Made by a program: the position numbers and the translations under genes. Of a stretch of 64,000 bases of DNA, positions 1 to 64,000 are shown one piece after another. Below the pieces are notes generated by a model. That model saw only the letters and a list, made by a program, of their open reading frames with translations, had not been told where the DNA came from and made no database searches. Source of the DNA: Escherichia phage vB_EcoS_VAH1; sequence record MK373792.1; one strand, 5' to 3'. Positions within the stretch are counted from its first letter, which is position 1, and each line of letters opens with the position of its first letter.

Positions 1-17
1 GAAGAACCAAACAATAA

Positions 18-52
18 AGCCCCTAAGTCTTTCGACTAGGGGCTTTTCTTTT
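18..52 (+). terminator. Rho-independent terminator-like hairpin with T-run
   Basis: Stem AGCCCCTA/TAGGGGCT with inner GTC/GAC pairing, followed by TTTTCTTTT on the + strand. Confidence 0.45.
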
Positions 53-60
53 ATCTTAAA

Positions 61-99
61 TACAGAAAAGCCCTGCGCTCTCCAGGAAACGCAGGGCTT
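61..99 (-). terminator. Rho-independent terminator downstream of the SPFH gene
   Basis: Perfect 10-bp stem AAGCCCTGCG/CGCAGGGCTT; an A-run precedes it on + (a T-run on the - strand), just 3' of the CDS ending at 123. Confidence 0.5.
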
Positions 100-122
100 A
101 TTTCAGATGTTACATGCGGGTA

Positions 123-1070
123 TTATTTATTACGCATATCCATAATCATTTGGCCATCATAGCCAGTGCCAACCACAGTCTGCGGTACACCACCTTGGTA
201 TTTCTGAGCACGAATCATTTCAACTTCCAGTTGCTTCCAGCGAATCATCTCAGGAGTAATGGTACGTTGCAACGCGGCGTTAGCTTCAGCTTCTTTCTTA
301 GCTGCGTACAGTTTGGCATCTGCGTCACGCTCATTGGCAATAGCTTGGTTATTACGAGCTTCGCGATCTGCTTCTGCTTGTTTAACCTTCTGCTGTGCTT
401 CTTGTTCAACACGAGCCAGTTCAGCTTTCGCAGCATTAACTTGCTCTTCACGAACTTTGGTATTCTGTACCTGTTCCATGATTACCGGTGGCAAAGTAAT
501 ATCCTGAAGGAATACCTGCTTAACTGTATAACCATATGGGCGTGCATACTCTTCAACTTCCTGTTGAATTGCAGTTTGCAATTGAGCCTGAATTTTAGCA
601 TCAAACAAATCTTGTGCTTTAGGTACAGACTTACCAAACTCACGAATAGTAGACAGTAATTTTTCAGTTACATATTTATCTAGTGCTTGATCCTGGGTGC
701 CTGCGTTAATACGGTTAATCGGTGCCTTAGAACCATCAAATTGTAACATAACAGTCAGGTCAACAGTGGATTTAAACTTATCTTGGCTAGGAACCTGAAG
801 TTTATCTAATTTTACAGCAATATCTTTTGTACTAAAAGTATCGAAAGATGCAAATGGGTTTACAAGATGGAAACCAGGTAATACTGGGTTAGGATCTACT
901 TTACCTAGAAATGTTTGGGTTTTAACCGTACCATCAGAAACAATAGTATATGAATTAAAAGCTAGGATTAAACCTGCTAAACCAACTACAGCACCAATAC
1001 CCCAACGTTTAATAGTGCGAATTACTTTTTGCTCAGAAGTCAGTTCTTTCATATTTTTAGTATTAAACAT
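123..1070 (-). CDS. SPFH/band-7 (prohibitin/HflC-like) membrane protein
   Basis: 315 aa; N-terminal hydrophobic segment (IGAVVGLAGLILAF), band-7 core, then a Gln/Ala/Glu-rich coiled-coil tail; AAGGAA ribosome-binding site 5 nt before the ATG. Confidence 0.75.
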   Translation of the reverse strand: MFNTKNMKELTSEQKVIRTIKRWGIGAVVGLAGLILAFNSYTIVSDGTVKTQTFLGKVDPNPVLPGFHLVNPFASFDTFSTKDIAVKLDKLQVPSQDKFKSTVDLTVMLQFDGSKAPINRINAGTQDQALDKYVTEKLLSTIREFGKSVPKAQDLFDAKIQAQLQTAIQQEVEEYARPYGYTVKQVFLQDITLPPVIMEQVQNTKVREEQVNAAKAELARVEQEAQQKVKQAEADREARNNQAIANERDADAKLYAAKKEAEANAALQRTITPEMIRWKQLEVEMIRAQKYQGGVPQTVVGTGYDGQMIMDMRNK

Positions 1071-1104
1071 ATATTTCCTTTGTTTTAGTTACAGTTAATA
1101 AAAT

Positions 1105-1179
1105 TGGCCGAGGTGACAGGATTCGAACCTGCATAAAGGAATTTAGAAGACTCCTGCCTCTCCCTTAGACTACACCCCG
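1105..1179 (-). tRNA. tRNA-Arg (anticodon UCU), CCA encoded
   Basis: Hand-folded cloverleaf: acceptor CGGGGTG/CACCTCG, D-arm with GG, anticodon stem GGAGT/ATTCC with loop CUUCUAA, T-arm GCAGG-TTCGAAT-CCTGT, discriminator G plus CCA. Confidence 0.8.
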
Positions 1180-1682
1180 TTTAAGTATTTTTAAGAACTC
1201 TCGTAAAAACTCTTAAAAATACAGACGATACCGGGAGAGTCATAAGTCTCACTCATTAAGTATTTCAAGACAAAATACAGTAACGTCTATTATTTTCCAG
1301 TTTAAGTCAGGGTGACTTAGTGGTTATGTCCTGCGGTATATTGAGGACTCGGTTAGGCTTTGGGGTCATGACTTCCCGCCTTTTGCTGCTACTCAACAGG
1401 AGTTATCGCGAATTACCTGTGCTATTGTGCACCATTAGTGACATCTCTCATGTCAGCATTTCCCACTTTGTGGATAGCTTGAAAAACTACTCCGATATGG
1501 AGAAAGAACTTCACTATCCTAGAATACCTTCTAAAGTTCTTCTTTAGCCTGGACATAGTTAAATCGTAATAAAACTATTCAGCAGACTGGTTGGTTAGTC
1601 TGGAACCAACTACCGCGTGGTTTAGGCAGTGCGCAACTAACCTCGGAAGCTTTTACGTTAAAAGCATCAGTTATCCAGTTCT

Positions 1683-1754
1683 TACCGACCGTAGGATTCG
1701 AACCTACATCTTCCACCAGTTACGGCTTGATAATACCAATTATACTAGGACGGC
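1683..1754 (-). tRNA. tRNA-like element (possible pseudo-tRNA); anticodon arm not foldable by eye
   Basis: Canonical T-arm GTAGG-TTCGAAT-CCTAC, 6 of 7 acceptor pairs (GCCGTCC/GGTCGGT), D-loop AATTGGTA, but no 5-bp anticodon stem found. Confidence 0.35.
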
Positions 1755-1992
1755 AGTGTTACTACATAAGTGATTTCCACACCCCACTATCAGTAAATTA
1801 GAGAAGAGTTTAGGGGAGAGGTTTCAGACGCCTCATTTTACACGTTCTAGCCACTAACCGGGATTGCCGCCCCCTGTGTACTAGTTTTACAACTAACCCA
1901 CCGACTCTATTCAACGAATCTTAGTGCTCGACGCATCTTACATTAAGACAAGTTCAGCGTAATCGGCTCGCTGTTCCCTAATTTATGAATAT

Positions 1993-2021
1993 ATTATACA
2001 GAATTTAAAGGCATTTAGCAA
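1993..2021 (-). promoter_or_regulatory. T5-type early sigma70 promoter (TTGCTA-N17-TATAAT) reading leftward into the tRNA region
   Basis: On the - strand: TTGCTAAATGCCTTTAAATTCTGTATAAT with AT-rich flanks; one of a repeated promoter family. Confidence 0.6.
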
Positions 2022-2029
2022 ATAAATTT

Positions 2030-2473
2030 TTAATTAAATTCGCCAGCAATCTGAGCAGCAGTACCACCATCATAACGCCCAGGAAATTCTTCCTTAATCG
2101 CTTTCATCAGCATACCTTTTGTAATTCCAGGGTTTAGCTTAACTAATTCTGCAAAGTATTTACGAATCTCAGTATCAGATAACTGAGGAGGCAGATACTC
2201 CTGCAACCACTTATTTAGAATGTATTCATACTGAGCGGACTGCAAGCTATAACTATCAAGATCTTGACCATGAAGTTTAGCTTTCATCTGGTTAATGCTT
2301 TTTAGTTGAGCTTTGAGATAAGACACAAATTGTTCAGAAGTGATGAAATCTTTATCAATACGCTGAAGATCCCCGATTATGGTCTGATAGCTTTTAGCGA
2401 CTTCTTTATCAGAACCATTAAACTTAGAATCCTGCAAAGCTCTACGCAAAACATCTAAAATATTCTCTTCCAT
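2030..2473 (-). CDS. Hypothetical early protein
   Basis: 147-aa ORF; its ATG overlaps the stop of the upstream small ORF (TAATG), suggesting translational coupling. Confidence 0.6.
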   Translation of the reverse strand: MEENILDVLRRALQDSKFNGSDKEVAKSYQTIIGDLQRIDKDFITSEQFVSYLKAQLKSINQMKAKLHGQDLDSYSLQSAQYEYILNKWLQEYLPPQLSDTEIRKYFAELVKLNPGITKGMLMKAIKEEFPGRYDGGTAAQIAGEFN

Positions 2474-2643
2474 TATTTCATTCCTAACGCTTGGTTAAAA
2501 GATTGTTCCGTCATAACTGCTGAGACTTTGGCGAAATCAAACTTTTTAGGGTTCGTAGTGATCTCAGCAACGTTAGAAGTTTTAACAGTTTTCGTAGTAC
2601 GAATACCGCGAGTGTTAACACCAATAATTACAACTGATTTCAT
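2473..2643 (-). CDS. Small hypothetical protein (~56 aa), absent from the ORF track
   Basis: ATG at 2643 preceded by GAGAGGAAG and by the promoter at 2675-2703; stop overlaps the next gene's ATG. Confidence 0.45.
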   Translation of the reverse strand: MKSVVIIGVNTRGIRTTKTVKTSNVAEITTNPKKFDFAKVSAVMTEQSFNQALGMK

Positions 2644-2674
2644 ATTTCGCTTCCTCTCATTAATTTATGGAAGT

Positions 2675-2703
2675 ATTATACGGAAATTTAAGTATTTAAG
2701 CAA
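2675..2703 (-). promoter_or_regulatory. T5-type early promoter (TTGCTT-N17-TATAAT)
   Basis: The -35 and -10 hexamers are spaced 17 nt apart on the - strand, about 30 nt upstream of the ATG at 2643. Confidence 0.55.
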
Positions 2704-2711
2704 GTAAATTT

Positions 2712-3161
2712 TTAAGTTTTAGTGACAACAGGTTTATAAAACGTATGTCCCTTAATCTTAGTTGTTTTCTTAAACTTCTTTGTCCAGTAAGGTTTATCTT
2801 TACCACTATGGAAGTATAGTGCTCCATATGTAGGATCTTGTGGTAAATCAACGTAGTATATCACTCTAGCTAAATTCTTAGCGGTTTGCCAAGCCTCATC
2901 AGTTTTATCAACTTTTGGTCTCTTAGATACCCAAGAGAACTGGTTAGACTGATATACTACTTTACAGTAGGAATCTGGGAATTTACCGGAGTTTACACGG
3001 TTTTTAGTAACGTGTGCAATCGCCGTCATTCCCTTTATGCCCTCACCACGACTTTCGAAATAGATATTTTTAGCAATGCAATCTATTTCTTTTGCATCGT
3101 GCGATGCCTGACTACTAAAGCTGAAGGTAAGGGCAGCTACTAAAAGCAAAGCTGCCTTCAT
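2712..3161 (-). CDS. Secreted cell-wall hydrolase (SleB/Hydrolase_2-like) with signal peptide
   Basis: ORF-track frame 2712..3179; likely start is the ATG at 3161 (MKAALLLVAALTFSFSSQA signal peptide, AGGAG 8 nt upstream); mature region has the FESRGEG motif typical of SleB-type hydrolases. Confidence 0.65.
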   Translation of the reverse strand: MKAALLLVAALTFSFSSQASHDAKEIDCIAKNIYFESRGEGIKGMTAIAHVTKNRVNSGKFPDSYCKVVYQSNQFSWVSKRPKVDKTDEAWQTAKNLARVIYYVDLPQDPTYGALYFHSGKDKPYWTKKFKKTTKIKGHTFYKPVVTKT

Positions 3162-3166
3162 TCTTT

Positions 3167-3484
3167 TTACTCCTGCCAATCATATTCAACACGATTGGGA
3201 TTTTCTTTATACCCTAAGTCAAGCAAATCATTACGCATATTTTGCTTAGCTACTGGGTTCGAGGTTACTAGTACCACTTTCTTTGGTCTCTGCCCAAATT
3301 CTAAGAGTAAGCGAAGAATTTGATAACCTTCCATACCATCTACAGCCAAGTCATTATCCATATAAACGAAATGGCCTGTGGTATCAGTTTTATTCAGAAA
3401 CTCTACAGCGGCTTCTGGGGTTCGAATGATAATGTCCATTCCGTGAAGATTACGCACATCATCAATCAAAATATGAAAAGTCAT
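3167..3484 (-). CDS. Stand-alone receiver (CheY-like REC)-like small protein
   Basis: 105 aa; the pattern ILIDD...YMDNDL...VVLVTSNP resembles the acidic pocket, phospho-acceptor Asp and conserved Thr of receiver domains; weak, by eye. Confidence 0.45.
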   Translation of the reverse strand: MTFHILIDDVRNLHGMDIIIRTPEAAVEFLNKTDTTGHFVYMDNDLAVDGMEGYQILRLLLEFGQRPKKVVLVTSNPVAKQNMRNDLLDLGYKENPNRVEYDWQE

Positions 3485-3514
3485 AATAGCCTCGTTTCAT
3501 CAATTTAAAAATAT

Positions 3515-3543
3515 ATTATACAGATAACTTAGTAAATTAGCAA
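3515..3543 (-). promoter_or_regulatory. T5-type early promoter (TTGCTA-N17-TATAAT)
   Basis: Consensus hexamers with 17-nt spacer on the - strand, about 30 nt upstream of the start at 3484. Confidence 0.6.
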
Positions 3544-3926
3544 ATACATTTTTAAATTGTGAAACTAGTAAACCGATAAACAGCCTAGAGGCGCCACAGG
3601 CCATATCTTACGAGCCATGTACCTTTGATCTAGGGTTTGAATCATCAACGAATACTTTGCATCTTTTAGCTTTAGAAGTTTAGAAGTTTGAGTTCTTTAA
3701 ACTTTTCAGCTTTCATACTTAAATGTTGATCTTTGAAGTTGTGTCGGTAATATCAACGACGCTTTGTTTTTACGTGTCAGATTAAGTGTCTGATGTAATA
3801 AACATAATCTCCAATAGATTATACTTTATAGTATGGTCAGCGGTCTTATTTAACCTCGTATTTCAACCGCTGCTGCGAGGTAAGATGCTTGGGCTTTCGT
3901 CTACCGATTTACTAGCTTTTAAATTA

Positions 3927-4565
3927 TTACTCTACTTCAATGAAGGTAGAGGCGTTAGACTCGGACAGAACAAAGTCAACATTTGTTGCAAAGTCCTGGT
4001 ATTCCTCGTCATGCTGCTTAATCAGCTTTTCCAGTTCCAGCGGATCAATCAAGAATGGAGTATTCTTGAGTTCCAGCAGGTTGAGCTGCATTTTAACTTC
4101 ATCTTCGGAAGTTTTCTTATCGCGGGTAGCCATGCTATCCTGCAAACGCTCATATTTAGCATCAAACTGTGCTTTCTGCGTATTAAACTTAACCGTAGCG
4201 GCATGGAACTGCTTACGCATGTTAGCCAGCAGTTGGGCTTTAAGTTCCATAGAACGCTTAGCTTCAATTGCTTCCGCAACAGTCATCTTACGAGAGCCAA
4301 TCTCAACGATTGTTTCAGCATTGCTTTTAATCAGAGCAGCTTTGATACGATCACGCTGGGACATCATATCCAGGAGAGATTGGAAATCTGCCTTAATACG
4401 AGCGGACAGATCGTCTACTTCGATTGCAGCGCCAACTACAACCTTATTTTTATCCTTACCTTCACCAACAGCGATCAGAAGCTGTTGTTCAGTAGCTTTA
4501 CGGATTTTAGCTTCCAGAGATTTGATAGTTGCCAGAGCGCGAGTTTTAGAAATACGAGTAGTCAT
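3927..4565 (-). CDS. Hypothetical coiled-coil early protein
   Basis: 212-aa ORF with AAGGAA ribosome-binding site; charged, helical composition. Confidence 0.6.
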   Translation of the reverse strand: MTTRISKTRALATIKSLEAKIRKATEQQLLIAVGEGKDKNKVVVGAAIEVDDLSARIKADFQSLLDMMSQRDRIKAALIKSNAETIVEIGSRKMTVAEAIEAKRSMELKAQLLANMRKQFHAATVKFNTQKAQFDAKYERLQDSMATRDKKTSEDEVKMQLNLLELKNTPFLIDPLELEKLIKQHDEEYQDFATNVDFVLSESNASTFIEVE

Positions 4566-4618
4566 TATTTGCTTCCTTATATGAAGTTTGAGATTTGAAT
4601 TTGTTTAAACTTGGTTTA

Positions 4619-4801
4619 TTACAGACCAATTGCCAGCAGAGTGCGCAGAACAGTATCGTTACTGTTATCAATTTTAGGATTAGCACGATTTAGCAGATCA
4701 AAGATTTTCTGGACACCTGATTGACGTTCAGCCATACGACGGATACCCAGATTACGAGTAGCTTTCTTACCATTTTTACGAACATTTTTAGATACTGGCA
4801 T
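4619..4801 (-). CDS. Small basic hypothetical protein (60 aa)
   Basis: ATG with AAAGGAAA ribosome-binding site, directly downstream of the promoter at 4842-4870; Lys/Arg-rich. Confidence 0.5.
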   Translation of the reverse strand: MPVSKNVRKNGKKATRNLGIRRMAERQSGVQKIFDLLNRANPKIDNSNDTVLRTLLAIGL

Positions 4802-4841
4802 ATTTGTTTTCCTTTTATTGTTTTCTCAAATTTATGAATAT

Positions 4842-4870
4842 ATTATACAGAATTTTGGGGCCGGAAGCAA
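4842..4870 (-). promoter_or_regulatory. T5-type early promoter (TTGCTT-N17-TATAAT)
   Basis: Consensus -35/-10 on the - strand between the genes at 4801 and 4872. Confidence 0.6.
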
Positions 4871-4871
4871 A

Positions 4872-5573
4872 TCAAATTTTCATTTTTTCGATCATAGCTG
4901 CAACACAATAGCTTTCAACTAAGGCATCAAATGCAGGATCATGCTTAACCGGATAGATCCCATAACGAATAGTGTCCATCTTCTCCATTTTAGCTATTGC
5001 CCAGCTAATACCTTCGGTCTCTAGAGCCTTATAACTGTATCCAGCTTGCATCCAGAGATTACGAAGAGATCGAACATTACCCAAATTCCAGAATTTCCAC
5101 GGAACTACCTCTTCATTGGTTCCAGCATGGAACGTGTTTGCAGAGTAGATAGTCATATCAAACTCTGGACCATTGCCATAATACAAAGCATTTTCGCCTA
5201 GAGCCAACTCCATAATATTTTGAGCCATAGAGAAGGCAGCATAGTTAGAGCCGAGCTTATTAGTACAGTGATGTTTACCGTCTTGAAAAGCAATCAGCTT
5301 TGGATTGCATTCCCTCATAGCTTCCATAATATGTAGAGCTGATGGACTATTTTTAGCTTGATCCATCCAGAATGCTAGAGTAGATGCCGTAACTTTAGCT
5401 CCAGAATTAAGCTGATCTTGTACATCCAAAATAACAAACACTAGACCAGGATCTTTATCAATTCCGTGCATAGCCACAAAAGCGAAAGAAGGCATTACGA
5501 TATGAGTAGTACCACAATCTCCTGGAGTTCCTAAAGATTCAATATCTAGCATACCAAATGGTTTTACTTTCAT
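4872..5573 (-). CDS. DEDDh-type 3'-5' exonuclease-like protein
   Basis: 233 aa; Exo I-like DIESLG near the N-terminus and Exo III-like HDPAFDA near the C-terminus; AAAGGA ribosome-binding site. Confidence 0.5.
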   Translation of the reverse strand: MKVKPFGMLDIESLGTPGDCGTTHIVMPSFAFVAMHGIDKDPGLVFVILDVQDQLNSGAKVTASTLAFWMDQAKNSPSALHIMEAMRECNPKLIAFQDGKHHCTNKLGSNYAAFSMAQNIMELALGENALYYGNGPEFDMTIYSANTFHAGTNEEVVPWKFWNLGNVRSLRNLWMQAGYSYKALETEGISWAIAKMEKMDTIRYGIYPVKHDPAFDALVESYCVAAMIEKMKI

Positions 5574-5601
5574 AACTTATCCTTTATTGCGTAGAAAACT
5601 A

Positions 5602-5838
5602 TTAAAGAGCTGTCTCTTTAATAGACTCCCACTTCTTGGGGTCTTTAAAACCAGGAAGCATATCCTCACTGACATCCCAGTTCTCTTCCATAGAGAAGTC
5701 AGGCCATTCATTCCAGCTACCTTCCAATTCTTCATAACAGGTATCCATTACCTCATGACTAGAAAGTCGTGTATAATCTCTAGCGGACTTATGAGTGCTA
5801 GCACGGTTAAAATCATTCTTTGCTACAAAATTACGCAT
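5602..5838 (-). CDS. Hypothetical acidic small protein
   Basis: 78-aa ORF with GGAGAAACT ribosome-binding site; Trp/Glu/Asp-rich. Confidence 0.5.
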   Translation of the reverse strand: MRNFVAKNDFNRASTHKSARDYTRLSSHEVMDTCYEELEGSWNEWPDFSMEENWDVSEDMLPGFKDPKKWESIKETAL

Positions 5839-5852
5839 AGTTTCTCCAAACT

Positions 5853-5874
5853 AAGAGGGGCTTTCGCCCCTCTT
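5853..5874 (-). other. Intergenic GC-rich hairpin (attenuator or RNA-processing site) between two early genes
   Basis: Stem AAGAGGGGC/GCCCCTCTT with TTTC loop; no strong U-run, immediately followed by the ribosome-binding site of the next gene. Confidence 0.4.
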
Positions 5875-5879
5875 ATCTA

Positions 5880-6395
5880 TTACTTCGCTTTACATTTACG
5901 AGCTGGTTTAGCAGATTTATGAGCAGAATCGCCCGTGAATTTAATCCCTACACCGTAGCACAGAGCACGAACGTTATCTTTGCTATACTCTACACCGAAG
6001 ATATTTGGCTTAACAGAACCAAACTGTCCACGAGCATCACGCAGTACATCTGCCGTTGGTTTACGCTTCTGGTTAACTGCTTTCTCATAATCTTTCATGG
6101 CCATGCCATTACGAGAGAACAATTCAGCTCCAGCATTGAAACTCAGTGTTACTGGAACAGATTTGTGACCATAACCCTGTACATAGGTCACAAGGCGGGC
6201 TACAGAACGAGTAGCATTCTTAGCCTTCGGCTTTTGACGAATCGGAGCCGGACGATTCAGTGCCTGTGCAGCTTGAGCATCAGTAGGATGCTTGCGCAGG
6301 TGGCGTTCCAGACGAGCTTTGCGGTTAGCCTCAGTCTGCGGGAAAGTTTTAACTGTAGTAGCTGCTTGAGTTTTTGCGTTTTTCTGCTTAGCCAT
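5880..6395 (-). CDS. Hypothetical basic protein
   Basis: 171-aa ORF rich in Lys/Arg/Ala; preferred-codon usage; downstream of the promoter at 6434-6462. Confidence 0.55.
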   Translation of the reverse strand: MAKQKNAKTQAATTVKTFPQTEANRKARLERHLRKHPTDAQAAQALNRPAPIRQKPKAKNATRSVARLVTYVQGYGHKSVPVTLSFNAGAELFSRNGMAMKDYEKAVNQKRKPTADVLRDARGQFGSVKPNIFGVEYSKDNVRALCYGVGIKFTGDSAHKSAKPARKCKAK

Positions 6396-6433
6396 TATTT
6401 GTTTTCCTTTTTGTTTATCAATTTATGAAGTAT

Positions 6434-6462
6434 ATTATACGAGAATTTGAAGCGTTTAGCAA
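6434..6462 (-). promoter_or_regulatory. T5-type early promoter (TTGCTA-N17-TATAAT)
   Basis: Consensus hexamers on the - strand with AT-rich upstream element. Confidence 0.6.
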
Positions 6463-6478
6463 ATGAATTTTTTAAAAA

Positions 6479-6757
6479 TTATCTGCCGACCATCTTAGCT
6501 TGTTCTTCATCAGAAACGTATTGATATGCACCCTTGTTATACGCCGGAGCAGTGCACATCTTCTTACGCTCAATCTCTTCTTGAGCTTTTCTTTCGCGTT
6601 CAGCTAATTCTTCGTCCAGATAAACTAAACGTTGTTCTGGAGGGGGTGGAAGACGTGTTTCTGGCTCACCAATATTAGCCTTTCTTATTTGACGGGGTGA
6701 TTGTGCACGTTTTCTCAACGGTTTAAATCCTAATGAATTTGAGTTATAAATTCGCAT
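6479..6757 (-). CDS. Hypothetical protein
   Basis: 92-aa ORF with its own upstream promoter (6785-6813). Confidence 0.5.
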   Translation of the reverse strand: MRIYNSNSLGFKPLRKRAQSPRQIRKANIGEPETRLPPPPEQRLVYLDEELAERERKAQEEIERKKMCTAPAYNKGAYQYVSDEEQAKMVGR

Positions 6758-6784
6758 AAAGCCCTCCTCACTTTCAATACGAAT

Positions 6785-6813
6785 ATTATACTAAATTAGG
6801 GGGCTTTAAGCAA
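6785..6813 (-). promoter_or_regulatory. T5-type early promoter (TTGCTT-N17-TATAAT)
   Basis: Consensus hexamers on the - strand. Confidence 0.55.
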
Positions 6814-6833
6814 GAAGATTTTTAATTTATTTA

Positions 6834-7322
6834 TTACATCTCAGCCATTTCAGCTTCAGTAATAACTGTGTTACACAATGCATCTACAGCTTCATTACCA
6901 CTAATACCAGAATGTCCTTTAACCTTAATAAAGGTAGGATTAGTATTGTGAAAGTTGATATACTGCTGTGTTAATTTAAATGCTTCCTGCCAAAGTTCTA
7001 GATTAAGAGGGACTTCACCATCTGCTTTCTTCCAGCCTTTCCTTTGCCAAGAAAACATCCAACTTTCCATACCATTTTTGCAATAAGCAGAGTCAGTATA
7101 GATAGCAATTGGTCTATTATCTTTTTTAACAGACCAACGTAGGGCTTCTACGATAGCTGTGAGTTCCATCTCATTATTTGTAGTTTTAGGATTATAACCA
7201 GATTTAGAACCTAAACGATCGTCGTTATCATCATAGACAATAAAACCCCAAGCACCTGGACCTGGATTAGACTTACAAGCACCATCTGTGTAAATGTGGA
7301 AAACCGACATTATACCTCCCAA
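6834..7322 (-). CDS. rnhA: Ribonuclease HI
   Basis: 162 aa; the pattern TDGACKSNPGPGAWG...ELTAI...YTDS...VKGHSGISGNE matches the RNase H catalytic Asp/Glu/Asp/His motifs. Confidence 0.9.
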   Translation of the reverse strand: MGGIMSVFHIYTDGACKSNPGPGAWGFIVYDDNDDRLGSKSGYNPKTTNNEMELTAIVEALRWSVKKDNRPIAIYTDSAYCKNGMESWMFSWQRKGWKKADGEVPLNLELWQEAFKLTQQYINFHNTNPTFIKVKGHSGISGNEAVDALCNTVITEAEMAEM

Positions 7323-7591
7323 CTAATTTTAAGACCCATGTCTACAAAGGCGGCTTCTCGGTAGTATTGTGAGAGATGATACCCCTTATCCGATAAGGTT
7401 TTTAGTACCGATTTAGCTGCTCCTGGCATTTCTCTAGGATTATATAGCCACCTAGCGTAAGGATTATCTCGAATAATTACTTCTGTATTTCCAGACTTAG
7501 CAGCTTCTACAATCTTTTCTTCTATAAACTTTAGAAATGCGGGTACTTCTGTTAATCCTGCAAGTTCTTGGGCTTCTTTGGCTGAAATCAT
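7310..7591 (-). CDS. Hypothetical protein
   Basis: 93-aa ORF overlapping the RNase H start (operon-like), downstream of the promoter at 7617-7645. Confidence 0.5.
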   Translation of the reverse strand: MISAKEAQELAGLTEVPAFLKFIEEKIVEAAKSGNTEVIIRDNPYARWLYNPREMPGAAKSVLKTLSDKGYHLSQYYREAAFVDMGLKISWEV

Positions 7592-7616
7592 TGTATACCT
7601 CCAATTTATAAAATAT

Positions 7617-7645
7617 ATTATAGTTAAATTTCACTAAATAAGCAA
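7617..7645 (-). promoter_or_regulatory. T5-type early promoter (TTGCTT-N17-TATAAT)
   Basis: Consensus hexamers on the - strand. Confidence 0.55.
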
Positions 7646-7660
7646 ATGAAATTTAAATAT

Positions 7661-7680
7661 AATAGCCCCGAAGGGCTATT
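7661..7680 (-). terminator. Hairpin terminator after thyA
   Basis: Stem AATAGCCC/GGGCTATT with CGAA loop, immediately 3' of the thyA stop, AT-rich flank. Confidence 0.5.
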
Positions 7681-7684
7681 TAAG

Positions 7685-8524
7685 TTAAGAGGACATTTTA
7701 GCTTTAAGAGCCGGATGCGGATCATATCCTTCAAGCTGGAAGGACCAAGCTGCCGTATTATTTTCTAATAAATCGTAAAGATCTACAAACTCTGGCATTA
7801 CTAGAGTTGGTAAAGAGCGAGGTTTACGTTTTACCTGTTCTTCTACCTGTTCCATATGGTCATTATAGATATGAGTGTCACCACCACTAAAGATAAGATA
7901 GCGAGGTTTTAATCCTGTCAGTTTTGCTAATATATGCGTTAATAAAGCATAACTAGCGATATTGAAAGGTAAACCGAGGAAACAATCTACAGAACGTTGT
8001 GTCCATTTAAGATCTAGGTATCCATCGTTACTTACATAGCACTGGAAGCCGTAGTGACAGGGTGGTAATGCCATCTTATCCAGTTCAGCAACGTTCCATG
8101 CAGATACTAGATGTCTGCGGCCATGGGGGTTATTCTTGAGTCCTTCAATAAGTTCTAGAATCTGATCTCGTCCACCAAAGTTACGCCACTGTTTACCATA
8201 TACTGGTCCTAGATTACCCTTATCATACCCCATACTTATAGCTTGGTCTTCATAATTTGGAGTCCAGATGGTCCACTGTCCTTCGTCACGACCAAATGTG
8301 AATACACGTAGATCATGAAGATTTGTGGAACCAGACAAGAACCATAAAAGTTCTCCTACTACTGATTTCCAGGCTAGGCGTTTAGTAGTTACAGCCGGGA
8401 ACCCTTCACGTAGATCGAATTTAGCATAGGAATCAAAAATTGAAACTGTGCCTGTTCCTGTACGGTCATTACGGGGTTCACCTAGTAAAATTACATCTGT
8501 CAAAATTTTTAAGTATTGTTGCAT
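7685..8524 (-). CDS. thyA: Thymidylate synthase
   Basis: 279 aa; active-site region PPCHYGFQCYV and overall ThyA signature. Confidence 0.95.
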   Translation of the reverse strand: MQQYLKILTDVILLGEPRNDRTGTGTVSIFDSYAKFDLREGFPAVTTKRLAWKSVVGELLWFLSGSTNLHDLRVFTFGRDEGQWTIWTPNYEDQAISMGYDKGNLGPVYGKQWRNFGGRDQILELIEGLKNNPHGRRHLVSAWNVAELDKMALPPCHYGFQCYVSNDGYLDLKWTQRSVDCFLGLPFNIASYALLTHILAKLTGLKPRYLIFSGGDTHIYNDHMEQVEEQVKRKPRSLPTLVMPEFVDLYDLLENNTAAWSFQLEGYDPHPALKAKMSS

Positions 8525-9057
8525 TAATAAGTAACCAATTCCTGTACAAATCGCAGGCTGTTATCACTGTTTGCGCCAACTGCATAGACTAATCGAGTGG
8601 ATTCATAGTTATAATCCAGTATTATACTATCTAGGTGTATATCTGCCTCTAGCTTCTGTTCGCTAAAGATTGTAGATACAAAAGCACTTTCTATATGCCC
8701 ATGTTGGTACATTTCTAGAAGAAGATTAGCTCCGCCTAGAACTACTGTTTGCTGATCTTTTAGAAAGGTAGGTAATGTATCACCTATCATTGATATGGGA
8801 GTGTAAATATCATGTGTAATATCGTCTGGTAGTGGACGATCAGCACGAATAAATAGGTCAGAAGCTCCAATCATACGTTCCCTAACGGCATATGGAAGAG
8901 CTAAATAAGTACCTGCCCCAATAATAATATTATCAGGATTTAGTACATCTAATTGTGAATAAAAAGCATCTAGTTCTTCTTTAAAAGAACCCCAGGGAAG
9001 CTTACCTCGGAGGCCGAACTCCCCATTCGGCCCAACTGCATACATTGCTGTAATCAT
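8524..9057 (-). CDS. frd: Dihydrofolate reductase
   Basis: 177 aa; DHFR-like N-terminus (IGxxGxLPW pattern); stop/start overlaps with thyA and nrdB. Confidence 0.8.
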   Translation of the reverse strand: MITAMYAVGPNGEFGLRGKLPWGSFKEELDAFYSQLDVLNPDNIIIGAGTYLALPYAVRERMIGASDLFIRADRPLPDDITHDIYTPISMIGDTLPTFLKDQQTVVLGGANLLLEMYQHGHIESAFVSTIFSEQKLEADIHLDSIILDYNYESTRLVYAVGANSDNSLRFVQELVTY

Positions 9058-10199
9058 AGGAAATCTCCAAATTCATTGCCCAGATCTTTTAGAGTATCAG
9101 TAGAGGTCTCAGTTACCTGACCTACACGGTAGGCTGCACCAATCTGGATTTCTTGTGGAGCAGGCTGTAGAGAGGTAGTATCCAACCAGTTCATGATCCA
9201 CGGAATAGGGTTTTTAGTGATTACTGGTAAGTGACTAGGCCATTCTACGCCAATGTGCATAAACGCGTTGCGTCCCACAAAGTACAAGTATTCTTCTAGA
9301 AGTTCTGCATTCAAACCAATCAGACTACGACCTTTGAAGATGAAATGACCCCATTCAATTTCAGTTTTCAGAGTTTTCAGGAGCTGTGCTGGTGCTTTAG
9401 CCACTGCTTCATCTACCAGATCTTTGTCAAACTGCTGGAACATAATCTGGATGATTGTTTTAGACATCTGAGTATGTAGGGCTTCATCTTTAGCAATCAA
9501 TTGCAGATTTTTAGCAATACCTTGCAGAATATCGTTCTCTGCTAACGCAAAGGTACATGCAAAGGATGCGTAGAACTGCATTGCTTCCAGACCGTAGATT
9601 GCAAAATAAGCGTCTAATAACTTAGCCTGAGTTTCACGTTTAACTTCAGGAAACTCTGTTTCTGGGTAAGTATTATCACCACGATGATCGCGTACTGCGA
9701 TGAAATACTGACCTAACTGGTACAATTCATCGAACAGTTCAACAGAATCAGCGATACGTGCGAATGCTTCTTGGTTTTTAGTTACAGAATCAATAAATTC
9801 TGCCGGATCAGTCAGCACATTACGGATAATATTGCTATACGCACGACTATGCAGGTCTTCAAAATAGCTCCACTGCTTGAGCATACCTTCCAATTCTGGA
9901 CGACTTACAAGCGGCATAATAGCTGCTTCCGGGGCACGACTGATAAAGGAATCAGTTTGAGTCTGCCATGCTAAGTTCAGGAGTGTAATTTCCTGAATTT
10001 CACGTGGGAGATTAGGCCATTGTTTCTTATCTGCTTCCAGACTGATTTCAGTTTCAGTCCAAAATTGAGAGCGTTGCAGAAGTGCCAGACGTTCTAGTTC
10101 TGGATGTGCTACACGTACATAATCTGCGATACCGAGAGAATCTCCCAGGAAAAGGTCAGCGTTAGTATGATCCCAATTCAGGTTTAGTAAAGTAGTCAT
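9054..10199 (-). CDS. nrdB: Ribonucleotide reductase class Ia small (beta) subunit
   Basis: 381 aa with ferritin-like di-iron architecture; adjacent to nrdA. Confidence 0.85.
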   Translation of the reverse strand: MTTLLNLNWDHTNADLFLGDSLGIADYVRVAHPELERLALLQRSQFWTETEISLEADKKQWPNLPREIQEITLLNLAWQTQTDSFISRAPEAAIMPLVSRPELEGMLKQWSYFEDLHSRAYSNIIRNVLTDPAEFIDSVTKNQEAFARIADSVELFDELYQLGQYFIAVRDHRGDNTYPETEFPEVKRETQAKLLDAYFAIYGLEAMQFYASFACTFALAENDILQGIAKNLQLIAKDEALHTQMSKTIIQIMFQQFDKDLVDEAVAKAPAQLLKTLKTEIEWGHFIFKGRSLIGLNAELLEEYLYFVGRNAFMHIGVEWPSHLPVITKNPIPWIMNWLDTTSLQPAPQEIQIGAAYRVGQVTETSTDTLKDLGNEFGDFL

Positions 10200-10230
10200 T
10201 GATTTTCCTCTTTCTCACTATTTCAGGAAT

Positions 10231-10259
10231 ATTATAGCAAATCTGGTAGCGATTAGCAA
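10231..10259 (-). promoter_or_regulatory. T5-type early promoter (TTGCTA-N17-TATAAT) for nrdB
   Basis: Consensus hexamers on the - strand, about 30 nt upstream of the nrdB ATG. Confidence 0.6.
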
Positions 10260-10276
10260 GTAAAATTTCAAAGAAA

Positions 10277-10298
10277 AAGGAGACCCGAAGATCTCCTT
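10277..10298 (-). terminator. Hairpin terminator after nrdA
   Basis: Stem AAGGAGA/TCTCCTT; T-runs on both sides (GTTTTTATT on +, TTTCTTT on -). Confidence 0.5.
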
Positions 10299-10305
10299 GT
10301 TTTTA

Positions 10306-12636
10306 TTAAATAGTACAACCACCGGATGCACAACCGGCTGCTTCTTCTCCAGCACCTCCACCATTTGCGGTATTGAAGTTAGCATAATACCAAGTTTTCC
10401 ACCCATACTTAACAGCAGTCATGAAATCACGAACTACTACTGGGCCAGGAATTATTTCATTCTCAAACTTGGTGTAGTCATAGTACATATTCGTACTGAT
10501 AGACTGACTGAAGAATTTCTGCATAGTTGCTACCCACTTGATCCACTCGATACGATCTACATCATAAGCCAGTTTATAGCTCATTAACGTTTCCCAATCG
10601 GTTGCACCCGGAGCAATTGCAATTACTTTATTAACTGCACTACCCTTGATAGATACAATCTTACGAGGTGGTTCGATAGAGTTAGTAACGCCTAGCAGAA
10701 CAGAAGAGCTTTCTCCTGGCATCTGAGCAGTCAGAACAGAGTTCCGCATACCATATTTCAGAATATCTGCACGCAGAGACTCCCAATCCATTTCTAGACC
10801 TACGGATACCAGTTCATCAACAGTTTTCTTGTACGTGTCGATTACCAGAATTCCTTTAGATGGTTTAGTACGATCAAACCACTCACATGCACCCTGTTCT
10901 CTAGCTAGGCGTACAGAGGCTTTATGCAGGAAGTAGGACAGTTTTTCAGCCTCACGGTGAATCCAGTTACGGGCTTCAATACCTTCGTAAGCCAGACCTT
11001 CTGCTGCCATTGCACCTGCTGCGTTCATTAGGCCAATACCAACATTACGACGTTTCTTAGCTGTGTATTCCATAGTTGGGAACGGATAATCCTGAATTTC
11101 AATGATGGTATCAACGAATTTCAGAAGAATATAGCAAGTCTTTTCCCACTCAGCTAGAGATTCCATGCGTCCAAGTACAACACCACCTAAGTTACACAGA
11201 GATACTTCACCAATATCCTCCGGCTTCATTTGATCAAGCTGCTCTTTTGTCTTATACAGCTCTGTGATATGATGGAACGGGCGTGTAGGCTGAGTAATTT
11301 CAACACAAAGGTTTGTCATACGGATCGGATCAAGGAAATTACCATGACGATTAGATTCCCCAATGTGATGAGCATACATACGTCCTGTTTCCATTCGGAT
11401 ACGTAGCCAAGTATCTAGGATTTCTTTTGCAGAGACTTTAGGAGCTGCTGGAACTGTTTTTCCTTCGTGGTCGATCTTTGTAAGAGATGCCACACGTTTC
11501 TCCGCTGCCACATAGATTTCTTCAAATTTAGCCTCGTCATCACTATAAAACGCTTCATGAACTTCTGGAGCATAGAAGTATGACATTAGCGTAATATCTT
11601 CATTTTTCAGATAACGTTTTAACAAAAGATTGTTGAAGCTCAGAGAATAATCCATCTTATCGATTTTATTCTCATCTGTAGCACGTTGTTGCTTAACCTG
11701 CATCAATTGAATGATTTCAGGGTCAAAGTATGGATAAGACACTGTAGCAGAACCACCACGAGTTTGCTGAGTATTGGCCTTTACTGAGCGGTCAATGTGT
11801 CGATAATATGGCAGTTTTCCGGAATGCGGGAATGCCCCATTTCGCACCGGATCAGCAATTGATCTGCTTTCAAGATGATACCCGATTCCCGCTCTGGCTG
11901 CGACCATTTTGAAGACGATGTGCTCGGCGGTGTCGATTGAATCCAACGTGTCAGTGGAATCCACGAGGCAGCAACTAGCAAATCCACGGTCACTAGAGCG
12001 CAGGCCAACCAGTGGCGGCGTAGGAACGTTGATTTTGTGGAGTGACATTGCGTTGTAGAGGTCGATTGCATCTAGAATTGTCCAGTTAGGTTGAGATAGC
12101 ATCGCCATTGCCATACCCATGTAGGCAAACTGCGGAGTTTCATAAATTTCACCAGTGGCTATGTTACGCCGGGAATACTTATCAAAGAACTGCTTCAGTC
12201 CACCACTAGTAAAAAGACGGTCACGATCATGGTCGATAACCTGATTCAGAGCTTCAAATTGCTCATCGGTAATCCATGCACTCATGTCTTCCCATGCACC
12301 TACGCTAACCATATGGTCGTGGAAGAAGCGCAGAGAAGGCGGTTCGAAAGAGTCATAAAGGCGTTTACGCATTTGCGCAAGACGTAATTCCTTTGCTGGC
12401 ACATCGTATGCTGGGTTATCTTTGATAAGACTTTCAGCAGCTTTAATTAATGCGTCCATCAGAGTGTCGGAATCTACAACCCCTTTAGGTAGAGTTTTTT
12501 GAGCAGCCATAGTAATGGCTGACCAACTTACATCAACTGTTTTGCAACCATACTCTGCCCAACCATTGAGTTTTTCAGGAGCAAAGTCTTCTACAGTACC
12601 GTCACGTTTAATTACTTTTTCAATGCGATGGCTCAT
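10306..12636 (-). CDS. nrdA: Ribonucleotide reductase class Ia large (alpha) subunit
   Basis: Same frame as track ORF 10306..12741; likely start is the ATG at 12636 (MSHRIEKVIKRDGTVEDF, ATP-cone) with AAGGAAA ribosome-binding site and promoter at 12675-12703; Cys-rich C-terminal tail. Confidence 0.9.
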   Translation of the reverse strand: MSHRIEKVIKRDGTVEDFAPEKLNGWAEYGCKTVDVSWSAITMAAQKTLPKGVVDSDTLMDALIKAAESLIKDNPAYDVPAKELRLAQMRKRLYDSFEPPSLRFFHDHMVSVGAWEDMSAWITDEQFEALNQVIDHDRDRLFTSGGLKQFFDKYSRRNIATGEIYETPQFAYMGMAMAMLSQPNWTILDAIDLYNAMSLHKINVPTPPLVGLRSSDRGFASCCLVDSTDTLDSIDTAEHIVFKMVAARAGIGYHLESRSIADPVRNGAFPHSGKLPYYRHIDRSVKANTQQTRGGSATVSYPYFDPEIIQLMQVKQQRATDENKIDKMDYSLSFNNLLLKRYLKNEDITLMSYFYAPEVHEAFYSDDEAKFEEIYVAAEKRVASLTKIDHEGKTVPAAPKVSAKEILDTWLRIRMETGRMYAHHIGESNRHGNFLDPIRMTNLCVEITQPTRPFHHITELYKTKEQLDQMKPEDIGEVSLCNLGGVVLGRMESLAEWEKTCYILLKFVDTIIEIQDYPFPTMEYTAKKRRNVGIGLMNAAGAMAAEGLAYEGIEARNWIHREAEKLSYFLHKASVRLAREQGACEWFDRTKPSKGILVIDTYKKTVDELVSVGLEMDWESLRADILKYGMRNSVLTAQMPGESSSVLLGVTNSIEPPRKIVSIKGSAVNKVIAIAPGATDWETLMSYKLAYDVDRIEWIKWVATMQKFFSQSISTNMYYDYTKFENEIIPGPVVVRDFMTAVKYGWKTWYYANFNTANGGGAGEEAAGCASGGCTI

Positions 12637-12674
12637 TTGGCTTTCCTTTTTATAGTTATCAGGATTTAAGGAAT

Positions 12675-12703
12675 ATTCTACTTTATTATTGGTCATTAGG
12701 CAA
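12675..12703 (-). promoter_or_regulatory. Early promoter (TTGCCT-N17-TAGAAT) for nrdA
   Basis: Near-consensus hexamers on the - strand, about 35 nt upstream of the revised nrdA start. Confidence 0.45.
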
Positions 12704-12780
12704 ATAAAATTTTCTGATAGAAAAGGCCCGAGTATTTTCATACCCAGGCCCTGTATATTACCAGTCTAGTTTTTGGCCAC

Positions 12781-12978
12781 TTAAGTTCTCAGCAGAATAT
12801 CTATTGAGGTACTTAGTTCATTATAATTGAAGGGCCGATTTGGATTTGAGGTTACAATTTTCCACGCTAGGGTAGTCTTAGGACTTTCTTCCCCTTCCTT
12901 ACGTGTAATCATATTAGCAGCACTCAGTGAAGTACGATGTATTTTAGTTTTACGGTGTAGATGTACGACGTTTCCCAT
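12781..12978 (-). CDS. Small basic hypothetical protein (~65 aa)
   Basis: In-frame ATG at 12978 with GGAAGG ribosome-binding site directly after the phoH stop; the track ORF 12781..13047 starts at an upstream alternative codon inside phoH. Confidence 0.4.
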   Translation of the reverse strand: MGNVVHLHRKTKIHRTSLSAANMITRKEGEESPKTTLAWKIVTSNPNRPFNYNELSTSIDILLRT

Positions 12979-12979
12979 A

Positions 12980-13741
12980 TTACACCTTCCCCATGTCTTT
13001 AAAAATATCGTAGAATGCTTTAGACTCAGCAGAACGAACGTTATCAATCAATTCGATCATTGAGAATGGAGCATTTTCATATTTCTCATAAACTTCCATA
13101 AGAAGTGCTAGACCTGAGTCACCTTTAATGTCTTTCTGAGCTATATCTCCGCAGATAATTAAACGGCAGTCTTGTCCTACACGAGTTAGGAGACAAACCA
13201 TTGCCTCAACGGAAATATTCTGAGCTTCATCGACAATTACATAGGAGTTGTTGAAAGTTCTGCCACGAGCATGTTCTATAGCCAAAAATTTAATTTTCTG
13301 ACGTTCGACATATCCCTTATATGCATGATCACCGATGGCCCATTTCATACCATCAGCTATTGGCTCTAACCAAGGCTCTAGCTTTTCTGCTAGATCACCA
13401 GGAAGCATACCAAGAGACTTACCTAGAGGTTCATTAGGACGTACGAGAATTACTTGCTCAATATCTGAGTGAATGTCTACGAGTTCCTGAGCTGCAAGAA
13501 CAGACGGGATAAAGGTTTTACCAGTACCTGGCTCTCCGATACCCACAGTCACTGTGTTGTTCTTGATCATATTGATATATGATTTTTGCTCGCGGTTTTT
13601 ACCTACTAGGGATTTAGCAACTGGATTAGCGTAATCATTAGAAAAATCAGCCTGAATTACGTTATTCTCATATTTGTTGCCACGCTTTCTTGAACCATTG
13701 CGGTTCTCTCTTTTTTGACGTGCTTTTCCCATAAATAACAC
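12980..13741 (-). CDS. phoH: PhoH-like ATPase
   Basis: 253 aa; Walker A GEPGTGKT, Walker B VIVDEAQN. Confidence 0.85.
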   Translation of the reverse strand: MLFMGKARQKRENRNGSRKRGNKYENNVIQADFSNDYANPVAKSLVGKNREQKSYINMIKNNTVTVGIGEPGTGKTFIPSVLAAQELVDIHSDIEQVILVRPNEPLGKSLGMLPGDLAEKLEPWLEPIADGMKWAIGDHAYKGYVERQKIKFLAIEHARGRTFNNSYVIVDEAQNISVEAMVCLLTRVGQDCRLIICGDIAQKDIKGDSGLALLMEVYEKYENAPFSMIELIDNVRSAESKAFYDIFKDMGKV

Positions 13742-13808
13742 TCCTATAGTGTACTTCGCTTCTAACAGAGGATCAACAAAGAGATCTTGTTTATCAACTT
13801 ACAAATAT

Positions 13809-13837
13809 ATTATAACAAGGTTTACAGCAAAAAGCAA
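13809..13837 (-). promoter_or_regulatory. T5-type early promoter (TTGCTT-N17-TATAAT) for phoH
   Basis: Consensus hexamers on the - strand in an AT-rich divergent promoter region. Confidence 0.55.
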
Positions 13838-14009
13838 GTATAATTTTAAATAAACCTATGATATTGCTTTTAAGTAAAAAATTTACTTGCTTATAAAGGT
13901 AGAAATATGATACTAGATAATCATTTATTTATATGTAAAAATACTATGCTGTATAGCATCAATAAAAATTGATAAAAATCAAAAGTCAAATAGTATTAGA
14001 AAAATGTAG

Positions 14010-14038
14010 TTGACGTATGGGGTGGAATTATGTATAAT
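14010..14038 (+). promoter_or_regulatory. Sigma70 promoter (TTGACG-N17-TATAAT)
   Basis: Near-perfect consensus 21 nt upstream of the ATG at 14060. Confidence 0.65.
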
Positions 14039-14059
14039 ATGTGAATTAGGGAGAATTTA

Positions 14060-14731
14060 ATGGTAAGAAAGAAAATAACTACAGAAGATGTGAACTTAGC
14101 ACTTGCTCCCAGAGGAATAATTATGCTAAGCACGTATATATCAGCTAAATCCAATGCTATATTTAAGTGCTCTAATGGGCATAGTTGGGAGGCTAGAGTA
14201 GATAATGTAAAAGGTGGGAGAGGTTGCCCTTATTGTGCTAGTCGTACTTTAGATCTTAAAGAGGTAAATGAATCCTTAGCTGCTCGTGGAATAAAGATGG
14301 AAGGTAAATACATCAATTCTAAGAGTAAAATTATGTTCAGCTGTGAGAATAATCATAGGTGGGAGTCTACACTTGATAGTGTTAGAAACCATAGTTCTGG
14401 TTGTCCTATATGTTTATTAGAGAAGGATAATTATCCTACTAACGTATATATTTTAATAAGTAATGTGGGAACCAAAATAGGAGTGTCTAGCAGAACTAAA
14501 GATAGACTCAGAGATATTAAAACTTCTTCTAACATACATGATTTAAAAATATTTAAGGAATATAGCTTTTCAGATAGATCAAAAGCTATACGTATTGAAA
14601 GAGAGGTCCATTTACAGTTTAAGGAATATAATTGTCAGTACAAAGATTTTGATGGTGCTACAGAATTTTTTAATATTGAGCCAGAAGTAGTAGCAAGGTT
14701 TATTGAGGAAATAATTAATGACAGAGAATGA
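14060..14731 (+). CDS. T5orf172-domain (GIY-YIG-like) protein with two N-terminal zinc ribbons; putative homing or nicking endonuclease
   Basis: 223 aa; two repeats of C-x3-H...C-P-x-C, then a T5orf172-like C-terminal domain; sits between phoH and nrdD. Confidence 0.6.
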   Translation: MVRKKITTEDVNLALAPRGIIMLSTYISAKSNAIFKCSNGHSWEARVDNVKGGRGCPYCASRTLDLKEVNESLAARGIKMEGKYINSKSKIMFSCENNHRWESTLDSVRNHSSGCPICLLEKDNYPTNVYILISNVGTKIGVSSRTKDRLRDIKTSSNIHDLKIFKEYSFSDRSKAIRIEREVHLQFKEYNCQYKDFDGATEFFNIEPEVVARFIEEIINDRE

Positions 14732-16544
14732 ATTAATTGAGAATTGCAAAGGTCTGCTCACTCTAACTGCGGATAAGGACTTACAGCATAATAATGCTAA
14801 TAAGCCTAGTGAGATGTTCCATACTCAAAGAGACTTATTAGCTGGGGAAATTAACAAGTATTTAGTATCGCAAGAATTACCTAAACACCTGTTAGACGCA
14901 CATAATCTAGGTAAAATACACATTCATGACATGGACTACAGAGCACAAGGGTACACCAACTGTTGCTTAGTAGATCTAGGCGGTATGCTGAAAAATGGCA
15001 CTAAAATTGGTAACGCAAATATTGAAACTCCTAAATCCATAACTACTGCATGCGCGATTACTGCTCAGATTATTGCTCAAGTATCGGGTGCTCAGTATGG
15101 TGGCACTTCTATTGATCGTATCGATGAGGTTTTAGCCCCCTATGTCAGAAAGTCTTATGATAAGCACCTGGGTCGTGGTCTACGTTGGCTCAAGGATGAA
15201 AGGAAAGCTGCTGTATATGCTACTGAACTTACTGAAAAAGAGTGTTATGATGCATTCCAAGCCCTAGAGTATGAAACTAATTCATTATTTAACTCTAACG
15301 GACAGACTCCTTTTGTTACGCTTGGCTTTGGGCTAGGACAGGGGTGGGAGGAAAGGATGATTCAGAAAGCCATCCTCCAAAACCGTATTAAAGGTTTAGG
15401 TGCTGCTGAGTCAACCCCTATCTTCCCTAAACTAGTATTCTCAGTTAAAGAAGGGTTAAATAAAAATCCAGGCGATCCTAACTATGATATAAAACAGCTA
15501 GCACTTGAGTGTTCTGCTACCCGTATGTACCCGGACTATTTAAGTTACGAGAAAGTTGTAGCTGTTACTGGTGATTTTAAAGCACCTATGGGTTGTCGTA
15601 GTTTTTTATCCGCTATTCCTTCTGGGGAAACTGCCGGCCGTAATAATCTGGGTGTAGTGTCTATTAATCTACCTATGGTTGCTGCTGAGGCAGATGGGGT
15701 TTTTGAAGATTTCTGGGATATTCTGGACAAATATGTGGATGAGGCTTTTGAAGCTCATGATTTTTTCTTGGATAGACTTAAGAAAGTGAAGGCTAAACAA
15801 GCCCCTATTCTTTATATGCACGGTGGTTTTGGTGTGCGTTTAGATGGGGAAGAGTATGTATGGCCAATTTTTGAGGGTAGATCTTCTGTATCTCTTGGGT
15901 ATATTGGGGTCTATGAGATGTGCCAAATAATGTTTAGTTTACCGCAGACTCATAGGGACTGTATTGAATTTACAGAGGAAGTTCTTACTCACCTAAAAAA
16001 TCGTTGCGAAGTTAAAGCTAATGAGACTAATCTTGGGTTTAGCTTGTATGCTACTCCTAGTGAGTCTCTATGTAATCGCTTTAATAAACTACTGGAACGT
16101 AGGTTCCCTGAGTATTCTTGGCTAACAGATAAAGGCTATCTCACTAATAGTCATCATTTGGACGTAAGGGAGAAGGTAGCTCCGGATACTAAATTTGAGT
16201 ATGAAGCTCATTTCACCAAAATAGCTAATGGTGGTAATATATCGTTTGTGGAACTACCACAAATGAAAAAGTTCCATAAAGCTCTTGAATACGTAGTAGA
16301 TAAGGGATTAGAATGTAGCCATTATATTGGTGTTAATATACCAATTGATGAGTGCTTCAACTGTGGGTATATGGGTGAATCTGTTGCCTCTGAACGTGGG
16401 TTTGTATGTCCAAGTTGTGGGTCTGAAGAAATAGAGGTTACACGTAGGGTTTGCGGGTACCTGGGATCCCCGGGCAGTAGGCCTTTCAATTCTGGGAAAC
16501 AAAAAGAAGTGCTTGGTAGAGTAAAACACTTAAATCTTAAGTAA
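14718..16544 (+). CDS. nrdD: Anaerobic ribonucleoside-triphosphate reductase
   Basis: 608 aa; C-terminal glycyl-radical motif TRRVCGYLG and a Cys-rich zinc ribbon (CFNCGY...CPSCGS). Confidence 0.9.
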   Translation: MTENELIENCKGLLTLTADKDLQHNNANKPSEMFHTQRDLLAGEINKYLVSQELPKHLLDAHNLGKIHIHDMDYRAQGYTNCCLVDLGGMLKNGTKIGNANIETPKSITTACAITAQIIAQVSGAQYGGTSIDRIDEVLAPYVRKSYDKHLGRGLRWLKDERKAAVYATELTEKECYDAFQALEYETNSLFNSNGQTPFVTLGFGLGQGWEERMIQKAILQNRIKGLGAAESTPIFPKLVFSVKEGLNKNPGDPNYDIKQLALECSATRMYPDYLSYEKVVAVTGDFKAPMGCRSFLSAIPSGETAGRNNLGVVSINLPMVAAEADGVFEDFWDILDKYVDEAFEAHDFFLDRLKKVKAKQAPILYMHGGFGVRLDGEEYVWPIFEGRSSVSLGYIGVYEMCQIMFSLPQTHRDCIEFTEEVLTHLKNRCEVKANETNLGFSLYATPSESLCNRFNKLLERRFPEYSWLTDKGYLTNSHHLDVREKVAPDTKFEYEAHFTKIANGGNISFVELPQMKKFHKALEYVVDKGLECSHYIGVNIPIDECFNCGYMGESVASERGFVCPSCGSEEIEVTRRVCGYLGSPGSRPFNSGKQKEVLGRVKHLNLK

Positions 16545-16551
16545 GCTAATC

Positions 16552-16589
16552 AGCCGGGTTGCTAGTCGACCTGGCTTTTATTTTATTTG
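16552..16589 (+). terminator. Rho-independent terminator after nrdD
   Basis: Stem AGCCGGG/CCTGGCT followed by TTTTATTTTATTT; overlaps the -35 of the next promoter. Confidence 0.5.
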
Positions 16590-16615
16590 CTTTCAGCCAA
16601 AAATTTATATATAAT
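16587..16615 (+). promoter_or_regulatory. PN25-like strong early promoter (TTGCTT-N17-TATAAT, then AGATTTATAAATTTGAGAGGAG)
   Basis: Resembles the T5 N25 promoter as I recall it, including the downstream CATAAAT-like region and GAGAGGAG ribosome-binding site. Confidence 0.65.
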
Positions 16616-16643
16616 AGATTTATAAATTTGAGAGGAGAAAGCT

Positions 16644-16925
16644 ATGAGCGAATTGCTTCCTAAAGTAGATGTCTCCCATCTTGGGGAGCCTAGTGAAGAA
16701 CGTAAGGCTCTAGATTGGTTGGGCGGATTTGATTATCGTCGTGTTGTTGCAACATGGAATGATAAGAAAGTTAAGAAGTTTCGGGTACATTATGTAGGTA
16801 AAGACAAGTGGCTCTGGATTGATTATGAAGAATCGAAGGGGTCTACTAAGGCTGTGAAAATTTATCGTATGTATGGGTATTATTATGCTCACTGTGATAA
16901 GAATGAATTTACAGTACAGAACTAA
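16644..16925 (+). CDS. Hypothetical protein
   Basis: 93-aa ORF with GAGAGGAG ribosome-binding site; first gene after the PN25-like promoter. Confidence 0.55.
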   Translation: MSELLPKVDVSHLGEPSEERKALDWLGGFDYRRVVATWNDKKVKKFRVHYVGKDKWLWIDYEESKGSTKAVKIYRMYGYYYAHCDKNEFTVQN

Positions 16926-16934
16926 GGAACAAGA

Positions 16935-17138
16935 ATGAAAAACGTAAAACATCTTAAATATCGCTTAATTTACAACGGACGTATGGAAACAGAAGATCTG
17001 GCCCAGTTAGCTATTAATTCTAATGAGGTTACAGTGCGTGCGCTGGCAATTGAAAAGTTGCGTGCCTCTTATGAAAATCGTGTTATGGAACTAGAGGAGA
17101 AACTTTATGGCATTCTCGAAGCCGATGCTACCAGATAA
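16935..17138 (+). CDS. Hypothetical protein
   Basis: 67-aa ORF with AAGGAA ribosome-binding site. Confidence 0.5.
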   Translation: MKNVKHLKYRLIYNGRMETEDLAQLAINSNEVTVRALAIEKLRASYENRVMELEEKLYGILEADATR

Positions 17139-17328
17139 GGGTTTAAACGCCGCTTTGGAAAACGCATTAATGCAGCACTGGGAAACTGGCTATAAGGATG
17201 GTGTTGAATCCTGCGCTACTATGCTAGAAGTTATTGCTAATACCTTAATGGAGAAAGGCAATAAAGAATTAGCTGAGCTATTAGACAGTATTGGGCAAAA
17301 CTTCAGAGAACAGGTGAAAAATGCGTAG
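17107..17328 (+). CDS. Hypothetical protein
   Basis: 73-aa ORF with GGAG ribosome-binding site; overlaps both neighbours. Confidence 0.5.
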   Translation: MAFSKPMLPDKGLNAALENALMQHWETGYKDGVESCATMLEVIANTLMEKGNKELAELLDSIGQNFREQVKNA

Positions 17329-18136
17329 ATTAATTGTTATTAGCGGTGCAGGTTTGAGTGTTGAAAGTGGTGTACGAGCTTTTCGTACTGATACTGCTAG
17401 TGGTAAAGCATTGTGGGATGATTATGACTTAGAAGAGGTATGTAATATTCATGCCTTTCGTGGTAATTTTTATCATAAAACCCACACGTTTTACAACAAA
17501 CGTCGTGAAGAGTTAGAAACTGTTGAACCCAATCTTGCACACTTGCGTATTGGTGAATGGTATAAGAAATATCCAGGTCAAGTAGTAAACTTGACTACCA
17601 ACGTTGATGACCTTATTGAGCGTGCTGGCGTTCCACATAGTGACATTCTGCACATTCATGGGTATTTAAAAGAGGTTGTTGTAGCTGATAGCTACAATAG
17701 TAGTAATAAACGAATTATTGATGTTGGGTATAGCTCTATTGACCCAGATGATTATAAATGGGTTAAACCTAATGTAATCTTCTTCGGGGAACATGCTCCA
17801 GCATATGCAGAAATGTACAATGTTTTTGATGGTATTACCAGTCAAGATATGATCATTGTGGTTGGTTGCTCTAACCAAGTAATTAACTTCTACTGGGAAT
17901 TATTTCCTGTTCTTAATCTGACTGCTGCAAAACTTATGGTAGTTAACTACTATGATAGTGCTCTAGCGGTGGAACCAGGCTATCAAGGTATGACTCGTAG
18001 TGAGATGTACCAGCTGGAAGAACGTGGTATCCCTTACTGGAGTAAAGGTGCGATAGATGCTTTCAATGATCCTGATTTTATTGCTCGTGTAGAAGCTCAT
18101 TTAGAGGGTAGACCTTATGTGTCGGGAAATAAGTAA
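17321..18136 (+). CDS. Sir2-family (sirtuin-like) NAD-dependent protein lacking the zinc-ribbon module
   Basis: 271 aa; GAGLSVESGVRAFR (NAD-binding), TTNVDDLIERAG, catalytic HIHG, PNVIFFGE, VVGCS; no CxxC...CxxC. Confidence 0.8.
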   Translation: MRRLIVISGAGLSVESGVRAFRTDTASGKALWDDYDLEEVCNIHAFRGNFYHKTHTFYNKRREELETVEPNLAHLRIGEWYKKYPGQVVNLTTNVDDLIERAGVPHSDILHIHGYLKEVVVADSYNSSNKRIIDVGYSSIDPDDYKWVKPNVIFFGEHAPAYAEMYNVFDGITSQDMIIVVGCSNQVINFYWELFPVLNLTAAKLMVVNYYDSALAVEPGYQGMTRSEMYQLEERGIPYWSKGAIDAFNDPDFIARVEAHLEGRPYVSGNK

Positions 18137-18629
18137 TACTCCAATTATTTTTCTAGATATTGATGGGGTGCTCAATTCGAGCATCTCCCACCATCATGCG
18201 CCTGATGATGAAAAGATTTTCTTTGGAAGTGACTGGGTTTTCAAACCGCTTCTCAAGGCTTTTCAGGACTTTATTCGTCCTTCTCCAATAATGATTGTTG
18301 GGGTATCTTCATGGTTCTCTGTCAGGAATGAGATGGAGAACGTTCAGATTATGACCGGATTAGATCTTATCGATCGTTTTCTAGGTACAACGGATTTTAC
18401 TGGTGGTGGGCTATCTAGGGGTAATTCTGTTCTTCGCTTCGTTGAAAAGCATAAGCTCAAACATTGGTGTGTGCTGGATGACGCTGGTGCTATGATGTAT
18501 CAGTATCCAACGGTTATAGTCAACGGTAGAACTGGAATAAATCTTCAAGATTTAAGAGCTGTTAGCTATATGTTAGAATTTAGTCCAGATCTTGAAATGT
18601 GTAAAGCCCTACAACAATTTAAGGTATAA
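18117..18629 (+). CDS. HAD-superfamily phosphatase-like protein
   Basis: 170 aa; N-terminal FLDIDGVLN (HAD motif I, DxDG); start overlaps the Sir2 gene end. Confidence 0.55.
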   Translation: MCREISNTPIIFLDIDGVLNSSISHHHAPDDEKIFFGSDWVFKPLLKAFQDFIRPSPIMIVGVSSWFSVRNEMENVQIMTGLDLIDRFLGTTDFTGGGLSRGNSVLRFVEKHKLKHWCVLDDAGAMMYQYPTVIVNGRTGINLQDLRAVSYMLEFSPDLEMCKALQQFKV

Positions 18630-18631
18630 AT

Positions 18632-19060
18632 ATGTTCAATAATGTATTCTCTAAAGAAGCTAACCCAATATTGGTTAATTTTTGGCGTACTCTTCCAGCC
18701 AACCTGTACAATGAGGCTATTAATGCTCTGAAAATATGGTGTGAGAATAATGAAATCTCCTTTGCTTTTAAGGGTGAGATTGAAGAAGCTCCCTGTATTG
18801 GTTTAATTGTGCAGGTAGAGGATGGTCTGGAAGAGATTGTCGGCTGGAAAGAGTTGGATGAAATGGGGTTGGTTTTTGCATTAAACTATAAGCTATTTAT
18901 GCCCAATAAACACCGTATTGTTGTTAATTATAAAACCAGTGAATCTCCGGGCTTTCAAGTTAATGAACATTACGGTTGGTCTTACTCACCGGAAGAAGTA
19001 AATGATGGTATCCAGAAACTTCGTCGTTTTGGTTATCAAATTCCTGGTTTAACCGCCTAA
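18632..19060 (+). CDS. Hypothetical protein, paralog A of a tandem pair
   Basis: 142 aa; shares the motif PCIG...W.EL..MGL..ALN..LF...PGL with the next ORF. Confidence 0.6.
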   Translation: MFNNVFSKEANPILVNFWRTLPANLYNEAINALKIWCENNEISFAFKGEIEEAPCIGLIVQVEDGLEEIVGWKELDEMGLVFALNYKLFMPNKHRIVVNYKTSESPGFQVNEHYGWSYSPEEVNDGIQKLRRFGYQIPGLTA

Positions 19061-19069
19061 GGGGGCACA

Positions 19070-19462
19070 ATGGAACAAGTATATTGGCGTCAGATTGATC
19101 CTAGTTTGGTGAAGCGTGCGGAGAAGCTGCTACAACGTTGGTTGGGGGTAAGACAAGCTTCCTTCACTTTTCCGGAGCAGCAAATAGACGATCCCTGTAT
19201 TGGTGTTTTCCTATCAGGCTACGCTAGGGAATGGGAACTGGATTGGAATGAATTGTCTGCTATGGGTTTAATTGTTGCACTAAATTTCTCTTTGTTCCAT
19301 CCACGTGGTTTTGCCATATGTTGTGTGCCTGATGATGGTTGTTCGCCCCATCTTTTACAGGTGGAAGATGATATTTGGGAGTACACTCCAGATATTCTCA
19401 AAGAAGCTAAAGAACAATTAAATCGTGTTGGGATTTATGTTCCAGGCCTGAATGATGAATGA
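19070..19462 (+). CDS. Hypothetical protein, paralog B of a tandem pair
   Basis: 130 aa; AGGGGG ribosome-binding site; alignable by eye with 18632..19060. Confidence 0.6.
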   Translation: MEQVYWRQIDPSLVKRAEKLLQRWLGVRQASFTFPEQQIDDPCIGVFLSGYAREWELDWNELSAMGLIVALNFSLFHPRGFAICCVPDDGCSPHLLQVEDDIWEYTPDILKEAKEQLNRVGIYVPGLNDE

Positions 19463-19553
19463 TTTTTATTAGCTGAAGTTTGTAATCCGGGCTATTAGTG
19501 CTCGGATTATTACATAATCTTTCTAGTCGATTGACAGTCAAAATAAATTGTCG

Positions 19554-19584
19554 TTGACAATTTGGATGGATTATGTAATAATAT
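19554..19584 (+). promoter_or_regulatory. Putative promoter (TTGACA with AT-rich -10) upstream of the HNH gene
   Basis: Two TTGACA hexamers (about 19531 and 19554); the -10 is imperfect (TAATAA/TAATAT). Confidence 0.35.
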
Positions 19585-19601
19585 ATGTATTGGAGGTGAG
19601 G

Positions 19602-20054
19602 ATGTCATTCACACAGCAAGAACTTTTAGATAACTTCCGATATGAAGATGGTAAGTTATTTAGAACTACAGGAAGAAATGCAGGGAAAGAATGTTGTGTC
19701 TCTACTGGTAACGGATATTATCGTATATCTCTAGGGAATAGGACTATGCTTCGGCATAGAGCAATATTTTTAATGCATCATGGATACTTACCTGATTTAG
19801 TAGATCATGTGAATACTGTAAAAGGTGATGATCGTATTGAAAATCTTAGAGAGCAGACAGTATCCGGTAATCTAAGAAATATCAAATATAAGAAAGGAAT
19901 GCATGTTTACCCTTCTGGTAGTAATAACTGGCAAGTAGTATTTACTATTAACCGTAAACGTATAGTTAAAGGAACATATGACAACTATGAGGTTGCATGT
20001 TCTATGGCCAAGATGTTTAGAGGTCAACTATACGGTAGGGAATCAATCCAGTAA
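19602..20054 (+). CDS. HNH homing endonuclease (HNH_3/AP2-like)
   Basis: Start moved to the ATG at 19602 (GGAGGT ribosome-binding site); HNH region RHRAIFLMHHGYLPDLVDHVN. Confidence 0.8.
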   Translation: MSFTQQELLDNFRYEDGKLFRTTGRNAGKECCVSTGNGYYRISLGNRTMLRHRAIFLMHHGYLPDLVDHVNTVKGDDRIENLREQTVSGNLRNIKYKKGMHVYPSGSNNWQVVFTINRKRIVKGTYDNYEVACSMAKMFRGQLYGRESIQ

Positions 20055-20059
20055 AATTT

Positions 20060-20589
20060 CATTTGCAAGGGAGTATTATTTTATAGTATAATATTCCCAT
20101 AAATGAGAGACATTAGTAAAAATTGATTTTGCTAATTTTTCTTGTTTACAATCCGCGATACGGAACAGTTAGGCTGCCCCATTAAGGGTTGTTTTAACTG
20201 TTACGTGTTAGTTTTTAAACAAATAGTTAATAGAATACTTAGCGATCTGCGTCCCGTAGGAACCCTGGTAAGGCCTCGAAGCAACCTAGATAGAGGTGGT
20301 TGTGAAGTGAGACGGGAGGAGTGAAAAACTCCGAGACGTGATTCTGTAAGTTATATTGCATCTAGTATGAGCTAGTATATGAAGCATTAGGTGAGCAAAT
20401 CTGGCTTAGCGGCCATCCTCAAGGATTTGTGCGGTATAGCAAAGCAGCAGCGCAGCGTGAGAGTGGAAGTTGCCACCCCACTTCAGTATTTGAGATTAAT
20501 TTGTTGAGAAATTGACAGTAACAGTTGTTCTATTCTTTCTGAATAGTCCTAAAGAAAACTTATTTCATTTCCAACACAGGAGTATTGTT
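20060..20589 (+). other. ORF-free, GC-richer structured region (promoter plus long leader; candidate ncRNA, origin or intron remnant)
   Basis: About 520 bp without a credible ORF; promoter-like TTGCAA...TATAAT near 20075-20110; hairpins AACAGTTA/TAACTGTT, GGAGT-GAAAA-ACTCC, GAAGT/ACTTC; direct repeat GAGACG. Confidence 0.4.
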
Positions 20590-23379
20590 GTGTTTTCAAT
20601 CCTACAAGGTCATGCAGGATTTCATCGCGATTTAGCCACGGGCAATTGGCGAGAAGTTAAAGCAGAAGACTATCTTTTTGCTAAAAGATTTTCCTCAAAG
20701 CATCCTGAAGGTAAACCAGCTTCAATGCCCTTCAAGTTTGATGTAATTGATGAAGTTGATCCTCAAACCCTAGTAGAAATGCTTCCTCTTATGAGACGTT
20801 TAACGTCTGACCCTCATATCGTTGCGGTACGAGGTCGATGTCTTGCACCTAAAAATAATGTGCGACGTAAGAAGGGCAACTTTAATGTATCTAACCCAAG
20901 TCATATAATTGCAATGGACGTGGATGGTATTGTAGATACAGGTGGTTGTAACAAGTTTGATCTTGTTGGCATGGCTCGACACATTATTAGAATGTTAAAT
21001 AGTATTAGTGAGGATATGTTTCCTCTTGATGCAGGGTTTATCGCTCATGCATCGTCTTCGGCTGGGCTAAAACCAGGTATCCGAATGCACTTAATACTAG
21101 AATCTAATGTTAAAGTAACTCAGGGTCAAATCAAGTTCTTATTTACATCTATCAATGAAAGTAGTAGACAAAAGTATGGCTTTGATATTGCCGACTTAGC
21201 TTATTACTCTTCCGTACAGCTCCATTACTTTGCAGATCCTTTATTTATTGATGGTATAGTCGATCCGTTTAAAGCGGAGGGTGCTTCACGTCTGGTATTT
21301 GTTAAAGGCTCAAAAGTAAATTTACCTAATAATCTAGTTGACTATGAAACAACTAGAGGAGAGTTTAAAGAGGAATTCTACTCTTTACTCGATCAAATTA
21401 AAGGTAAAAAAGCTGCCTCTGATAAAGTAGAAGAAACTATCAGCGAACTAGAAGAAGCTGAGGATGGAGTGTATCTACGTATTATTCCTAAACTCTATCA
21501 CAGGGCTTTAGAGGATGGTGTTGATTTTGCATGGCTAGAAAAAGAAATCCGTCCAGCCTTATCAGAATATATTGCAACTAAAGATAATAGTCGTAATATT
21601 CAAGACTACTTTAATAACGGTCGTAAACAGGCTCTAAAAGCGTTTGTTAATAATTCTAAGCGTGAGATCCCTGAAGTATTAAAAGGTATCCCCCTTAAAA
21701 AGCTAGAAACTAATTCACTAGAGACCGACAACTTCTTGAAATTAAATACTGTACCACCAGAAGGCTATATGACTTTTGTAAAAGCAAGTCTAGGCACAGG
21801 TAAAACCACGGCGGTTGTGCGTTGGTTAGATTCAGGGGTTATTAAAGGTAATTTCTTAGCAATTACCAATACTAGAGCACTGGTATCTTCAAATGCTAAG
21901 AAATTTAGTGCAGGACAATATGATAAGTCTGTAGATATGCTTAATTTTAAGCGTGGTGCTATTGACCGTATGTCCACAACTATTCACTCTTTGCATAAAT
22001 TCAAGAGTTTTATTGGTCAAATTGATGCAATCTTTATCGATGAATGTGATGCAGTAATGAATGACCTATTATTCGCCCCGGTTGTTAAGCAACGTCGTGA
22101 ATGTATTCAGGTTCTTCGGGATATTCTTGCAACTGCAAAAATCATTATATTATCTGATGGTGATATTAGTGCAGAAACAATTGAAGCATATGGTTCTTTG
22201 ATTGAGTTTGATAAACCGGTCGCATTTTATAATCATCATCGTAAGATGTTGTCAAAAGCTCATGCTTATGAGTTCCCTGATGAATCTAGTATTTGGGTTG
22301 CACTTCAAACATCACTAGAGATGGGTGAGAAATCTATTCTAGTATCTGATTGCGGCCCAGATGAGCTGAATGAGAAAGGTATGGCATTACGTCGTAATAC
22401 GGGTGCATTAGTTAAAGAAATCCATTCAAACTCTACATCTGATGTGGATATTAGACGTATTCTGGATTACACAACTAATGAGCTAATTGATCAACAAATT
22501 GATTGCTTATTATGTAGTCCATCCGTAACGAGTGGTGTTGACTTCAACTATTTTGATAACGTATTCGTTATTACTAGAACCAGTAACCAGGCGCCGAACA
22601 TGCGTTTTCAAGCAATCAGGCGCGACCGTGGTGCTCAGAATATCTATTATTTTATTGATAAATCCACTAGTGGATTCTCCGCAGGTTCTGAGCAATATAA
22701 CATTGATGAAGGTTGGCTCGAATTAGCACAGCAGTTATATGCACGTCGTAGGGAATTAGAGTCTAGGAACTATACTAGTACCTTACGCTATTACTTGCTT
22801 GATCAGGGAGCAACTATTGATATTTTCAGTGAAAGCTGGGGAACTATTGAAGGTGCTGGTAAAGAGTACACAGAAGAGCGAATCAAAGCTATTCTGCACT
22901 CAACTCCTGATTATTGTGCTCCACGTCATGCGGATGCGTATGAAGCTAAACTACTTCTTGTTCGCTATTATCATCTTGAGTCTATTAAAGATGTAACAGT
23001 TGAGCATGTTGAACAATATATCAAAGATAAGCCGAATGATCGAGCTGCATTCTTCCATAAGATGCACGAGATGTTCTGGGAAGATATTAAGAAGTGTTCA
23101 AATGTGACCATTAAACCATTCATAGAAGCTCTGAAAGGTAAGAAGAAGGACTTCTTCCTTAAAACAGGTCAGAGTGCTAACCCAAAATATGCTAGAATGT
23201 ATCTTGGTATGATGGGTATTGGTAAAGATATGAACACGGAGAATATCGTAGACTGGTACAGAACCTATTGTAAAATCGAATGTATGCCAATTCCTTTCAA
23301 ATTTATGACAGAGGAAGAGAAGGCTATGGCAGAAGAAGCAATGTCAGAGCTAGGTGCTAGAAATGACAGTGAAGAATAA
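20590..23379 (+). CDS. Large P-loop NTPase, putative replication origin-binding or helicase-like protein
   Basis: Track ORF 20512..23379; likely start is the in-frame GTG at 20590 (GGAG 7 nt upstream); Walker A SLGTGKTT about aa 420. Confidence 0.55.
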   Translation: MFSILQGHAGFHRDLATGNWREVKAEDYLFAKRFSSKHPEGKPASMPFKFDVIDEVDPQTLVEMLPLMRRLTSDPHIVAVRGRCLAPKNNVRRKKGNFNVSNPSHIIAMDVDGIVDTGGCNKFDLVGMARHIIRMLNSISEDMFPLDAGFIAHASSSAGLKPGIRMHLILESNVKVTQGQIKFLFTSINESSRQKYGFDIADLAYYSSVQLHYFADPLFIDGIVDPFKAEGASRLVFVKGSKVNLPNNLVDYETTRGEFKEEFYSLLDQIKGKKAASDKVEETISELEEAEDGVYLRIIPKLYHRALEDGVDFAWLEKEIRPALSEYIATKDNSRNIQDYFNNGRKQALKAFVNNSKREIPEVLKGIPLKKLETNSLETDNFLKLNTVPPEGYMTFVKASLGTGKTTAVVRWLDSGVIKGNFLAITNTRALVSSNAKKFSAGQYDKSVDMLNFKRGAIDRMSTTIHSLHKFKSFIGQIDAIFIDECDAVMNDLLFAPVVKQRRECIQVLRDILATAKIIILSDGDISAETIEAYGSLIEFDKPVAFYNHHRKMLSKAHAYEFPDESSIWVALQTSLEMGEKSILVSDCGPDELNEKGMALRRNTGALVKEIHSNSTSDVDIRRILDYTTNELIDQQIDCLLCSPSVTSGVDFNYFDNVFVITRTSNQAPNMRFQAIRRDRGAQNIYYFIDKSTSGFSAGSEQYNIDEGWLELAQQLYARRRELESRNYTSTLRYYLLDQGATIDIFSESWGTIEGAGKEYTEERIKAILHSTPDYCAPRHADAYEAKLLLVRYYHLESIKDVTVEHVEQYIKDKPNDRAAFFHKMHEMFWEDIKKCSNVTIKPFIEALKGKKKDFFLKTGQSANPKYARMYLGMMGIGKDMNTENIVDWYRTYCKIECMPIPFKFMTEEEKAMAEEAMSELGARNDSEE

Positions 23380-23595
23380 AAAATGGGAAACAAGGAAGTT
23401 TCCAGTAAAAGAACGTAAAGTTCCTATTTATGATACTTCGGAAAAGCTATGTAGGGTGGTACCATCTAGATTAGCTGGCATCCCTAACATATCCGAGTGG
23501 TTACTTAAACAACGGAGGACTAGCGTATCCCTTCGCATAGGGTTTGAGTTAGATAAAGTATATGCTGAACTTTCTTCTTTGCTCAAGGAACAATA

Positions 23596-24168
23596 ATGTT
23601 TATAAGAATTCCCGAATTTCCTGACTATGCAGTGAATGAAAATGGAGAGGTGTACTCTTTTCTCTCCTACAAGTTTCTTACTCCAGGTCAAAATACTGCT
23701 GGGTACTTACAAGTTAATTTAATGAAGGACGGCACCCCTATAAATGTGAGGGTGCATAGGTTAGTAGCTTATTGTTTTGGGCTACTTCCTGGGTTAGAAT
23801 CAGAATTGGTAGTAGACCATATAAACGATGATAAGTTAGATCCTAGACTATCTAACTTGCAGGTATTAACCTACAGAGCTAATGCAATAAAATTTCATAA
23901 TAAAAATTGGAGAGAACATCCAGATTTCCTAGTAGAAATTAAGAAATTAGAAAGTATGGGCATAACTAAAGCAGCTGCATCTTATAGGCGCAGGGCTATG
24001 TTTAAATATATTGTGGCTGTTCCCTCTAGTGATACTCTAACCTTAGAATTAATAGAATCTACATATCAGAAAACCAATTCTTGGGGAAAAACTGCTAGGG
24101 CTCTAGGCTTTAACAGTGCTCCTGCTATTAGATACAGGTATAATAAGCTGAAAGCAGCTTCTTTATAA
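23596..24168 (+). CDS. HNH homing endonuclease (NUMOD4 + HNH_3)
   Basis: 190 aa; N-terminal IPEFPDYAVNENGEVYS, HNH core VHRLVAYCF...VVDHINDDKLDPRLSNLQ. Confidence 0.8.
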   Translation: MFIRIPEFPDYAVNENGEVYSFLSYKFLTPGQNTAGYLQVNLMKDGTPINVRVHRLVAYCFGLLPGLESELVVDHINDDKLDPRLSNLQVLTYRANAIKFHNKNWREHPDFLVEIKKLESMGITKAAASYRRRAMFKYIVAVPSSDTLTLELIESTYQKTNSWGKTARALGFNSAPAIRYRYNKLKAASL

Positions 24169-24174
24169 ATTTTC

Positions 24175-24203
24175 TTGCTTTACGATGAATTTTTCTGTAT
24201 AAT
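24175..24203 (+). promoter_or_regulatory. PN25-like strong early promoter
   Basis: TTGCTTTACGATGAATTTTTCTGTATAATAGATTCATAAATTTGAGAGAGGAGTT; matches the T5 N25 promoter as I recall it. Confidence 0.7.
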
Positions 24204-24234
24204 AGATTCATAAATTTGAGAGAGGAGTTTAAAT

Positions 24235-24939
24235 ATGGCTGGTTCTCGCAGAAAGAAACATATCCATGAAATCCCGGATGAAGTCTTTAAAAAAGTTATA
24301 GAGCATCTGGAGAACGGTGGTACTAAGAAAGCAGCATGTGAAATGCTCGGCGTATCATCCAACCCAACTATGGAAAGGATGATAGAAGAGTGGCAAGACC
24401 GCCAGATCCAAGTTGCCGAGATGAAGAAAAAGAAACGTGGTACACTCATTGAAGGTATTGAGTTGGCCAACGTTATTGAACAGTATCTATCTGGTGATTC
24501 TTTTGAAGAGATTGCCGATCGTAATTACCGCTCTGTAGCAATGGTTAAATCTGTTCTGGAACGCTATGGTGCTCTGCTTCGTTTGAACGATATTGTAGAT
24601 CCATTGAATCCACCAATTATTCCTGATGATGCTGTAGCAGAAGAATTTGAGGTAGGTGAGCTTGTTTGGGTTCCTGGATACCAGTGTATCGGTGAAATCA
24701 AAAAAGCAATGGATAACCCTGTTGGTTGTTACCGTGTATGGCTTCTATCAGAAGGCAAACAACAGAATGTTCATTATATGAATTATGAATTAGCTTCTGT
24801 AAAGCATTTGGAAAAGCTAGGGGTAGACGTAAAATCTCTGGGGTATAAATGGTCCCGGGAAGAAGTTATCACACTGATTAACGAAGCTGTTAAGGCCGCC
24901 TTGAAACTTGATAAAGAAAAAGGAAAACGCCGTGAGTAG
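24235..24939 (+). CDS. Putative DNA-binding regulator with two helix-turn-helix-like segments
   Basis: 234 aa directly downstream of the PN25-like promoter; helix-turn-helix-like TKKAACEMLGVSSNPTMERMI and SFEEIADRNYRSVAMVKSVLERYG. Confidence 0.55.
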   Translation: MAGSRRKKHIHEIPDEVFKKVIEHLENGGTKKAACEMLGVSSNPTMERMIEEWQDRQIQVAEMKKKKRGTLIEGIELANVIEQYLSGDSFEEIADRNYRSVAMVKSVLERYGALLRLNDIVDPLNPPIIPDDAVAEEFEVGELVWVPGYQCIGEIKKAMDNPVGCYRVWLLSEGKQQNVHYMNYELASVKHLEKLGVDVKSLGYKWSREEVITLINEAVKAALKLDKEKGKRRE

Positions 24940-25183
24940 ACTAACTGATTTACTTAAAGATGGGGAAGTAAAAACACTATATCGTAGAAGCTGGGATAAC
25001 GATAATAACGGCTTAGTGTTACTAACTTTAGATGCTGACTCAGATGTAGCTACTCAGCATACCTGGGTAGCCGGTAACTATCCATATAGCGAGGTTGTTT
25101 CATTAACAGTATGCGAAGCTATTGCAGACGATTGGGAGGTTGCCAGCATCGATGATATGCTTGCTGTTGGCCTGGTGGAGTAA
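24932..25183 (+). CDS. Hypothetical protein
   Basis: Track ORF 24908..25183; more likely start is the GTG at about 24932 with AAGGAA ribosome-binding site. Confidence 0.4.
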   Translation: MSRLTDLLKDGEVKTLYRRSWDNDNNGLVLLTLDADSDVATQHTWVAGNYPYSEVVSLTVCEAIADDWEVASIDDMLAVGLVE

Positions 25184-25200
25184 CTACTTAAAAATTTCAG

Positions 25201-25229
25201 TTGCTTAATCCTACAATTCTTGATATAAT
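25201..25229 (+). promoter_or_regulatory. Sigma70 promoter (TTGCTT-N17-TATAAT)
   Basis: Consensus hexamers upstream of the gene at 25287. Confidence 0.55.
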
Positions 25230-25286
25230 ATTCTCATAGTTTGAAAGAACTATTCTGTTTAATTCTTAATTAAGGAAATATAAAAT

Positions 25287-25697
25287 ATGACTACTCCAAC
25301 TCAGTGGACTGATGAACTATTCGAAAAAATGTCTTCCGAATACGTTGCTCGTATGGAGCAATTCCCAGAGGATGAACGTCCGAATGTTAGCATGGAAATT
25401 GTTAGCGAAATTGCCCAGGAAAATGGTGTAACTCCGAACGGTTTTCGTATGAAGCTGACTAAAGCAGGTTTGTATATCAAGAAAGCTGCTGGCTCTGCTT
25501 CTAAATCTAGCGCATCTACTGGAGAAAAAGCTTCCGGTGGTTCTCGTACCTCCAAAGCTCAAGCCCATGCCGACCTTCGTTCAGCTTTCTCTGATGCTGG
25601 CTTAGCACCAGATTTTCTGGATGATGCAATTATCGACAAACTGACCGGTAAAGCGGCTGCTCATCTGGCAGAAGCAATCCGAGCTATCACTAAGTAA
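25287..25697 (+). CDS. Hypothetical protein
   Basis: 136-aa ORF with AAGGAAA ribosome-binding site; preferred-codon usage. Confidence 0.6.
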   Translation: MTTPTQWTDELFEKMSSEYVARMEQFPEDERPNVSMEIVSEIAQENGVTPNGFRMKLTKAGLYIKKAAGSASKSSASTGEKASGGSRTSKAQAHADLRSAFSDAGLAPDFLDDAIIDKLTGKAAAHLAEAIRAITK

Positions 25698-25734
25698 TAT
25701 TTAGATAAATCCACCAACAAAAGGAACTATAGCT

Positions 25735-26031
25735 ATGACTAAAGCTGAAATTATTGCACAGTGCGAAAAATTTGGTGAGTTTTATCTTCATTACGAGAAA
25801 CTTCGTCAGAAAGGAACCACGTACCTTCAGGGTACAATGGAATTTGATCCGGCCCAAGATAAATATCTGGCTGAGCGTATTAAACGTGAACGTATTCGTA
25901 AAGCGAAAGATGATGAAATCCTTGTCTTCTCTCGTACTAATGATAGCTTCCGTTTTATTCCTGTCGAGAAAGTTCGTCGTGTGACTAGCCTCCAATCAGA
26001 GTTAGATCGTGCTTCTCCAGTAGGCCGATAA
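25735..26031 (+). CDS. Hypothetical protein
   Basis: 98-aa ORF with AAGGAA ribosome-binding site. Confidence 0.55.
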   Translation: MTKAEIIAQCEKFGEFYLHYEKLRQKGTTYLQGTMEFDPAQDKYLAERIKRERIRKAKDDEILVFSRTNDSFRFIPVEKVRRVTSLQSELDRASPVGR

Positions 26032-26041
26032 GAAAACAATT

Positions 26042-26063
26042 AGCCCCTATATGGGGCTTTTTG
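26042..26063 (+). terminator. Rho-independent terminator
   Basis: Stem AGCCCC/GGGGCT with TATAT loop, followed by TTTTT. Confidence 0.6.
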
Positions 26064-26081
26064 TGTATTTGGGATATGTAA

Positions 26082-26390
26082 ATGAGCGAACAGGTAAATC
26101 AAAACTATGAAGGACACGTTGATGACCAGTCCATCATACTTTGGGAGAAGGAGGGAGAACAAGTAAGATTAACAGTATCTGAATTTCGTGGGAATCTATA
26201 CATGGGTATTCGTTACTGGCTTCTTGATATTAATGATGAATGGTTTCCAACGAAATCTGGCTTCTCTTTTCCTTACACCCTAGAAACAACATCACAGCTT
26301 TTCTATGCGTTTACACAGATTCTTAGCGAATCTGAGGTTTTACATGAAGTACAGAAACGAGCTGAAGAACTCAAAGCCAAGAATGCCTAG
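26082..26390 (+). CDS. PC4-like ssDNA-binding protein
   Basis: 102 aa; VRLTVSEFRGNLYMGIRYWLLD...PTKSGFSF resembles the PC4/Sub1 fold. Confidence 0.65.
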   Translation: MSEQVNQNYEGHVDDQSIILWEKEGEQVRLTVSEFRGNLYMGIRYWLLDINDEWFPTKSGFSFPYTLETTSQLFYAFTQILSESEVLHEVQKRAEELKAKNA

Positions 26391-26407
26391 TTCTTGGCTT
26401 TTTCTTT
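26376..26407 (+). terminator. Rho-independent terminator overlapping the gene 3' end
   Basis: Stem GCCAAGAA/TTCTTGGC followed by TTTTTCTTT. Confidence 0.55.
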
Positions 26408-26417
26408 ATAAATGTAT

Positions 26418-26446
26418 TTGCTTTCAACTCAGTTTTGTTATATAAT
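26418..26446 (+). promoter_or_regulatory. Sigma70 promoter (TTGCTT-N17-TATAAT) for the ligase N-terminal ORF
   Basis: Consensus hexamers about 30 nt upstream of the ATG at 26478. Confidence 0.6.
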
Positions 26447-26477
26447 ATTTATATAAATTAATGAGAGATATAAATAA

Positions 26478-26747
26478 ATGACCAATGTAAAAGAATTTAT
26501 TAAACGCTGTCAAGAAGCATATTATCAAGGTATGTCTTTAATCTCTGATGAGGAATATGATTGCCTAGTAAAACGCTTCCCGTTAGAGGAAGAGATCGGG
26601 CCTAAGGGTGATATTCCACATCTGTATCGTATGTATTCTTTACAGAAAGTTTACTATAACCGTGGAGATAAACCACCATTCAATCCTTTAGGTCAGGTGG
26701 AAACCGATAAGTTAGATGGTTGTGCAATTTCTCTGCTATATATTTAA
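26478..26747 (+). CDS. lig: NAD-dependent DNA ligase, N-terminal fragment (ends just after the KxDG adenylation motif)
   Basis: 89 aa ending ...KLDGCAISLLYI*; the ligase continues in another frame from about 26746. Confidence 0.7.
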   Translation: MTNVKEFIKRCQEAYYQGMSLISDEEYDCLVKRFPLEEEIGPKGDIPHLYRMYSLQKVYYNRGDKPPFNPLGQVETDKLDGCAISLLYI

Positions 26748-27303
26748 TGGCGAATTTGTTCAAGCACTAACTCGTGGTAATGGTATTCTGGGGAATGATG
26801 TCACAAGCAACGTAAGATTGCTGAACATCCCTAAAAAGATTTCCCAAAAAGTACCTACTCAAATCACTGGTGAAGTTCTAATTACAAAAGAAGTAGAAAA
26901 TAAACGTAACTTTGCCTCTGGTGCTATTAACCTCAAAGATAGTGATGCTTTTGTACAACGTATCGGGGAAGGTGGTTTAATCTTCGTTGCATACGGTATC
27001 CAGTGTTCTGCTGAATCTGTAGGTATTACAGAAGCGTATTTAAAAGATATGCTTTGGCTAGAGAATGAGAACTTCTTAACAGTTGTTATGTGCGTTCCTC
27101 CTTTAAAATGGATTCCGACGGACGGTAAAGTTGTTCGTATTAATGACAACAACAAATTCTTCCGGGAAGGCTGGACTAATAAATTCCCTCGTGGGGCATT
27201 CGCTATTAAAGAGGATGAAGAAGGCGAGATTACAACTCTTACTAAAGTTGAATGGCAGGTAGGGGCTTCTGGTAAAGTTCCAGTTGGTTATTTCGAACCG
27301 TAA
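26716..27303 (+). CDS. lig: NAD-dependent DNA ligase, adenylation-domain fragment
   Basis: Frame contains NGEFVQALTRGNG... directly continuing the KLDG motif of the previous ORF; ends at tandem TAA TAA. Confidence 0.7.
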   Translation: MVVQFLCYIFNGEFVQALTRGNGILGNDVTSNVRLLNIPKKISQKVPTQITGEVLITKEVENKRNFASGAINLKDSDAFVQRIGEGGLIFVAYGIQCSAESVGITEAYLKDMLWLENENFLTVVMCVPPLKWIPTDGKVVRINDNNKFFREGWTNKFPRGAFAIKEDEEGEITTLTKVEWQVGASGKVPVGYFEP

Positions 27304-27306
27304 TAA

Positions 27307-27453
27307 TTGATTGATGCCACAATTGTTAAAGCGACTCTTAATAACGTTGATTATATTAACTCTCTCGATCTAGAGATCGGTTGCCAGATTCGAGTGATTC
27401 GTGCTGGTGGTGTAATCCCGTGCATAGTAGAGCGAGTATACGATTATACATAA
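27307..27453 (+). pseudogene. lig: NAD-dependent DNA ligase OB-fold segment lacking its own start
   Basis: Same frame as the previous fragment, right after TAA TAA; encodes [13 protein letters not shown]...[16 protein letters not shown] (compare ligase ATLHN...RAGDVIP). Confidence 0.5.
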
Positions 27454-27585
27454 CCCTTTGCTACCCATCTACCGTATCGGAATTATGGTTATTGACATTT
27501 CGCCGCTTAGGTATATATACTATTATCATTCAGTTGAGGGATAGAAAGTTATGGCGAGGGTAAGCAAAGTTAGTTAAAATTGTAG

Positions 27586-27614
27586 TTGCTAAATGCTTAA
27601 ATACTTGCTATAAT
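27586..27614 (+). promoter_or_regulatory. Sigma70 promoter (TTGCTA-N17-TATAAT) for the ligase C-terminal ORF
   Basis: Consensus hexamers in the 190-bp gap between the ligase parts. Confidence 0.6.
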
Positions 27615-27644
27615 ATTTATATAAATTGATAAGGAAGAAATTTG

Positions 27645-28424
27645 ATGAAAATCGAAATTCCAACACAATGTCCCTCTTGTGGTTCTAAGCTAGATCTTGT
27701 CAACGGACAATTATTCTGTCGTAATAAGTCCAACTGTCCAGCGCAATCAAGTAAGTTAATTGAGAACTTCTGTACAAAAATGAAGTTAAAGGGCTTTGGC
27801 CCGAAAACTATTGAGAAGCTGGAGCTGACGAAGATTTCAGAACTATTTTACCTAACCGAAGAAGATTTGGTTAGAGCAGTGGGTAGCAAGGTTGCCGCTA
27901 AATTAATTAGCGAATTAAATACTAAAGTTCGCGGAGACATTGACTTTGGTTCAGTTCTCGGTTCTTTAGGAATCCCTCTAATTGGAGAGGTTGCAGCAAA
28001 GAAATTATCCCAAAATTGCACTAGCTTCCACGATGTGAAGGCTGACGGCAAGGCTGGAGAAAACTATAAAGCCTGGCTAAATTCCCCACAAGGCAAGGAT
28101 GTTATCGAATTACCGTGGAAATTCACAACTGGTGTTAAAGGTGCTAAAGCTGAGGTCATCATTACTGATGGTCTAGTAGCCCAACCAAACGGAATAACGG
28201 TATGTATTACCGGATCTTTGCAAGATTTTGCAAATAGAACGGATGCAACAAACTATCTAGAAGGTCTAGGGTATACTGTTAAAAAATCAGTTACCAAAGA
28301 CGTTAAATACCTAATCTGTGAGGATGAATCTAAGCGTTCTTCCTCATCTTATAAGAAAGCCGAAACGAATGGGATAGAAATCCTGTCGATTAAAGAACTA
28401 TTGGAGAAAAATAATAATGTCTAA
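27645..28424 (+). CDS. lig: NAD-dependent DNA ligase, C-terminal part (Zn finger, HhH, BRCT)
   Basis: Track ORF 27642..28424; ATG at 27645 with AAGGAAG ribosome-binding site; CPSCGS...C...C zinc finger and BRCT-like C-terminus. Confidence 0.75.
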   Translation: MKIEIPTQCPSCGSKLDLVNGQLFCRNKSNCPAQSSKLIENFCTKMKLKGFGPKTIEKLELTKISELFYLTEEDLVRAVGSKVAAKLISELNTKVRGDIDFGSVLGSLGIPLIGEVAAKKLSQNCTSFHDVKADGKAGENYKAWLNSPQGKDVIELPWKFTTGVKGAKAEVIITDGLVAQPNGITVCITGSLQDFANRTDATNYLEGLGYTVKKSVTKDVKYLICEDESKRSSSSYKKAETNGIEILSIKELLEKNNNV

Positions 28425-29184
28425 ACTGAACTGGAACGTAGAAGGTGTAACCGAGTCTCTGAAAGCAAAAGCCACTGCTCTGGGTGTTGCTGTAATCTCT
28501 CAAGAACAAGTAGCTGCTATCGCTGCTGAACTGGCTGCTGAGACTGGCAAAGACGTTACCGCTCGCTCTGTTGGCTCTAAGCTGCGTAAAGAAGGTTTCG
28601 AAGTACAGAAAGCTAACGAAGTACAGAAATCTCCGTGGACTCCTGAGCAGGAAGCTGAACTGGTTGATTTCCTGAACGCTCATGCTGGTCAGTATACCTA
28701 TGCTGAAATCGCTGCTGCTGTAGCTGGTGGTCAGTTCGGTGCTAAACAGGTACAGGGTAAGATCCTGAGTCTGGAAATGACCGCTTCTGTTAAACCAACC
28801 GAAAAAGCTGCTGCTGTTCGTTCCTTCACTCCGGATGAAGAAACTGATTTTGTTAATCAGGTTGTTGCTGGGGCTACTATTGAAGCTATCGCTGCTCACT
28901 TCGGTCGTAATATCAAACAGATCCGTGGTAAAGCTCTGAGTCTGCTTCGTGAAGGTCGTATCGCTGCTATGCCGGTACAGGAAACTTCAAGTGCTAAAAC
29001 TCGTGAAGATCTGCTAGAAGGTCTGGATCTGGTTAACATGACCGTTGCTGAGATCGCTGAGAAAACTGGTAAATCTGAGCGCGGTGTTAAATCTATGCTG
29101 TCTCGTCGTGGTCTGGTTGCTAAGGACTATGATGGTGCCGCTAAGCGTGCTAAACTGGATGCAAAAGCTGCGGCTGCTGAATAA
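28417..29184 (+). CDS. Abundant DNA-binding-like protein with three internal helix-turn-helix-like repeats
   Basis: 255 aa; repeated modules (YAEIAAAVAGG...KQVQGKILSL; IEAIAAHFGRNIKQIRGKALSL; VAEIAEKTGKSERGVKSMLSRRG); strongly preferred codons. Confidence 0.55.
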   Translation: MSKLNWNVEGVTESLKAKATALGVAVISQEQVAAIAAELAAETGKDVTARSVGSKLRKEGFEVQKANEVQKSPWTPEQEAELVDFLNAHAGQYTYAEIAAAVAGGQFGAKQVQGKILSLEMTASVKPTEKAAAVRSFTPDEETDFVNQVVAGATIEAIAAHFGRNIKQIRGKALSLLREGRIAAMPVQETSSAKTREDLLEGLDLVNMTVAEIAEKTGKSERGVKSMLSRRGLVAKDYDGAAKRAKLDAKAAAAE

Positions 29185-29201
29185 TCTGGTAAATTAAACC
29201 T

Positions 29202-29235
29202 AAGGGGAGGGGGCTATGCTCCTTCCCCTTTTTGC
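29202..29235 (+). terminator. Rho-independent terminator
   Basis: Stem AAGGGGAGGG/CCTTCCCCTT (one mismatch) followed by a U-run; the track ORF's ATG at 29216 lies in the loop. Confidence 0.6.
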
Positions 29236-30739
29236 ATTTAGAAGGCACGAAAGCGTGCAAAGGAGAATGACCTTGTTTAACGTGCAAGCTGTAGTGTTGA
29301 AGATGCTTCTAGCTTCCGAACAGAAGCAAATAGCATTGGAAACATTCTCAAAACTGCATAAAGATCATTTTAATGACGCTTTCTCCTCAATTTACCAAGC
29401 CGTCCAGAATTATTATAAAAAATATAACACAATGCCGTCCATTGACGCACTTATGCTTGAAGCTAATAGGAACGCCCGCCTTTCTCAAGCTCTAGTCGTC
29501 TTAGCTAACACTCAAATTCCAGAAGTGAGCATGGAACAGGCACTTGAAGTCCTAGAGGCCGAATATACACAGGATTTATTCCTGAAGCTTCTAGAAACAG
29601 ACGTGCTTCAAGATTTAACAATGCTGGATCAGGGAGAAATTCTCAACCGAGTTGCCTCCCTTCACTTAAAATTAGAAGAGAAAGTAACGAATACTGGAAA
29701 AGTATTCAACGCAGATAACATGCGTATTTTCCAGAGAGAAGAAGATACCAAACTGAACTTAATCGCTCTTGGTATTTGTAATGAGTTCGACGCTCAAATC
29801 GGTTTAGCTCGCACAGAAACGTTACTGCTTGGTGGTTGGCGTGGTACTGGTAAATCCATTATCTGTTCAAACATACAGGTTCAGCAATATTTGAATGGGG
29901 ATATTGCTCCATACTTCTCAATTGAGATGAAAGAACATGAAGTATTTAGACGTAATCTAGCCATGTTAGCTGGTGTATCAGCATTAGCAATGCGTAATAA
30001 TACTCTAGAAGGTGCAGCTCTGTTGAGATTAGCCAGAACTAGAGCTAGAATGTTTAATGGTGGTGAAGAGCTTTTCGACAACTTCGTTAAACAGTATACA
30101 ATGGCTAAGATGAGTGATTTCTACGATATGGAGAGTAAGCTAATAGAGGGATATGAACTACATACTCCTATGATTATCGTTTATGACCCTGAACTGTCCA
30201 TTACAACAGTTGACGTAGAATTAAATAAATTAGTTGCTAGATATGGTGATAAAGTTACAGTAGCTCTACTTGACTATATTAACCAAACCCGACTTCCAGA
30301 CTCTAAAACCATTGATATGTATGACTGGAAAGAACAGATGGTTGTTAGCTCGTCTTTCAAATCTATCTGCCAGAAACATAACGTGGCTGGTGTAGCTCCT
30401 TACCAGATCGATCAAGATGGTAGAACACGTATGTCAAAGGGTATTCTTGATTCCGCAGATATGGCTGCTAATCTTAATGCTGCAAAAGCTGATAATGGTC
30501 AAGGTGCTATTATGTTTGACTTCGTTAAGACTCGTTCTTCTGATAGCGTGAAGTTTATGCCTAAAATGAACTGGGAAACCTTGCGGATGGATAACACTAC
30601 CAACCTAGCAATGGAAGATATATCTCAAATGGAAGCTGAGTTCATTATCCCTATTGAGAAGGATAAGCCGGCTCAACCTAAACGTGCTAAGAAAGACAAA
30701 ACTGAAAATTCAACAGGTGAACAGGCCAGCGATATATGA
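29216..30739 (+). CDS. DnaB/RecA-like P-loop ATPase, putative replicative helicase
   Basis: 507-aa frame; Walker A GGWRGTGKS; true start uncertain because 29216 is inside the terminator hairpin (alternatives near 29267-29273). Confidence 0.55.
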   Translation: MLLPLFAFRRHESVQRRMTLFNVQAVVLKMLLASEQKQIALETFSKLHKDHFNDAFSSIYQAVQNYYKKYNTMPSIDALMLEANRNARLSQALVVLANTQIPEVSMEQALEVLEAEYTQDLFLKLLETDVLQDLTMLDQGEILNRVASLHLKLEEKVTNTGKVFNADNMRIFQREEDTKLNLIALGICNEFDAQIGLARTETLLLGGWRGTGKSIICSNIQVQQYLNGDIAPYFSIEMKEHEVFRRNLAMLAGVSALAMRNNTLEGAALLRLARTRARMFNGGEELFDNFVKQYTMAKMSDFYDMESKLIEGYELHTPMIIVYDPELSITTVDVELNKLVARYGDKVTVALLDYINQTRLPDSKTIDMYDWKEQMVVSSSFKSICQKHNVAGVAPYQIDQDGRTRMSKGILDSADMAANLNAAKADNGQGAIMFDFVKTRSSDSVKFMPKMNWETLRMDNTTNLAMEDISQMEAEFIIPIEKDKPAQPKRAKKDKTENSTGEQASDI

Positions 30740-31269
30740 TAACACAGGAAAGGCTAAAAGAGTTATTTGATTACTCCCCAGGAACTGGGGAGTTTACTAG
30801 AAAAGTATCTAGAGGTAATCAGAAAGCTGGTAGTATAGCTGGTTCTTTAAGAAAAGATGATTATATATGTATATGGGTAGATGGAAAGCCTTACTATGCG
30901 CATCAACTAGCTTTTCTCTATATGGAAGGTTATTTACCTGAAGAAGTAGACCATATAAACCGTATACGAAGTGATAATCGTTGGGTTAACCTTAAAGATT
31001 CTTCTCACCAAGAGAATAGCAGGAATAAAGCAGCTAAAAGTAAATCAGGGTATATAGGAGTTAGTTGGAATAAACAAAGGCAAAAATGGCAAGTTCAACT
31101 AAGAGATACCAATAAAAAGAAAATATTCGGTGGATATTTTGAGTACCAGAATTTAGAATCAGCCGTAGATAAGATTAATAAGCTACGATTACAATTTCAT
31201 GGGGAAAATGCTATTCAAGAAATATTCGACCCGTCTAATTATCCTGCATTAGAGGAGATAAATTCATGA
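30736..31269 (+). CDS. HNH homing endonuclease (HNH_3 + AP2)
   Basis: 177 aa; N-terminus MITQERLKEL shared with the ORF at 38324; HQLAFLYMEGYLPEEVDHINR. Confidence 0.8.
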   Translation: MITQERLKELFDYSPGTGEFTRKVSRGNQKAGSIAGSLRKDDYICIWVDGKPYYAHQLAFLYMEGYLPEEVDHINRIRSDNRWVNLKDSSHQENSRNKAAKSKSGYIGVSWNKQRQKWQVQLRDTNKKKIFGGYFEYQNLESAVDKINKLRLQFHGENAIQEIFDPSNYPALEEINS

Positions 31270-32156
31270 GTAGAATAACAGAATTACTTGATCTTAAGGG
31301 AATTGAGTATAAAGATACTGGTGGAGATATTTTAATCTGTTGCTTAAATCCAGATCATGATGATAAACACCCAAGTTTGCGTATTGATCCTGAAACCGGG
31401 ATTATGCACTGCTTGAGTTGCGGGTTTGGCAAAGGTATACCTAGTATTTATCATTATTTTAATGAGACTCAATATAGACAATCTCCAAGACTATCCCAAG
31501 TACGTAAAAAGATTTCAGAGATTAGAAATGGATCTACGAATCTTGCAATCCCAGAATCTGCCTGCCTTTTCGAAGGTGATTTCCGAGGTATCAGTTCTAA
31601 GACCTTGAAGAAATATTTTGCTTTCCAACATCAAGAGAACTGGGAAGGCAGAATTGTATTCCCAATCACAGATGCTGTTGGACGCAATATCCTATTTTTG
31701 GGTCGTTCTATAAACAGTTCTGCCCCTCCTAAATACTTAGTAAAACCAAAACAAGTTTCACCACCGATTTTCCCTGTACGATATAATACTCCAGTTCTTG
31801 TTCTAGTTGAAGGTATCTTTGATATGCTGAACCTAGAGGATAATGGTATAGACTATGCTTCTTGCTGCTTTGGTACACATCAGTTTACCTCGGATAACAT
31901 TGCAGATAAGTTCAGTCCGTATATTATTGCTGGTGTTAAAGTTGTTGTTATCTTACTAGATAATGATGCTTCTGGTAATAAAGCCGCACAAGCACTGGCT
32001 AAGCTAATTCGTACAAAAACGCGTTTAACACCTGTAGTTGCTAACTTTCTTCTGCCTGAAGGTAAAGACCCAGGTGACTTAAATAAAGAAGAAATTGATA
32101 TGTTAGCAAAACGTATTGAAATTTTAGTTGCTGAATCGCTTAAAGATTTGGTATAA
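31266..32156 (+). CDS. DNA primase (DnaG-like, CHC2 zinc finger + Toprim)
   Basis: 296 aa; zinc finger CLNPDHDDKHPSLRI...CLSCGFGKG; Toprim-like EG..D region. Confidence 0.8.
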   Translation: MSRITELLDLKGIEYKDTGGDILICCLNPDHDDKHPSLRIDPETGIMHCLSCGFGKGIPSIYHYFNETQYRQSPRLSQVRKKISEIRNGSTNLAIPESACLFEGDFRGISSKTLKKYFAFQHQENWEGRIVFPITDAVGRNILFLGRSINSSAPPKYLVKPKQVSPPIFPVRYNTPVLVLVEGIFDMLNLEDNGIDYASCCFGTHQFTSDNIADKFSPYIIAGVKVVVILLDNDASGNKAAQALAKLIRTKTRLTPVVANFLLPEGKDPGDLNKEEIDMLAKRIEILVAESLKDLV

Positions 32157-32182
32157 TAGTCCTAAATAACTGAGGAGCTACT

Positions 32183-32512
32183 ATGGAATATGTATATATT
32201 TATGCGGATGTTCCAGTGTATGATAGTATAACACACAAAGAGGTTAAACTAGAGCGGTTTACAACACTGGAGTCCCTTAATAAACGAAAGAATTTCCATT
32301 TATTTGGTGATCCTAAATTACCTGCATCTTATATTTACTTTAAAGTAAAAGATACAGGTCAAGAGGTATACCTAACATATGATTGGGCTGTTGTAGAAAA
32401 TACTGAGCAATCTATGAAAGCGCTAGATGCTTTTCTGCGTATAGATGAAGAATTTCGGGTACTAGAAAAGCAGCGCAATGAAATGCGTAAATTACTACAT
32501 ACCTATAAATAG
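32183..32512 (+). CDS. Hypothetical protein
   Basis: 109-aa ORF with GAGGAG ribosome-binding site. Confidence 0.55.
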   Translation: MEYVYIYADVPVYDSITHKEVKLERFTTLESLNKRKNFHLFGDPKLPASYIYFKVKDTGQEVYLTYDWAVVENTEQSMKALDAFLRIDEEFRVLEKQRNEMRKLLHTYK

Positions 32513-32515
32513 TAT

Positions 32516-32544
32516 TTGCTATTATCCCAATATTTTGATATAAT
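32516..32544 (+). promoter_or_regulatory. Sigma70 promoter (TTGCTA-N17-TATAAT) upstream of the DNA polymerase gene
   Basis: Consensus hexamers about 60 nt upstream of the pol start. Confidence 0.6.
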
Positions 32545-32605
32545 ATATTGGTAAGTTAGAGAAGAAACACTGAAGTTATACTTACTTACCAAGAGGAGAT
32601 TAAAT

Positions 32606-35173
32606 TTGAAAATCGCAGTAGTTGATAAAGCTCTAAATAACACTCGTTATGATAAACATTTCCAGCTATACGGCGAGGAAGTTGATGTATTCCATATGTG
32701 TAACGAGAAGTTGTCCGGTCGTTTGCTCAAAAAGCATATTACTATAGGGACTCCGGAAAACCCATTTGACCCGAATGATTATGATTTTGTTATACTGGTA
32801 GGTGCCGAACCTTTCCTGTACTTTGCAGGTAAGAAAGGTATTGGTGATTATACTGGTAAACGTGTAGAGTATAATGGATATGCTAACTGGATTGCGAGTA
32901 TCAGCCCAGCCCAGTTACACTTTAAACCTGAAATGAAACCAGTTTTTGATGCAACAGTAGAGAATATCCACGATATTATCAATGGTCGTGAGAAGATTGC
33001 AAAAGCTGGTGATTACCGTCCTATTACTGACCCTGATGAGGCAGAAGAATATATCAAGATGGTGTATAATATGGTTATCGGACCTGTCGCATTCGACTCC
33101 GAAACCTCAGCACTATACTGTCGAGATGGTTATCTACTTGGTGTTTCTATATCTCACCAAGAGTATCAGGGTGTATATATCGATTCTGATTGCCTCACAG
33201 AGGTTGCAGTATATTACCTCCAGAAAATCCTGGATAGTGAAAACCACACTATTGTTTTTCACAACTTGAAGTTTGATATGCACTTTTATAAGTACCATCT
33301 GGGACTTACTTTTGATAAAGCACATAAAGAACGCAGGCTCCATGATACCATGTTGCAGCACTATGTTCTAGATGAACGTCGTGGTACTCATGGCTTGAAA
33401 TCTCTAGCAATGAAGTATACCGATATGGGTGACTATGACTTTGAACTAGATAAGTTCAAAGATGATTACTGCAAAGCACATAAAATCAAGAAAGAAGATT
33501 TCACCTATGATTTAATTCCGTTTGATATTATGTGGCCTTACGCTGCGAAAGATACAGATGCCACCATACGTTTGCACAACTTCTTCTTACCAAAGATTGA
33601 GAAGAATGAAAAACTTTGCAGTCTGTATTACGATGTTTTGATGCCTGGTTGCGTATTCTTGCAACGTGTTGAAGATCGTGGTGTACCTATTTCTATCGAT
33701 CGTTTAAAAGAAGCTCAGTATCAGTTAACCCATAATCTGAATAAAGCCCGTGAGAAACTGTACACTTATCCAGAAGTTAAACAGCTAGAACAAGATCAGA
33801 ATGAAGCGTTTAACCCGAACTCTGTTAAGCAGCTGCGCGTTCTTCTGTTTGATTACGTTGGCTTAACTCCAACAGGTAAACTGACGGATACTGGAGCAGA
33901 TTCTACAGATGCAGAAGCTCTGAATGAGCTGGCTACGCAGCATCCAATTGCTAAAACTCTACTAGAGATTCGTAAGCTGACTAAGCTGATCTCTACTTAT
34001 GTTGAGAAGATTCTACTGAGTATTGATGCAGATGGTTGCATTCGTACTGGTTTCCATGAACATATGACTACTTCTGGTCGTCTGAGTTCTTCTGGTAAAC
34101 TGAACCTGCAACAGCTACCTCGTGATGAATCTATTATCAAGGGTTGTGTAGTTGCACCACCTGGATACCGTGTAATCGCGTGGGACTTAACAACTGCGGA
34201 AGTTTACTATGCTGCTGTTCTATCTGGGGATAGAAATATGCAACAGGTATTTATCAACATGAGAAATGAACCCGATAAATACCCAGACTTCCACTCTAAC
34301 ATCGCCCACATGGTATTTAAATTGCAATGTGAACCTCGTGATGTTAAGAAGCTGTTCCCAGCTCTACGTCAGGCAGCTAAGGCAATTACCTTTGGTATTT
34401 TGTATGGTTCTGGCCCGGCTAAAGTAGCACATTCTGTTAACGAAGCATTGCTCGAACAAGCAGCCAAAACTGGGGAACCGTTTGTTGAATGTACTGTTGC
34501 AGATGCTAAAGAGTACATTGAGACTTACTTTGGTCAATTCCCACAGCTTAAGCGTTGGATTGATAAGTGCCACGATCAGATCAAGAATCATGGATTTATC
34601 TATAGTCACTTTGGTCGTAAACGTCGTCTGCATAATATCCATTCCGAAGACCGTGGTGTTCAGGGTGAAGAAATTCGTTCTGGATTTAACGCAATCATTC
34701 AGTCTGCTTCTTCTGATAGTCTCCTTTTAGGTGCTGTAGATGCAGATAATGAGATCATTTCTCTTGGTTTAGAACAAGAGATGAAGATTGTTATGTTGGT
34801 TCATGACTCCGTAGTTGCTATTGTTCGTGAGGATTTGATCGACCAATACAATGAAATCCTGATTCGTAATATTCAGAAAGACCGTGGTATCAGTATTCCT
34901 GGCTGTCCGATTGGTATTGATTCAGATTCTGAAGCCGGGGGTTCTCGTGACTATTCTTGTGGTAAGATGAAGAAACAGCACCCATCAATTGCTTGTATTG
35001 ATGATGATGAATATACTCGTTACGTTAAAGAAATGCTACTTGATGCAGATTTCGAGTATAAGAAACTAGCTGCGATGGATAAAGAGCATCCAGACCACAG
35101 CAAGTACAAGGATGATAAGTTTATTGCTGTATGTAAAGATCTGGATAACGTGAAAAGGATTCTCGGTGCTTAA
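32606..35173 (+). CDS. DNA polymerase, family A (T5-type, 855 aa), TTG start
   Basis: 855 aa from a TTG with AAGAGGAG ribosome-binding site; N-terminal 3'-5' exonuclease and C-terminal Pol I-like polymerase domains. Confidence 0.9.
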   Translation: MKIAVVDKALNNTRYDKHFQLYGEEVDVFHMCNEKLSGRLLKKHITIGTPENPFDPNDYDFVILVGAEPFLYFAGKKGIGDYTGKRVEYNGYANWIASISPAQLHFKPEMKPVFDATVENIHDIINGREKIAKAGDYRPITDPDEAEEYIKMVYNMVIGPVAFDSETSALYCRDGYLLGVSISHQEYQGVYIDSDCLTEVAVYYLQKILDSENHTIVFHNLKFDMHFYKYHLGLTFDKAHKERRLHDTMLQHYVLDERRGTHGLKSLAMKYTDMGDYDFELDKFKDDYCKAHKIKKEDFTYDLIPFDIMWPYAAKDTDATIRLHNFFLPKIEKNEKLCSLYYDVLMPGCVFLQRVEDRGVPISIDRLKEAQYQLTHNLNKAREKLYTYPEVKQLEQDQNEAFNPNSVKQLRVLLFDYVGLTPTGKLTDTGADSTDAEALNELATQHPIAKTLLEIRKLTKLISTYVEKILLSIDADGCIRTGFHEHMTTSGRLSSSGKLNLQQLPRDESIIKGCVVAPPGYRVIAWDLTTAEVYYAAVLSGDRNMQQVFINMRNEPDKYPDFHSNIAHMVFKLQCEPRDVKKLFPALRQAAKAITFGILYGSGPAKVAHSVNEALLEQAAKTGEPFVECTVADAKEYIETYFGQFPQLKRWIDKCHDQIKNHGFIYSHFGRKRRLHNIHSEDRGVQGEEIRSGFNAIIQSASSDSLLLGAVDADNEIISLGLEQEMKIVMLVHDSVVAIVREDLIDQYNEILIRNIQKDRGISIPGCPIGIDSDSEAGGSRDYSCGKMKKQHPSIACIDDDEYTRYVKEMLLDADFEYKKLAAMDKEHPDHSKYKDDKFIAVCKDLDNVKRILGA

Positions 35174-35181
35174 TTTCAAAT

Positions 35182-35208
35182 TGCCCGTATATGCTTTACG
35201 GGCATTTG
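35182..35208 (+). terminator. Terminator-like hairpin after the polymerase gene
   Basis: Stem TGCCCGTA/TACGGGCA followed by a weak TTTGTAT run. Confidence 0.4.
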
Positions 35209-35375
35209 TATCAATTGAGCAAGAAGGTGATTATTCCGTAATTACAACAAGATATAATAAATATGTGCTAGATAACAGGAAGTTGCCTGGTACTTTTTCT
35301 CAACGTAGGCTTATTCTATTTGAGAAACGGAAAGAATTACCATACAAGCTCTATCCTATTAGAGGTAGAATATCA

Positions 35376-35663
35376 ATGTTGTCTCAATTAGTTGGGTCAA
35401 AGCGTAGCCAATTTATAGATTCTGATGGAAATCTTATTAACTGGAAGAAAACTACGTTCTATGATGTTGTCACCTCTAAAGTTTTGCATTCAGCTAGAAT
35501 TTATAACGGAAAATACCAATGCTATGTAGCTAAAGTTCCATATCCATTTGTATTATCCTATGTTCCAGCTTATATAAGCTATATTCTGGTAAATAATAGC
35601 CCTGTTATTTATCAAGTCCATCAAGAGGAGCCTGAAATTCCTAGACTTAGAATAAAATTATGA
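35376..35663 (+). CDS. Hypothetical protein (start uncertain)
   Basis: Track ORF 35166..35663 begins over the terminator; the internal ATG at about 35376 has a GAGGT ribosome-binding site. Confidence 0.3.
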   Translation: MLSQLVGSKRSQFIDSDGNLINWKKTTFYDVVTSKVLHSARIYNGKYQCYVAKVPYPFVLSYVPAYISYILVNNSPVIYQVHQEEPEIPRLRIKL

Positions 35664-35812
35664 AGGTTGTTATATCTAATAAAGCCTATTTCAAGCCCGA
35701 TGATGAACTTTGGGATTATTGTAGTAAGCAAACCACTTATCACATAGAGACAATGACTAGTAAATACCCTATTATGTATAAGAATAGTGGTGTTGTTGCC
35801 CAAAGAGATTAA
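35660..35812 (+). CDS. DExH-box helicase, N-terminal fragment (about 50 aa; absent from the ORF track)
   Basis: ATG overlaps the upstream stop (ATGA); MKVVISNKAYFKPDDELWDYCSKQTTYHIETMTSKYPIMYKNSGVVAQRD*; the frame shifts at a GCCC run into the next fragment. Confidence 0.4.
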   Translation: MKVVISNKAYFKPDDELWDYCSKQTTYHIETMTSKYPIMYKNSGVVAQRD

Positions 35813-36239
35813 GTGGATTCCTATTACGCGTCTGGACTTATTAGATGCTAAAGGAATAAAATACGAATTAGTCGATAAACGCACATTAGCTCCAGTAGAT
35901 ATACCAAAACCTGAGTTCAAGCTGCGTGAAGAAGACCAGCTCCCAATATATAAAGAGTGTGATGATACCTGTATTATTAATGGTAAGCCTGGATTTGGTA
36001 AAACTATCCTAGCCCTTGCACTTGCGTATAAATTTGGCCAGAAAACTTTGGTAATCTGTACAAATACATCCATACGTGAAATGTGGGCGGCAGAAGTTCG
36101 TAAATGGTTTGGGTTTGAACCAGGCATCATAGGTTCTGGGAAGTACAATATTGATCCACCAATTGTAGTCAGCAATATTCAAACAGTAAATAAACATGCG
36201 AATAATCTTTCTAAAGTATTCGGTACTGTTTATAGTTGA
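35787..36239 (+). CDS. SF2 DExH-box helicase (D10-like), fragment with motif I
   Basis: No ribosome-binding site at the track start; Walker A GKPGFGKT; ends ...KVFGTVYS* at a GTTT run. Confidence 0.7.
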   Translation: MVLLPKEIKWIPITRLDLLDAKGIKYELVDKRTLAPVDIPKPEFKLREEDQLPIYKECDDTCIINGKPGFGKTILALALAYKFGQKTLVICTNTSIREMWAAEVRKWFGFEPGIIGSGKYNIDPPIVVSNIQTVNKHANNLSKVFGTVYS

Positions 36240-37014
36240 TGAAGTTCACCATTGTGTGGCTACAACTTTCACTAATTTCCTAGAAATATCATGTGCTCGC
36301 TATAAAATTGGACTATCCGGTACACTAAAACGAAAAGATGGTTTACAAGTTATGTTCAAAGATTTCTTTGGATATAAGATATTTAGCCCGCCGGTTAATA
36401 ATACTGTTGCACCTACAATCCATAGGTACTCCGTGCCTGTTGAGCTATCAGGAAACCAAAACGTGCCGTGGGCATTACGTGCTAACGATGTGTATAATCA
36501 TCCTGAATATCGAGAGACTATTATAAACCTAGCACATTTATATGTGAATATGGGGCATAAAGTACTCATTGTAAGTGATAGAACAGAGTTAATCCAAACA
36601 GTACTAGAAGCTCTTACGCAGCGGGGTGTTACAACATATGAAATTATAGGGGCAACCCACTTAGATGACCGATTAAAAATTCAGGAAGATATAGCAAAAG
36701 GTGGGCCTTGTGTACTTGCAGCAGCTCAAAGTATCTTCTCTGAAGGTATTTCTCTTAATGAGCTATCTTGTTTAATAATGGGAAGCCTCATTAATAATGA
36801 ATCTCTCATTGAACAGCTTGCAGGCCGTGTTCAACGTATTGTCGATGGTAAACTCGACCCTATTGTTGTAGATCTAATTATGAAAGGTGGCACTGGACTA
36901 AGACAGGCTTCTGGACGTATGGCAGTATATCGTAACAACGGGTGGAAAACTATTACTATGACCCCGGAGAAAGCAGTTCAATTAGCTAAAATTGCATTTG
37001 GCAACAGCTCATAA
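36196..37014 (+). CDS. SF2 DExH-box helicase (D10-like), fragment with motifs II-VI
   Basis: Begins ...FIVDEVHH (motif II), then SGT (motif III) and QLAGRVQR (motif VI); frame is +1 relative to the previous fragment. Confidence 0.7.
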   Translation: MRIIFLKYSVLFIVDEVHHCVATTFTNFLEISCARYKIGLSGTLKRKDGLQVMFKDFFGYKIFSPPVNNTVAPTIHRYSVPVELSGNQNVPWALRANDVYNHPEYRETIINLAHLYVNMGHKVLIVSDRTELIQTVLEALTQRGVTTYEIIGATHLDDRLKIQEDIAKGGPCVLAAAQSIFSEGISLNELSCLIMGSLINNESLIEQLAGRVQRIVDGKLDPIVVDLIMKGGTGLRQASGRMAVYRNNGWKTITMTPEKAVQLAKIAFGNSS

Positions 37015-37026
37015 ATGATGTATAAT
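36998..37026 (+). promoter_or_regulatory. Putative promoter (TTGGCA-N17-TATAAT) within the helicase 3' end
   Basis: Followed by CATAAATTTGAGAGAGAGAAAG, which resembles the PN25 downstream region. Confidence 0.45.
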
Positions 37027-37099
37027 ATATACATAAATTTGAGAGAGAGAAAGTTTCGGATTGATAAGAAAGTCCGAAGCAGAAAAATAAAAATTTTAG

Positions 37100-37129
37100 T
37101 TGCTAAATTCTCTCGAAATCTAGTATAAT
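37100..37129 (+). promoter_or_regulatory. Sigma70 promoter (TTGCTA-N18-TATAAT)
   Basis: Followed by CATAAATTCGAGGAG; upstream of the genes at 37237 and 37514. Confidence 0.55.
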
Positions 37130-37236
37130 ATATACATAAATTCGAGGAGAAAACAAAAATTAAATTCTTCGATTATGAAAAGCTATACTTACTAGCTAGA
37201 GGAAATTCCGACTTAATTATTAAGTTATTCAAAAGA

Positions 37237-37521
37237 ATGCTTACAGAGCCTGATGCTCACCAATTATTGGTCGGTTCCTCATTCATTTTGAATGAATCAA
37301 CAATAGTTGATAATCAAAATAAATTGTCTAATAGACAACTGGCAGAATATCTAGGAATTTTAAGTCTACGAAATTATGCCGAATACAAGTTTACAAACGA
37401 TCCTAGTTTGGACATACAATATGTTCCAGTATGGATACCTCGTTTAGTAATCGACACTAACCCACTAATCGCAATTAACAAATCGAAATTAATCTTTAAA
37501 GAGGAAATAAAATATGGCTAA
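37237..37521 (+). CDS. Hypothetical protein
   Basis: 94-aa ORF with a weak ribosome-binding site; overlaps the next gene's start. Confidence 0.35.
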   Translation: MLTEPDAHQLLVGSSFILNESTIVDNQNKLSNRQLAEYLGILSLRNYAEYKFTNDPSLDIQYVPVWIPRLVIDTNPLIAINKSKLIFKEEIKYG

Positions 37522-38287
37522 GTCTTGGGGCGAAACTACTGGCGGTTCTAACGATAAAATCGAATTCCTGAAGTTCAACAACGGTATCACTCATGTTCGT
37601 ATCGTTTCTGGTGTTCTTCCACGTTATGTCTACTGGCTGACTAATAAAGAGGGTAGCGTAGCTCCTTTCGAATGTCTCCGTTTTAACCGTGACAAAGAGA
37701 GCTTTGTTCGTGGTAAAGCTGATCCGGTTCATGAGATGGGCTTCTTTGAGAAAGAGCTGGATAAAGATGGTAATCGCGTTCCGCTGAAACCGAAGAAAAA
37801 CTATATCGCTTTTGTTATCGACCGTTCTGATAACAAACTGAAAGTAATGGAAGTCAAAGCTACTATTCTGAAAGGCATCCAGTCTATCATGAAGCAGTTG
37901 AGTCTGGCAACTCCGTTTGATATTGATATTTCTATCGAGAAAAAAGGTAAAGGTTTCGATACTGAGTATGATGTACAGCAGATTGCTGCTATGCAATTCC
38001 AGATTAAGCTGCAAGATCCTAACAGTGCAGAATCTAAGCAATATGCTGCGGATGTAGATCTGATTGGTGAAGCTATGTGTGATGAAGATGGCGACATCAT
38101 TAAGTTCGAGAAAGTTCCTTCTCTGGAGCAAACCTATCCGGTTCCTACCTATGAAGAGCAGAAAGAAGCAATTCAAGCCTTCATGGAAGGTCGTGAGAAT
38201 AAAGATGATGATGCCAAATCTGGTAACAGCAATGCTGGTTCCCAGAAAGGTATTGACCAAGAAGCTGCAAGCGATCTGGATGACTAA
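37514..38287 (+). CDS. Putative ssDNA-binding protein with acidic C-terminal tail
   Basis: 257 aa; strong AAAGAGGAAA ribosome-binding site; preferred codons; C-terminus ...QEAASDLDD is typical of SSB-type tails. Confidence 0.45.
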   Translation: MAKSWGETTGGSNDKIEFLKFNNGITHVRIVSGVLPRYVYWLTNKEGSVAPFECLRFNRDKESFVRGKADPVHEMGFFEKELDKDGNRVPLKPKKNYIAFVIDRSDNKLKVMEVKATILKGIQSIMKQLSLATPFDIDISIEKKGKGFDTEYDVQQIAAMQFQIKLQDPNSAESKQYAADVDLIGEAMCDEDGDIIKFEKVPSLEQTYPVPTYEEQKEAIQAFMEGRENKDDDAKSGNSNAGSQKGIDQEAASDLDD

Positions 38288-38294
38288 TAAATAG

Positions 38295-38318
38295 AGGGGC
38301 TTCGGCCCCTTTCTTTTT
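38295..38318 (+). terminator. Rho-independent terminator
   Basis: Stem AGGGGC/GCCCCT with TTCG loop, followed by TTCTTTTT. Confidence 0.7.
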
Positions 38319-38323
38319 AACCA

Positions 38324-38800
38324 ATGATTACACAAGAGCGATTAAAAGAGCTGTTAGATTATAATCCTGAGACTGGAGTATTTACCTGGAAAGTATCTCG
38401 TGGTAGAGTTTCAAAAGGATCTGTAGCTGGAACAGCAGTATCAGTAGGGAATAGGTACACCCGCTGGGAGATTCGAGTTGAAGGAAAAAGATATAAGGCG
38501 CATCAGTTAGCATTTCTATACGTTCATGGTTATATTCCACCTGAGATTGATCATGAAGATAGGAATCCATTGAATAATGCAATACTTAACCTAATAGACT
38601 CTTCAAAGTCTCGTAATCAATTAAATAAGAATAAAAACTTCGGTAAAGAAACACCAAAAGGAGTCTTTGTAAAAGCCTCTACTGGAAGATACTTCGTACA
38701 GATTCAAGGAAAGCACTACGGCTACTTTGATGACGTAGAACAGGCCAGAACTGTTGCTAATGAGGTATATGATAGGTTGTTAAATGAGAATACTGTTTAG
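38324..38800 (+). CDS. HNH homing endonuclease (paralog of 30736..31269)
   Basis: 158 aa; MITQERLKELLDY...HQLAFLYVHGYIPPEIDHEDRN. Confidence 0.8.
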   Translation: MITQERLKELLDYNPETGVFTWKVSRGRVSKGSVAGTAVSVGNRYTRWEIRVEGKRYKAHQLAFLYVHGYIPPEIDHEDRNPLNNAILNLIDSSKSRNQLNKNKNFGKETPKGVFVKASTGRYFVQIQGKHYGYFDDVEQARTVANEVYDRLLNENTV

Positions 38801-39761
38801 TGCTGATCACCATATCAAGCTAGGGCAGGATAAGGTACCTAAAGAGTTTCAGAAGCGTCGCTTCCTGATGCTAGGAGAACGGTTAAATGATATATTCCAT
38901 AATCATAACTGTGATCTTCATATTGCTGGTGGTGATATACTTGATGTTGCCGACCCGTCGTCAGAAGAAATAGAACTGCTTGAACAGTTCATGTCAAGAC
39001 TTGACCATCCAGGCAAAATCTTTACTGGAAATCATGAAATGTTAACTAAAACCATTTCATGTCTATACCATTATGCGGGAGTTATTAATAAAGTAACTAG
39101 TGGGAAGTGGGAAGTAATTACCAAACCATATCGTTCCCCTGAATTTGATATTGTTCCGTATGATGAGATTCATAAACCCAAGTGGAAACCTGCTGAATCA
39201 AAACTATGTTTCACGCATGTTCGTGGTGAAATCCCTCCACATGTAAAACCAGAAATTGATCTAACTAAGTACAACTGTTATGATACTGTAATTGCTGGCG
39301 ATTTACATTCTTATACTAATAGCCAGACTATCGGGTCTACTAGACTCCTTTACCCAGGGTCTCCATTAACTACATCGTTCCATAGAGAACGCACAAAAGG
39401 TACAAATGGTTGCTTTATCATTGATACCGACACATTAAAAGTAGAATGGATTGAACTAGGTGATTTACCACAACTGATTCGTAAAACAATCGGAGCTGGG
39501 GAAGAGATGGAACCTAGTGATTATGATCGTGTAGTCTACGAAGTTACTGGTGACGTTGTTCAATTAAAGTCTATCAAAGACTCTGATTTATTAGATAAGA
39601 AGATTAACCATCGAGTTACTAAAGATGCTAAGTTAAATCTTGTTGATCTTGATATGTTGGGCGAACTTGAACTTTACTTCCGTGAAGTCGAGAAGCTATC
39701 TCAAGGCGACATTGATAGAATCTTGGCTAGAGCTGCGAAATATGTCAAAGATTACAATTAA
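38784..39761 (+). CDS. SbcD/Mre11-like nuclease (D12-like)
   Basis: 325 aa; N-terminal calcineurin-like phosphoesterase motif ILFSADHH...GD. Confidence 0.75.
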   Translation: MRILFSADHHIKLGQDKVPKEFQKRRFLMLGERLNDIFHNHNCDLHIAGGDILDVADPSSEEIELLEQFMSRLDHPGKIFTGNHEMLTKTISCLYHYAGVINKVTSGKWEVITKPYRSPEFDIVPYDEIHKPKWKPAESKLCFTHVRGEIPPHVKPEIDLTKYNCYDTVIAGDLHSYTNSQTIGSTRLLYPGSPLTTSFHRERTKGTNGCFIIDTDTLKVEWIELGDLPQLIRKTIGAGEEMEPSDYDRVVYEVTGDVVQLKSIKDSDLLDKKINHRVTKDAKLNLVDLDMLGELELYFREVEKLSQGDIDRILARAAKYVKDYN

Positions 39762-41580
39762 GACACTAAAATTTAGTAACGTTATGTCTTACGGTAAGGA
39801 CATCGTAATTCATTTCGATAAGAATCCAGTTACTCAACTAATTGGTGGCAATGGGCTAGGGAAATCCACCATCGCTACTGTTATCGAGGAATTGTTTTAT
39901 AACAAGAACTCACGTGGTATTAAGAAGGATGCTCTATTCTCTTGGAATGCCCCTAAGAAAGAATATGATATGCACGCTTATTTCTCGAAAGATGATGATG
40001 AGTATGAGCTGCATAAAGTAGTTAAATCAACTGCTAAAGTAACGTTGATTAAGAATGGGGAAGATATTAGTGGACATACGGCAACCCAAACATATAAAAT
40101 GATTGAAGAGATTATGGGCGGTGACTTTCAAACGTTCACCAAACTGATTTATCAATCAGTGGGTTCCAACCTAGATTTTCTAAAAGCAACAGATGCAACA
40201 CGTAAGGCTTTTCTTGTCAACTTGTTTAATCAAGAACAATACAAAGAAATGTCGGAAACTATTAAGGCTGACCGTAAAGAAATAGCAAATACCTTAAATA
40301 ATTTGCAGGGCCAAATGGCTGTAATTACGAAAATCCTTAATGGAAAAAATAATCTAGGAACTTTGCAGGAACCTATAGAAGTACCGGAGTTTGATGAAGA
40401 GCCATTAGCACAAGAACTTACTGAATCGAAAATTAAGGCGGCATTAGCCAAGTCTCAAGAGGCTAATATTACTAAGTTGCGTAATTTGGACAAAGCTGTA
40501 CAAGTTGCCGAACAATCTTTCGAACCTTTCAAAAATTTGCCCGCGCCCACCGACCAAAGTGAAGAGATCTCGAGTGTTACGCGTGACCTAACGATTGTGA
40601 CCTCACGTGCGAGCGAAGTTAAGAAACGTTATCAGAAGTTCAAGCAAGAGGCTTCAAATACTGAATGCCCTACTTGTGGCACTCATCTGGATACAACTGC
40701 TGCTCAAAAAGCAATGGATATGGCTAGAATAGAATATGATCCTCTGTTCAAAGAGAAGCAATCTCTTGAAGCTAAGCTAGAACAGTTGAAGAAAGAACAA
40801 CTTGAGTACGTTGCGTATACTAGAGCAAAGGATGCTCTTGATAAAGCGGTGGTAGCTAGAGACGAGTTCAAAAATTCAATGAGTGATGCTTCTTTTGAAG
40901 AACTCAATGTGCAAATCCTACAGGTGCAAATACGACAATTAGAACAGGCAATCGCTGATGGACGTTCTAAGGTTGCAATTGCCAAAGAGCATAATGCAAA
41001 TGTCGAATTAGCCAATGCAAAATATAAAGCAAAGCTAGAACAGATTGAGAAAGCTGAAGCAGAAATGTCTGAGATTACTTCCAAACTGAATGGAGTATCT
41101 GAAGCTGTTGCTGATCTCGATATTCTGATTGCTGCATTGAAAAATCTGGTGGGATATAAGCTAGAACATAGTGTGAAAGTATTTGAAGAACTAATTAATA
41201 AATACCTTTCCATTATGACTGGTGGTAAATTCGCACTTGGATTCGAACTTGATGAAACGAAGTTACAAGTAGTAATCTTCAATGATGGAAACCGTACCAG
41301 TATGGAGAACTGCTCTACTGGTCAGCAAAGTCGAATTAATCTAGCAACCCTGTTAGCTATTCGAATGCTGTTAACATCTATTAGTAAAGTTAATATTAAT
41401 CTTCTATTCCTTGATGAAGTAATTAGCTTTATTGATACGAAAGGACTTGATACTCTCGTTGAATTATTAAATGAGGAAGAAAGTCTAAATTCTATCATTG
41501 TTTCTCATGGGCATACGCATCCATTAGCTCATAAGATTACTGTCAAAAAAGATGCAGAAGGATTTTCCTACTTAGAATAA
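39742..41580 (+). CDS. SbcC/Rad50-like ATPase (D13-like)
   Basis: Track ORF 39640..41580; likely start is the ATG at 39742 overlapping the SbcD stop; Walker A GGNGLGKST, long coiled coil, C-terminal LLFLDEV. Confidence 0.75.
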   Translation: MSKITIKTLKFSNVMSYGKDIVIHFDKNPVTQLIGGNGLGKSTIATVIEELFYNKNSRGIKKDALFSWNAPKKEYDMHAYFSKDDDEYELHKVVKSTAKVTLIKNGEDISGHTATQTYKMIEEIMGGDFQTFTKLIYQSVGSNLDFLKATDATRKAFLVNLFNQEQYKEMSETIKADRKEIANTLNNLQGQMAVITKILNGKNNLGTLQEPIEVPEFDEEPLAQELTESKIKAALAKSQEANITKLRNLDKAVQVAEQSFEPFKNLPAPTDQSEEISSVTRDLTIVTSRASEVKKRYQKFKQEASNTECPTCGTHLDTTAAQKAMDMARIEYDPLFKEKQSLEAKLEQLKKEQLEYVAYTRAKDALDKAVVARDEFKNSMSDASFEELNVQILQVQIRQLEQAIADGRSKVAIAKEHNANVELANAKYKAKLEQIEKAEAEMSEITSKLNGVSEAVADLDILIAALKNLVGYKLEHSVKVFEELINKYLSIMTGGKFALGFELDETKLQVVIFNDGNRTSMENCSTGQQSRINLATLLAIRMLLTSISKVNINLLFLDEVISFIDTKGLDTLVELLNEEESLNSIIVSHGHTHPLAHKITVKKDAEGFSYLE

Positions 41581-41583
41581 AAC

Positions 41584-42066
41584 ATGGCTGTAGATAGTAG
41601 AGAGAAAGGTAAACGTGGTGAATATCAGGTAAGAGATATTCTACGTGAGCGTACAGGTCTTGAGTGGGAACGTGTTCCTGGCTCTGGTGCTTTTGGCCAG
41701 AGCCACGGACTGAAGGGTGACATCTACCTTCCACCACAAAGCGGGCACATTAGTAAATACTGCTTCGAAGTTAAGTGGTATAAAGATGATAATATATCAA
41801 GTAATTTATTTAATGTTGGTGAATCCACTCTAGAGAAGTGGTGGCAGCAGTGCTCACGTGAAGGTGAGCAGATGAACTCCAAACCTGCATTAATATTCAA
41901 AAAAGACAGAGGACAGTGGTTAATAGCTTTGGATAGCTCAGACCCGATGGTTGACAACTTAATGAGTCGTACCCATATGGTGTTAAATAAGAAAGACATG
42001 GAAATCGTAATTGGTTTATTTGAGCCGTGGCTACATAATGCATCTGTTGAGGACTTAATTAAATAA
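41584..42066 (+). CDS. Putative Hjc-like / PD-(D/E)xK nuclease (D14-like)
   Basis: 160 aa; KGKRGEYQVRDIL...GSG...GDIY...EVKW resembles Holliday-junction-resolvase-type nuclease motifs. Confidence 0.4.
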   Translation: MAVDSREKGKRGEYQVRDILRERTGLEWERVPGSGAFGQSHGLKGDIYLPPQSGHISKYCFEVKWYKDDNISSNLFNVGESTLEKWWQQCSREGEQMNSKPALIFKKDRGQWLIALDSSDPMVDNLMSRTHMVLNKKDMEIVIGLFEPWLHNASVEDLIK

Positions 42067-42941
42067 TGAGTAAATCCTGGGGAAAATTTATTGAAGAAGA
42101 GGAAGCTGAAATGGCTTCTCGTCGTAACCTAATGATTGTCGATGGAACTAACTTAGGCTTTCGCTTCAAACATAACAATAGTAAAAAACCATTTGCCTCA
42201 AGTTATGTTTCCACTATTCAGTCTCTAGCAAAATCTTATTCTGCTAGAACTACAATAGTTTTAGGGGATAAAGGGAAGTCTGCATTCCGCTTAGAGCATC
42301 TCCCTGAGTATAAAGGGAATCGAGATGAGAAATACTCGCAGCGTACGGAAGAGGAGAAAGCGCTAGATGAGCAGTTCTTCGAGTATTTGAAAGATGCTTT
42401 CGAGCTGTGCGAAACCACATTCCCAACATTCACTATTCGTGGTGTAGAAGCAGATGATATGGCAGCTTATATTGTTAAGCTCATTGGTCATCTTTATGAT
42501 CACGTTTGGTTGATCTCTACTGATGGTGACTGGGATACTTTATTAACAGATAAAGTTTCTCGTTTCTCTTTCACAACACGTCGTGAATACCATCTTCGTG
42601 ATATGTATGAGCATCATAATGTTGACGATGTAGAGCAGTTTATCTCTCTAAAAGCAATTATGGGTGATTTAGGGGATAATATCCGTGGTGTTGAAGGTAT
42701 TGGGGCAAAACGCGGGTATAACATTATTCGTGAATTCGGTAACGTTCTGGATATTATTGATCAGCTTCCACTGCCTGGAAAACAGAAATATATACAGAAT
42801 TTAAATGCTTCGGAAGAATTGCTTTACCGAAACCTAATTCTGGTTGATTTACCTACCTACTGTGTGGATGCTATTGCTGCTGTAGGTCAAGACGTATTAG
42901 ATAAGTTTACAAAAGATATTTTGGAGATTGCAGAACAATGA
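42066..42941 (+). CDS. Flap endonuclease / 5'-3' exonuclease (T5 D15-type)
   Basis: 291 aa; the sequence closely matches my recollection of the T5 5'-exonuclease (MSKSWGKFIEEEEAEMASRRNLMIVDGTNLGFRF...). Confidence 0.9.
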   Translation: MSKSWGKFIEEEEAEMASRRNLMIVDGTNLGFRFKHNNSKKPFASSYVSTIQSLAKSYSARTTIVLGDKGKSAFRLEHLPEYKGNRDEKYSQRTEEEKALDEQFFEYLKDAFELCETTFPTFTIRGVEADDMAAYIVKLIGHLYDHVWLISTDGDWDTLLTDKVSRFSFTTRREYHLRDMYEHHNVDDVEQFISLKAIMGDLGDNIRGVEGIGAKRGYNIIREFGNVLDIIDQLPLPGKQKYIQNLNASEELLYRNLILVDLPTYCVDAIAAVGQDVLDKFTKDILEIAEQ

Positions 42942-43384
42942 TTAAAATTAAGTTAACTCATCCAGATTGTATGCCTAAGATTGGCTCTGAAGATGCCGCA
43001 GGTATGGATCTGCGAGCATTTTTTGGTACTAATCCTGCAGCGGATTTACGTGCTATTGCACCAGGCAAATCCCTAATGATTGACACCGGTGTCGCGGTAG
43101 AAATTCCACGAGGTTGGTTCGGTTTGGTGGTTCCGCGTAGTTCTTTAGGTAAGCGCCATCTGATGATTGCAAATACCGCAGGAGTGATCGACTCAGACTA
43201 TCGTGGGACTATTAAGATGAACCTCTATAACTACGGTTCTGAAATTCAAACTCTGGAGAATTTTGAAAGACTTTGTCAGCTAGTAGTAGTACCACACTAT
43301 TCAACTCATAATTTTGAAATCGTTGACGAACTAGAGGAGACTATTCGTGGAGAAGGTGGATTTGGAAGCTCAGGAAGCAAGTAA
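42938..43384 (+). CDS. dut: dUTPase
   Basis: 148 aa; dUTPase motifs AGMDLRA, RSSLG, GVIDSDYRG and the C-terminal RGEGGFGSSG. Confidence 0.9.
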   Translation: MIKIKLTHPDCMPKIGSEDAAGMDLRAFFGTNPAADLRAIAPGKSLMIDTGVAVEIPRGWFGLVVPRSSLGKRHLMIANTAGVIDSDYRGTIKMNLYNYGSEIQTLENFERLCQLVVVPHYSTHNFEIVDELEETIRGEGGFGSSGSK

Positions 43385-43610
43385 TTTTGTTGATCCTAAT
43401 ATGGTAGGTATTGATACTAATATGTCAACTTATCAGACTAAAACTACAGAACCAGAAACATTTGTGCTAAAAACAGACAAAGAAGGTAATGTTACTTTCT
43501 GGGATCCTGAAGGTTTTGTAGAACTTTGTACTAATACAGATAATGAGCAGTTAAAATTACTACTAACTATTTATAATCTTGGTATTATAGAAGGTTGTAG
43601 AAAAGAATAA
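43347..43610 (+). CDS. Hypothetical protein
   Basis: 87-aa ORF from a GTG with GAGGAG ribosome-binding site; overlaps the dut 3' end. Confidence 0.4.
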   Translation: MEKVDLEAQEASNFVDPNMVGIDTNMSTYQTKTTEPETFVLKTDKEGNVTFWDPEGFVELCTNTDNEQLKLLLTIYNLGIIEGCRKE

Positions 43611-43611
43611 C

Positions 43612-43653
43612 AGAAAAAACCCCAGTGGATTTTGTCCACTGGGGTTTCTTTTT
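43612..43653. terminator. Bidirectional rho-independent terminator between convergent early and late units
   Basis: A-run, stem CCCCAGTGG/CCACTGGGG with ATTTTGT loop, then TTTCTTTTT. Confidence 0.75.
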
Positions 43654-43654
43654 A

Positions 43655-46600
43655 CTATACCTTATTTGCTAGTAGAGAATTAACTACTAGGGTTAGGTCT
43701 GCAATTTGCTTTTTAAGATCAGATACTTCTGATTCTAGGGCTGAGATCCTGCTATCAGATTCTCTGCCTGCCTGTACTAATAGACCTGTTATAGCCGCAT
43801 AGTCAACAGAATAGAAACGTTCCTCACCAACTAGTTGCTCACCAGTAAGTGTAGGCCCTTCAAGATCTGTATATTTTGTAAACCCACTTACAGCTTCAGG
43901 TAGAGCTTCCATTACTTCCTGAGCTATAACACCAGCGTAAGGTAGCCCATTTTCCTTAAGGGTATAAGTATAGCCTTTCATTTTACGCAATGATTCAGTG
44001 GCGTTTTGGATTTCCTCAATATTATCCTTCAGATCTCTATCGGATGACTGGGTAATGTTTGTTGCTTCAACTTTTCCATTAACATTAAAAACACGGGATC
44101 CATCAGAGCTTTGCTGAGCATAAAACAAATAACCATCTGATAGCTTACATTCAACAACAGAGGGCCTCCCAGTAGTATTACCCCATAGCAAGATAGTAGC
44201 ACTTTTTGCGGCTGTCTGATTATTTTCGTAACTAAACGTCCTACCATTACCCCGCCGTACAACCACTGCAGATCCATCAGCAAATATACCCCCATTATAA
44301 TTAGGAGTTCTTAATGTGATATTATCGCTTACAGTTAGAGTACTGCTATTCATATCGTTATGTATGATAACATCCTTAGCAGCCCCACCTTTCCCCACAT
44401 ACCACAGTCTACCAGAATCTGTTCTACATGCTAAATAGCCAACTTGAGACGTATCGGTTCCGGTAAGTCTTATCGATAAGGCCTCACCAGCTTTAGTTAT
44501 CGAAACAGGCACACCAAAATCAGCAAATTTATCTGTAATTAATCTGTTCCATGCCCCAATAGTACCACCATCAATACTTCTAGCCCAGAATTTAGATCCA
44601 CGACCTGCAAACTGGGTAGCATAATTACCGCTAAACCCTACATGGATACCACCATATACAACATTGTTTTCCGGAGTATTAACTTGACCAGCAATACCAT
44701 AAAACTTATTGACAGTGTTATGTTGTGTATTCCAGTCTACACCAGTAGAAGATAGAATACCAGAAGGAGCTGAAAAAGTTCCTTCTTTATTGAAGTTAAA
44801 GAATTGATGGTTAATTCCTGCTGGATCTCTAACAATAACCTGACCAGCATTTTCACTAGCTCTAAACTCTGCACCATATATTGTATCTCCCACTCTATAC
44901 CTAGAATAGAAGGTGGCATTAGATACAGATATACCATCAGCAATAACACCATTACCAGCCGCTATAGTACCACTAAAAGTAATCTTAGGAGCATATAAAG
45001 ACAGTTCGTCCCCGACGTTCATACCGTTAGAAAGAACTATACGCTCACCATTTCCTATGTAATAGTTCCCTTCCGTTGTTGCTTGATAGAAACCTATACG
45101 GTTTAAAGAAAAATCAAACATAGTAAGAACATCAGTTGAATCTGTTGCAGGATTAGCGGTCCCCCATGCGTAAGTTGTATTTTTATACGTAAAGTTTGAC
45201 GTTGGTACAGTTACTTCACAGAATGCAGGAACACGTAGCTGAACAGGAAAACCACGGGCCTCAATATAAATTGCAACATATCTTTCAGCATCTTTGGAAG
45301 AAGAAAGAATACATTTCATTGCAATCTCACTTCTCGCATAGTTATTGAAGTACCCGTACCCACCATCTTTACGATCACTCCAGCCCCCGCACCTAATAAA
45401 GCCATTGAAGCTACAACAGTTCATAGGGTCATTGCCAGTAGAGGATCGTGTTTTTATATCAATAAAAGCACCAGAGGCATATAGTGAACGGTAAGCAAGA
45501 TCAATAATGACAGGATAATACTTTCCATCTTCAACACCAGCAGGTGCATTAAGTGTTACCCATTCACCACCACCTATAGAGGGTATCTGGAGGTTATTTT
45601 TTGCTTCTGATATAGAGCGGCCACCGGTACCTCCTTGTCCTACTGCAAGAGGTATATATGATCTATTCTCTATATCATAAGCTCCCCAAAGTTTACCACT
45701 AGTAATAATGATTTTAGCATTATTACCTGGGTTTAACAGTTGGGTCTCAGAGCTAAGCTGTACAAGCCTATTTACATCATCTATTCTAGCATTTTTTGTC
45801 CATAAAGGGCCGCTTTCTGGTCTCCAACGATATGAGTATATTGCTTTAGTGGACGAGCCTACAAATAAGCCTGCAAATGAAGGTACACCATCAGTACCTG
45901 AAATAAATCCTGTAAGAACTGTTTCACCTACTGCTATACTAGGAAAACCTGTAGCCGTTTCATATATTCTTAGAAACCCCAGGAAATTGGAGGGATTACC
46001 AGAAATATCTGGACAATCCCTTGGGGAATCCCCAAGACCGATAGAAGCTTTCATACCAGAAGCTACATTTTCAGCTTTAGTAGCAGATGCCGCCGCATTA
46101 GTTTCTGATGTTTTAGCATTGGTTTCTGATGCTTTAGCAGCATTAGCACTGTTAGCAGCAGCATTTTTACTATTATTAGCATTAGTTTCTGAAGTTTTAG
46201 CCGCAGCAGCCGAAGCACTGGCATTAGTTTCTGATGTTTTAGCTGCTGAAGCAGAAGCAGCCGCAGCAGTTTTGCTACTATTAGCATTGGTTTCTGAGGT
46301 TTTAGCTGCGGTTTCACTAGCCTTTGCTTTAGTTTCTGAAGTTTTAGCAGCAGTTTCACTAGCTTTTGCATTAGTTTCAGAAGTTTTTGCAGCTTTAGCG
46401 CTATTAGCAGAAGCAGTAGCAGAAGAAGCAGACTGAGTTGCAGACTGCTGAGAAGATGCCGCAGAAATTTCTGCTTCATTTTCAGAATCTTTGGCATTTA
46501 GCTCCGACTGTTTTGCATTAATTTCAGATTGCTTAGCTGCTGCAGCAGATGCTTTAGAAGACTCTATAGCAGAGACTAGCTCTCCTGCTGTAATAGAGCT

Positions 46601-46705
46601 GATTGTACTTCCCAGAACTATAGTATATTTAGGATATTTACTTGCAGTTATACTATTCTGGTCCATAGTGACCATTTGCTGTAAAATTATTTTAGTTATA
46701 GCCAT
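43655..46705 (-). CDS. L-shaped tail fibre protein (pb1-like) with C-terminal S74 intramolecular-chaperone domain
   Basis: 1016 aa; Ala/Thr/Ser/Glu-rich N-terminal repeats; C-terminus ...DLKDNIEEIQNATESLRKMKGYTYT... is typical of the auto-cleaving chaperone domain. Confidence 0.75.
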   Translation of the reverse strand: MAITKIILQQMVTMDQNSITASKYPKYTIVLGSTISSITAGELVSAIESSKASAAAAKQSEINAKQSELNAKDSENEAEISAASSQQSATQSASSATASANSAKAAKTSETNAKASETAAKTSETKAKASETAAKTSETNANSSKTAAAASASAAKTSETNASASAAAAKTSETNANNSKNAAANSANAAKASETNAKTSETNAAASATKAENVASGMKASIGLGDSPRDCPDISGNPSNFLGFLRIYETATGFPSIAVGETVLTGFISGTDGVPSFAGLFVGSSTKAIYSYRWRPESGPLWTKNARIDDVNRLVQLSSETQLLNPGNNAKIIITSGKLWGAYDIENRSYIPLAVGQGGTGGRSISEAKNNLQIPSIGGGEWVTLNAPAGVEDGKYYPVIIDLAYRSLYASGAFIDIKTRSSTGNDPMNCCSFNGFIRCGGWSDRKDGGYGYFNNYARSEIAMKCILSSSKDAERYVAIYIEARGFPVQLRVPAFCEVTVPTSNFTYKNTTYAWGTANPATDSTDVLTMFDFSLNRIGFYQATTEGNYYIGNGERIVLSNGMNVGDELSLYAPKITFSGTIAAGNGVIADGISVSNATFYSRYRVGDTIYGAEFRASENAGQVIVRDPAGINHQFFNFNKEGTFSAPSGILSSTGVDWNTQHNTVNKFYGIAGQVNTPENNVVYGGIHVGFSGNYATQFAGRGSKFWARSIDGGTIGAWNRLITDKFADFGVPVSITKAGEALSIRLTGTDTSQVGYLACRTDSGRLWYVGKGGAAKDVIIHNDMNSSTLTVSDNITLRTPNYNGGIFADGSAVVVRRGNGRTFSYENNQTAAKSATILLWGNTTGRPSVVECKLSDGYLFYAQQSSDGSRVFNVNGKVEATNITQSSDRDLKDNIEEIQNATESLRKMKGYTYTLKENGLPYAGVIAQEVMEALPEAVSGFTKYTDLEGPTLTGEQLVGEERFYSVDYAAITGLLVQAGRESDSRISALESEVSDLKKQIADLTLVVNSLLANKV
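46060..46480 (-). repeat. Tandem in-frame nucleotide repeats encoding the (AAKTSETNA)n-like low-complexity region of the tail fibre
   Basis: Repeated GCAGCAGTTTCACTAGC.../TTAGTTTCTGAAGTTTTAGC units; they also generate spurious ORFs on the + strand (45708..46436, 46063..46497). Confidence 0.6.
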
Positions 46706-47127
46706 TATTGAGTTACTCCATCACTAATATAAACTTTGCCTTCCATAATACGGAAAGAACTAGCAGCACTACCAACAGCTGTTCTAGTAATAATTACATC
46801 ATAGTATCCAGCTAATCTCTGTCTAGGATTATATCTATCCCTTTCTTTAGATGCTTTGGAAGCAATAGTTGTTACGGCACTAACAGGTAGACTTATAGAT
46901 GCTACACCTTGTGTAGCATCTACAATAGATGTAGTAAAAGATGCTAAAGTTTCAGCTCCATCTTCTAAACTACTTTTAATACTTCCTCTAAGAGAGAAGC
47001 CAGTAAGATCTACTGGCTTAGATGTAGCAGGATAAACACTATCATCTACATCCATAAATTGCATAAGTAAACCATAAGGTACGTTTTCGTCTACTACTAA
47101 ATCAATAACTCTATTTTCTGTACTCAT
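46705..47127 (-). CDS. Tail collar protein (p132-like)
   Basis: 140 aa, the same length as the T5 p132 collar protein as I recall it; positioned between the tail-fibre and pb4-like genes. Confidence 0.5.
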
Positions 47128-47132
47128 TATTT

Positions 47133-49235
47133 TTACCTTATATGGATATACCCGTTTTGCAGGTCTATCTTCATTTTGTAAGATCCCTCTGGATTAGAGG
47201 ATAGTGCTGCTGCACGATCATATATAATATTTACACCAATTTGTGATAAGAAAGCATTATTAGCAACAATTTTACTAGCAGTTACCGTACCATTAACTAT
47301 CATATCACCATGTAAAACCATTGCAGGGCTAGCCCATGCTGAACCATTCCACTGCCTAGTAAACGCTGTTCCTGGTGCTCCACTTTTATACTCGGTTAAT
47401 ACATCATATTTAACAGGGCCAGTACCAAAGTTAGATGTAAAGAATGAATTAGCTTGTGAATCATTCCATGCTGTTAAATTAGCGATAGCAAGAGAATACA
47501 TTCCAGGACCACGTTGTCCTGTATCTCCTGGCCTGCCATCGGCACCTGGTTTACCGTCTGCTCCAGGCCTACCATCAACACCTTCTGTACCGCTCCATTG
47601 AACCACGTCTGACCAACTAGTTCCAGATACTAACTGATTAGTAACAGGGTCTAAAGTACCTGTAGAACAGTAAATATTTTGAGTATTAGATGTTCTATTG
47701 GGTGGAGTCTTTGACCAACCTGAAGGTGGGTATGCAGGGCTTGTAGGTTTAGCAGGTAGTGAGGTTCCTAGAATATAGATAAATACTGTTTGCTTGCCCT
47801 GTATACCTGTCTGTATATCAATATCACCATTTGGTGTACCAATTACAACCCCGCTAGAAATCCTTAATGTATCTCCATCATAACGTATATACTGAGTAGC
47901 ATTACCAATATCTAGTTTTGGTTTAGCAGTAGCATTATCCATGCCCATCCAGATACCAGATTTTGTATCGCCCCAAGTTTTACCCTGAGTATAGATTGCT
48001 GGGTTATCTTGACCGGTTAAATTAGTCATGACAAAGTTAGCAGCGTTAATAGTTTTAGTTATTACACTTCCATCAACGTTAACTATCTTTTTAATAGGGT
48101 CGAAAGATATTGGTGCTTTTCCTTCAGCATCTAGAAGACCTATATTAATAGCACCGGTGGAGGCATCTATTAGGAAGGTTTGTTTCCAGGTAGATCCATC
48201 TTTAATTTTACCCTTAATGTACGCATAATTTACTTCGATACCAGTTTCATTAACAAAACTATTGTCTAACGGTGTGCTCTCATTTAATATAAATGTCTGT
48301 ACTGCGGAATCAGTAACATCTTGAGCGCCTGGTCCCCAGGCAATAGATGACACTTTAAATTTATGCTCTACTTTCCATGGGAATGATATAATTGTTGCCG
48401 ACTGAGCAGCCCCCACGTTGATTTTTTGTGCTTTAGTCCATCCAGTTCTTGCAAACTCTGCCGAATCTATATAAGATAGAACGAACTCACGAACATTAGC
48501 ACCTGCACCTCTATTCCAATCCCATTGTACACGCAAGTCATAGCGTTCTTTACCATCTGCAATACGCGCTGCTTTAAATTCAATATTAATAGGTGCAGTA
48601 GGGGGAACAAAATTATACTTAACTTCAAAAACAGTGGGATACTCATAGTATCCAGATGAATCAATAGTAACACCGTCTGGTAGGCTTATTTGACCAGAAA
48701 TTCTTACTTTATAGAACCCGATTGGCACACCACCAAACATAATAGTTGGCATTAGTGCACCAACGTAATATTTAACCCATGGATTATTGGCATTAGAATT
48801 ATTTTTTAATTCTATAGTGCAATAATCGGCCTCCCCTGTAGTATCTATATAAACTATTGGTGCTCCAACACCAACATCTACTAGTTCTGACTCGCATCTA
48901 GCACCCATGATTTTGGGTGCTGATTTCATTTTAAAGGTTTGCTTATCAGATAGGTTAATTCCTATCTGTGCATTAAGGAGTTCAGAGTCTATTATGGAAT
49001 CATAAAATGCACCCTGAACTTCATAAGTTGTTGTAGGTTTTAGATTATTAATAGTTACAGAGAAAGTATCAACACCCGTGAAGTCTCTACGAGTAATATT
49101 ACTACCTTCCTTTAGCCAAAAAGATCTGCCTATAACGTCATAATCTGAGTAAATAGAATGCTGGATATACGCCAACGTATACCCAGTTAAGACGCTATTT
49201 AGGACCATTTTAGCTGGTGCATTATTTGAAATCAT
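47133..49235 (-). CDS. Baseplate/tail-tip protein (pb4-like) with collagen-like Gly-X-Y repeat
   Basis: 700 aa; [27 protein letters not shown] segment. Confidence 0.6.
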
Positions 49236-52085
49236 TTAAATAGTAGCCCAACTAACAGATTGTTCTCCGCTTTCTCCTTCAGCCCGTATTCTAAATCGTA
49301 ATTTACGATTGATACCTAGAGCACTTGAGTTCAGCAAAGCAAAATCCGCCTTATTATATGTTAATAGGTAATCATAAGTATAGACATCTTCTATTCTAAC
49401 ACTACGAAGCATTCTATCTTGAGAATCATAAATTTCCAGAGTATAATAGATTTCAGGAATTATCTCCTCCTCTGGAATCTTATCCCAGGCAAGTTTGACA
49501 TCTGGACCAACAAATTCAGTCACATCTCCTGAAGCAGTATTAACAACTCTAAAGTTACTAACTACACTTAAGTTCTTAGCTGAATTAAGGTCTACAGATA
49601 GTGTAACTGGGGAACTACGTCTACCATTAATATCTACTGCGCGTAGCTCAAAAATAGCTAAACCAGCAGGCTCTCCTATAATCTCCTGAACCATTCTTTC
49701 ATTAGGATTATTTTCCAGTTGTTGAACTATATAGGGATCAACATGTCCAGAATGTGCAATAGAATAGTATACTACGTTATTTGTAAGACTAGGAAGCCAG
49801 GATAACTCACCATTCTTACCTATAGCACCAACTACGCCACCTGGAGTAGGGGTGTATTTAAAATCTCTAGGAGGTAGAACATTATTACTAATATCAGGAA
49901 TATCATTACCACTATTATCTACCTGTTCTGAATTAATAAATACATCTTCCCCATACTCTTGGAGAACTAGATTAATTTTACCATCACGAGTATTTTCTAC
50001 TTCGTCAACCAGGAAGAATTTGTCCTTCCAGCCATAACGTTCGTATGTGAAAGCAATAGGATCGTTAGGTTCTATACCTATAAATTTATATGGTACAGAA
50101 AAACTTAAAGTACGGGAGTATCTAGATTTCTTAAGTTCTCTATCTGCGTAACTCCTAGCGGTGTAGTAGTTAGTAATATTTGCAAAAGATAGCTGAAGTT
50201 TTTTGTCCAAACCCTTATCTTGTTCTTTAAACTTAGAGTTATAGAACGTAATAGAGTTTGTTTTCCAGCTTAGTGCAGGGTCTACTAGAGATGCTTGTAC
50301 TGAGTTAAACTTATTTCTACCAGTAGTATCAGATAAGTCTAAGTCCCCATAAGTATCTAGAAAACTTATCTTCAAAGGAGTTGTAGAATGTTTTTCTACT
50401 GTTATTCTATACTCACCTGATAGGTTATTTATAGCTCCGCCAAAAGAATCCAGTACTCCTTGAACATTTTTAAATACTGATTCGGAGGTATCTAATATAG
50501 TGTTTAACTGAACTACTTGGCGGTGTTCAGAGATAGAATCACTCCAACCAACATATCTCCAATATGGTTGCCAGCTAACCTGATAAGATTCATCAATTAT
50601 ATCTAGAATTTTTGCTTCTGATATAATCTTTTGTAGTGGGAACTGATCTAGAGTTATATTAGCTCCATAACGTTCAGAGGTTAGATAGTCCATAAGCTGC
50701 CAGATACCGTTAAGGCTAGTTTTATCAGCTTTAACAGACCCATCAGAACTATATACTTTGACTTTCTTACCTTGTACTTCAGCACTAATTTCTGGAATTT
50801 CAGTTCTATTCTCATTAATAGTAAATCTAACTACAGCGTAGGCTGTGTCTAAGAGCTTATAACGAGAATCCCAGTATTCTGGTCCATTGCCGTTTTGATT
50901 CTGTAAATAGAAACCTTTTCTTTTAGCAATATCCACTAATACTTGAGCTGCTGTCTGGTCTGGTTTGCCATGAAAGGTCCATATTCTTATGTCACCATTA
51001 CCATCATTATACTTATACTCCTGACCATGAACAGAAGGTTGAGAAGTGCTTGTACCCGCAGCTAATCTATGCATTGTATCACCCACTAGTTTCTTACGAC
51101 CGAAGCAGGTTCTAGCATTGGAATCCGTTTCATCGAAACAGATCATTGGGCTGTCCCCAATATAGAAATCTAGGAATCCGTCAATTTCTCCTTCCGAAAA
51201 AGCATAGACTACATACACTATATTAGGGTTATTTAGCTCAGTATCTGCAAAAATAGGGATACCAGGAATTTTCTGAACTCCATATACAACAGGTATAAAT
51301 TTAGCAGCTAAGTTAAAGTCTAAGTCAACTTCTTTAGTTACAGTCTCATAATACTTTTTAAGACTGTAACTTCTTGATAGACCAAAGAGTTTCTTCTTGG
51401 ACTGAAGTTTATAACGCTCTTCTTTTACTTGATACTTAGCTAAGATAGTGGTACTTTTATTAGAGTGGAAGAATCCATAGTCTTCTTGGTATTCAGGACG
51501 TTTAGCCCCATTAGAAGGCTGTAATTGCCCATTAACAACTTCAAGTCCTCGATGAGAAGCATCATCGGTATAACGACCATTCACCCTATCAAAGTCATAG
51601 AACTGGTTGGAACAGTTCCATGTGATAACAGAGGTTCCTATCCCTGAAGTAGTAACATTATCTTTTATTCCGCCTCCGGTAATTCTACCGCGGAAGAATA
51701 ATAAAGGCCCGTCTGTACTAGGATCTACGGGAAGAATATTTCCTTCTTCATCAATTATCGCTTGGTGTATAGTAATAGTTCTATCTAAGAAAGATACCCC
51801 ATTTTGAACTAGTTTTAACACTTCATCTTCTGCTGTACCAGTTATTGTAAAAGATAAGCTACCAATAGATAGTTGACGGTTCTGCTTATGGGAGCTTATA
51901 CTTTTTACTTTACCTGATCTGTACAAAATACCATTATATGTAACATCTCTAAAATAGTCTGTCAGGTAGATATAAGTAGCAGCAGAGCCAGATGAACTAG
52001 GAAGTTCTAAAGCTATAAGACAAGCTGTTTTTAGCTTGTCATGAGTATTAAGGTATGTTTTAGCACTATCGAGTATCTGCTTCAT
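49236..52085 (-). CDS. Baseplate hub protein (pb3-like)
   Basis: 949 aa, the same length as T5 pb3 as I recall it; precedes the pb4-like gene. Confidence 0.65.
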   Translation of the reverse strand: MKQILDSAKTYLNTHDKLKTACLIALELPSSSGSAATYIYLTDYFRDVTYNGILYRSGKVKSISSHKQNRQLSIGSLSFTITGTAEDEVLKLVQNGVSFLDRTITIHQAIIDEEGNILPVDPSTDGPLLFFRGRITGGGIKDNVTTSGIGTSVITWNCSNQFYDFDRVNGRYTDDASHRGLEVVNGQLQPSNGAKRPEYQEDYGFFHSNKSTTILAKYQVKEERYKLQSKKKLFGLSRSYSLKKYYETVTKEVDLDFNLAAKFIPVVYGVQKIPGIPIFADTELNNPNIVYVVYAFSEGEIDGFLDFYIGDSPMICFDETDSNARTCFGRKKLVGDTMHRLAAGTSTSQPSVHGQEYKYNDGNGDIRIWTFHGKPDQTAAQVLVDIAKRKGFYLQNQNGNGPEYWDSRYKLLDTAYAVVRFTINENRTEIPEISAEVQGKKVKVYSSDGSVKADKTSLNGIWQLMDYLTSERYGANITLDQFPLQKIISEAKILDIIDESYQVSWQPYWRYVGWSDSISEHRQVVQLNTILDTSESVFKNVQGVLDSFGGAINNLSGEYRITVEKHSTTPLKISFLDTYGDLDLSDTTGRNKFNSVQASLVDPALSWKTNSITFYNSKFKEQDKGLDKKLQLSFANITNYYTARSYADRELKKSRYSRTLSFSVPYKFIGIEPNDPIAFTYERYGWKDKFFLVDEVENTRDGKINLVLQEYGEDVFINSEQVDNSGNDIPDISNNVLPPRDFKYTPTPGGVVGAIGKNGELSWLPSLTNNVVYYSIAHSGHVDPYIVQQLENNPNERMVQEIIGEPAGLAIFELRAVDINGRRSSPVTLSVDLNSAKNLSVVSNFRVVNTASGDVTEFVGPDVKLAWDKIPEEEIIPEIYYTLEIYDSQDRMLRSVRIEDVYTYDYLLTYNKADFALLNSSALGINRKLRFRIRAEGESGEQSVSWATI

Positions 52086-52696
52086 AGACTTTCCCTCAAG
52101 GAAAGTGAAATACCAGAATAAGTACCATTGTTATTTAGGGTAGAACCGAAGGAATCTCCGTTCATTAGCTTAGTTCTAAATAAGATACCGTTAAAAACTG
52201 GTTTTTCACTACCCGTAGTAGTAATAAATAGATCAGGATACAGGGAAATATTCCATACGTTTCCTGAACTACTAAAATTTGTTATTTTATAAACTTTAGG
52301 ATGATTAGATAACTTAAATAAATCCCCAGCTTTTGGCTGCCCAGCTAATGTTCCATTAGTATTTAGTATAATTTGAGAACCTTTTTGACCGGCAGGTATG
52401 GTAACACTCTTAGTATCACCACGTACTCTAAATGCTTCATACTGAGGCAGGAGTACATCTAAATAATCTCCAGTTCTTTTATATTCTAAAAGCCTAGAGT
52501 CTAGAAATGCATATTCATCCGGGAAAAGTTCCGGGTATGAGATATTAATTCCCCAGTATTGAGCAGATATTTTAACCTCTTTGACTTTACCATTAGGTAA
52601 TTCATCACGAATCATAGGGTCGTTATCTACTAAATTGACGCTTTCAAAACCTAACCCTGGGTACTCTGGGTTCGTGTATGGATCTGGTAGTCTCAT
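52082..52696 (-). CDS. Distal tail protein (pb9-like)
   Basis: 204 aa, immediately downstream of the tape-measure gene; overlaps the pb3-like start. Confidence 0.6.
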   Translation of the reverse strand: MRLPDPYTNPEYPGLGFESVNLVDNDPMIRDELPNGKVKEVKISAQYWGINISYPELFPDEYAFLDSRLLEYKRTGDYLDVLLPQYEAFRVRGDTKSVTIPAGQKGSQIILNTNGTLAGQPKAGDLFKLSNHPKVYKITNFSSSGNVWNISLYPDLFITTTGSEKPVFNGILFRTKLMNGDSFGSTLNNNGTYSGISLSLRESL

Positions 52697-52779
52697 AGTT
52701 AATTTCTCCTCTTTAATAACAATATTATAATAGTATTGGAAAATTTTATCAAGAAATTTTTATTTTTCCATAAAGAAAA

Positions 52780-52798
52780 GGAGGACATAAAGTCCTCC
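52780..52798 (-). terminator. Hairpin terminator after the tape-measure gene
   Basis: Stem GGAGGAC/GTCCTCC; U-run on the - strand. Confidence 0.5.
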
Positions 52799-52805
52799 TC
52801 CAATA

Positions 52806-55800
52806 TTAAGAATTACCAAGAGATTTCAGGGTGGTTCCATTCTCATTAAGAGCCAGTTCCACGGCATCTCTGAAAGCAGTACTATTATTCGATGCAAAAT
52901 CTCTGAAGCTTGCTGCATCCATAGTGCTGATATTCAGGATAATAGGTCTACCAGAAGAGGACCTTGATCCTTCGGAAAGCTGATCATTAGGCGTAGCTTT
53001 CATAGGAACCATAGGAGTAATTACCTCGGTACCGTGCTCACCCATTTGATAGCTTACTCCAGGATACATCATACCGCCTTCCGCACGTGGAACAAAGGAG
53101 TTAGCATTACCGATACCTTTATCACCACGTAGATAGGATAATTCTCCTGAGCTAGCCTGCATAGATACATCAACGTTCTTCTGTCGTTCACCTAGGGTTA
53201 AATACTGAGTAGTATCTGCTCCAGAGTCAGCGATAGAAGACATACCAGATGCGGAAGATGCCTGAGCAAGAGCTAGTGCACCTGCCAAACCTGCCGCCAC
53301 CATTAGAGGAATAGAGAACGGATATGGTACAGCTGTTGCTGCTTGCATTACTGCTACTGCTGTCTGAATGATAATCTGTTTCTTAGCTGCATCCTGTTGA
53401 ATTTTAAGCTTTTCAGCTTCTAATTTCTTCAGTTTAGCTTTAGATGCCTCAGATTTACCATCACGCTTCTGTTCTGCGGCAATAGCCTGATCAATTGCAC
53501 TAACCTGCTGACTAGTACTGTATTGAATCATAGAAGCCACAGTTTGCATACCAGAAGCAATCATAGACGTAGTATCTAAAGATCCCTGAGAGAATTGAAT
53601 CATAGCATTAGTTAAATTACCCATGCTTTGAGCCACAGCGGTTGCTTCGGAATTTAATTCAGATAACTTAGAGATCGCCTGGTCATAAGAAGCCATTCTA
53701 TTTTGCATATCAGCAAAATCTTTATCTTCTCCGATTAACCCAGTAGTAGGAGTATAAGTAGCCCCAACAGAAGATCCTACCTGTTGCTGCATTTGACTTT
53801 CTCTCTGCTTTCTGAGTTGCTCTAGAGCAGCAACAGTTTTATAAATCTCATTACGATACTTAAGCTCTTCTTCCGTATTACCCTTAGATAGTTCCAGCTG
53901 TTGCTGCAGAATGGATAGTCTTTCCGTAAGAATTTGGGATTGGCCAGTAACATTTCTTTGTGTTTGGCTGACTTCTAGTGCATCCATGAGAGCTGATACA
54001 TGTGAGGCAGTTGCTTGTTTTTCTGCTTCCCATAGCTCTCTGCTTATTTGTGCTTGCGCACGTCTAGACTGTTCCGCCTCTTTTTGTTTATCTGCCTGTT
54101 TTGTATACCATTCGTACTTCTCTTTCTCTATAGTTAGTTCTAGTTTTAGCTGAGCTAATCTATATTGAGTAGTAGTCATAGTACGGTCATTCAGAAGAGC
54201 TATCTCACGATCTACACCAAGAATTTTATCTGTGTAATCCTTAACCTTCTTCTGAGCTTCCATACCCTGATTGGTAAGTTTAAGTTTCTCCAGCTGAATT
54301 TTTTCAATTTCTTTCTCAACAGCTTTATTTCCCTGGTTTGTTTGAAGAACACGTCGTAAAGCAGCTTCTTGCTCTTCTAACTGTTGCAACTCTAAACGTC
54401 TACCAGCTTCCTGAGCTTTTTCCTTATCCTTAGTTTGATTATACACATCAGCTATTTTCTGTTGAACTGCTAACTGATTTTTAGTTTCATTACCAGTTAG
54501 TTTAACATACTCAGATAGAGCCTGAGAAGCAGTTTTCATCTCAGATAACGTATTATAGCCTAAGTTAAGATTTTTAACGTACTCATCAGCACTTTTACCT
54601 GTTCCTATAGATAGGGACTCTATATTTTTTATAACAGCTACTAAAGTAGCGCTAGTTTTAGCCGCGGTATCTGTACTCTGAGCAACGTTCTGCATATCAT
54701 TAGCTAAGTCACCAGCTGTTTTCTTAGTTTGATTATACGCTTTCTGTTCTTCGGTTAGTCCTTTTAGTACTGCAGAGTTAAAATCATATACAGCACCAGG
54801 ATCAGTAGTATCCCTATGTAGGTTAATCTGTTTTTGGAATTCTGGGTTAGCTTTTGCAGCGGCAGCACCCGCAGCTTGATAGGCTGACTTCCAAGCATTA
54901 AGGTTTTCAGTAGAGTCATCAACTTCTTTGCTTAACCTTGCTATCTGTAGTCCCATAGCTGCGGTTTCCTCTACGAACTTTTTATTAGCTTCGGAAGAAC
55001 CTATGCGCATCCCTCCTACTTCAAATCCCCCAGCAGCTAACCCAACAGGCATTCCCTCACCCACCAACCTAATAGCGGCGGCAGTACTAGCGTCTGCTTG
55101 GGACATTCGTTTATCGAACTCAGATTTTAGCTTATTACGCTTATCAAGGGATTCCCTATACATATCTAGAGCTTTATTATACCCTTCTTCAGAAGCGGCT
55201 AAACTTAAAGCAACAGCACCAACGTTGGTAGGATCTATCTGTCTATTAGTCTTTTCTTGGGCTCTAGCTGCTTCAGCAGATACAGAAGCCTGAGAAGTAT
55301 AGAATACCGTATTGATGGCATCGATTACTGGTCCTAAATACTTAGCAGCAGCCTGCTGAATCTTTCTCAGTGCGGCATCAGCATTAGCGGCAAATTGCTC
55401 CCATGGAGTAGCTCGCAGAACTTCATCTAGATACCCAAAACGTCTGGTAGATTCTGCTATAACAGCATTGGCATACGCCTGCTGTTTCTGGAAAGTAGTA
55501 AGACTATTAATGTTATAAGTTATACCTGTGTTAGCAGCATTTAGCTGTTTAACATAGTCAGCATATGCGTCATTAAGACGAATAGTAACACCAAGTTCAT
55601 CCAGAAGTTCTATTTCCTGTTTTGATACACCCTTGATTACACGATTAAGCGCATCAGTCATATCAACACCAAGAACAGCAGCAGCACGACGAGCTACTAG
55701 ACCAAATTTATTAAGTTGTTCAGCATCAAATCCGTACGCAGAAGCAGAGGATGCTTGTCTCATTGCTTCTTCAAAGGAGATAGCATATCCGGCAGCTTCT

Positions 55801-56513
55801 TGTAGTGATCTAGCAAGAGACTGAACAGGAGTACCCGTCTGAGTACCTACTATAACACCAAATTTTTCTAGACGATTTAGCTGATCACCTAACTTAAGTT
55901 GCTCGAATGCAGATTGCAAAACGAAGATGTTGGAAGCAAGAGCTGCATACATAATAGGTAAACTACCACCGATCTTAGCCATTGCTGCAAAATCACGGGT
56001 AGCCCCACGTGCCGAACCAGAAGTATTACCAATAGCTCTAGAAGCTCTACCAGCGGCACTAGCAGTATCATTAAAACCTCTAGCTGTACCACCTAAAACT
56101 CTATTGGTGTCATACAATCTATCTTGAACTTTCTCTGTTGCAGCTGCAACATCATTACCCATTGCTTTAACAGATCTAGAAACTCCATCGAATCCAATTT
56201 CTAGTTTATCTGTTACTTCAATAAGTTGGATAGCCAGGTAATCTAGCTTATCACCAATACCATCAATGGATTTAGTGATACCAGCCATACCCCTACTAGC
56301 CTGCATTTTAGTAAGACTTCTTGCTGCTCTATCTGCTGCCCTCTCAATGGAGTATAGAGTTTTGGGCATTTTACCTAACTGTTCGTTTGTTAGTTCAGAA
56401 GCAGCAGCAGCGTTCTCTAATGCATCAGCTACGTTTTCAATAGACTTTGCAGTACGGGTTGCCCCCTTCTGTTTAACGTCTATTAATAATTCTCGTATTA
56501 GCTTATCAGTCAT
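52806..56513 (-). CDS. Tail tape measure protein (pb2-like)
   Basis: 1235 aa, largely alpha-helical and coiled-coil, with hydrophobic segments. Confidence 0.85.
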   Translation of the reverse strand: MTDKLIRELLIDVKQKGATRTAKSIENVADALENAAAASELTNEQLGKMPKTLYSIERAADRAARSLTKMQASRGMAGITKSIDGIGDKLDYLAIQLIEVTDKLEIGFDGVSRSVKAMGNDVAAATEKVQDRLYDTNRVLGGTARGFNDTASAAGRASRAIGNTSGSARGATRDFAAMAKIGGSLPIMYAALASNIFVLQSAFEQLKLGDQLNRLEKFGVIVGTQTGTPVQSLARSLQEAAGYAISFEEAMRQASSASAYGFDAEQLNKFGLVARRAAAVLGVDMTDALNRVIKGVSKQEIELLDELGVTIRLNDAYADYVKQLNAANTGITYNINSLTTFQKQQAYANAVIAESTRRFGYLDEVLRATPWEQFAANADAALRKIQQAAAKYLGPVIDAINTVFYTSQASVSAEAARAQEKTNRQIDPTNVGAVALSLAASEEGYNKALDMYRESLDKRNKLKSEFDKRMSQADASTAAAIRLVGEGMPVGLAAGGFEVGGMRIGSSEANKKFVEETAAMGLQIARLSKEVDDSTENLNAWKSAYQAAGAAAAKANPEFQKQINLHRDTTDPGAVYDFNSAVLKGLTEEQKAYNQTKKTAGDLANDMQNVAQSTDTAAKTSATLVAVIKNIESLSIGTGKSADEYVKNLNLGYNTLSEMKTASQALSEYVKLTGNETKNQLAVQQKIADVYNQTKDKEKAQEAGRRLELQQLEEQEAALRRVLQTNQGNKAVEKEIEKIQLEKLKLTNQGMEAQKKVKDYTDKILGVDREIALLNDRTMTTTQYRLAQLKLELTIEKEKYEWYTKQADKQKEAEQSRRAQAQISRELWEAEKQATASHVSALMDALEVSQTQRNVTGQSQILTERLSILQQQLELSKGNTEEELKYRNEIYKTVAALEQLRKQRESQMQQQVGSSVGATYTPTTGLIGEDKDFADMQNRMASYDQAISKLSELNSEATAVAQSMGNLTNAMIQFSQGSLDTTSMIASGMQTVASMIQYSTSQQVSAIDQAIAAEQKRDGKSEASKAKLKKLEAEKLKIQQDAAKKQIIIQTAVAVMQAATAVPYPFSIPLMVAAGLAGALALAQASSASGMSSIADSGADTTQYLTLGERQKNVDVSMQASSGELSYLRGDKGIGNANSFVPRAEGGMMYPGVSYQMGEHGTEVITPMVPMKATPNDQLSEGSRSSSGRPIILNISTMDAASFRDFASNNSTAFRDAVELALNENGTTLKSLGNS

Positions 56514-56530
56514 ATTTTATTTTTCCCAAT

Positions 56531-56561
56531 AAAAAAGGCTCTGGGCAAATCACCCAGAGCC
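56531..56561 (-). terminator. Rho-independent terminator upstream of the tape-measure gene
   Basis: Stem GGCTCTGGG/CCCAGAGCC, then TTTTTT on the - strand; part of a motif repeated at 61519-61558. Confidence 0.6.
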
Positions 56562-56596
56562 AAGCCTCATCGTGGAACGCCCATTGGAGGAAACTT

Positions 56597-56965
56597 TTAC
56601 CGTGCTCGAGATTTGGCGTGCGGCTTAACGTTAGGTATTCTACCGTTTTGCGGCTTATGCTTCTCAGCACGTTTACGTGCAGCGTCTACAGCTTTAGCAT
56701 CAAATATATTGATGATGTGTAGAACAAATTCTTTTTCTATAGGATCGGTAATCCCATAAATATCGAATAAAACACCTAAAGCAGCTTTGTCTTTACCTAT
56801 AAATATAGGAAAGTCGCCAGGTATGAAACAGTCAACTAGACTATTATAAATATTCATACTAATAGCTACAATAGGTGGAAAATCTTCAAGTTCAACAGGC
56901 ATAGCCTTAGGATCAGGTTCTATACCCATTGATTCACAAAGTATTAAATATTGTTGTTTAGTCAT
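56597..56965 (-). CDS. Putative tail assembly chaperone (second ORF)
   Basis: 122 aa; this frame is open for about 87 nt upstream of its ATG and overlaps the 3' end of the ORF at 57027..57431 in the +1 frame. Confidence 0.4.
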   Translation of the reverse strand: MTKQQYLILCESMGIEPDPKAMPVELEDFPPIVAISMNIYNSLVDCFIPGDFPIFIGKDKAALGVLFDIYGITDPIEKEFVLHIINIFDAKAVDAARKRAEKHKPQNGRIPNVKPHAKSRAR

Positions 56966-57026
56966 TTTAGATGCTGAGCTTTTAATACACTTATCTGCAA
57001 AATCAGCAACAGCATCTAGTAATTCT

Positions 57027-57431
57027 TTACGCTTTTGAGCTACGAAAAGTGTCTAAATGGAACACTGTCTGGTTGATCCAAGAATCAAACGCAGCAGAGT
57101 TCTGCATAAGCATTACAGCATTATCACGACTAAATGGAACTTCAGTAGCAGGATCAGCATCTGTTTCAATCAGCATCAGTTTTTCAACGTCACCTACAGT
57201 CAAACCAGTCCAACCTTTAATCGCAGCATCAACGAAAGCTTCAATAAACTTATCATCATCTTGTACCTGAATCAAAGTACCATTAACCCACTCGTCACGC
57301 TTAGCAGAGGTGATAACTCGTTTAGAAGTAGCACGAGACATATAATTAAGCTCTAGCTTAAAGTTCGGCATACCTGGGTATGAAAGAGTGACAGTACGAG
57401 TTTCTAGAGTAATATCTTTTAAGTTAATCAT
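57027..57431 (-). CDS. Putative tail assembly chaperone (first ORF)
   Basis: 134 aa, acidic, in the canonical position between the tail tube and tape-measure genes. Confidence 0.45.
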   Translation of the reverse strand: MINLKDITLETRTVTLSYPGMPNFKLELNYMSRATSKRVITSAKRDEWVNGTLIQVQDDDKFIEAFVDAAIKGWTGLTVGDVEKLMLIETDADPATEVPFSRDNAVMLMQNSAAFDSWINQTVFHLDTFRSSKA

Positions 57432-58327
57432 TATTTTCTTTCTCCAAAGAAGTTTATTTCTACAGGATCTGAATCAGCAGTAGGAATTACATCATACTCT
57501 ACCTGATACAAATCTGAGAAGTTTAGGCGTTTTGAAATACGTGCTAAAGGGAATGTTATAGAAACATACTTATTTTTAATAATTAGTGGAGTTCTTGTTT
57601 CAGGGTCTAGATTCAAGAACTTATCTCCTACCAATCTCTTAACGTAATAGAAAGCTAGTGTTGCGGAAGCATTCATTTCATTGACATAAGCTCGTTTATT
57701 AGTATAAACTTTGTTTATATCAAATATACTTCTATCTTCTCTCCAAGAACATTGTTGTTGGAAGGACATAGATGCTGAAATTAATGCCGGCAGCGGCGCG
57801 CTATTAGTATACACAGCTGGAGGACTATACGGAAGTACTTCACCTTGTGTAATTGTATATCCATCACGGAAAGTAGATACTTCAGAGAATTTTCCAGACT
57901 CAATACCAACATTTAGAATTGGTACACTCTTATCTAGAGAAAAATCAACTGTTGATACATAACAGTTTTCGAAATAAATACAGCTATTATTATAATTAAT
58001 AATATACATATTGAACATAATAGGTTCAATATTAGGAGTATTTCTTGGCAAAAATAAAGAATTTCCCTCACGCGTGAATCCCATCCAATCAAAGAAATTA
58101 GACTCAATAAGCGTAGTACTGAAATTTATTGCCAATGAAATAGATGAAGGATCTTGAGCATTAATAATAGAGTCTGCATAGTTAGTACGATTATGGATAG
58201 TACGTCTAAGAGTCTTAAACTCTTGAAAAGACGTACTAGCATCATAGTTAGAGAGGGCATCGAAATGATACCCCCTACCATCGTACTCAATAACTATTTT
58301 AGACTCTCGCATGAGAGAATAAAACAT
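57431..58327 (-). CDS. Tail tube-associated protein (p140-like)
   Basis: 298 aa, immediately downstream of the tail-tube gene. Confidence 0.5.
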   Translation of the reverse strand: MFYSLMRESKIVIEYDGRGYHFDALSNYDASTSFQEFKTLRRTIHNRTNYADSIINAQDPSSISLAINFSTTLIESNFFDWMGFTREGNSLFLPRNTPNIEPIMFNMYIINYNNSCIYFENCYVSTVDFSLDKSVPILNVGIESGKFSEVSTFRDGYTITQGEVLPYSPPAVYTNSAPLPALISASMSFQQQCSWREDRSIFDINKVYTNKRAYVNEMNASATLAFYYVKRLVGDKFLNLDPETRTPLIIKNKYVSITFPLARISKRLNFSDLYQVEYDVIPTADSDPVEINFFGERK

Positions 58328-58331
58328 TTAA

Positions 58332-59723
58332 TTAACCACCTGTTACAGTAATCTGTTTAGTACCTTTAACTCCAGAACCATCTTTAGCAGTAGCTTCTAC
58401 AGTTACTGCACCAGTTTTACTAGCATGTGCTGTTAATAGTCCTGTTGCACTGATAGTAGCTGCATCGCCAGCAGTAATAGCCCAGGTAACATCCTTATTC
58501 CTTGCGGAAGAAGGAGTAACTTCAACGCTCATCTGAAGAGTTTGTCCAGTCCGAACAGAAGTAGCATCACCGGCAGATTTAACAGTAATTGCGGTTACAG
58601 CATCAATAGCACCATCACCATTAACAATCAAATTATTAATAGTTGTTTTGGTATATTTACTAGAGAAGCCCAAGTAACCCTCATCACCAGCATCCAGATC
58701 TGACGGAATAGCCTTAAATTCTACCGAAGTACCAAGTACATCATCAGTCTCAATAGTAGGAATATTAACGTGTGCCTGTTTAGCTACCAGAATAGCGGCA
58801 GGACGTTCATCATCGTATTCACCACCAAGTACCAGAGCGATTTCGAAGCGGTTAACTACTTTCAGAGTTTTGATAAGATCTTTATACAGTTCCATAGAAC
58901 CAAGAGATTTATCATTCAGATAGGCAGTTAATGAACCAGTTAATTCAAAAGCACCAGTAAAGGAACCAATTGGAATAGTAACACGGGACATTACATTAGG
59001 TGTTAGGTAAGTAATGTTGTTGTTAATAGTAAAAGTACCACCGGTAATTGGTATGTCATAAGACTTATTGGTATCCATATCCTTGATCTTCAAGACGGTT
59101 AGTTTGTTCTTAATGTAAGAACCCTGGATAGTCATATAAGTTTCATCATCAATACCTATTTCATCCGGATCAAATGGTTGCTCATCCAGCGGGATTAACT
59201 GGTTACCATTACCAGACCAAGTTACACGACCAATATCTTCGATATCAACGTTAACTTCTGCCTGATTAATCTGACAGGAATCAATATAACTCCATGCTTT
59301 ATCAGTCAGAATATAAATATGTAACATTGCTAACTCATGATAGGAGTTATCTTTGAAGTTAACCATGAAGTTAGTTGCGTTATTGTGTGCCCCTGTATTA
59401 CCTTCTAAGTTAATAGCTTTACCACTAGAAAGTGCATGCCATAACATATAGTCAGGAACAATTTGTTTGCTAGTAGTTTTATCTTTATACGGTAGGATGT
59501 AAGTAGAGAAACTCCACTCAGCTGCGTTTAAAGAATCGTTAAAACGTTTAGAACCACGAGTTGGACGCGGACCAGCTTCATTAACAGTAATATCTGTTGA
59601 GTTACTGTCCTGACCCCAAGAAATATCATCCTGAACTAGAATCTCTTGCGTGTTGGTCTTATTATGACCAGTCTTAACCGTAGACACGAAGATTCGAGTA
59701 TTACGTAATAGTTGTAAAGACAT
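58332..59723 (-). CDS. Major tail tube protein (pb6-like) with C-terminal Ig-like domain
   Basis: 463 aa; C-terminal Big_2-like segment (...VTWAITAGDAATISATGLLTAHASKTGAVTVEATAKDG...). Confidence 0.75.
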   Translation of the reverse strand: MSLQLLRNTRIFVSTVKTGHNKTNTQEILVQDDISWGQDSNSTDITVNEAGPRPTRGSKRFNDSLNAAEWSFSTYILPYKDKTTSKQIVPDYMLWHALSSGKAINLEGNTGAHNNATNFMVNFKDNSYHELAMLHIYILTDKAWSYIDSCQINQAEVNVDIEDIGRVTWSGNGNQLIPLDEQPFDPDEIGIDDETYMTIQGSYIKNKLTVLKIKDMDTNKSYDIPITGGTFTINNNITYLTPNVMSRVTIPIGSFTGAFELTGSLTAYLNDKSLGSMELYKDLIKTLKVVNRFEIALVLGGEYDDERPAAILVAKQAHVNIPTIETDDVLGTSVEFKAIPSDLDAGDEGYLGFSSKYTKTTINNLIVNGDGAIDAVTAITVKSAGDATSVRTGQTLQMSVEVTPSSARNKDVTWAITAGDAATISATGLLTAHASKTGAVTVEATAKDGSGVKGTKQITVTGG

Positions 59724-59749
59724 TTAATTATTTTCTCCTAATCTGTAAC

Positions 59750-60235
59750 TTATCTGCGAAGTGACCTACGTGGAGGCTGATACCTCACTGTTACATTTAT
59801 TTCTGCTAAACCATATGGGGCCAGTAGACCCTCATCTGTACTAACTGATGTAATGATCATATCAGTTACCTCACATGGGAAGGTCGATCCATTAGGTTTA
59901 CTAACAGTATATTCTAAATTTCCACCTGTGTCAATAACGGTTTTTATATCCGCTACGAGTTTTTCAAGTTGCTCTTGAATGTCTGTTTTCTCTTTATCGT
60001 ACACCAGGATTGGAAGTTCTAAAAACATCCACTGTTGGCCTGAAGGAAGATACTGCCCAGTTTCAGTTCCGATATGAACTGCTACATAAGGAAACTCTCG
60101 TATTTCCTCAAATTTATAAGTTTGACGAGAAACGTTTCCATATAGGTTATTAAAATATTCGTCAGGTTGAGAACCATCCATTTGTTTAGAGATTCGGTCA
60201 ACCATAGCTTGTGCAATACTTGTTCTATGGTCCAT
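59750..60235 (-). CDS. Tail terminator / tail completion protein
   Basis: 161 aa, between the neck genes and the tail tube gene. Confidence 0.45.
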   Translation of the reverse strand: MDHRTSIAQAMVDRISKQMDGSQPDEYFNNLYGNVSRQTYKFEEIREFPYVAVHIGTETGQYLPSGQQWMFLELPILVYDKEKTDIQEQLEKLVADIKTVIDTGGNLEYTVSKPNGSTFPCEVTDMIITSVSTDEGLLAPYGLAEINVTVRYQPPRRSLRR

Positions 60236-60238
60236 TTA

Positions 60239-61006
60239 CTAGGTTCCTTGATTAACCTTAATTTTATATCTGGAGTGAATTAGGTCTCTTGCAGCTTTTG
60301 CTATAGCCTCACCAATAAGTTTTTGTGGGTTTCTAGCGCCAGGATAAGGTCGTAGGGATAATCTTCTGTATGTAGATACTGCCGGATTGAACACAGAATA
60401 TGGACGAGTCATATAATTATATGTTACGTTTAGTTCAGGAGAGCCTTTACTAGTTTCAGAATCACGAAGCATAACATCTTTAATTTTTAAAGAGTTTGCA
60501 AAGCGACCGGTTCTAAACTTTAATGGTGCTCCAGCTTTTTTCATATCCTTTATTAAGTATTCTTTAGCAACTATCTCTAGTATAATCTTCATATTGCTGT
60601 TAGACACGAAACGTCCAGAAGCACCTGTTACTGCACCAGAATATCCATCTTCAACATCACTAGGATCACCAAAGTTTACCTGCACTCTACCAGTAGAACG
60701 TTTTTTACCTACTGAGGATTTTTTACCAGCGGTTGCTTGTATTAGATTCTCCAGAGCACCTAAATCTCCAGAAAGATCTAAACTAGAGGATACAGCTTTT
60801 AATATAGAAGCTGTTCTAATATTAAGGAGATCTTGTGATACAGGTTTTGAAAACTTAAAAGATACTTGAGCAACAGTACCATCTCGGGTAGGATCTTTTA
60901 ACCCTGTTTCAACAGAATATACAACGGTATTCTTATTGTTTTCAGATCGGCTTGCAGTATCTAGCTGCTCTTTAATAATTTGTCTAGCTAGATCAGAAAG
61001 AGACAT
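60239..61006 (-). CDS. Putative neck / head-tail joining protein
   Basis: 255-aa ORF in the head-tail junction module. Confidence 0.45.
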   Translation of the reverse strand: MSLSDLARQIIKEQLDTASRSENNKNTVVYSVETGLKDPTRDGTVAQVSFKFSKPVSQDLLNIRTASILKAVSSSLDLSGDLGALENLIQATAGKKSSVGKKRSTGRVQVNFGDPSDVEDGYSGAVTGASGRFVSNSNMKIILEIVAKEYLIKDMKKAGAPLKFRTGRFANSLKIKDVMLRDSETSKGSPELNVTYNYMTRPYSVFNPAVSTYRRLSLRPYPGARNPQKLIGEAIAKAARDLIHSRYKIKVNQGT

Positions 61007-61518
61007 TATACTCTCCTATATACTTCAATAATAGTACGAATATGCTCTGGAATACCAGATTTAGTGTTATTGAAGGTTACTGTTTCACCACCAATTGTTC
61101 TAGCTTGGCGATAATCTTGTTTGTGCCAATGATCTACTAGCATACATGCTGCAAGTTTGAGATCTTCAGGAATTGGGTTAAATCCACCTTGTGTGTACTC
61201 TACATCCATATAACCTTCTGGAGGACTAAATTTAAGAAGTATAACCCCATCAGAGTATAACTTATACTGTTCGGGATCTATCTCCTTATCATTAATAGTC
61301 ATTTTGGTTACTGAAGTAGCTGAGGGAGAACTTAAAAAATATTTTTTTCTAGTAGGTTTTGTATTGATTAACTGGTCTACCGCATCAGCATCATCCATAC
61401 CTAAAAGGCTAGTAATCAGCGCATTGGCAGCAGTAATCATCATCTCTACTCCAGATTCTAGTTCAGGTCGTTTTAACCCGCCGTATAATCTATAGTCTTC
61501 AGCTGTGATTATTTGCAT
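61006..61518 (-). CDS. Putative head completion / head-tail connector protein
   Basis: 170-aa ORF directly downstream of the capsid gene. Confidence 0.45.
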   Translation of the reverse strand: MQIITAEDYRLYGGLKRPELESGVEMMITAANALITSLLGMDDADAVDQLINTKPTRKKYFLSSPSATSVTKMTINDKEIDPEQYKLYSDGVILLKFSPPEGYMDVEYTQGGFNPIPEDLKLAACMLVDHWHKQDYRQARTIGGETVTFNNTKSGIPEHIRTIIEVYRRV

Positions 61519-61532
61519 TTATTTTTCCCAAT

Positions 61533-61558
61533 AAAAAAGGAGAGCCGAAGCTCTCCTT
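61533..61558 (-). terminator. Rho-independent terminator after the major capsid gene
   Basis: Stem AAGGAGAGC/GCTCTCCTT with CGAA loop, then TTTTTT on the - strand. Confidence 0.6.
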
Positions 61559-61577
61559 ATCGGCTGAAAAGCCTGTA

Positions 61578-62954
61578 TTAAACGGAAGCGTAAGCACCAG
61601 ATACAACGCCATTATTAAAGTAACGTTGCAGGTTAACACGCTGAGTAACGTAGTATGCGTCACGCTGTTTACCAGCTTGGCGCTCACGTTCAACAGTAAC
61701 AGCACGCTGACGTGGCATTACGAAGTTATCTTTATAAACAATAACTGCGAACTCTTTATCAGCCGCTTTAGCTGGGAAGTACTCAGAAACTACAACCGGC
61801 AGACCGTAAATACGACCAACTTGACCTTGCAGTTTAACAGCATCATTACCAACCTGGGAAACATCCTGCCATTCTTCATCTTCCAGCAGATCGTAGTAAG
61901 CATCCATAGATACAATCAGTACCAGTTTGCTTAGCTTCAGACCATGACGGCCCAGTTTACGACGCAGTTTAGAGATAGTTTTAGCAGTTACCAGAACAGA
62001 ACCATCAGCTTTAGCTTCGGTAGTAACTTTAGCACTATCTTCACTAGCAAGAGTCAGCAGACCTTTCGGTTTACCAGAACCATCACCAGTCATGAAAGCT
62101 TCTTCGATAGAAACAGCATGTGCTTCAATCAGACGCTTACGCAGCAGCGGCAGCAGGGAGAAGATTGCATCTTCTTCAGTTTCATCAGTAATAAAGGACT
62201 TAGCAGCCAGTTTATAGGTCTTAAACTGGATTTCTTTAAGAGCGCCTTTAACTTCGTTACCAGTAGTTGTATCATTACCATAAGTAGAAGCATCTACCCA
62301 AGTAGCTTTACCAGCTTCTGGTTCAACCAGCATAGTAAGAATCTTACTGGACATCGGCAGTTCTTCGAACAGTGCACCAACTACCAGCTCTTTCTGCAGG
62401 TCACGAATGATACGCTGAGAGAAGATAGTTTCATAGCTTTCACTAGAAACTTCTACAGAAGAAGAGTTATTTACTGCCTTAAGATGATTCTGACCGTGTT
62501 CGGTTTCGAATACACCTTTTTCCATTACGTAAGACAACAGAACCAGTTTTTCTACTTCATCTTCAAAGTTTTCCTGAGTACCATACAGTGCTTTAGCTAC
62601 GCTATCACCGACGAAGGAACGACCTTCACGAGCTGTCAGCAGGGATTTGATTTCATCCTGAAGACCAACAATAGTTTCCTGCTGTTTTTCTACGGTTTGT
62701 GCAAACAGTTCTGCACTCTTCTTAGATTTCTCATCCAGCGACTTAACCAGTTCCAGAGCCTCTTCCAGACGCTTACGGTCTTCGCCAACTGCTTTAGAAA
62801 CCAGGTCATTCATACGAGCCAGTTCTTTTTCTTCCTGCTCTTTACGCATACGTTCAGCTTCCTGAGCTTTCTGAGCAGCGGTCAGACCTTCCAGAGATTT
62901 AGCCAGATCACCCAGACCAAGTTCTTCTTTCAGCTTATTAATATCAATAGTCAT
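61578..62954 (-). CDS. Major capsid protein (HK97 fold, pb8-like) with N-terminal scaffold domain
   Basis: 458 aa; N-terminal coiled-coil delta-like domain of about 150 aa, then an HK97-like capsid region. Confidence 0.85.
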   Translation of the reverse strand: MTIDINKLKEELGLGDLAKSLEGLTAAQKAQEAERMRKEQEEKELARMNDLVSKAVGEDRKRLEEALELVKSLDEKSKKSAELFAQTVEKQQETIVGLQDEIKSLLTAREGRSFVGDSVAKALYGTQENFEDEVEKLVLLSYVMEKGVFETEHGQNHLKAVNNSSSVEVSSESYETIFSQRIIRDLQKELVVGALFEELPMSSKILTMLVEPEAGKATWVDASTYGNDTTTGNEVKGALKEIQFKTYKLAAKSFITDETEEDAIFSLLPLLRKRLIEAHAVSIEEAFMTGDGSGKPKGLLTLASEDSAKVTTEAKADGSVLVTAKTISKLRRKLGRHGLKLSKLVLIVSMDAYYDLLEDEEWQDVSQVGNDAVKLQGQVGRIYGLPVVVSEYFPAKAADKEFAVIVYKDNFVMPRQRAVTVERERQAGKQRDAYYVTQRVNLQRYFNNGVVSGAYASV

Positions 62955-62971
62955 TTTTAAATAATTCTCCG

Positions 62972-63604
62972 TTATTCTTTAACGTAGCCTAAAGCTATCG
63001 CAAGTTTTTCTAGTTCAGAAAGATTACGTTCTTGAGCTGGGACAGCTTTAGAACTTATTGCAGTAAAAGATTTACGCCATTCAGTATAATCATGACCATT
63101 CATGCTCTTAGCGAGATTGAACGTTGAGTCCTGATTACAAGGTACAGAAACTACCGAAACTTCGTATAGTTCTAAATCTTTAATAATAAATATATCAGTA
63201 GCTTCATCCCACTCTGCATCTAGGCAGCGGAATCCGATACTAAAAGTTTTCAGTACACCGTTTTTAATTAGTGAAAAGATAGCCGGGTCAGAACTTTCAT
63301 AGATCTCGCATTCGATTTCGAGACCCATTTCAGTAGGGTTAAGATCAATACACTTGCCGATTGGACGACGATGATCGTGTCCGAAAAGAATAATCGGGTT
63401 TTTCATGTAGTTAGCAAGTGCATTAGATGTTTTCCACGCAGAAGCAGGAATTACATCACCAGCGCGATCTTTACTAATTGTGTTAGCGAATCCACGGATT
63501 TTTACAACACCTTCTTTGGATTCGCTATCAATAGATTTAATATAAGCATCTAAATGAACGGGTGCTGATTTTAACTTGTTATAGTCAATAGCAGCTTGTG
63601 TCAT
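62972..63604 (-). CDS. Prohead protease (HK97-family, pb11-like)
   Basis: 210 aa; ILFGHDH active-site region; upstream of the capsid gene. Confidence 0.8.
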   Translation of the reverse strand: MTQAAIDYNKLKSAPVHLDAYIKSIDSESKEGVVKIRGFANTISKDRAGDVIPASAWKTSNALANYMKNPIILFGHDHRRPIGKCIDLNPTEMGLEIECEIYESSDPAIFSLIKNGVLKTFSIGFRCLDAEWDEATDIFIIKDLELYEVSVVSVPCNQDSTFNLAKSMNGHDYTEWRKSFTAISSKAVPAQERNLSELEKLAIALGYVKE

Positions 63605-63607
63605 TTA

Positions 63608-64000
63608 TTAGCCTCCAACACCAGGATTAACTGTAGTTACACACTCGTTAGAGGTTAAACTAGCTTGTTTACTATCAGTAACTACTACTTTATAAGTACC
63701 AGCGTCATCCTCAGCAGCACTAGCCTTAGTAAAGTTAGGTCCTGATGCTTCTTCTAGAGGGGAACCATCCTTAGTCCAAGCATACGTATATGGGGCTGTA
63801 CCGCCACTAACTGTTACGCTTAGATTAATTGCCGCTCCAGTATCAACTGCCAAAGTTTTCTCTAGATTCTTGGTAAAAGCCAGCGGAGGGGTAGGAGGAG
63901 CAGGAGGAACTGCTTTACCATAAGCCTCTACAAATTTCTTCCATACTTTACGGTTAGTATGCGCAGATGAAAGCCCTAGTTCTCTACGCAGAAAAGCATA
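63608..64000 (-). CDS. Capsid decoration protein (pb10-like), 5' end beyond the window
   Basis: The frame is open to the window edge; Pro-rich linker PPAPPTPP then an Ig-like C-terminal domain; the track's start at 63853 is a TTG. Confidence 0.65.
   Translation of the reverse strand, partial: YAFLRRELGLSSAHTNRKVWKKFVEAYGKAVPPAPPTPPLAFTKNLEKTLAVDTGAAINLSVTVSGGTAPYTYAWTKDGSPLEEASGPNFTKASAAEDDAGTYKVVVTDSKQASLTSNECVTTVNPGVGG

Follow-up and report, generated by a model that had tools for sequence, protein, structure and literature searches.

Probable free-standing HNH homing endonuclease genes in the replication region of a T5-like phage genome

Introduction

Differences among T5-like genomes are reported to stem mainly from homing endonuclease genes (HEGs; PMC10644984), and free-standing genes of T5 encode HNH site-specific endonucleases whose activity was shown experimentally in a 2004 study, as it is cited in PMC2330249 and PMC10644984. 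In T4-like phages, free-standing HEGs cleave alleles that lack them close to the point of insertion, and neighbouring markers are co-converted (PMC2330249). HEGs of the HNH-AP2 family are reported to adjoin replisome genes (PMC10448857). Here we describe four HNH open reading frames, H1–H4, in a T5-like phage genome. They are very probably free-standing HEGs of the HNH/His-Me finger class, a kind of element already described for T5-like phages.

Results

The window, by which we mean the whole 64,000-nucleotide stretch of DNA analysed, is a T5-like (Tequintavirus) replication region whose DNA is ~95–96% identical to that of phages SP15 and MM-1. All four HNH ORFs listed in the initial annotation are present at their coordinates, intact and on the + strand, and each exceeds the Pfam HNH_3 cut-off (Table 1). 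Their neighbours agree with the T5 annotation when compared to the T5 record, which upholds the placement of H3 between the genes for the D6 DnaB-like helicase and the primase, and of H4 between D11 (annotated SSB) and D12 (SbcD-like). Sequence quality in the window is imperfect, because two non-HEG genes, ligA and D10, are frameshifted; despite these frameshifts, all four HEG ORFs match their homologues in length. T5 has nothing at the positions where the window carries H1, H2 and H4, and its own hegH and hegI are absent from the window. A fifth putative HEG, of the T5orf172 family and so different from the HNH four, lies at 14060–14731, outside the interval 19602–38800.

Table 1. Positions of the HNH ORFs and associated features in the window.
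Feature	Position	Strand	Basis or remark
H1, HNH ORF, 150 aa	19602–20054	+	ORF list, Pfam HNH_3, phrog_99
H1 cassette, 609 nt	19478–20086	+	blastn against T5; takes the place of 99 nt of the T5.107/T5.108 intergenic region
Promoter-like site in H1 cassette	19554–19582	+	TTGACA-17-AATAAT, extended TG, 11/12 matches; consensus match only
H2, HNH ORF, 190 aa	23596–24168	+	Pfam NUMOD4 + HNH_3, phrog_59
H3, HNH ORF, 177 aa	30736–31269	+	Pfam HNH_3, AP2-like part
Primase codons 7–27, synonymously recoded tract	31284–31346	+	Aligned genomes: 17 with the site empty, 11 with it occupied; seen only where a HEG is present at this site
Intrinsic terminator of D11	38293–38312	+	Directly upstream of the H4 insertion point; annotated as terminator in T5
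H4, HNH ORF, 158 aa	38324–38800	+	Pfam HNH_3, AP2-like part
D12 codons 4–22, recoded tract	38793–38849	+	Alignment against HEG-less genomes; 11 synonymous changes plus W22F

The HNH_3 profile (PF13392; gathering score 24.8 bits) matches H1 at 43.5 bits (E 2.5e-11), H2 at 33.3 bits, H3 at 50.0 bits (E 2.3e-13) and H4 at 39.8 bits (E 3.5e-10), and PHROG families of HNH endonucleases match the four proteins with E values from 1e-28 to 5e-66 (1.7e-41 for H1 against phrog_99). The catalytic residues, a general base (the D-H histidine) and the metal-binding and structural Asn residues, are kept throughout: H1 reads VDHVN...ENL, H2 VDHIN...SNL...RAN and H3 VDHIN...VNL, and in H4, set against an alignment of 109 sequences, conservation is complete at H77 and N89 and at least 90% at D76, N85, N98 and N101. 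The AlphaFold2 model, made for H4 only (pLDDT 90), has the beta-beta-alpha-metal fold; its best match in the PDB is I-HmuI (1U3E; probability 1.0, rmsd 3.6 Å over 85 columns, at a modest E of 6e-3), and the next is I-PpoI.

The label HNH_3/AP2-type, initially given to all four, does not fit H2, a NUMOD4 plus HNH_3 protein related to I-HmuI (phmmer E 2e-7 against 1U3E over residues 10–97, the DH...N motif included); judged by its sequence, H2 shares the I-HmuI layout (NUMOD4-HNH-helix-turn-helix) and is not a member of the HNH-AP2 group. Among the four, a Pfam AP2 match appears only in H3, where it falls below the cut-off (18.8 bits against 33.3; E 0.002), and the search of H1 gave no direct match. 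In the H4 model, residues 114–155 comprise three strands and, after them, a long helix, and the C-terminal part of the model is a weak fold match to the AP2 domain of Arabidopsis TEM1 (probability 0.57–0.63, E about 2); precomputed matches to PF00847 (AP2) occur in many H4 homologues. From sequence and model, H1, H3 and H4 probably each consist of an N-terminal, I-HmuI-like HNH_3 nuclease module and a small AP2-like DNA-binding domain.

All four are clean indels when set against genomes whose flanks are 95–99% identical, and the indels are precise against T5 and MM-1; their sporadic presence and precise boundaries between conserved genes are those of free-standing HEGs. We scored site occupancy in a sample of about 28 T5-like IMG/VR genomes and searched the INPHARED phage set, 492 records of which match the region. 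H1, inserted between T5.107 and the origin-binding protein gene T5.108, overlaps neither neighbour; the net gain of ~510 nt at its site is found also in MM-1 and in 4 of 27 IMG/VR T5-like genomes, and 42 INPHARED phage records hold genes annotated as HNH or homing endonucleases with 98.7% DNA identity to it. The H1 ATG is preceded by a Shine-Dalgarno sequence, GGAGGTGAGG, and the promoter-like site of the cassette lies 20 nt 5' of it.

H2 is a 570-nt insertion (23597–24166) between the T5.110 homologue, which its start overlaps by 1 nt (TAATG), and the D2 promoter. The hegI site of T5 is a different one, H2 sitting one gene further downstream. Its own site is empty in 25 of the 28 IMG/VR genomes and taken by an unrelated HNH gene in the remaining 3, and H2 occurs in only 12 INPHARED records, with DNA identities of 87–93.5%.

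H3 stands where T5 has hegJ (P-TflX), sharing one ATGA with the stop of the D6 helicase gene and a second with the start of the primase gene. Of 28 IMG/VR genomes, 9 have a gene at this site, representing two alleles only 65% identical in protein, and 66 INPHARED records match H3; the MM-1 gene is 99.6% identical to it in DNA. Against hegJ, with 65% protein identity overall, the first ~100 nt of H3 are 100% identical and the DNA then drops to 56–72%.

H4 is a 460-nt insertion (38321–38780) sitting 3 nt ahead of the D12 ATG, so that its last 17 nt plus the stop codon fall within D12. Its site is again empty in 25 of 28 IMG/VR genomes, and the other 3 hold a third lineage, about 29% identical. 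Megablast of H4 against the INPHARED phage records returned no match, none of the roughly 28 IMG/VR genomes carries the window's allele of either H2 or H4, and the exact H4 protein was found elsewhere only on one 2.3-kb SRA-assembly contig; on these sequences H4 is a rare allele. The nearest deposited allele at the same site, of the slur09 type, has 76–77% protein and 68–77% DNA identity, against 97–100% in the flanks, giving sharp breaks at the edges of H4. The view of the four genes as selfish intergenic insertions is supported by clean indels and low occupancy among IMG/VR and INPHARED relatives, and the mostly empty sites are the reverse of what ORFs conserved at the same positions in all relatives would give.

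Beside H3 and H4, the first 20–30 codons of the downstream gene are recoded, densely, almost purely synonymously and in HEG-carrying genomes only. The primase tract runs on in looser form to about 31560; of the first 100 primase codons, 36 differ from those of one empty genome, every one synonymously, and database identities over the tract are bimodal, with 43 records at 90% or more and 391 at 80–90%. Over 38801–38860, within D12, no phage record exceeds 86.7% identity. Window-private nucleotides number 14 of 85 in the primase tract region and 25 of 1,123 elsewhere, and differences number 14 of 70 in the D12 tract region and 4 of 1,130 elsewhere (Fisher 9e-8 and 4e-15, respectively, for tract limits picked after the alignments had been viewed). 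Synonymous tracts of this kind are expected at a homing target or in a co-conversion tract. Primase codons ~7–27 are the predicted target or co-conversion tract of H3, and D12 codons ~4–22 that of HEGs at the D11|D12 site, though the tracts could also reflect donor polymorphism that hitch-hiked by co-conversion, and not the recognition site itself. A comparable signature in the flanks of H1 and H2 was looked for and not found, and we predict no target for either.

Discussion

The homing model that we favour would begin with one cell infected both by a phage that carries the HEG and by a relative that lacks it. The endonuclease would nick or cut the HEG-less allele near the empty insertion site, and recombinational repair on the HEG-carrying template would copy the HEG and some flank into the cut genome, an outcome called intronless homing with co-conversion, or marker exclusion. 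The HEG-carrying genome would be spared by the synonymous recoding of the recognised stretch, which for H3 is predicted to lie in the primase tract and for H4 in the D12 tract. From the sequences we infer nuclease activity, the location of these targets and homing in mixed infection, with either a nick or a double-strand cut as the putative initiating event.

More than one HEG lineage has been seen at a single site. In T5-like phages, the junction of helicase and primase and that of D11 and D12 may be contested homing sites, where long-diverged HNH lineages (two alleles at the former, at least three lineages at the latter) take each other's place and the first 20–30 codons of the essential gene downstream are repeatedly wobble-recoded. 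We offer this tentatively, as a serious possibility rather than the expected answer. If true, endonuclease specificity and target immunity would be engaged in a natural arms race at these junctions, and H4 with its unique D12 tract would be a specificity variant without any closer relative among deposited sequences.

Could the four genes instead be decaying or inactive HEG remnants, or nuclease-dead DNA-binding proteins, kept by slow deletion or by overlap with essential genes? Degeneration is expected of HEGs once fixed in a population, and relatives do contain decayed copies, truncated in JLBYU40 and split in DaisyDussoix, which fits the HEG life cycle. H4, moreover, begins 11 nt after the D11 terminator, and a search for a Shine-Dalgarno sequence before its ATG found none recognisable; its expression is uncertain because of this position and the missing ribosome-binding site. 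Against decay, none of the four ORFs is truncated by comparison with its homologues, all keep the catalytic D-H and Asn residues, and the ORFs are under purifying selection, with dN/dS of 0.06–0.22 (0.12 between H2 and the SB9 copy, 0.22 between H3 and hegJ, and 0.06 between H4 and the slur09 type), which indicates that selection on the HEG proteins is ongoing. The sites are also far from fixed in the population, so opportunities for homing remain. We therefore regard decay as unlikely.

Somewhat less likely still is that the HNH proteins are domesticated phage enzymes, making the site-specific nicks of T5-type DNA or aiding replication, recombination or packaging. Virion DNA of T5-like phages does carry specific nicks (PMC10644984), I-HmuI-type HNH enzymes are nickases (PMC3017599), and H1–H4 lie within the replication/recombination operon, H2 and H3 being translationally coupled to their neighbours. 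T5 DNA is nicked, however, although T5 lacks H1, H2 and H4, and the same sites are taken in other genomes by different, unrelated HNH genes; since most close relatives have empty sites, none of the four can be required for a conserved function. Nor does any of H1–H4 adjoin a terminase gene, the mark of packaging-associated HNH proteins: all four are in the replication/recombination region, and the terminase genes of the T5 record start at 106618, past the end of the window.

The initial annotation had also proposed, from the MITQERLKEL start and the HQLAFLY...DH stretch, which H3 and H4 do share (the latter as AHQLAFLY...(I/V)DH), that the two arose by recent duplication or spread. They are the most alike pair of the four, with identical first ten residues and 54% protein identity over 102 residues, yet an origin by recent duplication or transposition in this genome, with the N-termini as remnant, is refuted at the sequence level and the least credible of the alternatives: the identity is limited to those first 102 residues and the C-terminal halves are unrelated and do not align, 8 of the 30 nt encoding the decapeptide differ (71% DNA identity over the first 82 nt), dS is saturated, the shared start (MITQERLKELLDYNPETGVFTWKV) is the N-terminal consensus throughout the family, found in homologues only 40–45% identical from unrelated phages and metagenomes, and the nearest relatives are not each other but, for H4, the slur09-type gene at D11|D12 (76%) and, for H3, T5 hegJ (65%).

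Free-standing HEGs thus remain our reading of H1–H4, and several known systems resemble them in part. The heg genes of T5 (hegH, hegI and hegJ) are annotated as H-N-H endonucleases, and H1–H4 belong to Pfam HNH_3. T5 hegJ (T5.120) is like H3 in site, length (177 aa), ATGA overlaps and first ~100 nt, but is a different allele after codon 34 and is itself only a putative enzyme. The experimentally active T5 HNH endonucleases, likened here to H1–H4 through their description in the citing papers, are encoded in the tRNA gene cluster, outside the window's replication region.

I-HmuI, an HNH homing endonuclease that nicks DNA and is encoded in an intron of Bacillus phage SPO1, aligns with H2 over the NUMOD4 and HNH region and, by analogy, suggests the chemistry to be expected of H1–H4, namely His-Me finger cleavage, possibly strand-specific nicking. 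Its gene lies inside a group I intron of a DNA polymerase gene, whereas H1–H4 stand free between genes, and in place of its helical and helix-turn-helix DNA-binding modules H1, H3 and H4 appear to have an AP2-like C-terminal domain.

The free-standing HEGs of T4-like phages (SegB, SegE, SegF, SegG and MobE) are, like H1–H4, intergenic and absent from close relatives, and the primase and D12 tracts show the pattern that such intronless homing leaves. The Seg proteins are of the GIY-YIG class and from another phage lineage; H1–H4 are known at the level of sequence.

The HNH-AP2 family, which includes the IPA-HNH HEGs of ICP1 (Barth et al. 2023, PMC10448857), joins an N-terminal HNH to a C-terminal AP2 domain. 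H1–H4 match the Pfam HNH_3 model directly, while the IPA-HNH domains are too divergent for it, and kinship in the AP2 part is suggested by a sub-threshold Pfam match (H3), a modest fold match (H4) and AP2 matches in homologues. Like H1–H4, members of that family sit beside replisome and other essential genes, with several HEGs per locus.

Results

Relative to T5 and MM-1, the four HNH_3 open reading frames (H1–H4) that the initial annotation had described as selfish additions are indeed insertions, and all four were recovered at the positions it had assigned (see the table). Its further statement that several overlap their neighbours is correct for H2 (1 nt), H3 (ATGA on both sides) and H4 (17 nt within D12); H1 overlaps nothing. 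Exchange goes both ways: the homing endonuclease genes (HEGs) hegH and hegI of T5, and its T5.141 endonuclease, are missing from the window. Alignments to the T5 sequence on either side of hegI share 8 nt at the empty site, indicating that the T5 insertion is edged by an 8-nt repeat. We rejected H2 as an allele of hegI: the window has no hegI, and H2 sits one gene further downstream, on the far side of the T5.110 homologue. Since phage DaisyDussoix carries both hegI and an H2 homologue, the two are not mutually exclusive.

Features of the window and their comparison with T5 and MM-1
Feature	Position (strand)	Observation
Segment between RNase H and thymidylate synthase genes	7314-7608	295 nt in place of 50 nt of T5
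ORF coded by this segment	7310-7591 (-)	93 aa; no Pfam match
hegH empty site	10225-10228	T5 carries hegH between nrdA and nrdB
nrdD region	13927-16632	Only ~68% identity to T5; ~700 nt longer
T5orf172-type gene	14060-14731 (+)	223 aa
H1	19602-20054 (+)	609-nt segment for 99 nt of the T5.107/T5.108 intergenic region (vs T5/MM-1)
hegI empty site	23359-23366	T5 carries hegI after the origin-binding gene
H2	23596-24168 (+)	570 nt inserted cleanly after the T5.110 homologue, ahead of the D2 promoter (vs T5/MM-1)
ligA	26478-27450	
H3	30736-31269 (+)	At the T5 hegJ position (vs T5/MM-1)
Segment between primase and DNA polymerase	32159-32533	375 nt
ORF in this segment	32183-32512 (+)	109 aa; phrog_35630, unknown function; no Pfam match
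D10 helicase	35660-37014	
H4	38324-38800 (+)	460 nt inserted cleanly, 3 nt ahead of the D12 start codon and directly after the D11 terminator (vs T5/MM-1)
Long-tail-fibre (ltf) region	43721-46324	Replaced; 2604 nt in the window, 3927 nt in T5
T5.141 endonuclease empty site	about 56530	

The 20.5-kb stretch around the four ORFs is matched by 492 phage records, mostly from Salmonella or Escherichia phages, with SP15 and MM-1 as top matches (95–96% identity); the closest relatives examined belong to Tequintavirus (Demerecviridae), one being placed in Epseptimavirus. Gene order is that of the T5 replication/recombination region (Sir2-like genes, T5.106/107, origin-binding protein, D2, D3, ligA/ligB, D5, D6 helicase, primase, polymerase, D10 helicase, D11, D12/D13), and outside two large divergent stretches, the nrdD and ltf blocks, the backbone is 90–97% identical to T5. 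The segment between primase and polymerase, found in MM-1 and absent from T5, is another variable cassette and not a nuclease. The gene for NAD-dependent ligase A (ligA) reads as three fragments: set against T5 and MM-1, it carries a +1 insertion at 26743, a -1/+1 pair at 27087/27105 that cancels out, and two in-frame stops near 27303; this reflects either a pseudogene or a sequencing error. The D10 helicase gene, intact in T5 and MM-1, is broken by one added C (35799) and one added T (36229), both in short homopolymer runs, and these single-base insertions suggest homopolymer sequencing errors in the source assembly.

Each of the four proteins scores above the Pfam HNH_3 gathering score, and their PHROG matches, annotated as HNH endonuclease, are phrog_99 (H1, H3 and H4) and phrog_59 (H2). 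The label 'AP2-type', originally extended to all four, needs correction: a Pfam AP2 match occurs in H3 only, below threshold, and H2 instead combines NUMOD4 with HNH_3, resembling by sequence the nicking endonuclease I-HmuI, to which it aligns (PDB 1U3E, E 2e-7). Across 109 aligned family members, whose N-terminal consensus is MITQERLKELLDYNPETGVFTWKV..., residues Y13, G18, H77 and N89 never vary (H4 numbering), and D76, N85, N98 and N101 hardly do. An AlphaFold2 model of H4 (pLDDT 90) comprises a beta-rich N-terminal module, an HNH core and a C-terminal part of three strands and a helix; its best matches among solved structures are I-HmuI and then I-PpoI, the C-terminal part matching the plant TEM1 AP2 domain. 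A sequence search of H3 against solved structures returned no match. No further HNH paralogue emerged when the whole window was searched with the four proteins by tblastn, the lone weak match (14898-15101, E 0.019) lying at the nrdD start, beside a T5orf172 gene and not an HNH gene. This neighbour, a fifth putative free-standing HEG of another family outside the H1–H4 range, overlaps the nrdD start by 14 nt within a segment absent from T5 at that position; its product carries a T5orf172/MUG113 (GIY-YIG-like) domain together with two treble-clef zinc-finger repeats (DUF4379, CapR), and its PHROG match is phrog_681 'endonuclease'.

Occupancy of the four sites was surveyed in about 28 T5-like IMG/VR genomes. 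H1 was present in 4 of 27; the H2 site was empty in 25 of 28, the other three carrying another HNH gene 43% identical to H3. The helicase/primase site was empty in 19 and occupied in 9, by a gene of the T5-hegJ type in eight and of the window's type in one, and the D11/D12 site was empty in 25, with a third lineage about 29% identical to H4 in the remaining three. One contig with H4 absent (L003) has a D11 gene 100% identical to the window's. Deposited phage records matched H1 in 42 cases, H2 in 12 and H3 in 66, near-identical copies of all three being annotated elsewhere as HNH or homing endonucleases. H4 had no megablast match in the deposited phage set; a protein search located a gene 76–77% identical to it at exactly its position in eight records, an identical protein turned up only on a contig of 2.3 kb from an SRA assembly, and a protein cluster 97% identical to H4 has four members. 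Two relatives seem to hold decaying HEG copies: in JLBYU40 (L033, 2501-2806) the annotated H4-site gene is cut short at 101 aa, and in DaisyDussoix (L191, 1501-2081) the H2 homologue, with an 8-nt length difference, falls into two ORFs.

Around H4, the D11 flank, and D12 beyond its first ~140 nt (91–92% over 38820-38919), are 97–100% identical between the window and slur09, phB7 and JLBYU40, whereas exactly within the H4 insertion identity falls to 67–77%. Synonymous divergence between the two H4-site alleles is saturated (dS 2.9), compared with 0.12–0.16 in the flanking genes, and their dN/dS is 0.06; the lineages are thus old and functional, whereas the flanks around them are young. H3 has a mosaic structure: over the first ~100 nt it is identical to T5 hegJ, and after that only 56–72% identical (dN/dS 0.22 for the comparison with hegJ).

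H3 and H4 do share the start MITQERLKEL and the AHQLAFLY...DH motif from which a recent duplication had been proposed, but at the sequence level that proposal is refuted. The two proteins show 54% identity over 102 residues and no relationship further on; the 30 nt coding for MITQERLKEL differ at eight positions, and dS is saturated. Of 120 homologues, mostly 40–50% identical overall, 55 have ERL[KR]E[LV] within their first 25 residues and many begin exactly MITQERLKEL, while the nearest relative of each gene is the alternative allele at its own site. The common N-terminus is thus a conserved feature of the family and not a sign of recent copying.

Alignment of flanks from empty and occupied genomes revealed tracts recoded almost entirely at synonymous sites in the genes downstream of H4 and H3. 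In the first 66 nt of D12, 13 positions differ from the empty-genome consensus, and none in the next 155 nt; relative to T5, codons 4–22 carry 11 synonymous changes and W22F, the next change coming only at codon 79. Variants private to the window occupy 14 of 70 nt in the tract versus 4 of 1130 elsewhere (Fisher 4e-15, with tract limits chosen post hoc), and no phage record exceeds 86.7% identity to the window over the tract. The other two HEG lineages at D11/D12 have change clusters of their own over the same codons, and nearly all empty genomes have none. The exceptions, L003 and a second empty-site genome (L028), hold within the first ~170 nt of D12 a partial tract otherwise linked to the third lineage (L004, L022 and L024), suggesting either HEG loss or flank conversion without the HEG.

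Downstream of H3, dense third-position changes occupy primase codons 7–27 in all occupied genomes, in at least two haplotypes, and are absent from 17 genomes with an empty helicase/primase site; in the same alignment the upstream helicase end gave no contrast between empty and occupied genomes. Thirty-six of the first 100 primase codons differ from those of an empty genome, none altering the protein, and the 90-nt stretch around codons 7–27 is bimodal in the phage database (43 records at least 90% identical to the window, 391 at 80–90%). The H1 flanks contained only unrelated small indels, and the sole change common to H2-carrying genomes was a 3-nt one creating the TAATG overlap; we infer no target for either.

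The genes also differ in expression setting. The H1 cassette brings a putative near-consensus promoter and a strong Shine-Dalgarno sequence of its own. For H2 and H3, the TAATG and ATGA overlaps would allow translational coupling, and insertion of H3 restores the ATGA by which helicase and primase are joined when the site is empty. Because H4 follows a terminator and lacks a ribosome-binding site, its expression would be kept low, as described for other free-standing HEGs (PMC2330249).

Discussion

The recoded tracts fit what would be expected if the H3 and H4 endonucleases recognised, in genomes lacking the HEG, the 5' end of the gene that follows, with HEG-carrying genomes either immune at the tract or holding converted donor sequence. 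Immune target and converted donor sequence are inseparable from sequence alone, and the tract limits were chosen after inspection of the alignments. Three of the four genes are missing from T5 itself, and a role in T5 nicking was accordingly set aside. Comparative evidence supports the reading of H1–H4 as selfish elements.

Our additions are small: a rare H4 allele, several lineages at the same insertion points, and two concrete predicted targets, the primase 5' end for H3/hegJ-type enzymes and the D12 5' end for the H4 type, both enzymes being uncharacterised. Rival HEG lineages at the same sites offer natural variants for studying DNA recognition by HNH-AP2 enzymes and target escape, and such elements would bias marker inheritance in mixed infection, which matters for engineering or crossing T5-like phages.

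Little else is changed: that HNH HEGs are the chief source of differences in gene content between T5-like phages is already recognised. In the T5 record, hegH, hegI and hegJ carry the annotation H-N-H endonuclease; a study of BF23, a T5 relative, names homing endonuclease genes as the largest contributor to T5-like genome differences (PMC10644984); Barth et al. reported HNH-AP2 and T5orf172 HEGs clustering beside replisome and ribonucleotide reductase genes (PMC10448857); and for the T4 Seg enzymes, intronless homing with co-conversion is an established mechanism (PMC2330249). H1–H4 are therefore an ordinary instance of a known phenomenon.

What the first reader, a model, noticed from the sequence alone, without database searches (positions are those of the whole stretch)
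20060..20589. About 520-bp ORF-free, GC-richer structured region downstream of an HNH endonuclease gene and upstream of a large P-loop protein gene
In a genome that is otherwise tightly packed with coding sequence, this segment has no credible ORF (the 60-aa track ORF at 20142 has no start context). It begins with a promoter-like element (TTGCAA...TATAAT, then CATAAATGAGAGA) and contains several stable hairpins, including AACAGTTA/TAACTGTT, GGAGT-GAAAA-ACTCC and GAAGT/ACTTC. It could be a highly structured 5' leader or ncRNA, a replication origin next to the putative origin-binding protein gene, or the remnant of a self-splicing intron associated with the adjacent HNH gene.
Basis: seen in the sequence. 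Interest (0 to 1): 0.6.

Follow-up and report, generated by a model that had tools for sequence, protein, structure and literature searches.

The report
Conserved structured RNA before T5 helicase
The gene-free stretch is the template for a roughly 430-490-nt, intricately folded RNA made from a strong early promoter just upstream of the replication helicase gene of T5-like phages; base-pair covariation supports the fold, and it matches no described RNA family.

Summary
Window 20055-20589 lies in a T5-like phage, between a free-standing HNH gene and the T5.108/"D2" helicase gene. It has no conserved ORF. It starts with a strong sigma-70 promoter that the T5 record also annotates.

The same gap occurs in about 445 phage records, mostly without the HNH gene. 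It also occurs in Yersinia, Klebsiella and Pectobacterium relatives, and probably in Providencia and Proteus ones.

Its sequence can differ by more than 60% while its length and about a dozen helices are kept. On 13 sequences, 95% of cells pair, against 37-46% with slid partners. Twenty-eight of 71 pairs change on both sides. One stem has eight different sequences among ten representatives, all complementary. G-U pairs place the fold on the transcribed strand.

There is no Rfam, tRNA or tmRNA match. There are no iterons and no DnaA boxes.

Best reading: a new family-specific structured leader RNA of the helicase mRNA. It may be processed into a separate RNA. It probably controls helicase production; this function is inferred.

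An intron remnant is rejected. A classical origin is not supported. An RNA-primed (R-loop) origin or an RNA cofactor of the helicase stays open.

The parts
19602..20054 (+). Free-standing HNH_3 homing-endonuclease gene. It is neighbouring context and not part of the RNA element. It belongs to an insertion cassette (about 19463-20104) that also replaces the promoter region.
   Evidence: Pfam HNH_3 2.5e-11; PHROG HNH endonuclease. Most relatives lack it yet keep the RNA region.
20063..20092 (+). Strong sigma-70 early promoter: -35 TTGCAA 20063-68, -10 TATAAT 20087-92. The inferred transcription start is about 20099. The start of the transcript, AUAAAUGAGAGAC, is T5-type.
   Evidence: Consensus scan 10/12. 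The hexamers are invariant in 8 divergent relatives. A promoter is annotated at the homologous place in T5 AY543070 (58999-59073) and in AKFV33. The start site is inferred, not measured.
20100..20148 (+). P1: a 5'-terminal 21-bp A/U-rich hairpin beginning at about +2 of the transcript, followed by a U-rich run. One related record annotates it as a terminator.
   Evidence: -16 kcal/mol, z = -5.6. The hairpin is kept with different sequence in DU_PP_V, Sealy and PR1. Terminator annotation is in the Shivani record. The U-run is not universal.
20148..20192 (+). P2: an irregular hairpin holding the invariant block GAUACGGAACAGUUAGGCUGCCCCAU (20157-20182).
   Evidence: The 25-nt block is identical from T5 to the Pectobacterium phages. 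Klebsiella phages show compensatory GG/CC to AG/CU and GCAU/AUGC to GUAU/AUAC.
20195..20233 (+). P3, 5' strand: a long (about 32-bp) imperfect duplex that closes the central domain.
   Evidence: Pairs with 20486-20527 (I2/I15, 72). Core pairs are 10-14/14 in 6 lineages with G-C/A-U exchanges (helix 4).
20242..20252 (+). P4, 5' strand (GCG-AU-CUGCGU), with an AU bulge (replaced by AG in one lineage, L009).
   Evidence: Pairs with 20450-20458. It is 100% paired in 13 sequences, and 6 of 9 pairs change on both sides: CUGCG/CGCAG, CUACA/UGUAG, CUGUG/CACAG, CCAUA/UAUGG, CUAGAA/UUCUAG (helix 5).
20253..20316 (+). P5a stem (CCCGU 20253-57 / ACGGG 20312-16), enclosing two less well defined hairpins.
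   Evidence: CCCGU/ACGGG, CCCAU/AUGGG (within type A), UUCGU/GCGAA and GCGG/CCGC.
20318..20340 (+).
   Evidence: GGAG/CUCC, AGAG/CUCU, GGUC/GACC, GGGG/CCCU and UGC/GCA occur in different lineages. Each is followed by (G/A)AGA(A/C)GUG, except type B, which has GCGAAUGG.
20350..20440 (+). Three-way junction. P5 is 20350-60 / 20430-40. Pd is the hairpin 20362-75. P6 is 20396-402 / 20423-29, capped by the near-invariant hairpin P6a GGCUUAGCGGCC (20403-14).
   Evidence: The P6 outer stem has 8 different sequences among 10 representatives, all fully complementary (the DU_PP_V pair has a bulge and was not counted). P5 shows GUACAG/CUGUAU versus GUCCAG/CUGGAU within type B. A covariance model built from type A alone recovers the unit full-length in Pectobacterium and Klebsiella phages (E 0.001-0.006). 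A second-round model recovers Yersinia phiR2-01 (E 9e-5).
20450..20458 (+). P4, 3' strand (GCGCAG-CGU).
   Evidence: See P4, 5' strand.
20461..20483 (+). P7 hairpin GAGUGG / CCACUU with an 11-nt loop AAGUUGCCACC.
   Evidence: The U-A to G-C exchange (GUGG/CCAC to GGGG/CCCC) within type A fits this register and not GAAGU/ACUUC. Six further lineage variants pair fully.
20486..20527 (+). P3, 3' strand.
   Evidence: See P3, 5' strand.
20530..20546 (+). P8 hairpin CUAUUC-UUUCU-GAAUAG, followed by an A/U-rich single-stranded linker.
   Evidence: z = -5.7. Variants are CUUUCC/GGAAAG in DU_PP_V and CUAUC/GAUAG in Sealy.
20573..20594 (+). Weak hairpin AACACAG / UUGUGUU. Its 5' arm overlaps the first bases of the ribosome-binding site AGGAG (20579-83), most of which lies in the loop, and its 3' arm contains the GTG start (20590).
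   Evidence: helix 12: 90% paired, one-sided changes only, no compensatory change; z = -0.8. This part is unproven.
20590..23379 (+). Downstream gene: the T5.108 / 'D2' bipolar helicase, annotated in databases as 'replication origin binding protein'. Its allele is co-inherited with the RNA type.
   Evidence: Pfam Herpes_ori_bp 394-533, the same domain and span as reported for D2 in PMC3632103. PHROG 3712. RNA type A or B tracks the helicase allele in every T5-like locus (type A or B) sampled.

Best explanation
The segment encodes a conserved, elaborately folded RNA, read on the + strand. Host RNA polymerase starts at a strong T5 early promoter (about position 20099) and transcribes some 490 nt before reaching the helicase start codon. 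The fold is therefore at least initially the 5' leader of the T5.108/D2 helicase mRNA.

**Fold.** The RNA begins with a 5'-terminal hairpin (P1). Next comes an irregular hairpin with a 25-nt invariant core (P2). A roughly 32-bp duplex (P3) then closes a multi-helix central domain of about 250 nt (P4, P5a, Pc, P5, Pd, P6/P6a, P7). A small hairpin (P8) follows.

**Shown.** The promoter is conserved and independently annotated. There is no conserved ORF. The helices are kept by compensatory changes across lineages. The fold is specific to the transcribed strand.

**Inferred.** The RNA acts in cis to set how much initiator helicase is made.
- The 5' hairpin would protect the transcript from decay.
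- The long P3 duplex is a plausible RNase III site. Cutting there would separate the folded domain from the helicase message and could release a discrete RNA of about 290 nt.
- The invariant loops (P2 core, P6a, GAGAAGUG) are likely contact sites for a protein or for tertiary folding.
For: **Conservation.** About 445 phage records match the gap, mostly without the HNH gene. An ORF-free gap of about 600-860 nt upstream of this helicase gene is present in every Demerecviridae lineage examined.

**Length constancy.** The distance from the P2 motif to the ribosome-binding site varies by only 5 nt (positions 577-581 in a fixed frame) in 37 loci. Meanwhile the centre is only 32-44% identical between types.

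**Covariation.**
- RNAalifold finds compensatory changes in 27 of 71 pairs.
- In the pair-count test, 95.2% of cells pair, against 85.9% after shuffling (0/500) and 37-46% with slid partners. Twenty-eight pairs change on both sides, against 8-12 when slid. The covariation score is 0.365, against 0.07-0.10.
- Within near-identical groups, 7 pairs (type A) and 12 pairs (type B) show compensatory exchanges among 131 predicted pairs. Only 5 and 8 pairs show any non-canonical cell.
- Explicit helices in up to 10 representative sequences (8 distinct stem sequences for P6) all pair at equivalent positions.

**Strand.** There are 129 G-U cells. Pairing falls from 95.2% to 82.0% if the structure is read on the other strand.

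**Promoter.**

**5' hairpin.**

**No terminator** was found between the fold and the helicase gene.

**Covariance models** carry the P5-Pd-P6-P7 unit to Pectobacterium, Klebsiella and Yersinia phages.
Against: - No expression data were available. The transcription start, the RNA ends and any processing are inferred.
- Single-sequence folding z-scores are weak in several lineages (Sealy -0.3, PR1 -0.5, My1 -1.3).
- The sequences are related, so the number of independent compensatory events is smaller than the number of cells. R-scape was not run.
- The hairpin over the ribosome-binding site and start codon has no compensatory support (helix 12). Direct translational gating is therefore unproven.
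- Proteus phages carry a near-consensus promoter between the RNA and the helicase gene. The helicase can then be expressed without the leader, which argues that the RNA has a role beyond cis control.
- A leader of about 430 nt and a dozen helices is far larger than known phage translational operators.
Confidence: 0.55

Rival explanations
1. Transcript-primed replication origin. The strongly promoted, folded RNA forms a persistent RNA-DNA hybrid (R-loop) with its template and is processed into the primer. Alternatively, the R-loop is the entry site for the adjacent helicase. This would resemble ColE1 RNA II or the T4 oriF/oriG origins.
For: - The element sits directly upstream of the gene for the UL9-like candidate initiator helicase.
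- The locus is at about 49% of the T5 genome. A preprint cites older reports for origins 'near the centre' of T5 DNA (10.1101/866236).
- There is a strong promoter about 500 nt upstream and a G-over-C excess in the transcript (GC skew +0.25 to +0.30 at 20200-20499).
- RNA type and helicase allele are co-inherited.
Against: - Positive GC skew is not specific to this segment.
- No antisense promoter of the RNA I kind was found.
- Recombitron strand bias suggests dominant one-directional T5 replication from one end (PMC10055335).
- Nothing in the sequence marks an RNA-to-DNA transition.
- An elaborate covarying three-way junction is not needed just to form an R-loop.
Confidence: 0.15
2. Independent non-coding RNA. 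After processing, for example by RNase III at P3 or RNase E in the A/U-rich linker, the central domain acts in trans. It could be a cofactor or specificity partner of the helicase, a decoy for a host factor or defence system, or a structural RNA like other large phage RNAs.
For: - Its size and complexity are typical of large stand-alone RNAs.
- Internal loops are invariant across lineages.
- A long dsRNA-like P3 duplex and an A/U-rich linker flank the domain.
- Proteus phages have a separate promoter for the helicase gene downstream of the RNA.
- The centre behaves as a swappable cassette with two alleles within one genus. This is the behaviour of specificity determinants.
Against: - No terminator or other defined 3' end was found.
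- The RNA always keeps its position upstream of the same gene and was never found elsewhere.
- No partner has been identified.
Confidence: 0.2
3. Classical DNA origin or protein-binding region. The conservation would reflect binding sites for the helicase or for host DnaA together with an unwinding element, and not an RNA.
For: The adjacent gene is annotated 'replication origin binding protein'. Invariant 25-nt and 12-nt blocks could be protein sites. A/T-rich stretches lie at 20100-20145 and in the P3 arms.
Against: - No iterons: only weak two-copy repeats.
- No DnaA-box-like sequence between 19817 and 21138.
- The centre is GC-richer.
- Sequence changes preserve complementarity rather than sequence, and G-U pairs make the pattern strand-specific. 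DNA-binding sites do not predict either feature.
Confidence: 0.05
4. Degenerate self-splicing intron, or an RNA belonging to the HNH endonuclease.
For: It is adjacent to an HNH gene in this window. The RNA is large and folded.
Against: - The RNA is intact in hundreds of phages that lack the HNH gene.
- The HNH cassette lies upstream of the promoter.
- There are no flanking exon halves.
- No Rfam group I, group II, GIR1 or HEARO match at E<=10 here, or E<=0.5 in 11 relatives.
Confidence: 0.02
5. Plain spacer with a promoter. The apparent structure would be an artefact of relatedness and of alignment-guided prediction.
For: Thermodynamic z-scores are unremarkable in some lineages. The structure was partly derived from the same sequences on which it was scored.
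Against: - A spacer would not keep its length to within 5 nt while its sequence turns over by more than 60%.
- It would not retain eight different, fully complementary versions of one stem.
- It would not beat slid-partner controls by 95% to about 40%.
- It would not persist at 600-860 nt in otherwise tightly packed genomes across the family.
Confidence: 0.03

Closest known systems
ColE1-type plasmid primer RNA II
   Same: A folded RNA of about 500 nt, made from a strong promoter and placed next to replication functions. Its multi-stem fold matters for function. Variant alleles behave as specificity cassettes.
   Different: No antisense RNA I promoter was found. There is no known origin or RNase H transition site here. 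The RNA runs into a protein-coding gene. No sequence or Rfam similarity.
RNase III-processed or protein-bound phage mRNA leaders (lambda N leader, T7 early RNase III sites, T4 gene 32 and gene 43 translational operators)
   Same: A cis-acting structure in the 5' leader of an early or replication gene. A long duplex could be an RNase III substrate. A replication protein controlling its own message is a known theme.
   Different: Those elements are single hairpins or pseudoknots of about 30-100 nt. This one has about a dozen helices over roughly 430 nt with invariant internal loops. Processing and protein binding are untested here.
Large structured non-coding RNAs found in phages and bacteria (ROOL, GOLLD, OLE, raiA)
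   Same: Several hundred nucleotides, many covarying helices, conserved junction nucleotides, phage-borne, function not obvious from context.
   Different: No match to their Rfam models. As I recall, ROOL and GOLLD usually sit near tRNA genes and are stand-alone. This RNA is fixed upstream of one gene and restricted to Demerecviridae.
Non-coding RNAs encoded directly upstream of their partner polymerase genes (retron msr-msd; DRT2/DRT9 reverse-transcriptase RNAs)
   Same: A structured RNA lies immediately upstream of, and is co-inherited with, a nucleic-acid enzyme gene.
   Different: The partner here is an SF2 helicase whose N-terminal domain is uncharacterised, not a reverse transcriptase. 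No templating has been shown. This is analogy only.
Group I intron or HEARO (omega RNA) associated with HNH nucleases
   Same: A large folded RNA next to an HNH gene in this particular window.
   Different: The RNA is independent of the HNH gene in relatives. There are no exons, no IscB-type protein and no model match.

Membership tests
Group I self-splicing intron | Match to the conserved core (P3-P9) covariance model | tested here: not met
   No Intron_gpI hit at the gathering score, or at E<=10 on 19950-20700. None at E<=0.5 in 11 related loci.
Group I self-splicing intron | Interrupts a gene, with exon halves on both sides | tested here: not met
   It lies between complete genes, downstream of its own promoter.
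Group I self-splicing intron | The homing-endonuclease gene travels with the RNA | tested here: not met
   Most of the ~445 records that carry the RNA region lack the HNH gene: only 22 of 437 matching records cover the HNH-containing query, and the fetched examples T5, bastian, EC100 and TrudiGerster have none.
HEARO / IscB omega RNA | Rfam HEARO model match and an adjacent IscB (RuvC plus HNH) gene | tested here: not met
   No hit. The HNH protein is a 150-aa HNH_3 homing enzyme.
ColE1-type primer RNA (RNA II) origin | Promoter about 500 nt upstream producing a folded RNA | tested here: met
   Promoter at 20063-92 and a covariation-supported fold.
ColE1-type primer RNA (RNA II) origin | Antisense regulator (RNA I) promoter opposite the 5' part | tested here: not met
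   No minus-strand promoter-like site within 20100-20590 in the consensus scan.
ColE1-type primer RNA (RNA II) origin | Persistent hybrid and an RNA-to-DNA transition at a mapped origin | not testable with these tools
   Needs DRIP-seq, primer mapping and origin mapping.
Iteron / DnaA-type replication origin | Clustered direct repeats (iterons) or DnaA boxes | tested here: not met
   Only weak two-copy repeats. No TTATNCACA-like site (1 mismatch allowed) between 19817 and 21138.
Iteron / DnaA-type replication origin | AT-rich unwinding element | tested here: inconclusive
   The P1 and P3 arms are A/T-rich but the centre is GC-richer.
Known riboswitch or cis-regulatory RNA classes, ROOL, GOLLD, OLE | Match to the family covariance model | tested here: not met
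   Rfam 15 (4227 models) gave only chance-level hits, all far below the gathering scores.
tRNA / tmRNA | ARAGORN or Rfam detection | tested here: not met
   No gene found in 19900-20700.
Intrinsic terminator / attenuator (for P1) | G+C-rich stem followed by a U-run | tested here: inconclusive
   The stem is A/U-rich, so it is not called by the scan. The U-run is present in T5-like phages, weak in PR1 and absent in Sealy. The Shivani record annotates it as a terminator.
Protein-coding gene | An ORF conserved in position and frame among relatives | tested here: not met
   ORFs of 30-77 aa differ in strand, frame and position between lineages. The two window ORFs have no Pfam hit.

The most novel reading that the evidence does not exclude
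The RNA is a dedicated partner of the adjacent helicase rather than a passive leader. In this reading the folded central domain, co-inherited allele-for-allele with the helicase gene, is bound by the helicase. It then either marks the replication start site through an R-loop or serves as its RNA cofactor or primer. The type A and type B cassettes would be matched RNA-protein specificity pairs. That would be an RNA-dependent step in replication initiation of a classical model phage whose origin has never been defined at sequence level.
Probability: 0.15. Interest if true: 0.9.

Novelty: new variant of a known kind. Interest (0 to 1): 0.68.

Why it matters
T5 has been a model phage for decades and its relatives are widely used in biocontrol. 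Yet this roughly 0.5-kb element is unannotated in every T5-like record I inspected apart from a promoter, a terminator call or spurious small ORFs. It matches no Rfam family and I found no paper describing it.

It would add a large, covariation-supported RNA class to phage biology. The class comes with a ready experimental system and hundreds of natural variants.

Its fixed position in front of the candidate initiator helicase matters for three reasons:
- It gives a concrete, testable handle on two open questions: how T5 controls and starts DNA replication, and where its origin lies.
- The two interchangeable central cassettes offer a natural specificity experiment.
- Annotation pipelines should stop calling 'hypothetical proteins' inside it.

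Tried and rejected
- **Rfam.** Gathering and permissive thresholds on the window, and on 11 related loci, gave only chance-level hits (mir-3938, a snoRNA and similar).
- **ARAGORN.** Nothing found.
- **Iterons and DnaA boxes.** None found.
- **nhmmer profile.** Built from 36 T5-like sequences, it reaches only as far as the Klebsiella phages.
- **Covariance models.** R1 (type A only) and R2 (second round) carried the P5-P7 unit to Pectobacterium, Klebsiella and Yersinia phages. They did not detect the Providencia, Proteus or Vibrio leaders. For Providencia and Proteus, homology rests on my reading of the P6/P6a motif at the equivalent place, plus P4 in PR1. For Vibrio, homology is not shown; only an analogous long structured leader is seen.
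- **MAFFT alignment of all 38 unique sequences.** It misaligns the centre between types and gives a poor consensus fold, so I analysed each type separately.
- **Metagenome scan with the P2 motif.** Only T5-like or Klebsiella-phage-like contigs were real hits, and 17 of 26 hits were chance.
- **Possible pairing between Pc or Pd and the first helicase codons.** Considered and dropped, because it does not covary.
- **Helicase N-terminal domain.** It showed primase-like motifs by eye, but it has no credible Pfam hit (only a sub-threshold DUF445 match) and no credible PDB hit (one marginal E=0.036 match), and the single-sequence AlphaFold model was unusable (pLDDT 36).
- **Literature.** Searches for a T5 origin, T5 ncRNA or the invariant sequences found nothing on this element. 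The 1976 origin-mapping paper is not held.
Full report
**Setting**

The window comes from a T5-like phage (Tequintavirus). The best matches over 19500-20700 are Escherichia phages JLBYU40 and BB1, at 98.7-98.8% identity.

The flagged segment lies between two genes.
- Upstream is a free-standing HNH_3 endonuclease gene (19602-20054).
- Downstream is a 929-aa protein starting at GTG 20590, with an AGGAG ribosome-binding site at 20579-83.

The downstream protein carries the Herpes_ori_bp domain at residues 394-533. It corresponds to T5.108. That is the same domain and span reported for the 'D2' bipolar helicase (PMC3632103).

**Checking the observation**

No ORF in the gap is credible. The ORFs are short and lack Pfam hits. 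Their position, frame and strand differ between relatives.

GC content is modestly raised, at 0.415-0.455 against about 0.33-0.40 nearby.

The promoter is real. TTGCAA lies at 20063-68 and TATAAT at 20087-92. Both hexamers are conserved down to a Pectobacterium phage. The T5 and AKFV33 records annotate a promoter at the same place. The first transcribed bases (AUAAAUGAGAGAC) resemble, from my memory of the literature, the start of other T5 promoter transcripts such as N25.

No Rfam family, tRNA or tmRNA matches.

**The segment is a conserved element, independent of the HNH gene**

A BLAST search of 20055-20590 finds 445 phage records. Positions 33-536 of the query are shared by phages that lack the HNH gene. 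Only the first 32 nt go with the HNH cassette (examples).

Every Demerecviridae lineage I fetched has an ORF-free gap of about 600-860 nt upstream of this helicase gene:
- T5
- Epseptimaviruses
- Yersinia phiR2-01, Klebsiella Sealy, Proteus PL1 and three Vibrio phages
- Pectobacterium DU_PP_V

Two blocks stand out in the alignment. GAUACGGAACAGUUnGGCUGCCCCAU is invariant and GGCUUAGCGGCC nearly so (one lineage, L009, has GACUUAGCGGUC) from T5 to the Pectobacterium phages.

Between these blocks the sequence falls into sharply different types.
- Type A includes the window. Type B includes T5.
- The two types are only 32-44% identical across 20243-20390, and 38-60% through 20488.
- In the same pair of phages the upstream genes are 97% identical, the RNA 5' part is 100% identical and the helicase gene is about 88% identical.
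- Even so, the distance from the first block to the ribosome-binding site varies by only 5 nt (positions 577-581 in a fixed frame) across 37 loci.

**The constraint is RNA base-pairing on the + strand**

*Consensus folding.* RNAalifold on 13 diverse sequences predicts 71 pairs, 27 of them with compensatory changes.

*Pair-count test on that structure*:

| Measure | Observed | Shuffled | Partner slid by 1-3 columns |
|---|---|---|---|
| Cells forming a standard pair | 95.2% | 85.9% (0/500 reach the observed value) | 37-46% |
| Pairs changed on both sides | 28 | 17.9 | 8-12 |
| Covariation score | 0.365 | 0.196 | 0.07-0.10 |

*Within near-identical groups,* where alignment is not in doubt:
- Type A (16 sequences) shows 7 compensatory pairs among 131 predicted pairs. 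Only 5 pairs have any non-canonical cell.
- Type B (15 sequences) shows 12 compensatory pairs among 131. Only 8 pairs have any non-canonical cell.

*Across lineages,* I wrote out each helix and had a script check it.
- The stem under the invariant GGCUUAGCGGCC hairpin (P6) has these versions: CAAAUCU/GGAUUUG, AUAGAAUC/GGUUCUAU, UCAGAAUC/GGUUCUGA, AUAGAAAU/AUUUCUAU, AUUGAGG/CCUCAAU, AUACGGG/CUCGUAU, CCACAU/GUGUGG, CACCU/AGGUG and CCACG/CGUGG.
- Every listed version pairs fully (DU_PP_V's GUGCGGGU/ACCCUGCAC carries a bulge and was not counted), and all sit at equivalent positions.
- P3, P4, P5, P5a, Pc and P7 behave the same way.

*Strand.* The structure contains 129 G-U cells. Read on the opposite strand, pairing drops from 95.2% to 82.0%. 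In 7 of 8 lineages the + strand folds to a lower energy than the - strand.

*Covariance models.*
- A model built from type A alone recovers the P5-Pd-P6-P7 unit full-length in the Pectobacterium and Klebsiella phages (E about 0.001-0.006).
- A second-round model recovers Yersinia phiR2-01 (E 9e-5).

**Caveats on the structure**
- Single-sequence folding z-scores are uneven, from -0.3 to -3.8.
- The sequences are phylogenetically related, so independent events are fewer than counted cells.
- Part of the structure was derived from the same sequences on which it was scored.
- R-scape was not available.

**Anatomy in window coordinates**

| Element | Coordinates | Note |
|---|---|---|
| Transcription start | about 20099 | inferred |
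| P1 | 20100-20148 | 5'-terminal hairpin, -16 kcal/mol |
| P2 | 20148-20192 | holds the invariant core |
| P3 | 20195-20233 / 20486-20527 | about 32 bp, closes the central domain |
| P4 | 20242-52 / 20450-58 | AU bulge (AG in L009) |
| P5a | 20253-57 / 20312-16 | |
| Pc + GAGA(A/C)GUG | 20318-40 | |
| P5 | 20350-60 / 20430-40 | three-way junction |
| Pd | 20362-75 | three-way junction |
| P6 with P6a | 20396-402 / 20423-29, P6a 20403-14 | three-way junction |
| P7 | 20461-83 | |
| P8 | 20530-46 | |
| A/U-rich linker | after P8 | |
| Start-site hairpin | 20573-94 | overlaps the ribosome-binding site and covers the start codon; weak and unproven |

In relatives AACAGTTA/TAACTGTT is replaced by the long-range P3. 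GAAGT/ACTTC is a mis-registered P7.

**Breadth**
- Homology is solid for Tequintavirus and Epseptimavirus, Yersinia phiR2-01, the Klebsiella phages and Pectobacterium DU_PP_V and L009 (probably My1).
- Providencia PR1 and PSTCR5, and the Proteus phages, carry a P6/P6a-like unit at the equivalent distance. PR1 also has a matching P4 and the GUGCGAAG and CUAGCAAU motifs seen in Klebsiella. The covariance models did not reach them, so I call these probable homologues.
- Vibrio phages have a long, highly conserved leader at the same place, again with a swapped centre in some members. Homology is not shown.
- A metagenome scan with the P2 motif found the RNA only on T5-like or Klebsiella-phage-like contigs.

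**How it most likely works**

*Shown:* a conserved promoter, a conserved + strand fold, no terminator before the helicase gene, and strict co-inheritance of RNA type with helicase allele.

*Inferred:* the RNA is the 5' leader of the helicase message and controls its stability or translation.
- The flush 5' hairpin is the kind that protects transcripts from 5'-end-dependent decay.
- The roughly 32-bp P3 duplex is long enough to be an RNase III substrate.
- The linker after P8 is A/U-rich and single-stranded.
- Processing into a discrete RNA of about 290-430 nt is therefore plausible.
- The invariant internal loops suggest a bound protein or tertiary contacts.

*Against a purely cis role:* Proteus phages place a near-consensus promoter between the RNA and the helicase gene. 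The element is also far larger than known phage translational operators.

**Rivals**
- *Transcript-primed (R-loop) origin.* This fits the neighbouring initiator-like helicase, the central map position and the G-rich transcript. But there is no antisense promoter. The skew is not specific to the segment. Recombitron data point to replication from one end.
- *Classical origin.* Disfavoured: no iterons, no DnaA boxes, a GC-richer centre, and complementarity-preserving, strand-specific substitutions.
- *Intron or HNH-RNA.* Rejected.

**Novelty**

No Rfam 15 family matches this RNA here or in 11 relatives. The fetched T5-like records annotate at most a promoter, a terminator over P1, or spurious small ORFs. 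Full-text searches, including searches for the invariant sequences, found no description of it.

I rate it a new family of large structured leader or non-coding RNA. The kind is known; the family is not. It has an unusual cassette-like hypervariable core and a fixed association with a replication-initiation gene.

Noticed in passing
window 20243-20488 (compare L118 / T5 59190-59440): The RNA centre behaves as a swappable cassette. Type A (window) and type B (T5) are 32-44% identical across 20243-20390 (38-60% through 20488), while the upstream genes are 97% identical and the helicase gene about 88%. Both types occur within the genus Tequintavirus. The type A centre resembles the Pectobacterium phage version. 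Type B resembles the Yersinia and Klebsiella versions. RNA type tracks the helicase allele in every T5-like locus (type A or B) sampled.
   Followed up: partly
L004 (phage bastian) about 640-740; L039 (phiR2-01) about 955-1052; also L015, L023, L038: A 97-nt insertion flanked by a duplicated TTTTTCTT sits in the 3' side of hairpin P1 in some phages. It contains its own hairpin (GGAUUUACGG...CCCGUAAAU). It is single-copy in those loci and absent from this window.
   Followed up: partly
window 19463-20104: The HNH gene is part of an insertion cassette. The cassette carries its own terminator-like hairpin (19486-19511), a near-consensus promoter (TTGACA 19554, with a TG-extended -10) and a replacement version of the promoter that drives the RNA. 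Phages without the cassette have TTGC-N17-TGnTATAAT instead.
   Followed up: partly
window 20590-21760 (helicase residues 1-390): The N-terminal domain, which has no assigned function, keeps invariant AMDVDG and SSSAG.KPG.R.H motifs across Escherichia, Klebsiella, Proteus, Vibrio and Pectobacterium phages. By eye these look like the metal-binding motifs of archaeo-eukaryotic primase (prim-pol) domains. There is no credible Pfam or PDB hit, and the single-sequence AlphaFold model was unusable (pLDDT 36).
   Followed up: partly
L041 1433-1466 (Proteus phage PL1; also L076, L077): A near-consensus sigma-70 promoter (TTGACA-18-TATAAT) lies between the structured leader and the helicase start codon. 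In these phages the helicase can therefore be transcribed without the RNA.
   Followed up: no
L042 1060-1720 (Vibrio phage VF16) and relatives: Vibrio Demerecviridae have a 650-nt ORF-free leader at the same place. It is 94-100% conserved among 43 of 52 matching records (two more, Wyman and Pontus, share only its flanks and have the centre replaced). Several records call small 'hypothetical proteins' inside it.
   Followed up: partly
window 18632-19462: Two tandem paralogous genes (142 and 130 aa; both PHROG 2502, and DUF7415 for the one scanned) lie immediately upstream of the HNH cassette.
   Followed up: no
window 1108-1179 and 1683-1754, minus strand: Two tRNA genes were detected by Rfam at the gathering score.
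   Followed up: no

Follow-up and report, generated by a model that had tools for sequence, protein, structure and literature searches.

We analyzed a stretch of 64,000 nucleotides (the window) of the genome of Escherichia phage vB_EcoS_VAH1 (MK373792.1), which is a T5-like phage (Tequintavirus) and shows 96-97.6% identity with BF23, T5, and many phages of Salmonella and Escherichia. Positions 26478 to 28424 of its forward (+) strand, to which all features of the ligase locus described below belong, are occupied by an ordinary T5-type NAD+-dependent DNA ligase locus made up of two adjacent genes, ligA and ligB. As written in the record, ligB is intact and ligA is distributed over three ORFs instead of one uninterrupted frame of about 323 codons. 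An earlier note, prepared from the sequence alone, had described a ligase encoded in four pieces and had offered a decaying pseudogene, recoding, or homopolymer errors as possible accounts of it. The breaks in ligA do exist; the promoter-containing gap counted among them, in contrast, is the known ligA/ligB split, and the four-piece framing was hence misleading.

The ligA gene is preceded by a putative early promoter (TTGCTT-17-TATAAT, 26418..26446), read from the sequence, whose position matches that of a promoter annotated in T5 directly 5' of ligA; it was missed by a consensus scan, with its -35 hexamer agreeing at 3 of 6 positions. The first piece of ligA (26478..26747) codes for domain Ia and motif I of the adenylation domain, in the form KLDG, and is 98.9% identical to residues 1-89 of T5 LigA (tblastn). 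It ends in ETDKLDGCAISLLYI followed by a TAA created by an inserted T (TT to TTT in TATATTTAA, 26743..26745), which pushes ligA into the +1 frame. The homologous protein resumes in that frame from 26746 (NGEFVQALTRGNG...), inside an ORF spanning 26716..27303. This second piece (26746..27300) comprises the rest of the nucleotidyltransferase domain, with motifs III-V, and the start of the OB-fold; it is recovered by the Pfam model DNA_ligase_aden (PF01653) with E=1e-15, as against 2.2e-23 for T5 LigA itself. The frame then meets the tandem ochre codons TAA TAA at 27301-27306, immediately beyond which the third piece (27307..27453), in the same frame as the second and reading ...ATLNN..., codes for the C-terminal part of the OB-fold (DNA_ligase_OB, PF03120, E=3.2e-11, on 27307-27450). 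Across residues 86-323 of T5 LigA, the downstream part of ligA displays 94% identity interrupted by 2 stops (tblastn). The passage of the protein into the +1 frame after the KxDG motif and its continuation beyond the double stop, both pointed out in the earlier note, are thus confirmed at these coordinates. With respect to the hallmarks of NAD+-dependent ligases, the adenylation domain with its KxDG motif is present (KLDG at the end of the first ORF, together with the PF01653 match), as are the Zn finger, HhH, and BRCT modules, all of them on ligB. As written, the OB fold does not directly follow the adenylation domain in one polypeptide, with TAA TAA lying between them and the Thr of the TPV motif being lost.

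The spacer between the two genes (27454..27644) contains two promoters, P-K28b (TTGACA-18-TATACT, 27492-27521) and P-K28a (TTGCTA-17-TATAAT, 27586-27614), both situated 5' of ligB and identified from the T5 promoter annotation together with a promoter scan. The ligB gene (27645..28424) codes in a single frame for an intact subunit of 259 aa that is 98.5% identical to T5 LigB at the amino acid level. Its BRCT domain is detected by Pfam with E=1.6e-8, its HhH region by HHH_2 with E=3.4e-5, which is below the Pfam cut-off, and a Cys4 finger of the form CPSC...C-x5-C can be read from the sequence. The earlier description of the Zn-finger/HhH/BRCT part as a separate ORF with its own consensus promoter was therefore accurate, the promoter in question being P-K28a.

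In this two-gene layout, domain Ia is encoded by ligA together with the adenylation domain and the OB fold, and the Zn finger, HhH, and BRCT by ligB, whose transcription starts from strong early promoters of its own in the spacer of about 200 nt. The layout is conserved. In the annotation of T5 and BF23, ligA measures 972 nt (323 aa) and ligB 780 nt, with 202 nt between them holding P-K28b and P-K28a, and published papers term the T5 ligase genes subunits A and B (PMC3632103, PMC4319617). We found the intact pair, with a LigA of 323-324 aa and a LigB of 256-259 aa, in all 27 relatives that were fetched (17 aligned and 10 further loci from NCBI, ENA, and Logan), with six phage records besides T5 and BF23 showing the same intact pair. 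The window and these 27 relatives also have in common that the two genes part where the OB fold ends and the Zn finger begins, and that a promoter-bearing spacer of about 200 nt lies between them. With T5 LigA as the tblastn query, at least 80% of the protein was covered in one place in 912 of 915 phage records, which span T5-like phages of Escherichia, Salmonella, Klebsiella, Proteus, Vibrio, and Aeromonas, and all 60 rows sampled from this search presented a single-piece match. The promoter-containing gap is thus no lesion; it is the conserved and already annotated division between ligA and ligB, which has stood in the T5 annotation since the genome was published and is the sole biologically solid part of the fragmentation. 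Literature searches yielded no biochemical characterization of LigA and LigB of T5.

Alignment of the window to T5, BF23, and 17 relatives uncovered ten indels that are private to it. All of them fall within 771 nt (26743-27513); ligA carries seven and the spacer the other three, and none was found in ligB or in 24200-26477. The lesions other than the frameshift and the double stop become visible only upon alignment to T5 and BF23. The first is the frameshifting +T at 26743. It is followed by a compensating pair, -A at 27087 and +A at 27105 with a T>C substitution between them (27087..27108), by which six codons are rewritten from NVRSFF to MCVPPL. Next comes an in-frame deletion of AAC at 27278 (27276..27281), which removes the conserved Thr of GKVTPV, a residue present in the PDB homologue 9hu3. 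A second compensating pair, -G at 27299 and +T at 27311 enclosing a T>A change (27299..27312), converts PVIIDD into P, two stops, and LID, and thereby gives rise to the TAA TAA at 27301-27306. Deletion of an A at 27445 destroys the normal ligA stop and adds 2 codons, and the spacer has lost TAAAG at 27485 and T at 27497 and gained TA at 27512. The frame of ligA is hence disrupted by one +1 shift that remains uncompensated, by two stops, and by the loss of the regular stop codon.

None of this is shared. The alignment check proposed in the earlier note, namely whether T5-like relatives conserve the shift and the double stop, gave a negative answer: the +T site had no gap-free match in any of 453 phage records and was absent from all 17 aligned relatives, and TAA TAA was shared by none of 434 matching phage records. 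The exact strings across the two sites did not occur in IMG/VR, nor did the one across TAA TAA occur in GTDB genomes or JGI metagenomes, and complete E. coli genomes yielded no match at all. Among the relatives, ligA has 238 variable columns and a single indel, which is in frame, and the spacer varies at 5 of 197 columns with zero indels over 17 relatives, as against the three private indels of the window. The surroundings of the cluster are clean on both sides, with the upstream flank (25700-26740) being 99.8% identical to BF23 and ligB with its downstream region (27645-28600) 99.0% identical at the nucleotide level to GEC_vB_N5/N7, both without gaps. Private substitutions in the indel-bearing stretch number about 4-6, such that indels are ahead by about 2:1; their density (5/976 vs 9/3933 in the flanks) is only about 2-fold higher than outside it. 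The changes affect runs of 1-4 bases; neither of the two A5 runs of ligA is altered.

In a comparison of four genomes over about 30 kb, we counted 13 singleton indels in the window, 4 in T5, none in BF23, and 5 in SP15. Eleven of the 13 in the window have lengths not divisible by 3, and most lie within genes; the two T5 singletons that were mapped are intergenic. The window singletons fall into two clusters, one formed by ligA and the spacer and the other by the D10 helicase gene and the promoter region downstream of it. A concentration of at least 9 of the 13 private indels within 771 nt of the approximately 30 kb was not reached in any of 200,000 simulations. The second cluster consists of +C at 35799 (CC to CCC), +T at 36229 (TT to TTT), and +GA at 37041; the first two of these split D10 into three ORFs and part its Walker A motif from the DEVH motif, and the sites at 35799 and 36229 had no counterpart in the 437 and 439 phage records compared, respectively. 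A tblastn survey with about 70 T5 proteins showed that about 60 other shared genes of the window are in a single frame with 93-100% amino acid identity, leaving D10 as the sole exception besides the ligase. A frameshift at 12850 in the T5.097 homologue was considered as a third broken gene and rejected, as the four-genome comparison revealed it to be private to T5 and not to the window. D10 was defined via conditional-lethal amber mutants. Phages escaping Retron-Eco11 differ in what they change: the T5 escapers carried only missense changes in D10, and the T4 escapers had a truncated uvsW (PMC12746101). From this escaper pattern, T5 appears not to tolerate a split D10.

The lesions occur in this record alone, are clustered, and form an odd pattern. 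As they group by position and not by function, and as an apparently indispensable gene, D10, is also hit, we infer that the frameshift and the double stop of ligA are probably sequencing or assembly errors confined to this record and not signals for recoding. Under this proposal, the phage itself would encode a normal LigA of 323 aa. A stretch of about 770 nt across the ligA/spacer boundary would have been poorly determined, for example owing to low coverage or single-pass reads, and the compensating -1/+1 pairs could stem from locally garbled base-calling. Such pairs cannot be put down to selection that maintains the frame, since one of them encloses the two stops. Of the three accounts in the earlier note, sequence error is accordingly the one that fares best, even as its homopolymer form is only a partial description. 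The classic version of that explanation is weakened by the indels lying in runs of 1-4 bases with both A5 runs intact, and as the indels fall outside the longest homopolymers, the errors are not those of textbook 454, Ion Torrent, or nanopore data. One might speculate that a cloning bias led to poor coverage, given that both private clusters adjoin strong T5 promoter pairs that are hard to clone (P28a/b and P31A/B); P-N25 and P-N26 have no comparable indel cluster. The intactness of the approximately 60 other genes, at 93-100% amino acid identity, counts against error, in that the record is not poor overall. A search for an independent assembly by exact protein look-up of LigB, the first ligA piece, D6, the HNH endonuclease, and the primase gave no record, and the D5 protein was found in more distant relatives alone, all of them with an intact ligA.

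A less likely, though still tenable, account takes the lesions as real, with the isolate having recently inactivated ligA as a strain-specific pseudogene, relying on the NAD+ ligase of its host, and ligB being left an orphan. We know of no lig amber mutants, and ligA may be non-essential; as the host has its own LigA and the phage gene may be dispensable, a genuine ligA knockout could be viable. The changes also destroy conserved features, cutting motif I from motifs III-V, removing the Thr of GKVTPV, and placing stops at the Val of EPV; most of them are run-length changes of a kind that polymerase slippage can also produce, and the remainder of the window is clean. Nevertheless, a single lesion would have been enough for inactivation, yet there are ten private indels against the few private substitutions. 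Compensation of two -1/+1 pairs within 12-18 nt is improbable under random decay (P = 0.017 by simulation). Moreover, the cluster spills over into the conserved ligB promoters and yet spares ligB (P = 0.006 by simulation for all 10 indels lying outside it), which would be equally useless without LigA. Relaxed constraint ought to manifest as a raised substitution rate and lesions scattered over the whole useless unit; given the roughly 2-fold substitution density, the approximately 2:1 excess of indels, the compensating pairs, the spared ligB, and the affected spacer, neutral decay fits poorly. The decaying pseudogene of the earlier note is therefore possible, albeit ill-matched to the pattern of lesions. 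This reading has further to contend with the one-place coverage of LigA across Demerecviridae in all but three of the 915 records, and it demands that the triple split of the D10 helicase be true as well, which T5 appears not to tolerate. The wider version of this scenario, in which a viable T5-like phage has lost the catalytic LigA and possibly D10 too while retaining an intact and strongly promoted ligB, strikes us as rather improbable. If it were true, the phage ligase would be dispensable, and LigB would have a function of its own or partner the host enzyme.

Recoding, in which ribosomes would undergo a programmed +1 shift at AUU UAA U and then read through UAA UAA to yield full-length LigA, is effectively excluded. 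It does draw some plausibility from a stop codon that coincides with the point of the shift, an arrangement also seen in prfB, and from the open, homologous frame downstream of it. However, programmed sites are expected to be conserved, and neither the shift site nor the double stop occurs in any of the 453 and 434 related records, respectively. The sequence at the site, CTG CTA TAT ATT TAA T, has no purine-rich Shine-Dalgarno element within 15 nt upstream, nor does the upstream sequence (TTTCTCTGCTATAT) offer any other SD-like stimulator, and tRNA-Ile, once shifted onto UUU, would probably be mismatched at the first position. The tandem ochre codons would act as a strong terminator, and Arg(tct) is the sole tRNA encoded in the window, with the main phage tRNA cluster lying outside it, such that readthrough finds neither a conserved stop nor a suppressor tRNA here. 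The codons between the compensating pairs are, in addition, unlike those of every homologue. A further natural split, with three LigA fragments and LigB together forming a functional ligase, might be suggested by analogy with the annotated two-polypeptide organization of the T5-type enzyme, but it is hardly credible when the break after motif I runs through a single nucleotide-binding fold, the second and third pieces lack both a ribosome-binding site and a plausible start, and the ligA breaks are conserved nowhere.

There is thus nothing new in kind at this locus, and the main value of these observations is one of caution: the frameshift and the double stop, and likewise the breaks in D10, are probable sequence errors and should not be taken for recoding. 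Were the lesions to be confirmed, the phage would constitute a natural knockout demonstrating that the highly conserved LigA is dispensable, a result of modest interest for T5 replication and the biology of nicks.

In relation to known systems, the window agrees with T5 (T5.116/T5.117, AAS77162/AAS77163) and the BF23 orthologues in the order of the PC4-like gene, ligA, spacer, ligB, and D5, and in dividing the domains after the OB fold and before the Zn finger, at a nucleotide identity of 97-97.6%. It differs from them and from other relatives in that their ligA is an uninterrupted 972 nt, whereas that of the window has seven private indels and its spacer three. The prfB-type +1 frameshifting systems have a zero-frame stop at the shift point, as does the window; unlike them, the window has no Shine-Dalgarno stimulator, would allow only poor re-pairing, and has an unconserved site. 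A close homologue with a solved structure is available in PDB 9hu3/9i5i, a stand-alone "DNA ligase (NAD(+))" of 339 aa, for which a paper search on both PDB codes found no publication. It has the length of an A subunit and matches residues 4-323 of T5 LigA with E=8e-104; it keeps the GKVTPVG and VIIDDA segment intact, whereas in the window the Thr is missing and the VI is replaced by the two stops. Finally, bacterial LigA, as exemplified by the E. coli enzyme (PDB 2OWO), has the same domains and motifs, namely domain Ia, the adenylation domain with KxDG, the OB fold, the Cys4 Zn finger, HhH, and BRCT, but unites them in a single polypeptide of 671 aa, whereas the T5 type spreads them over two genes.

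The gene for the D10 branch-migration helicase (35660-37014, + strand), which codes for a 450-aa protein in T5, is broken in the window into three ORFs on the same strand (35660-35803, 35787-36239 and 36196-37014). This fragmentation is due to two single-base insertions, one at 35799 (CC>CCC) and the other at 36229 (TT>TTT), both of which are private, i.e., present in this sequence and absent from the compared relatives; these insertions were also not found in any of the 437 and 439 phage records compared at the respective positions. Shortly 3' of D10, we observed a further private indel, an additional GA at 37041 inside a GAGAGAGA run, which falls where the T5 annotation places the promoter P31A. 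Together with the two insertions in D10, it makes up the second cluster of private indels, that of D10 and its downstream promoter region. Compared with BF23, SP15 and the window, T5 has private single-base indels of its own at ~52707, 63118 and 64586 of the reference AY543070, which could reflect either errors in that reference or strain differences. Through one of them, T5.097 is shortened to 52 aa, its length being 73-80 aa in SP15 and BF23.

The region homologous to the T5 RNAX, a stable RNA of unknown function, lies at 1295-1810 (- strand), adjoining a tRNA-Arg (1105-1179), and differs from T5 in pairwise comparison by seven small indels and ~8% substitutions.

The window also differs from T5 in its set of HNH homing endonucleases. 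HNH-like ORFs are found on the + strand at 19608-20048, 30736-31269 and 38321-38797, the sites being 5' of the origin-binding-protein gene, the D6/primase interval (this ORF showing 65% to hegJ) and the D11/D12 interval, while the window lacks counterparts of T5's hegH and hegI at the positions that these occupy in T5.

The tail-fibre region is divergent from that of T5 (43700-46700 and 52809-56513, - strand): the match to the L-shaped fibre pb1 is limited to its N-terminal 205 aa (73%), Pb2 is 75% identical, and no T5.141 homologue occurs at the corresponding place. This divergence suggests a receptor specificity other than that of T5.

A 109-aa ORF (32183-32512, + strand) flanked by the primase and DNA polymerase genes has counterparts in BF23 (BF23_00138) and SP15, but not in T5. 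Judging from sequence identity, the anaerobic ribonucleotide reductase NrdD (14733-16541, + strand) looks like an exchanged mosaic module: whereas the adjacent phoH and nrdA are 99-100% identical to those of T5, NrdD shows only ~58% identity to its T5 cognate.
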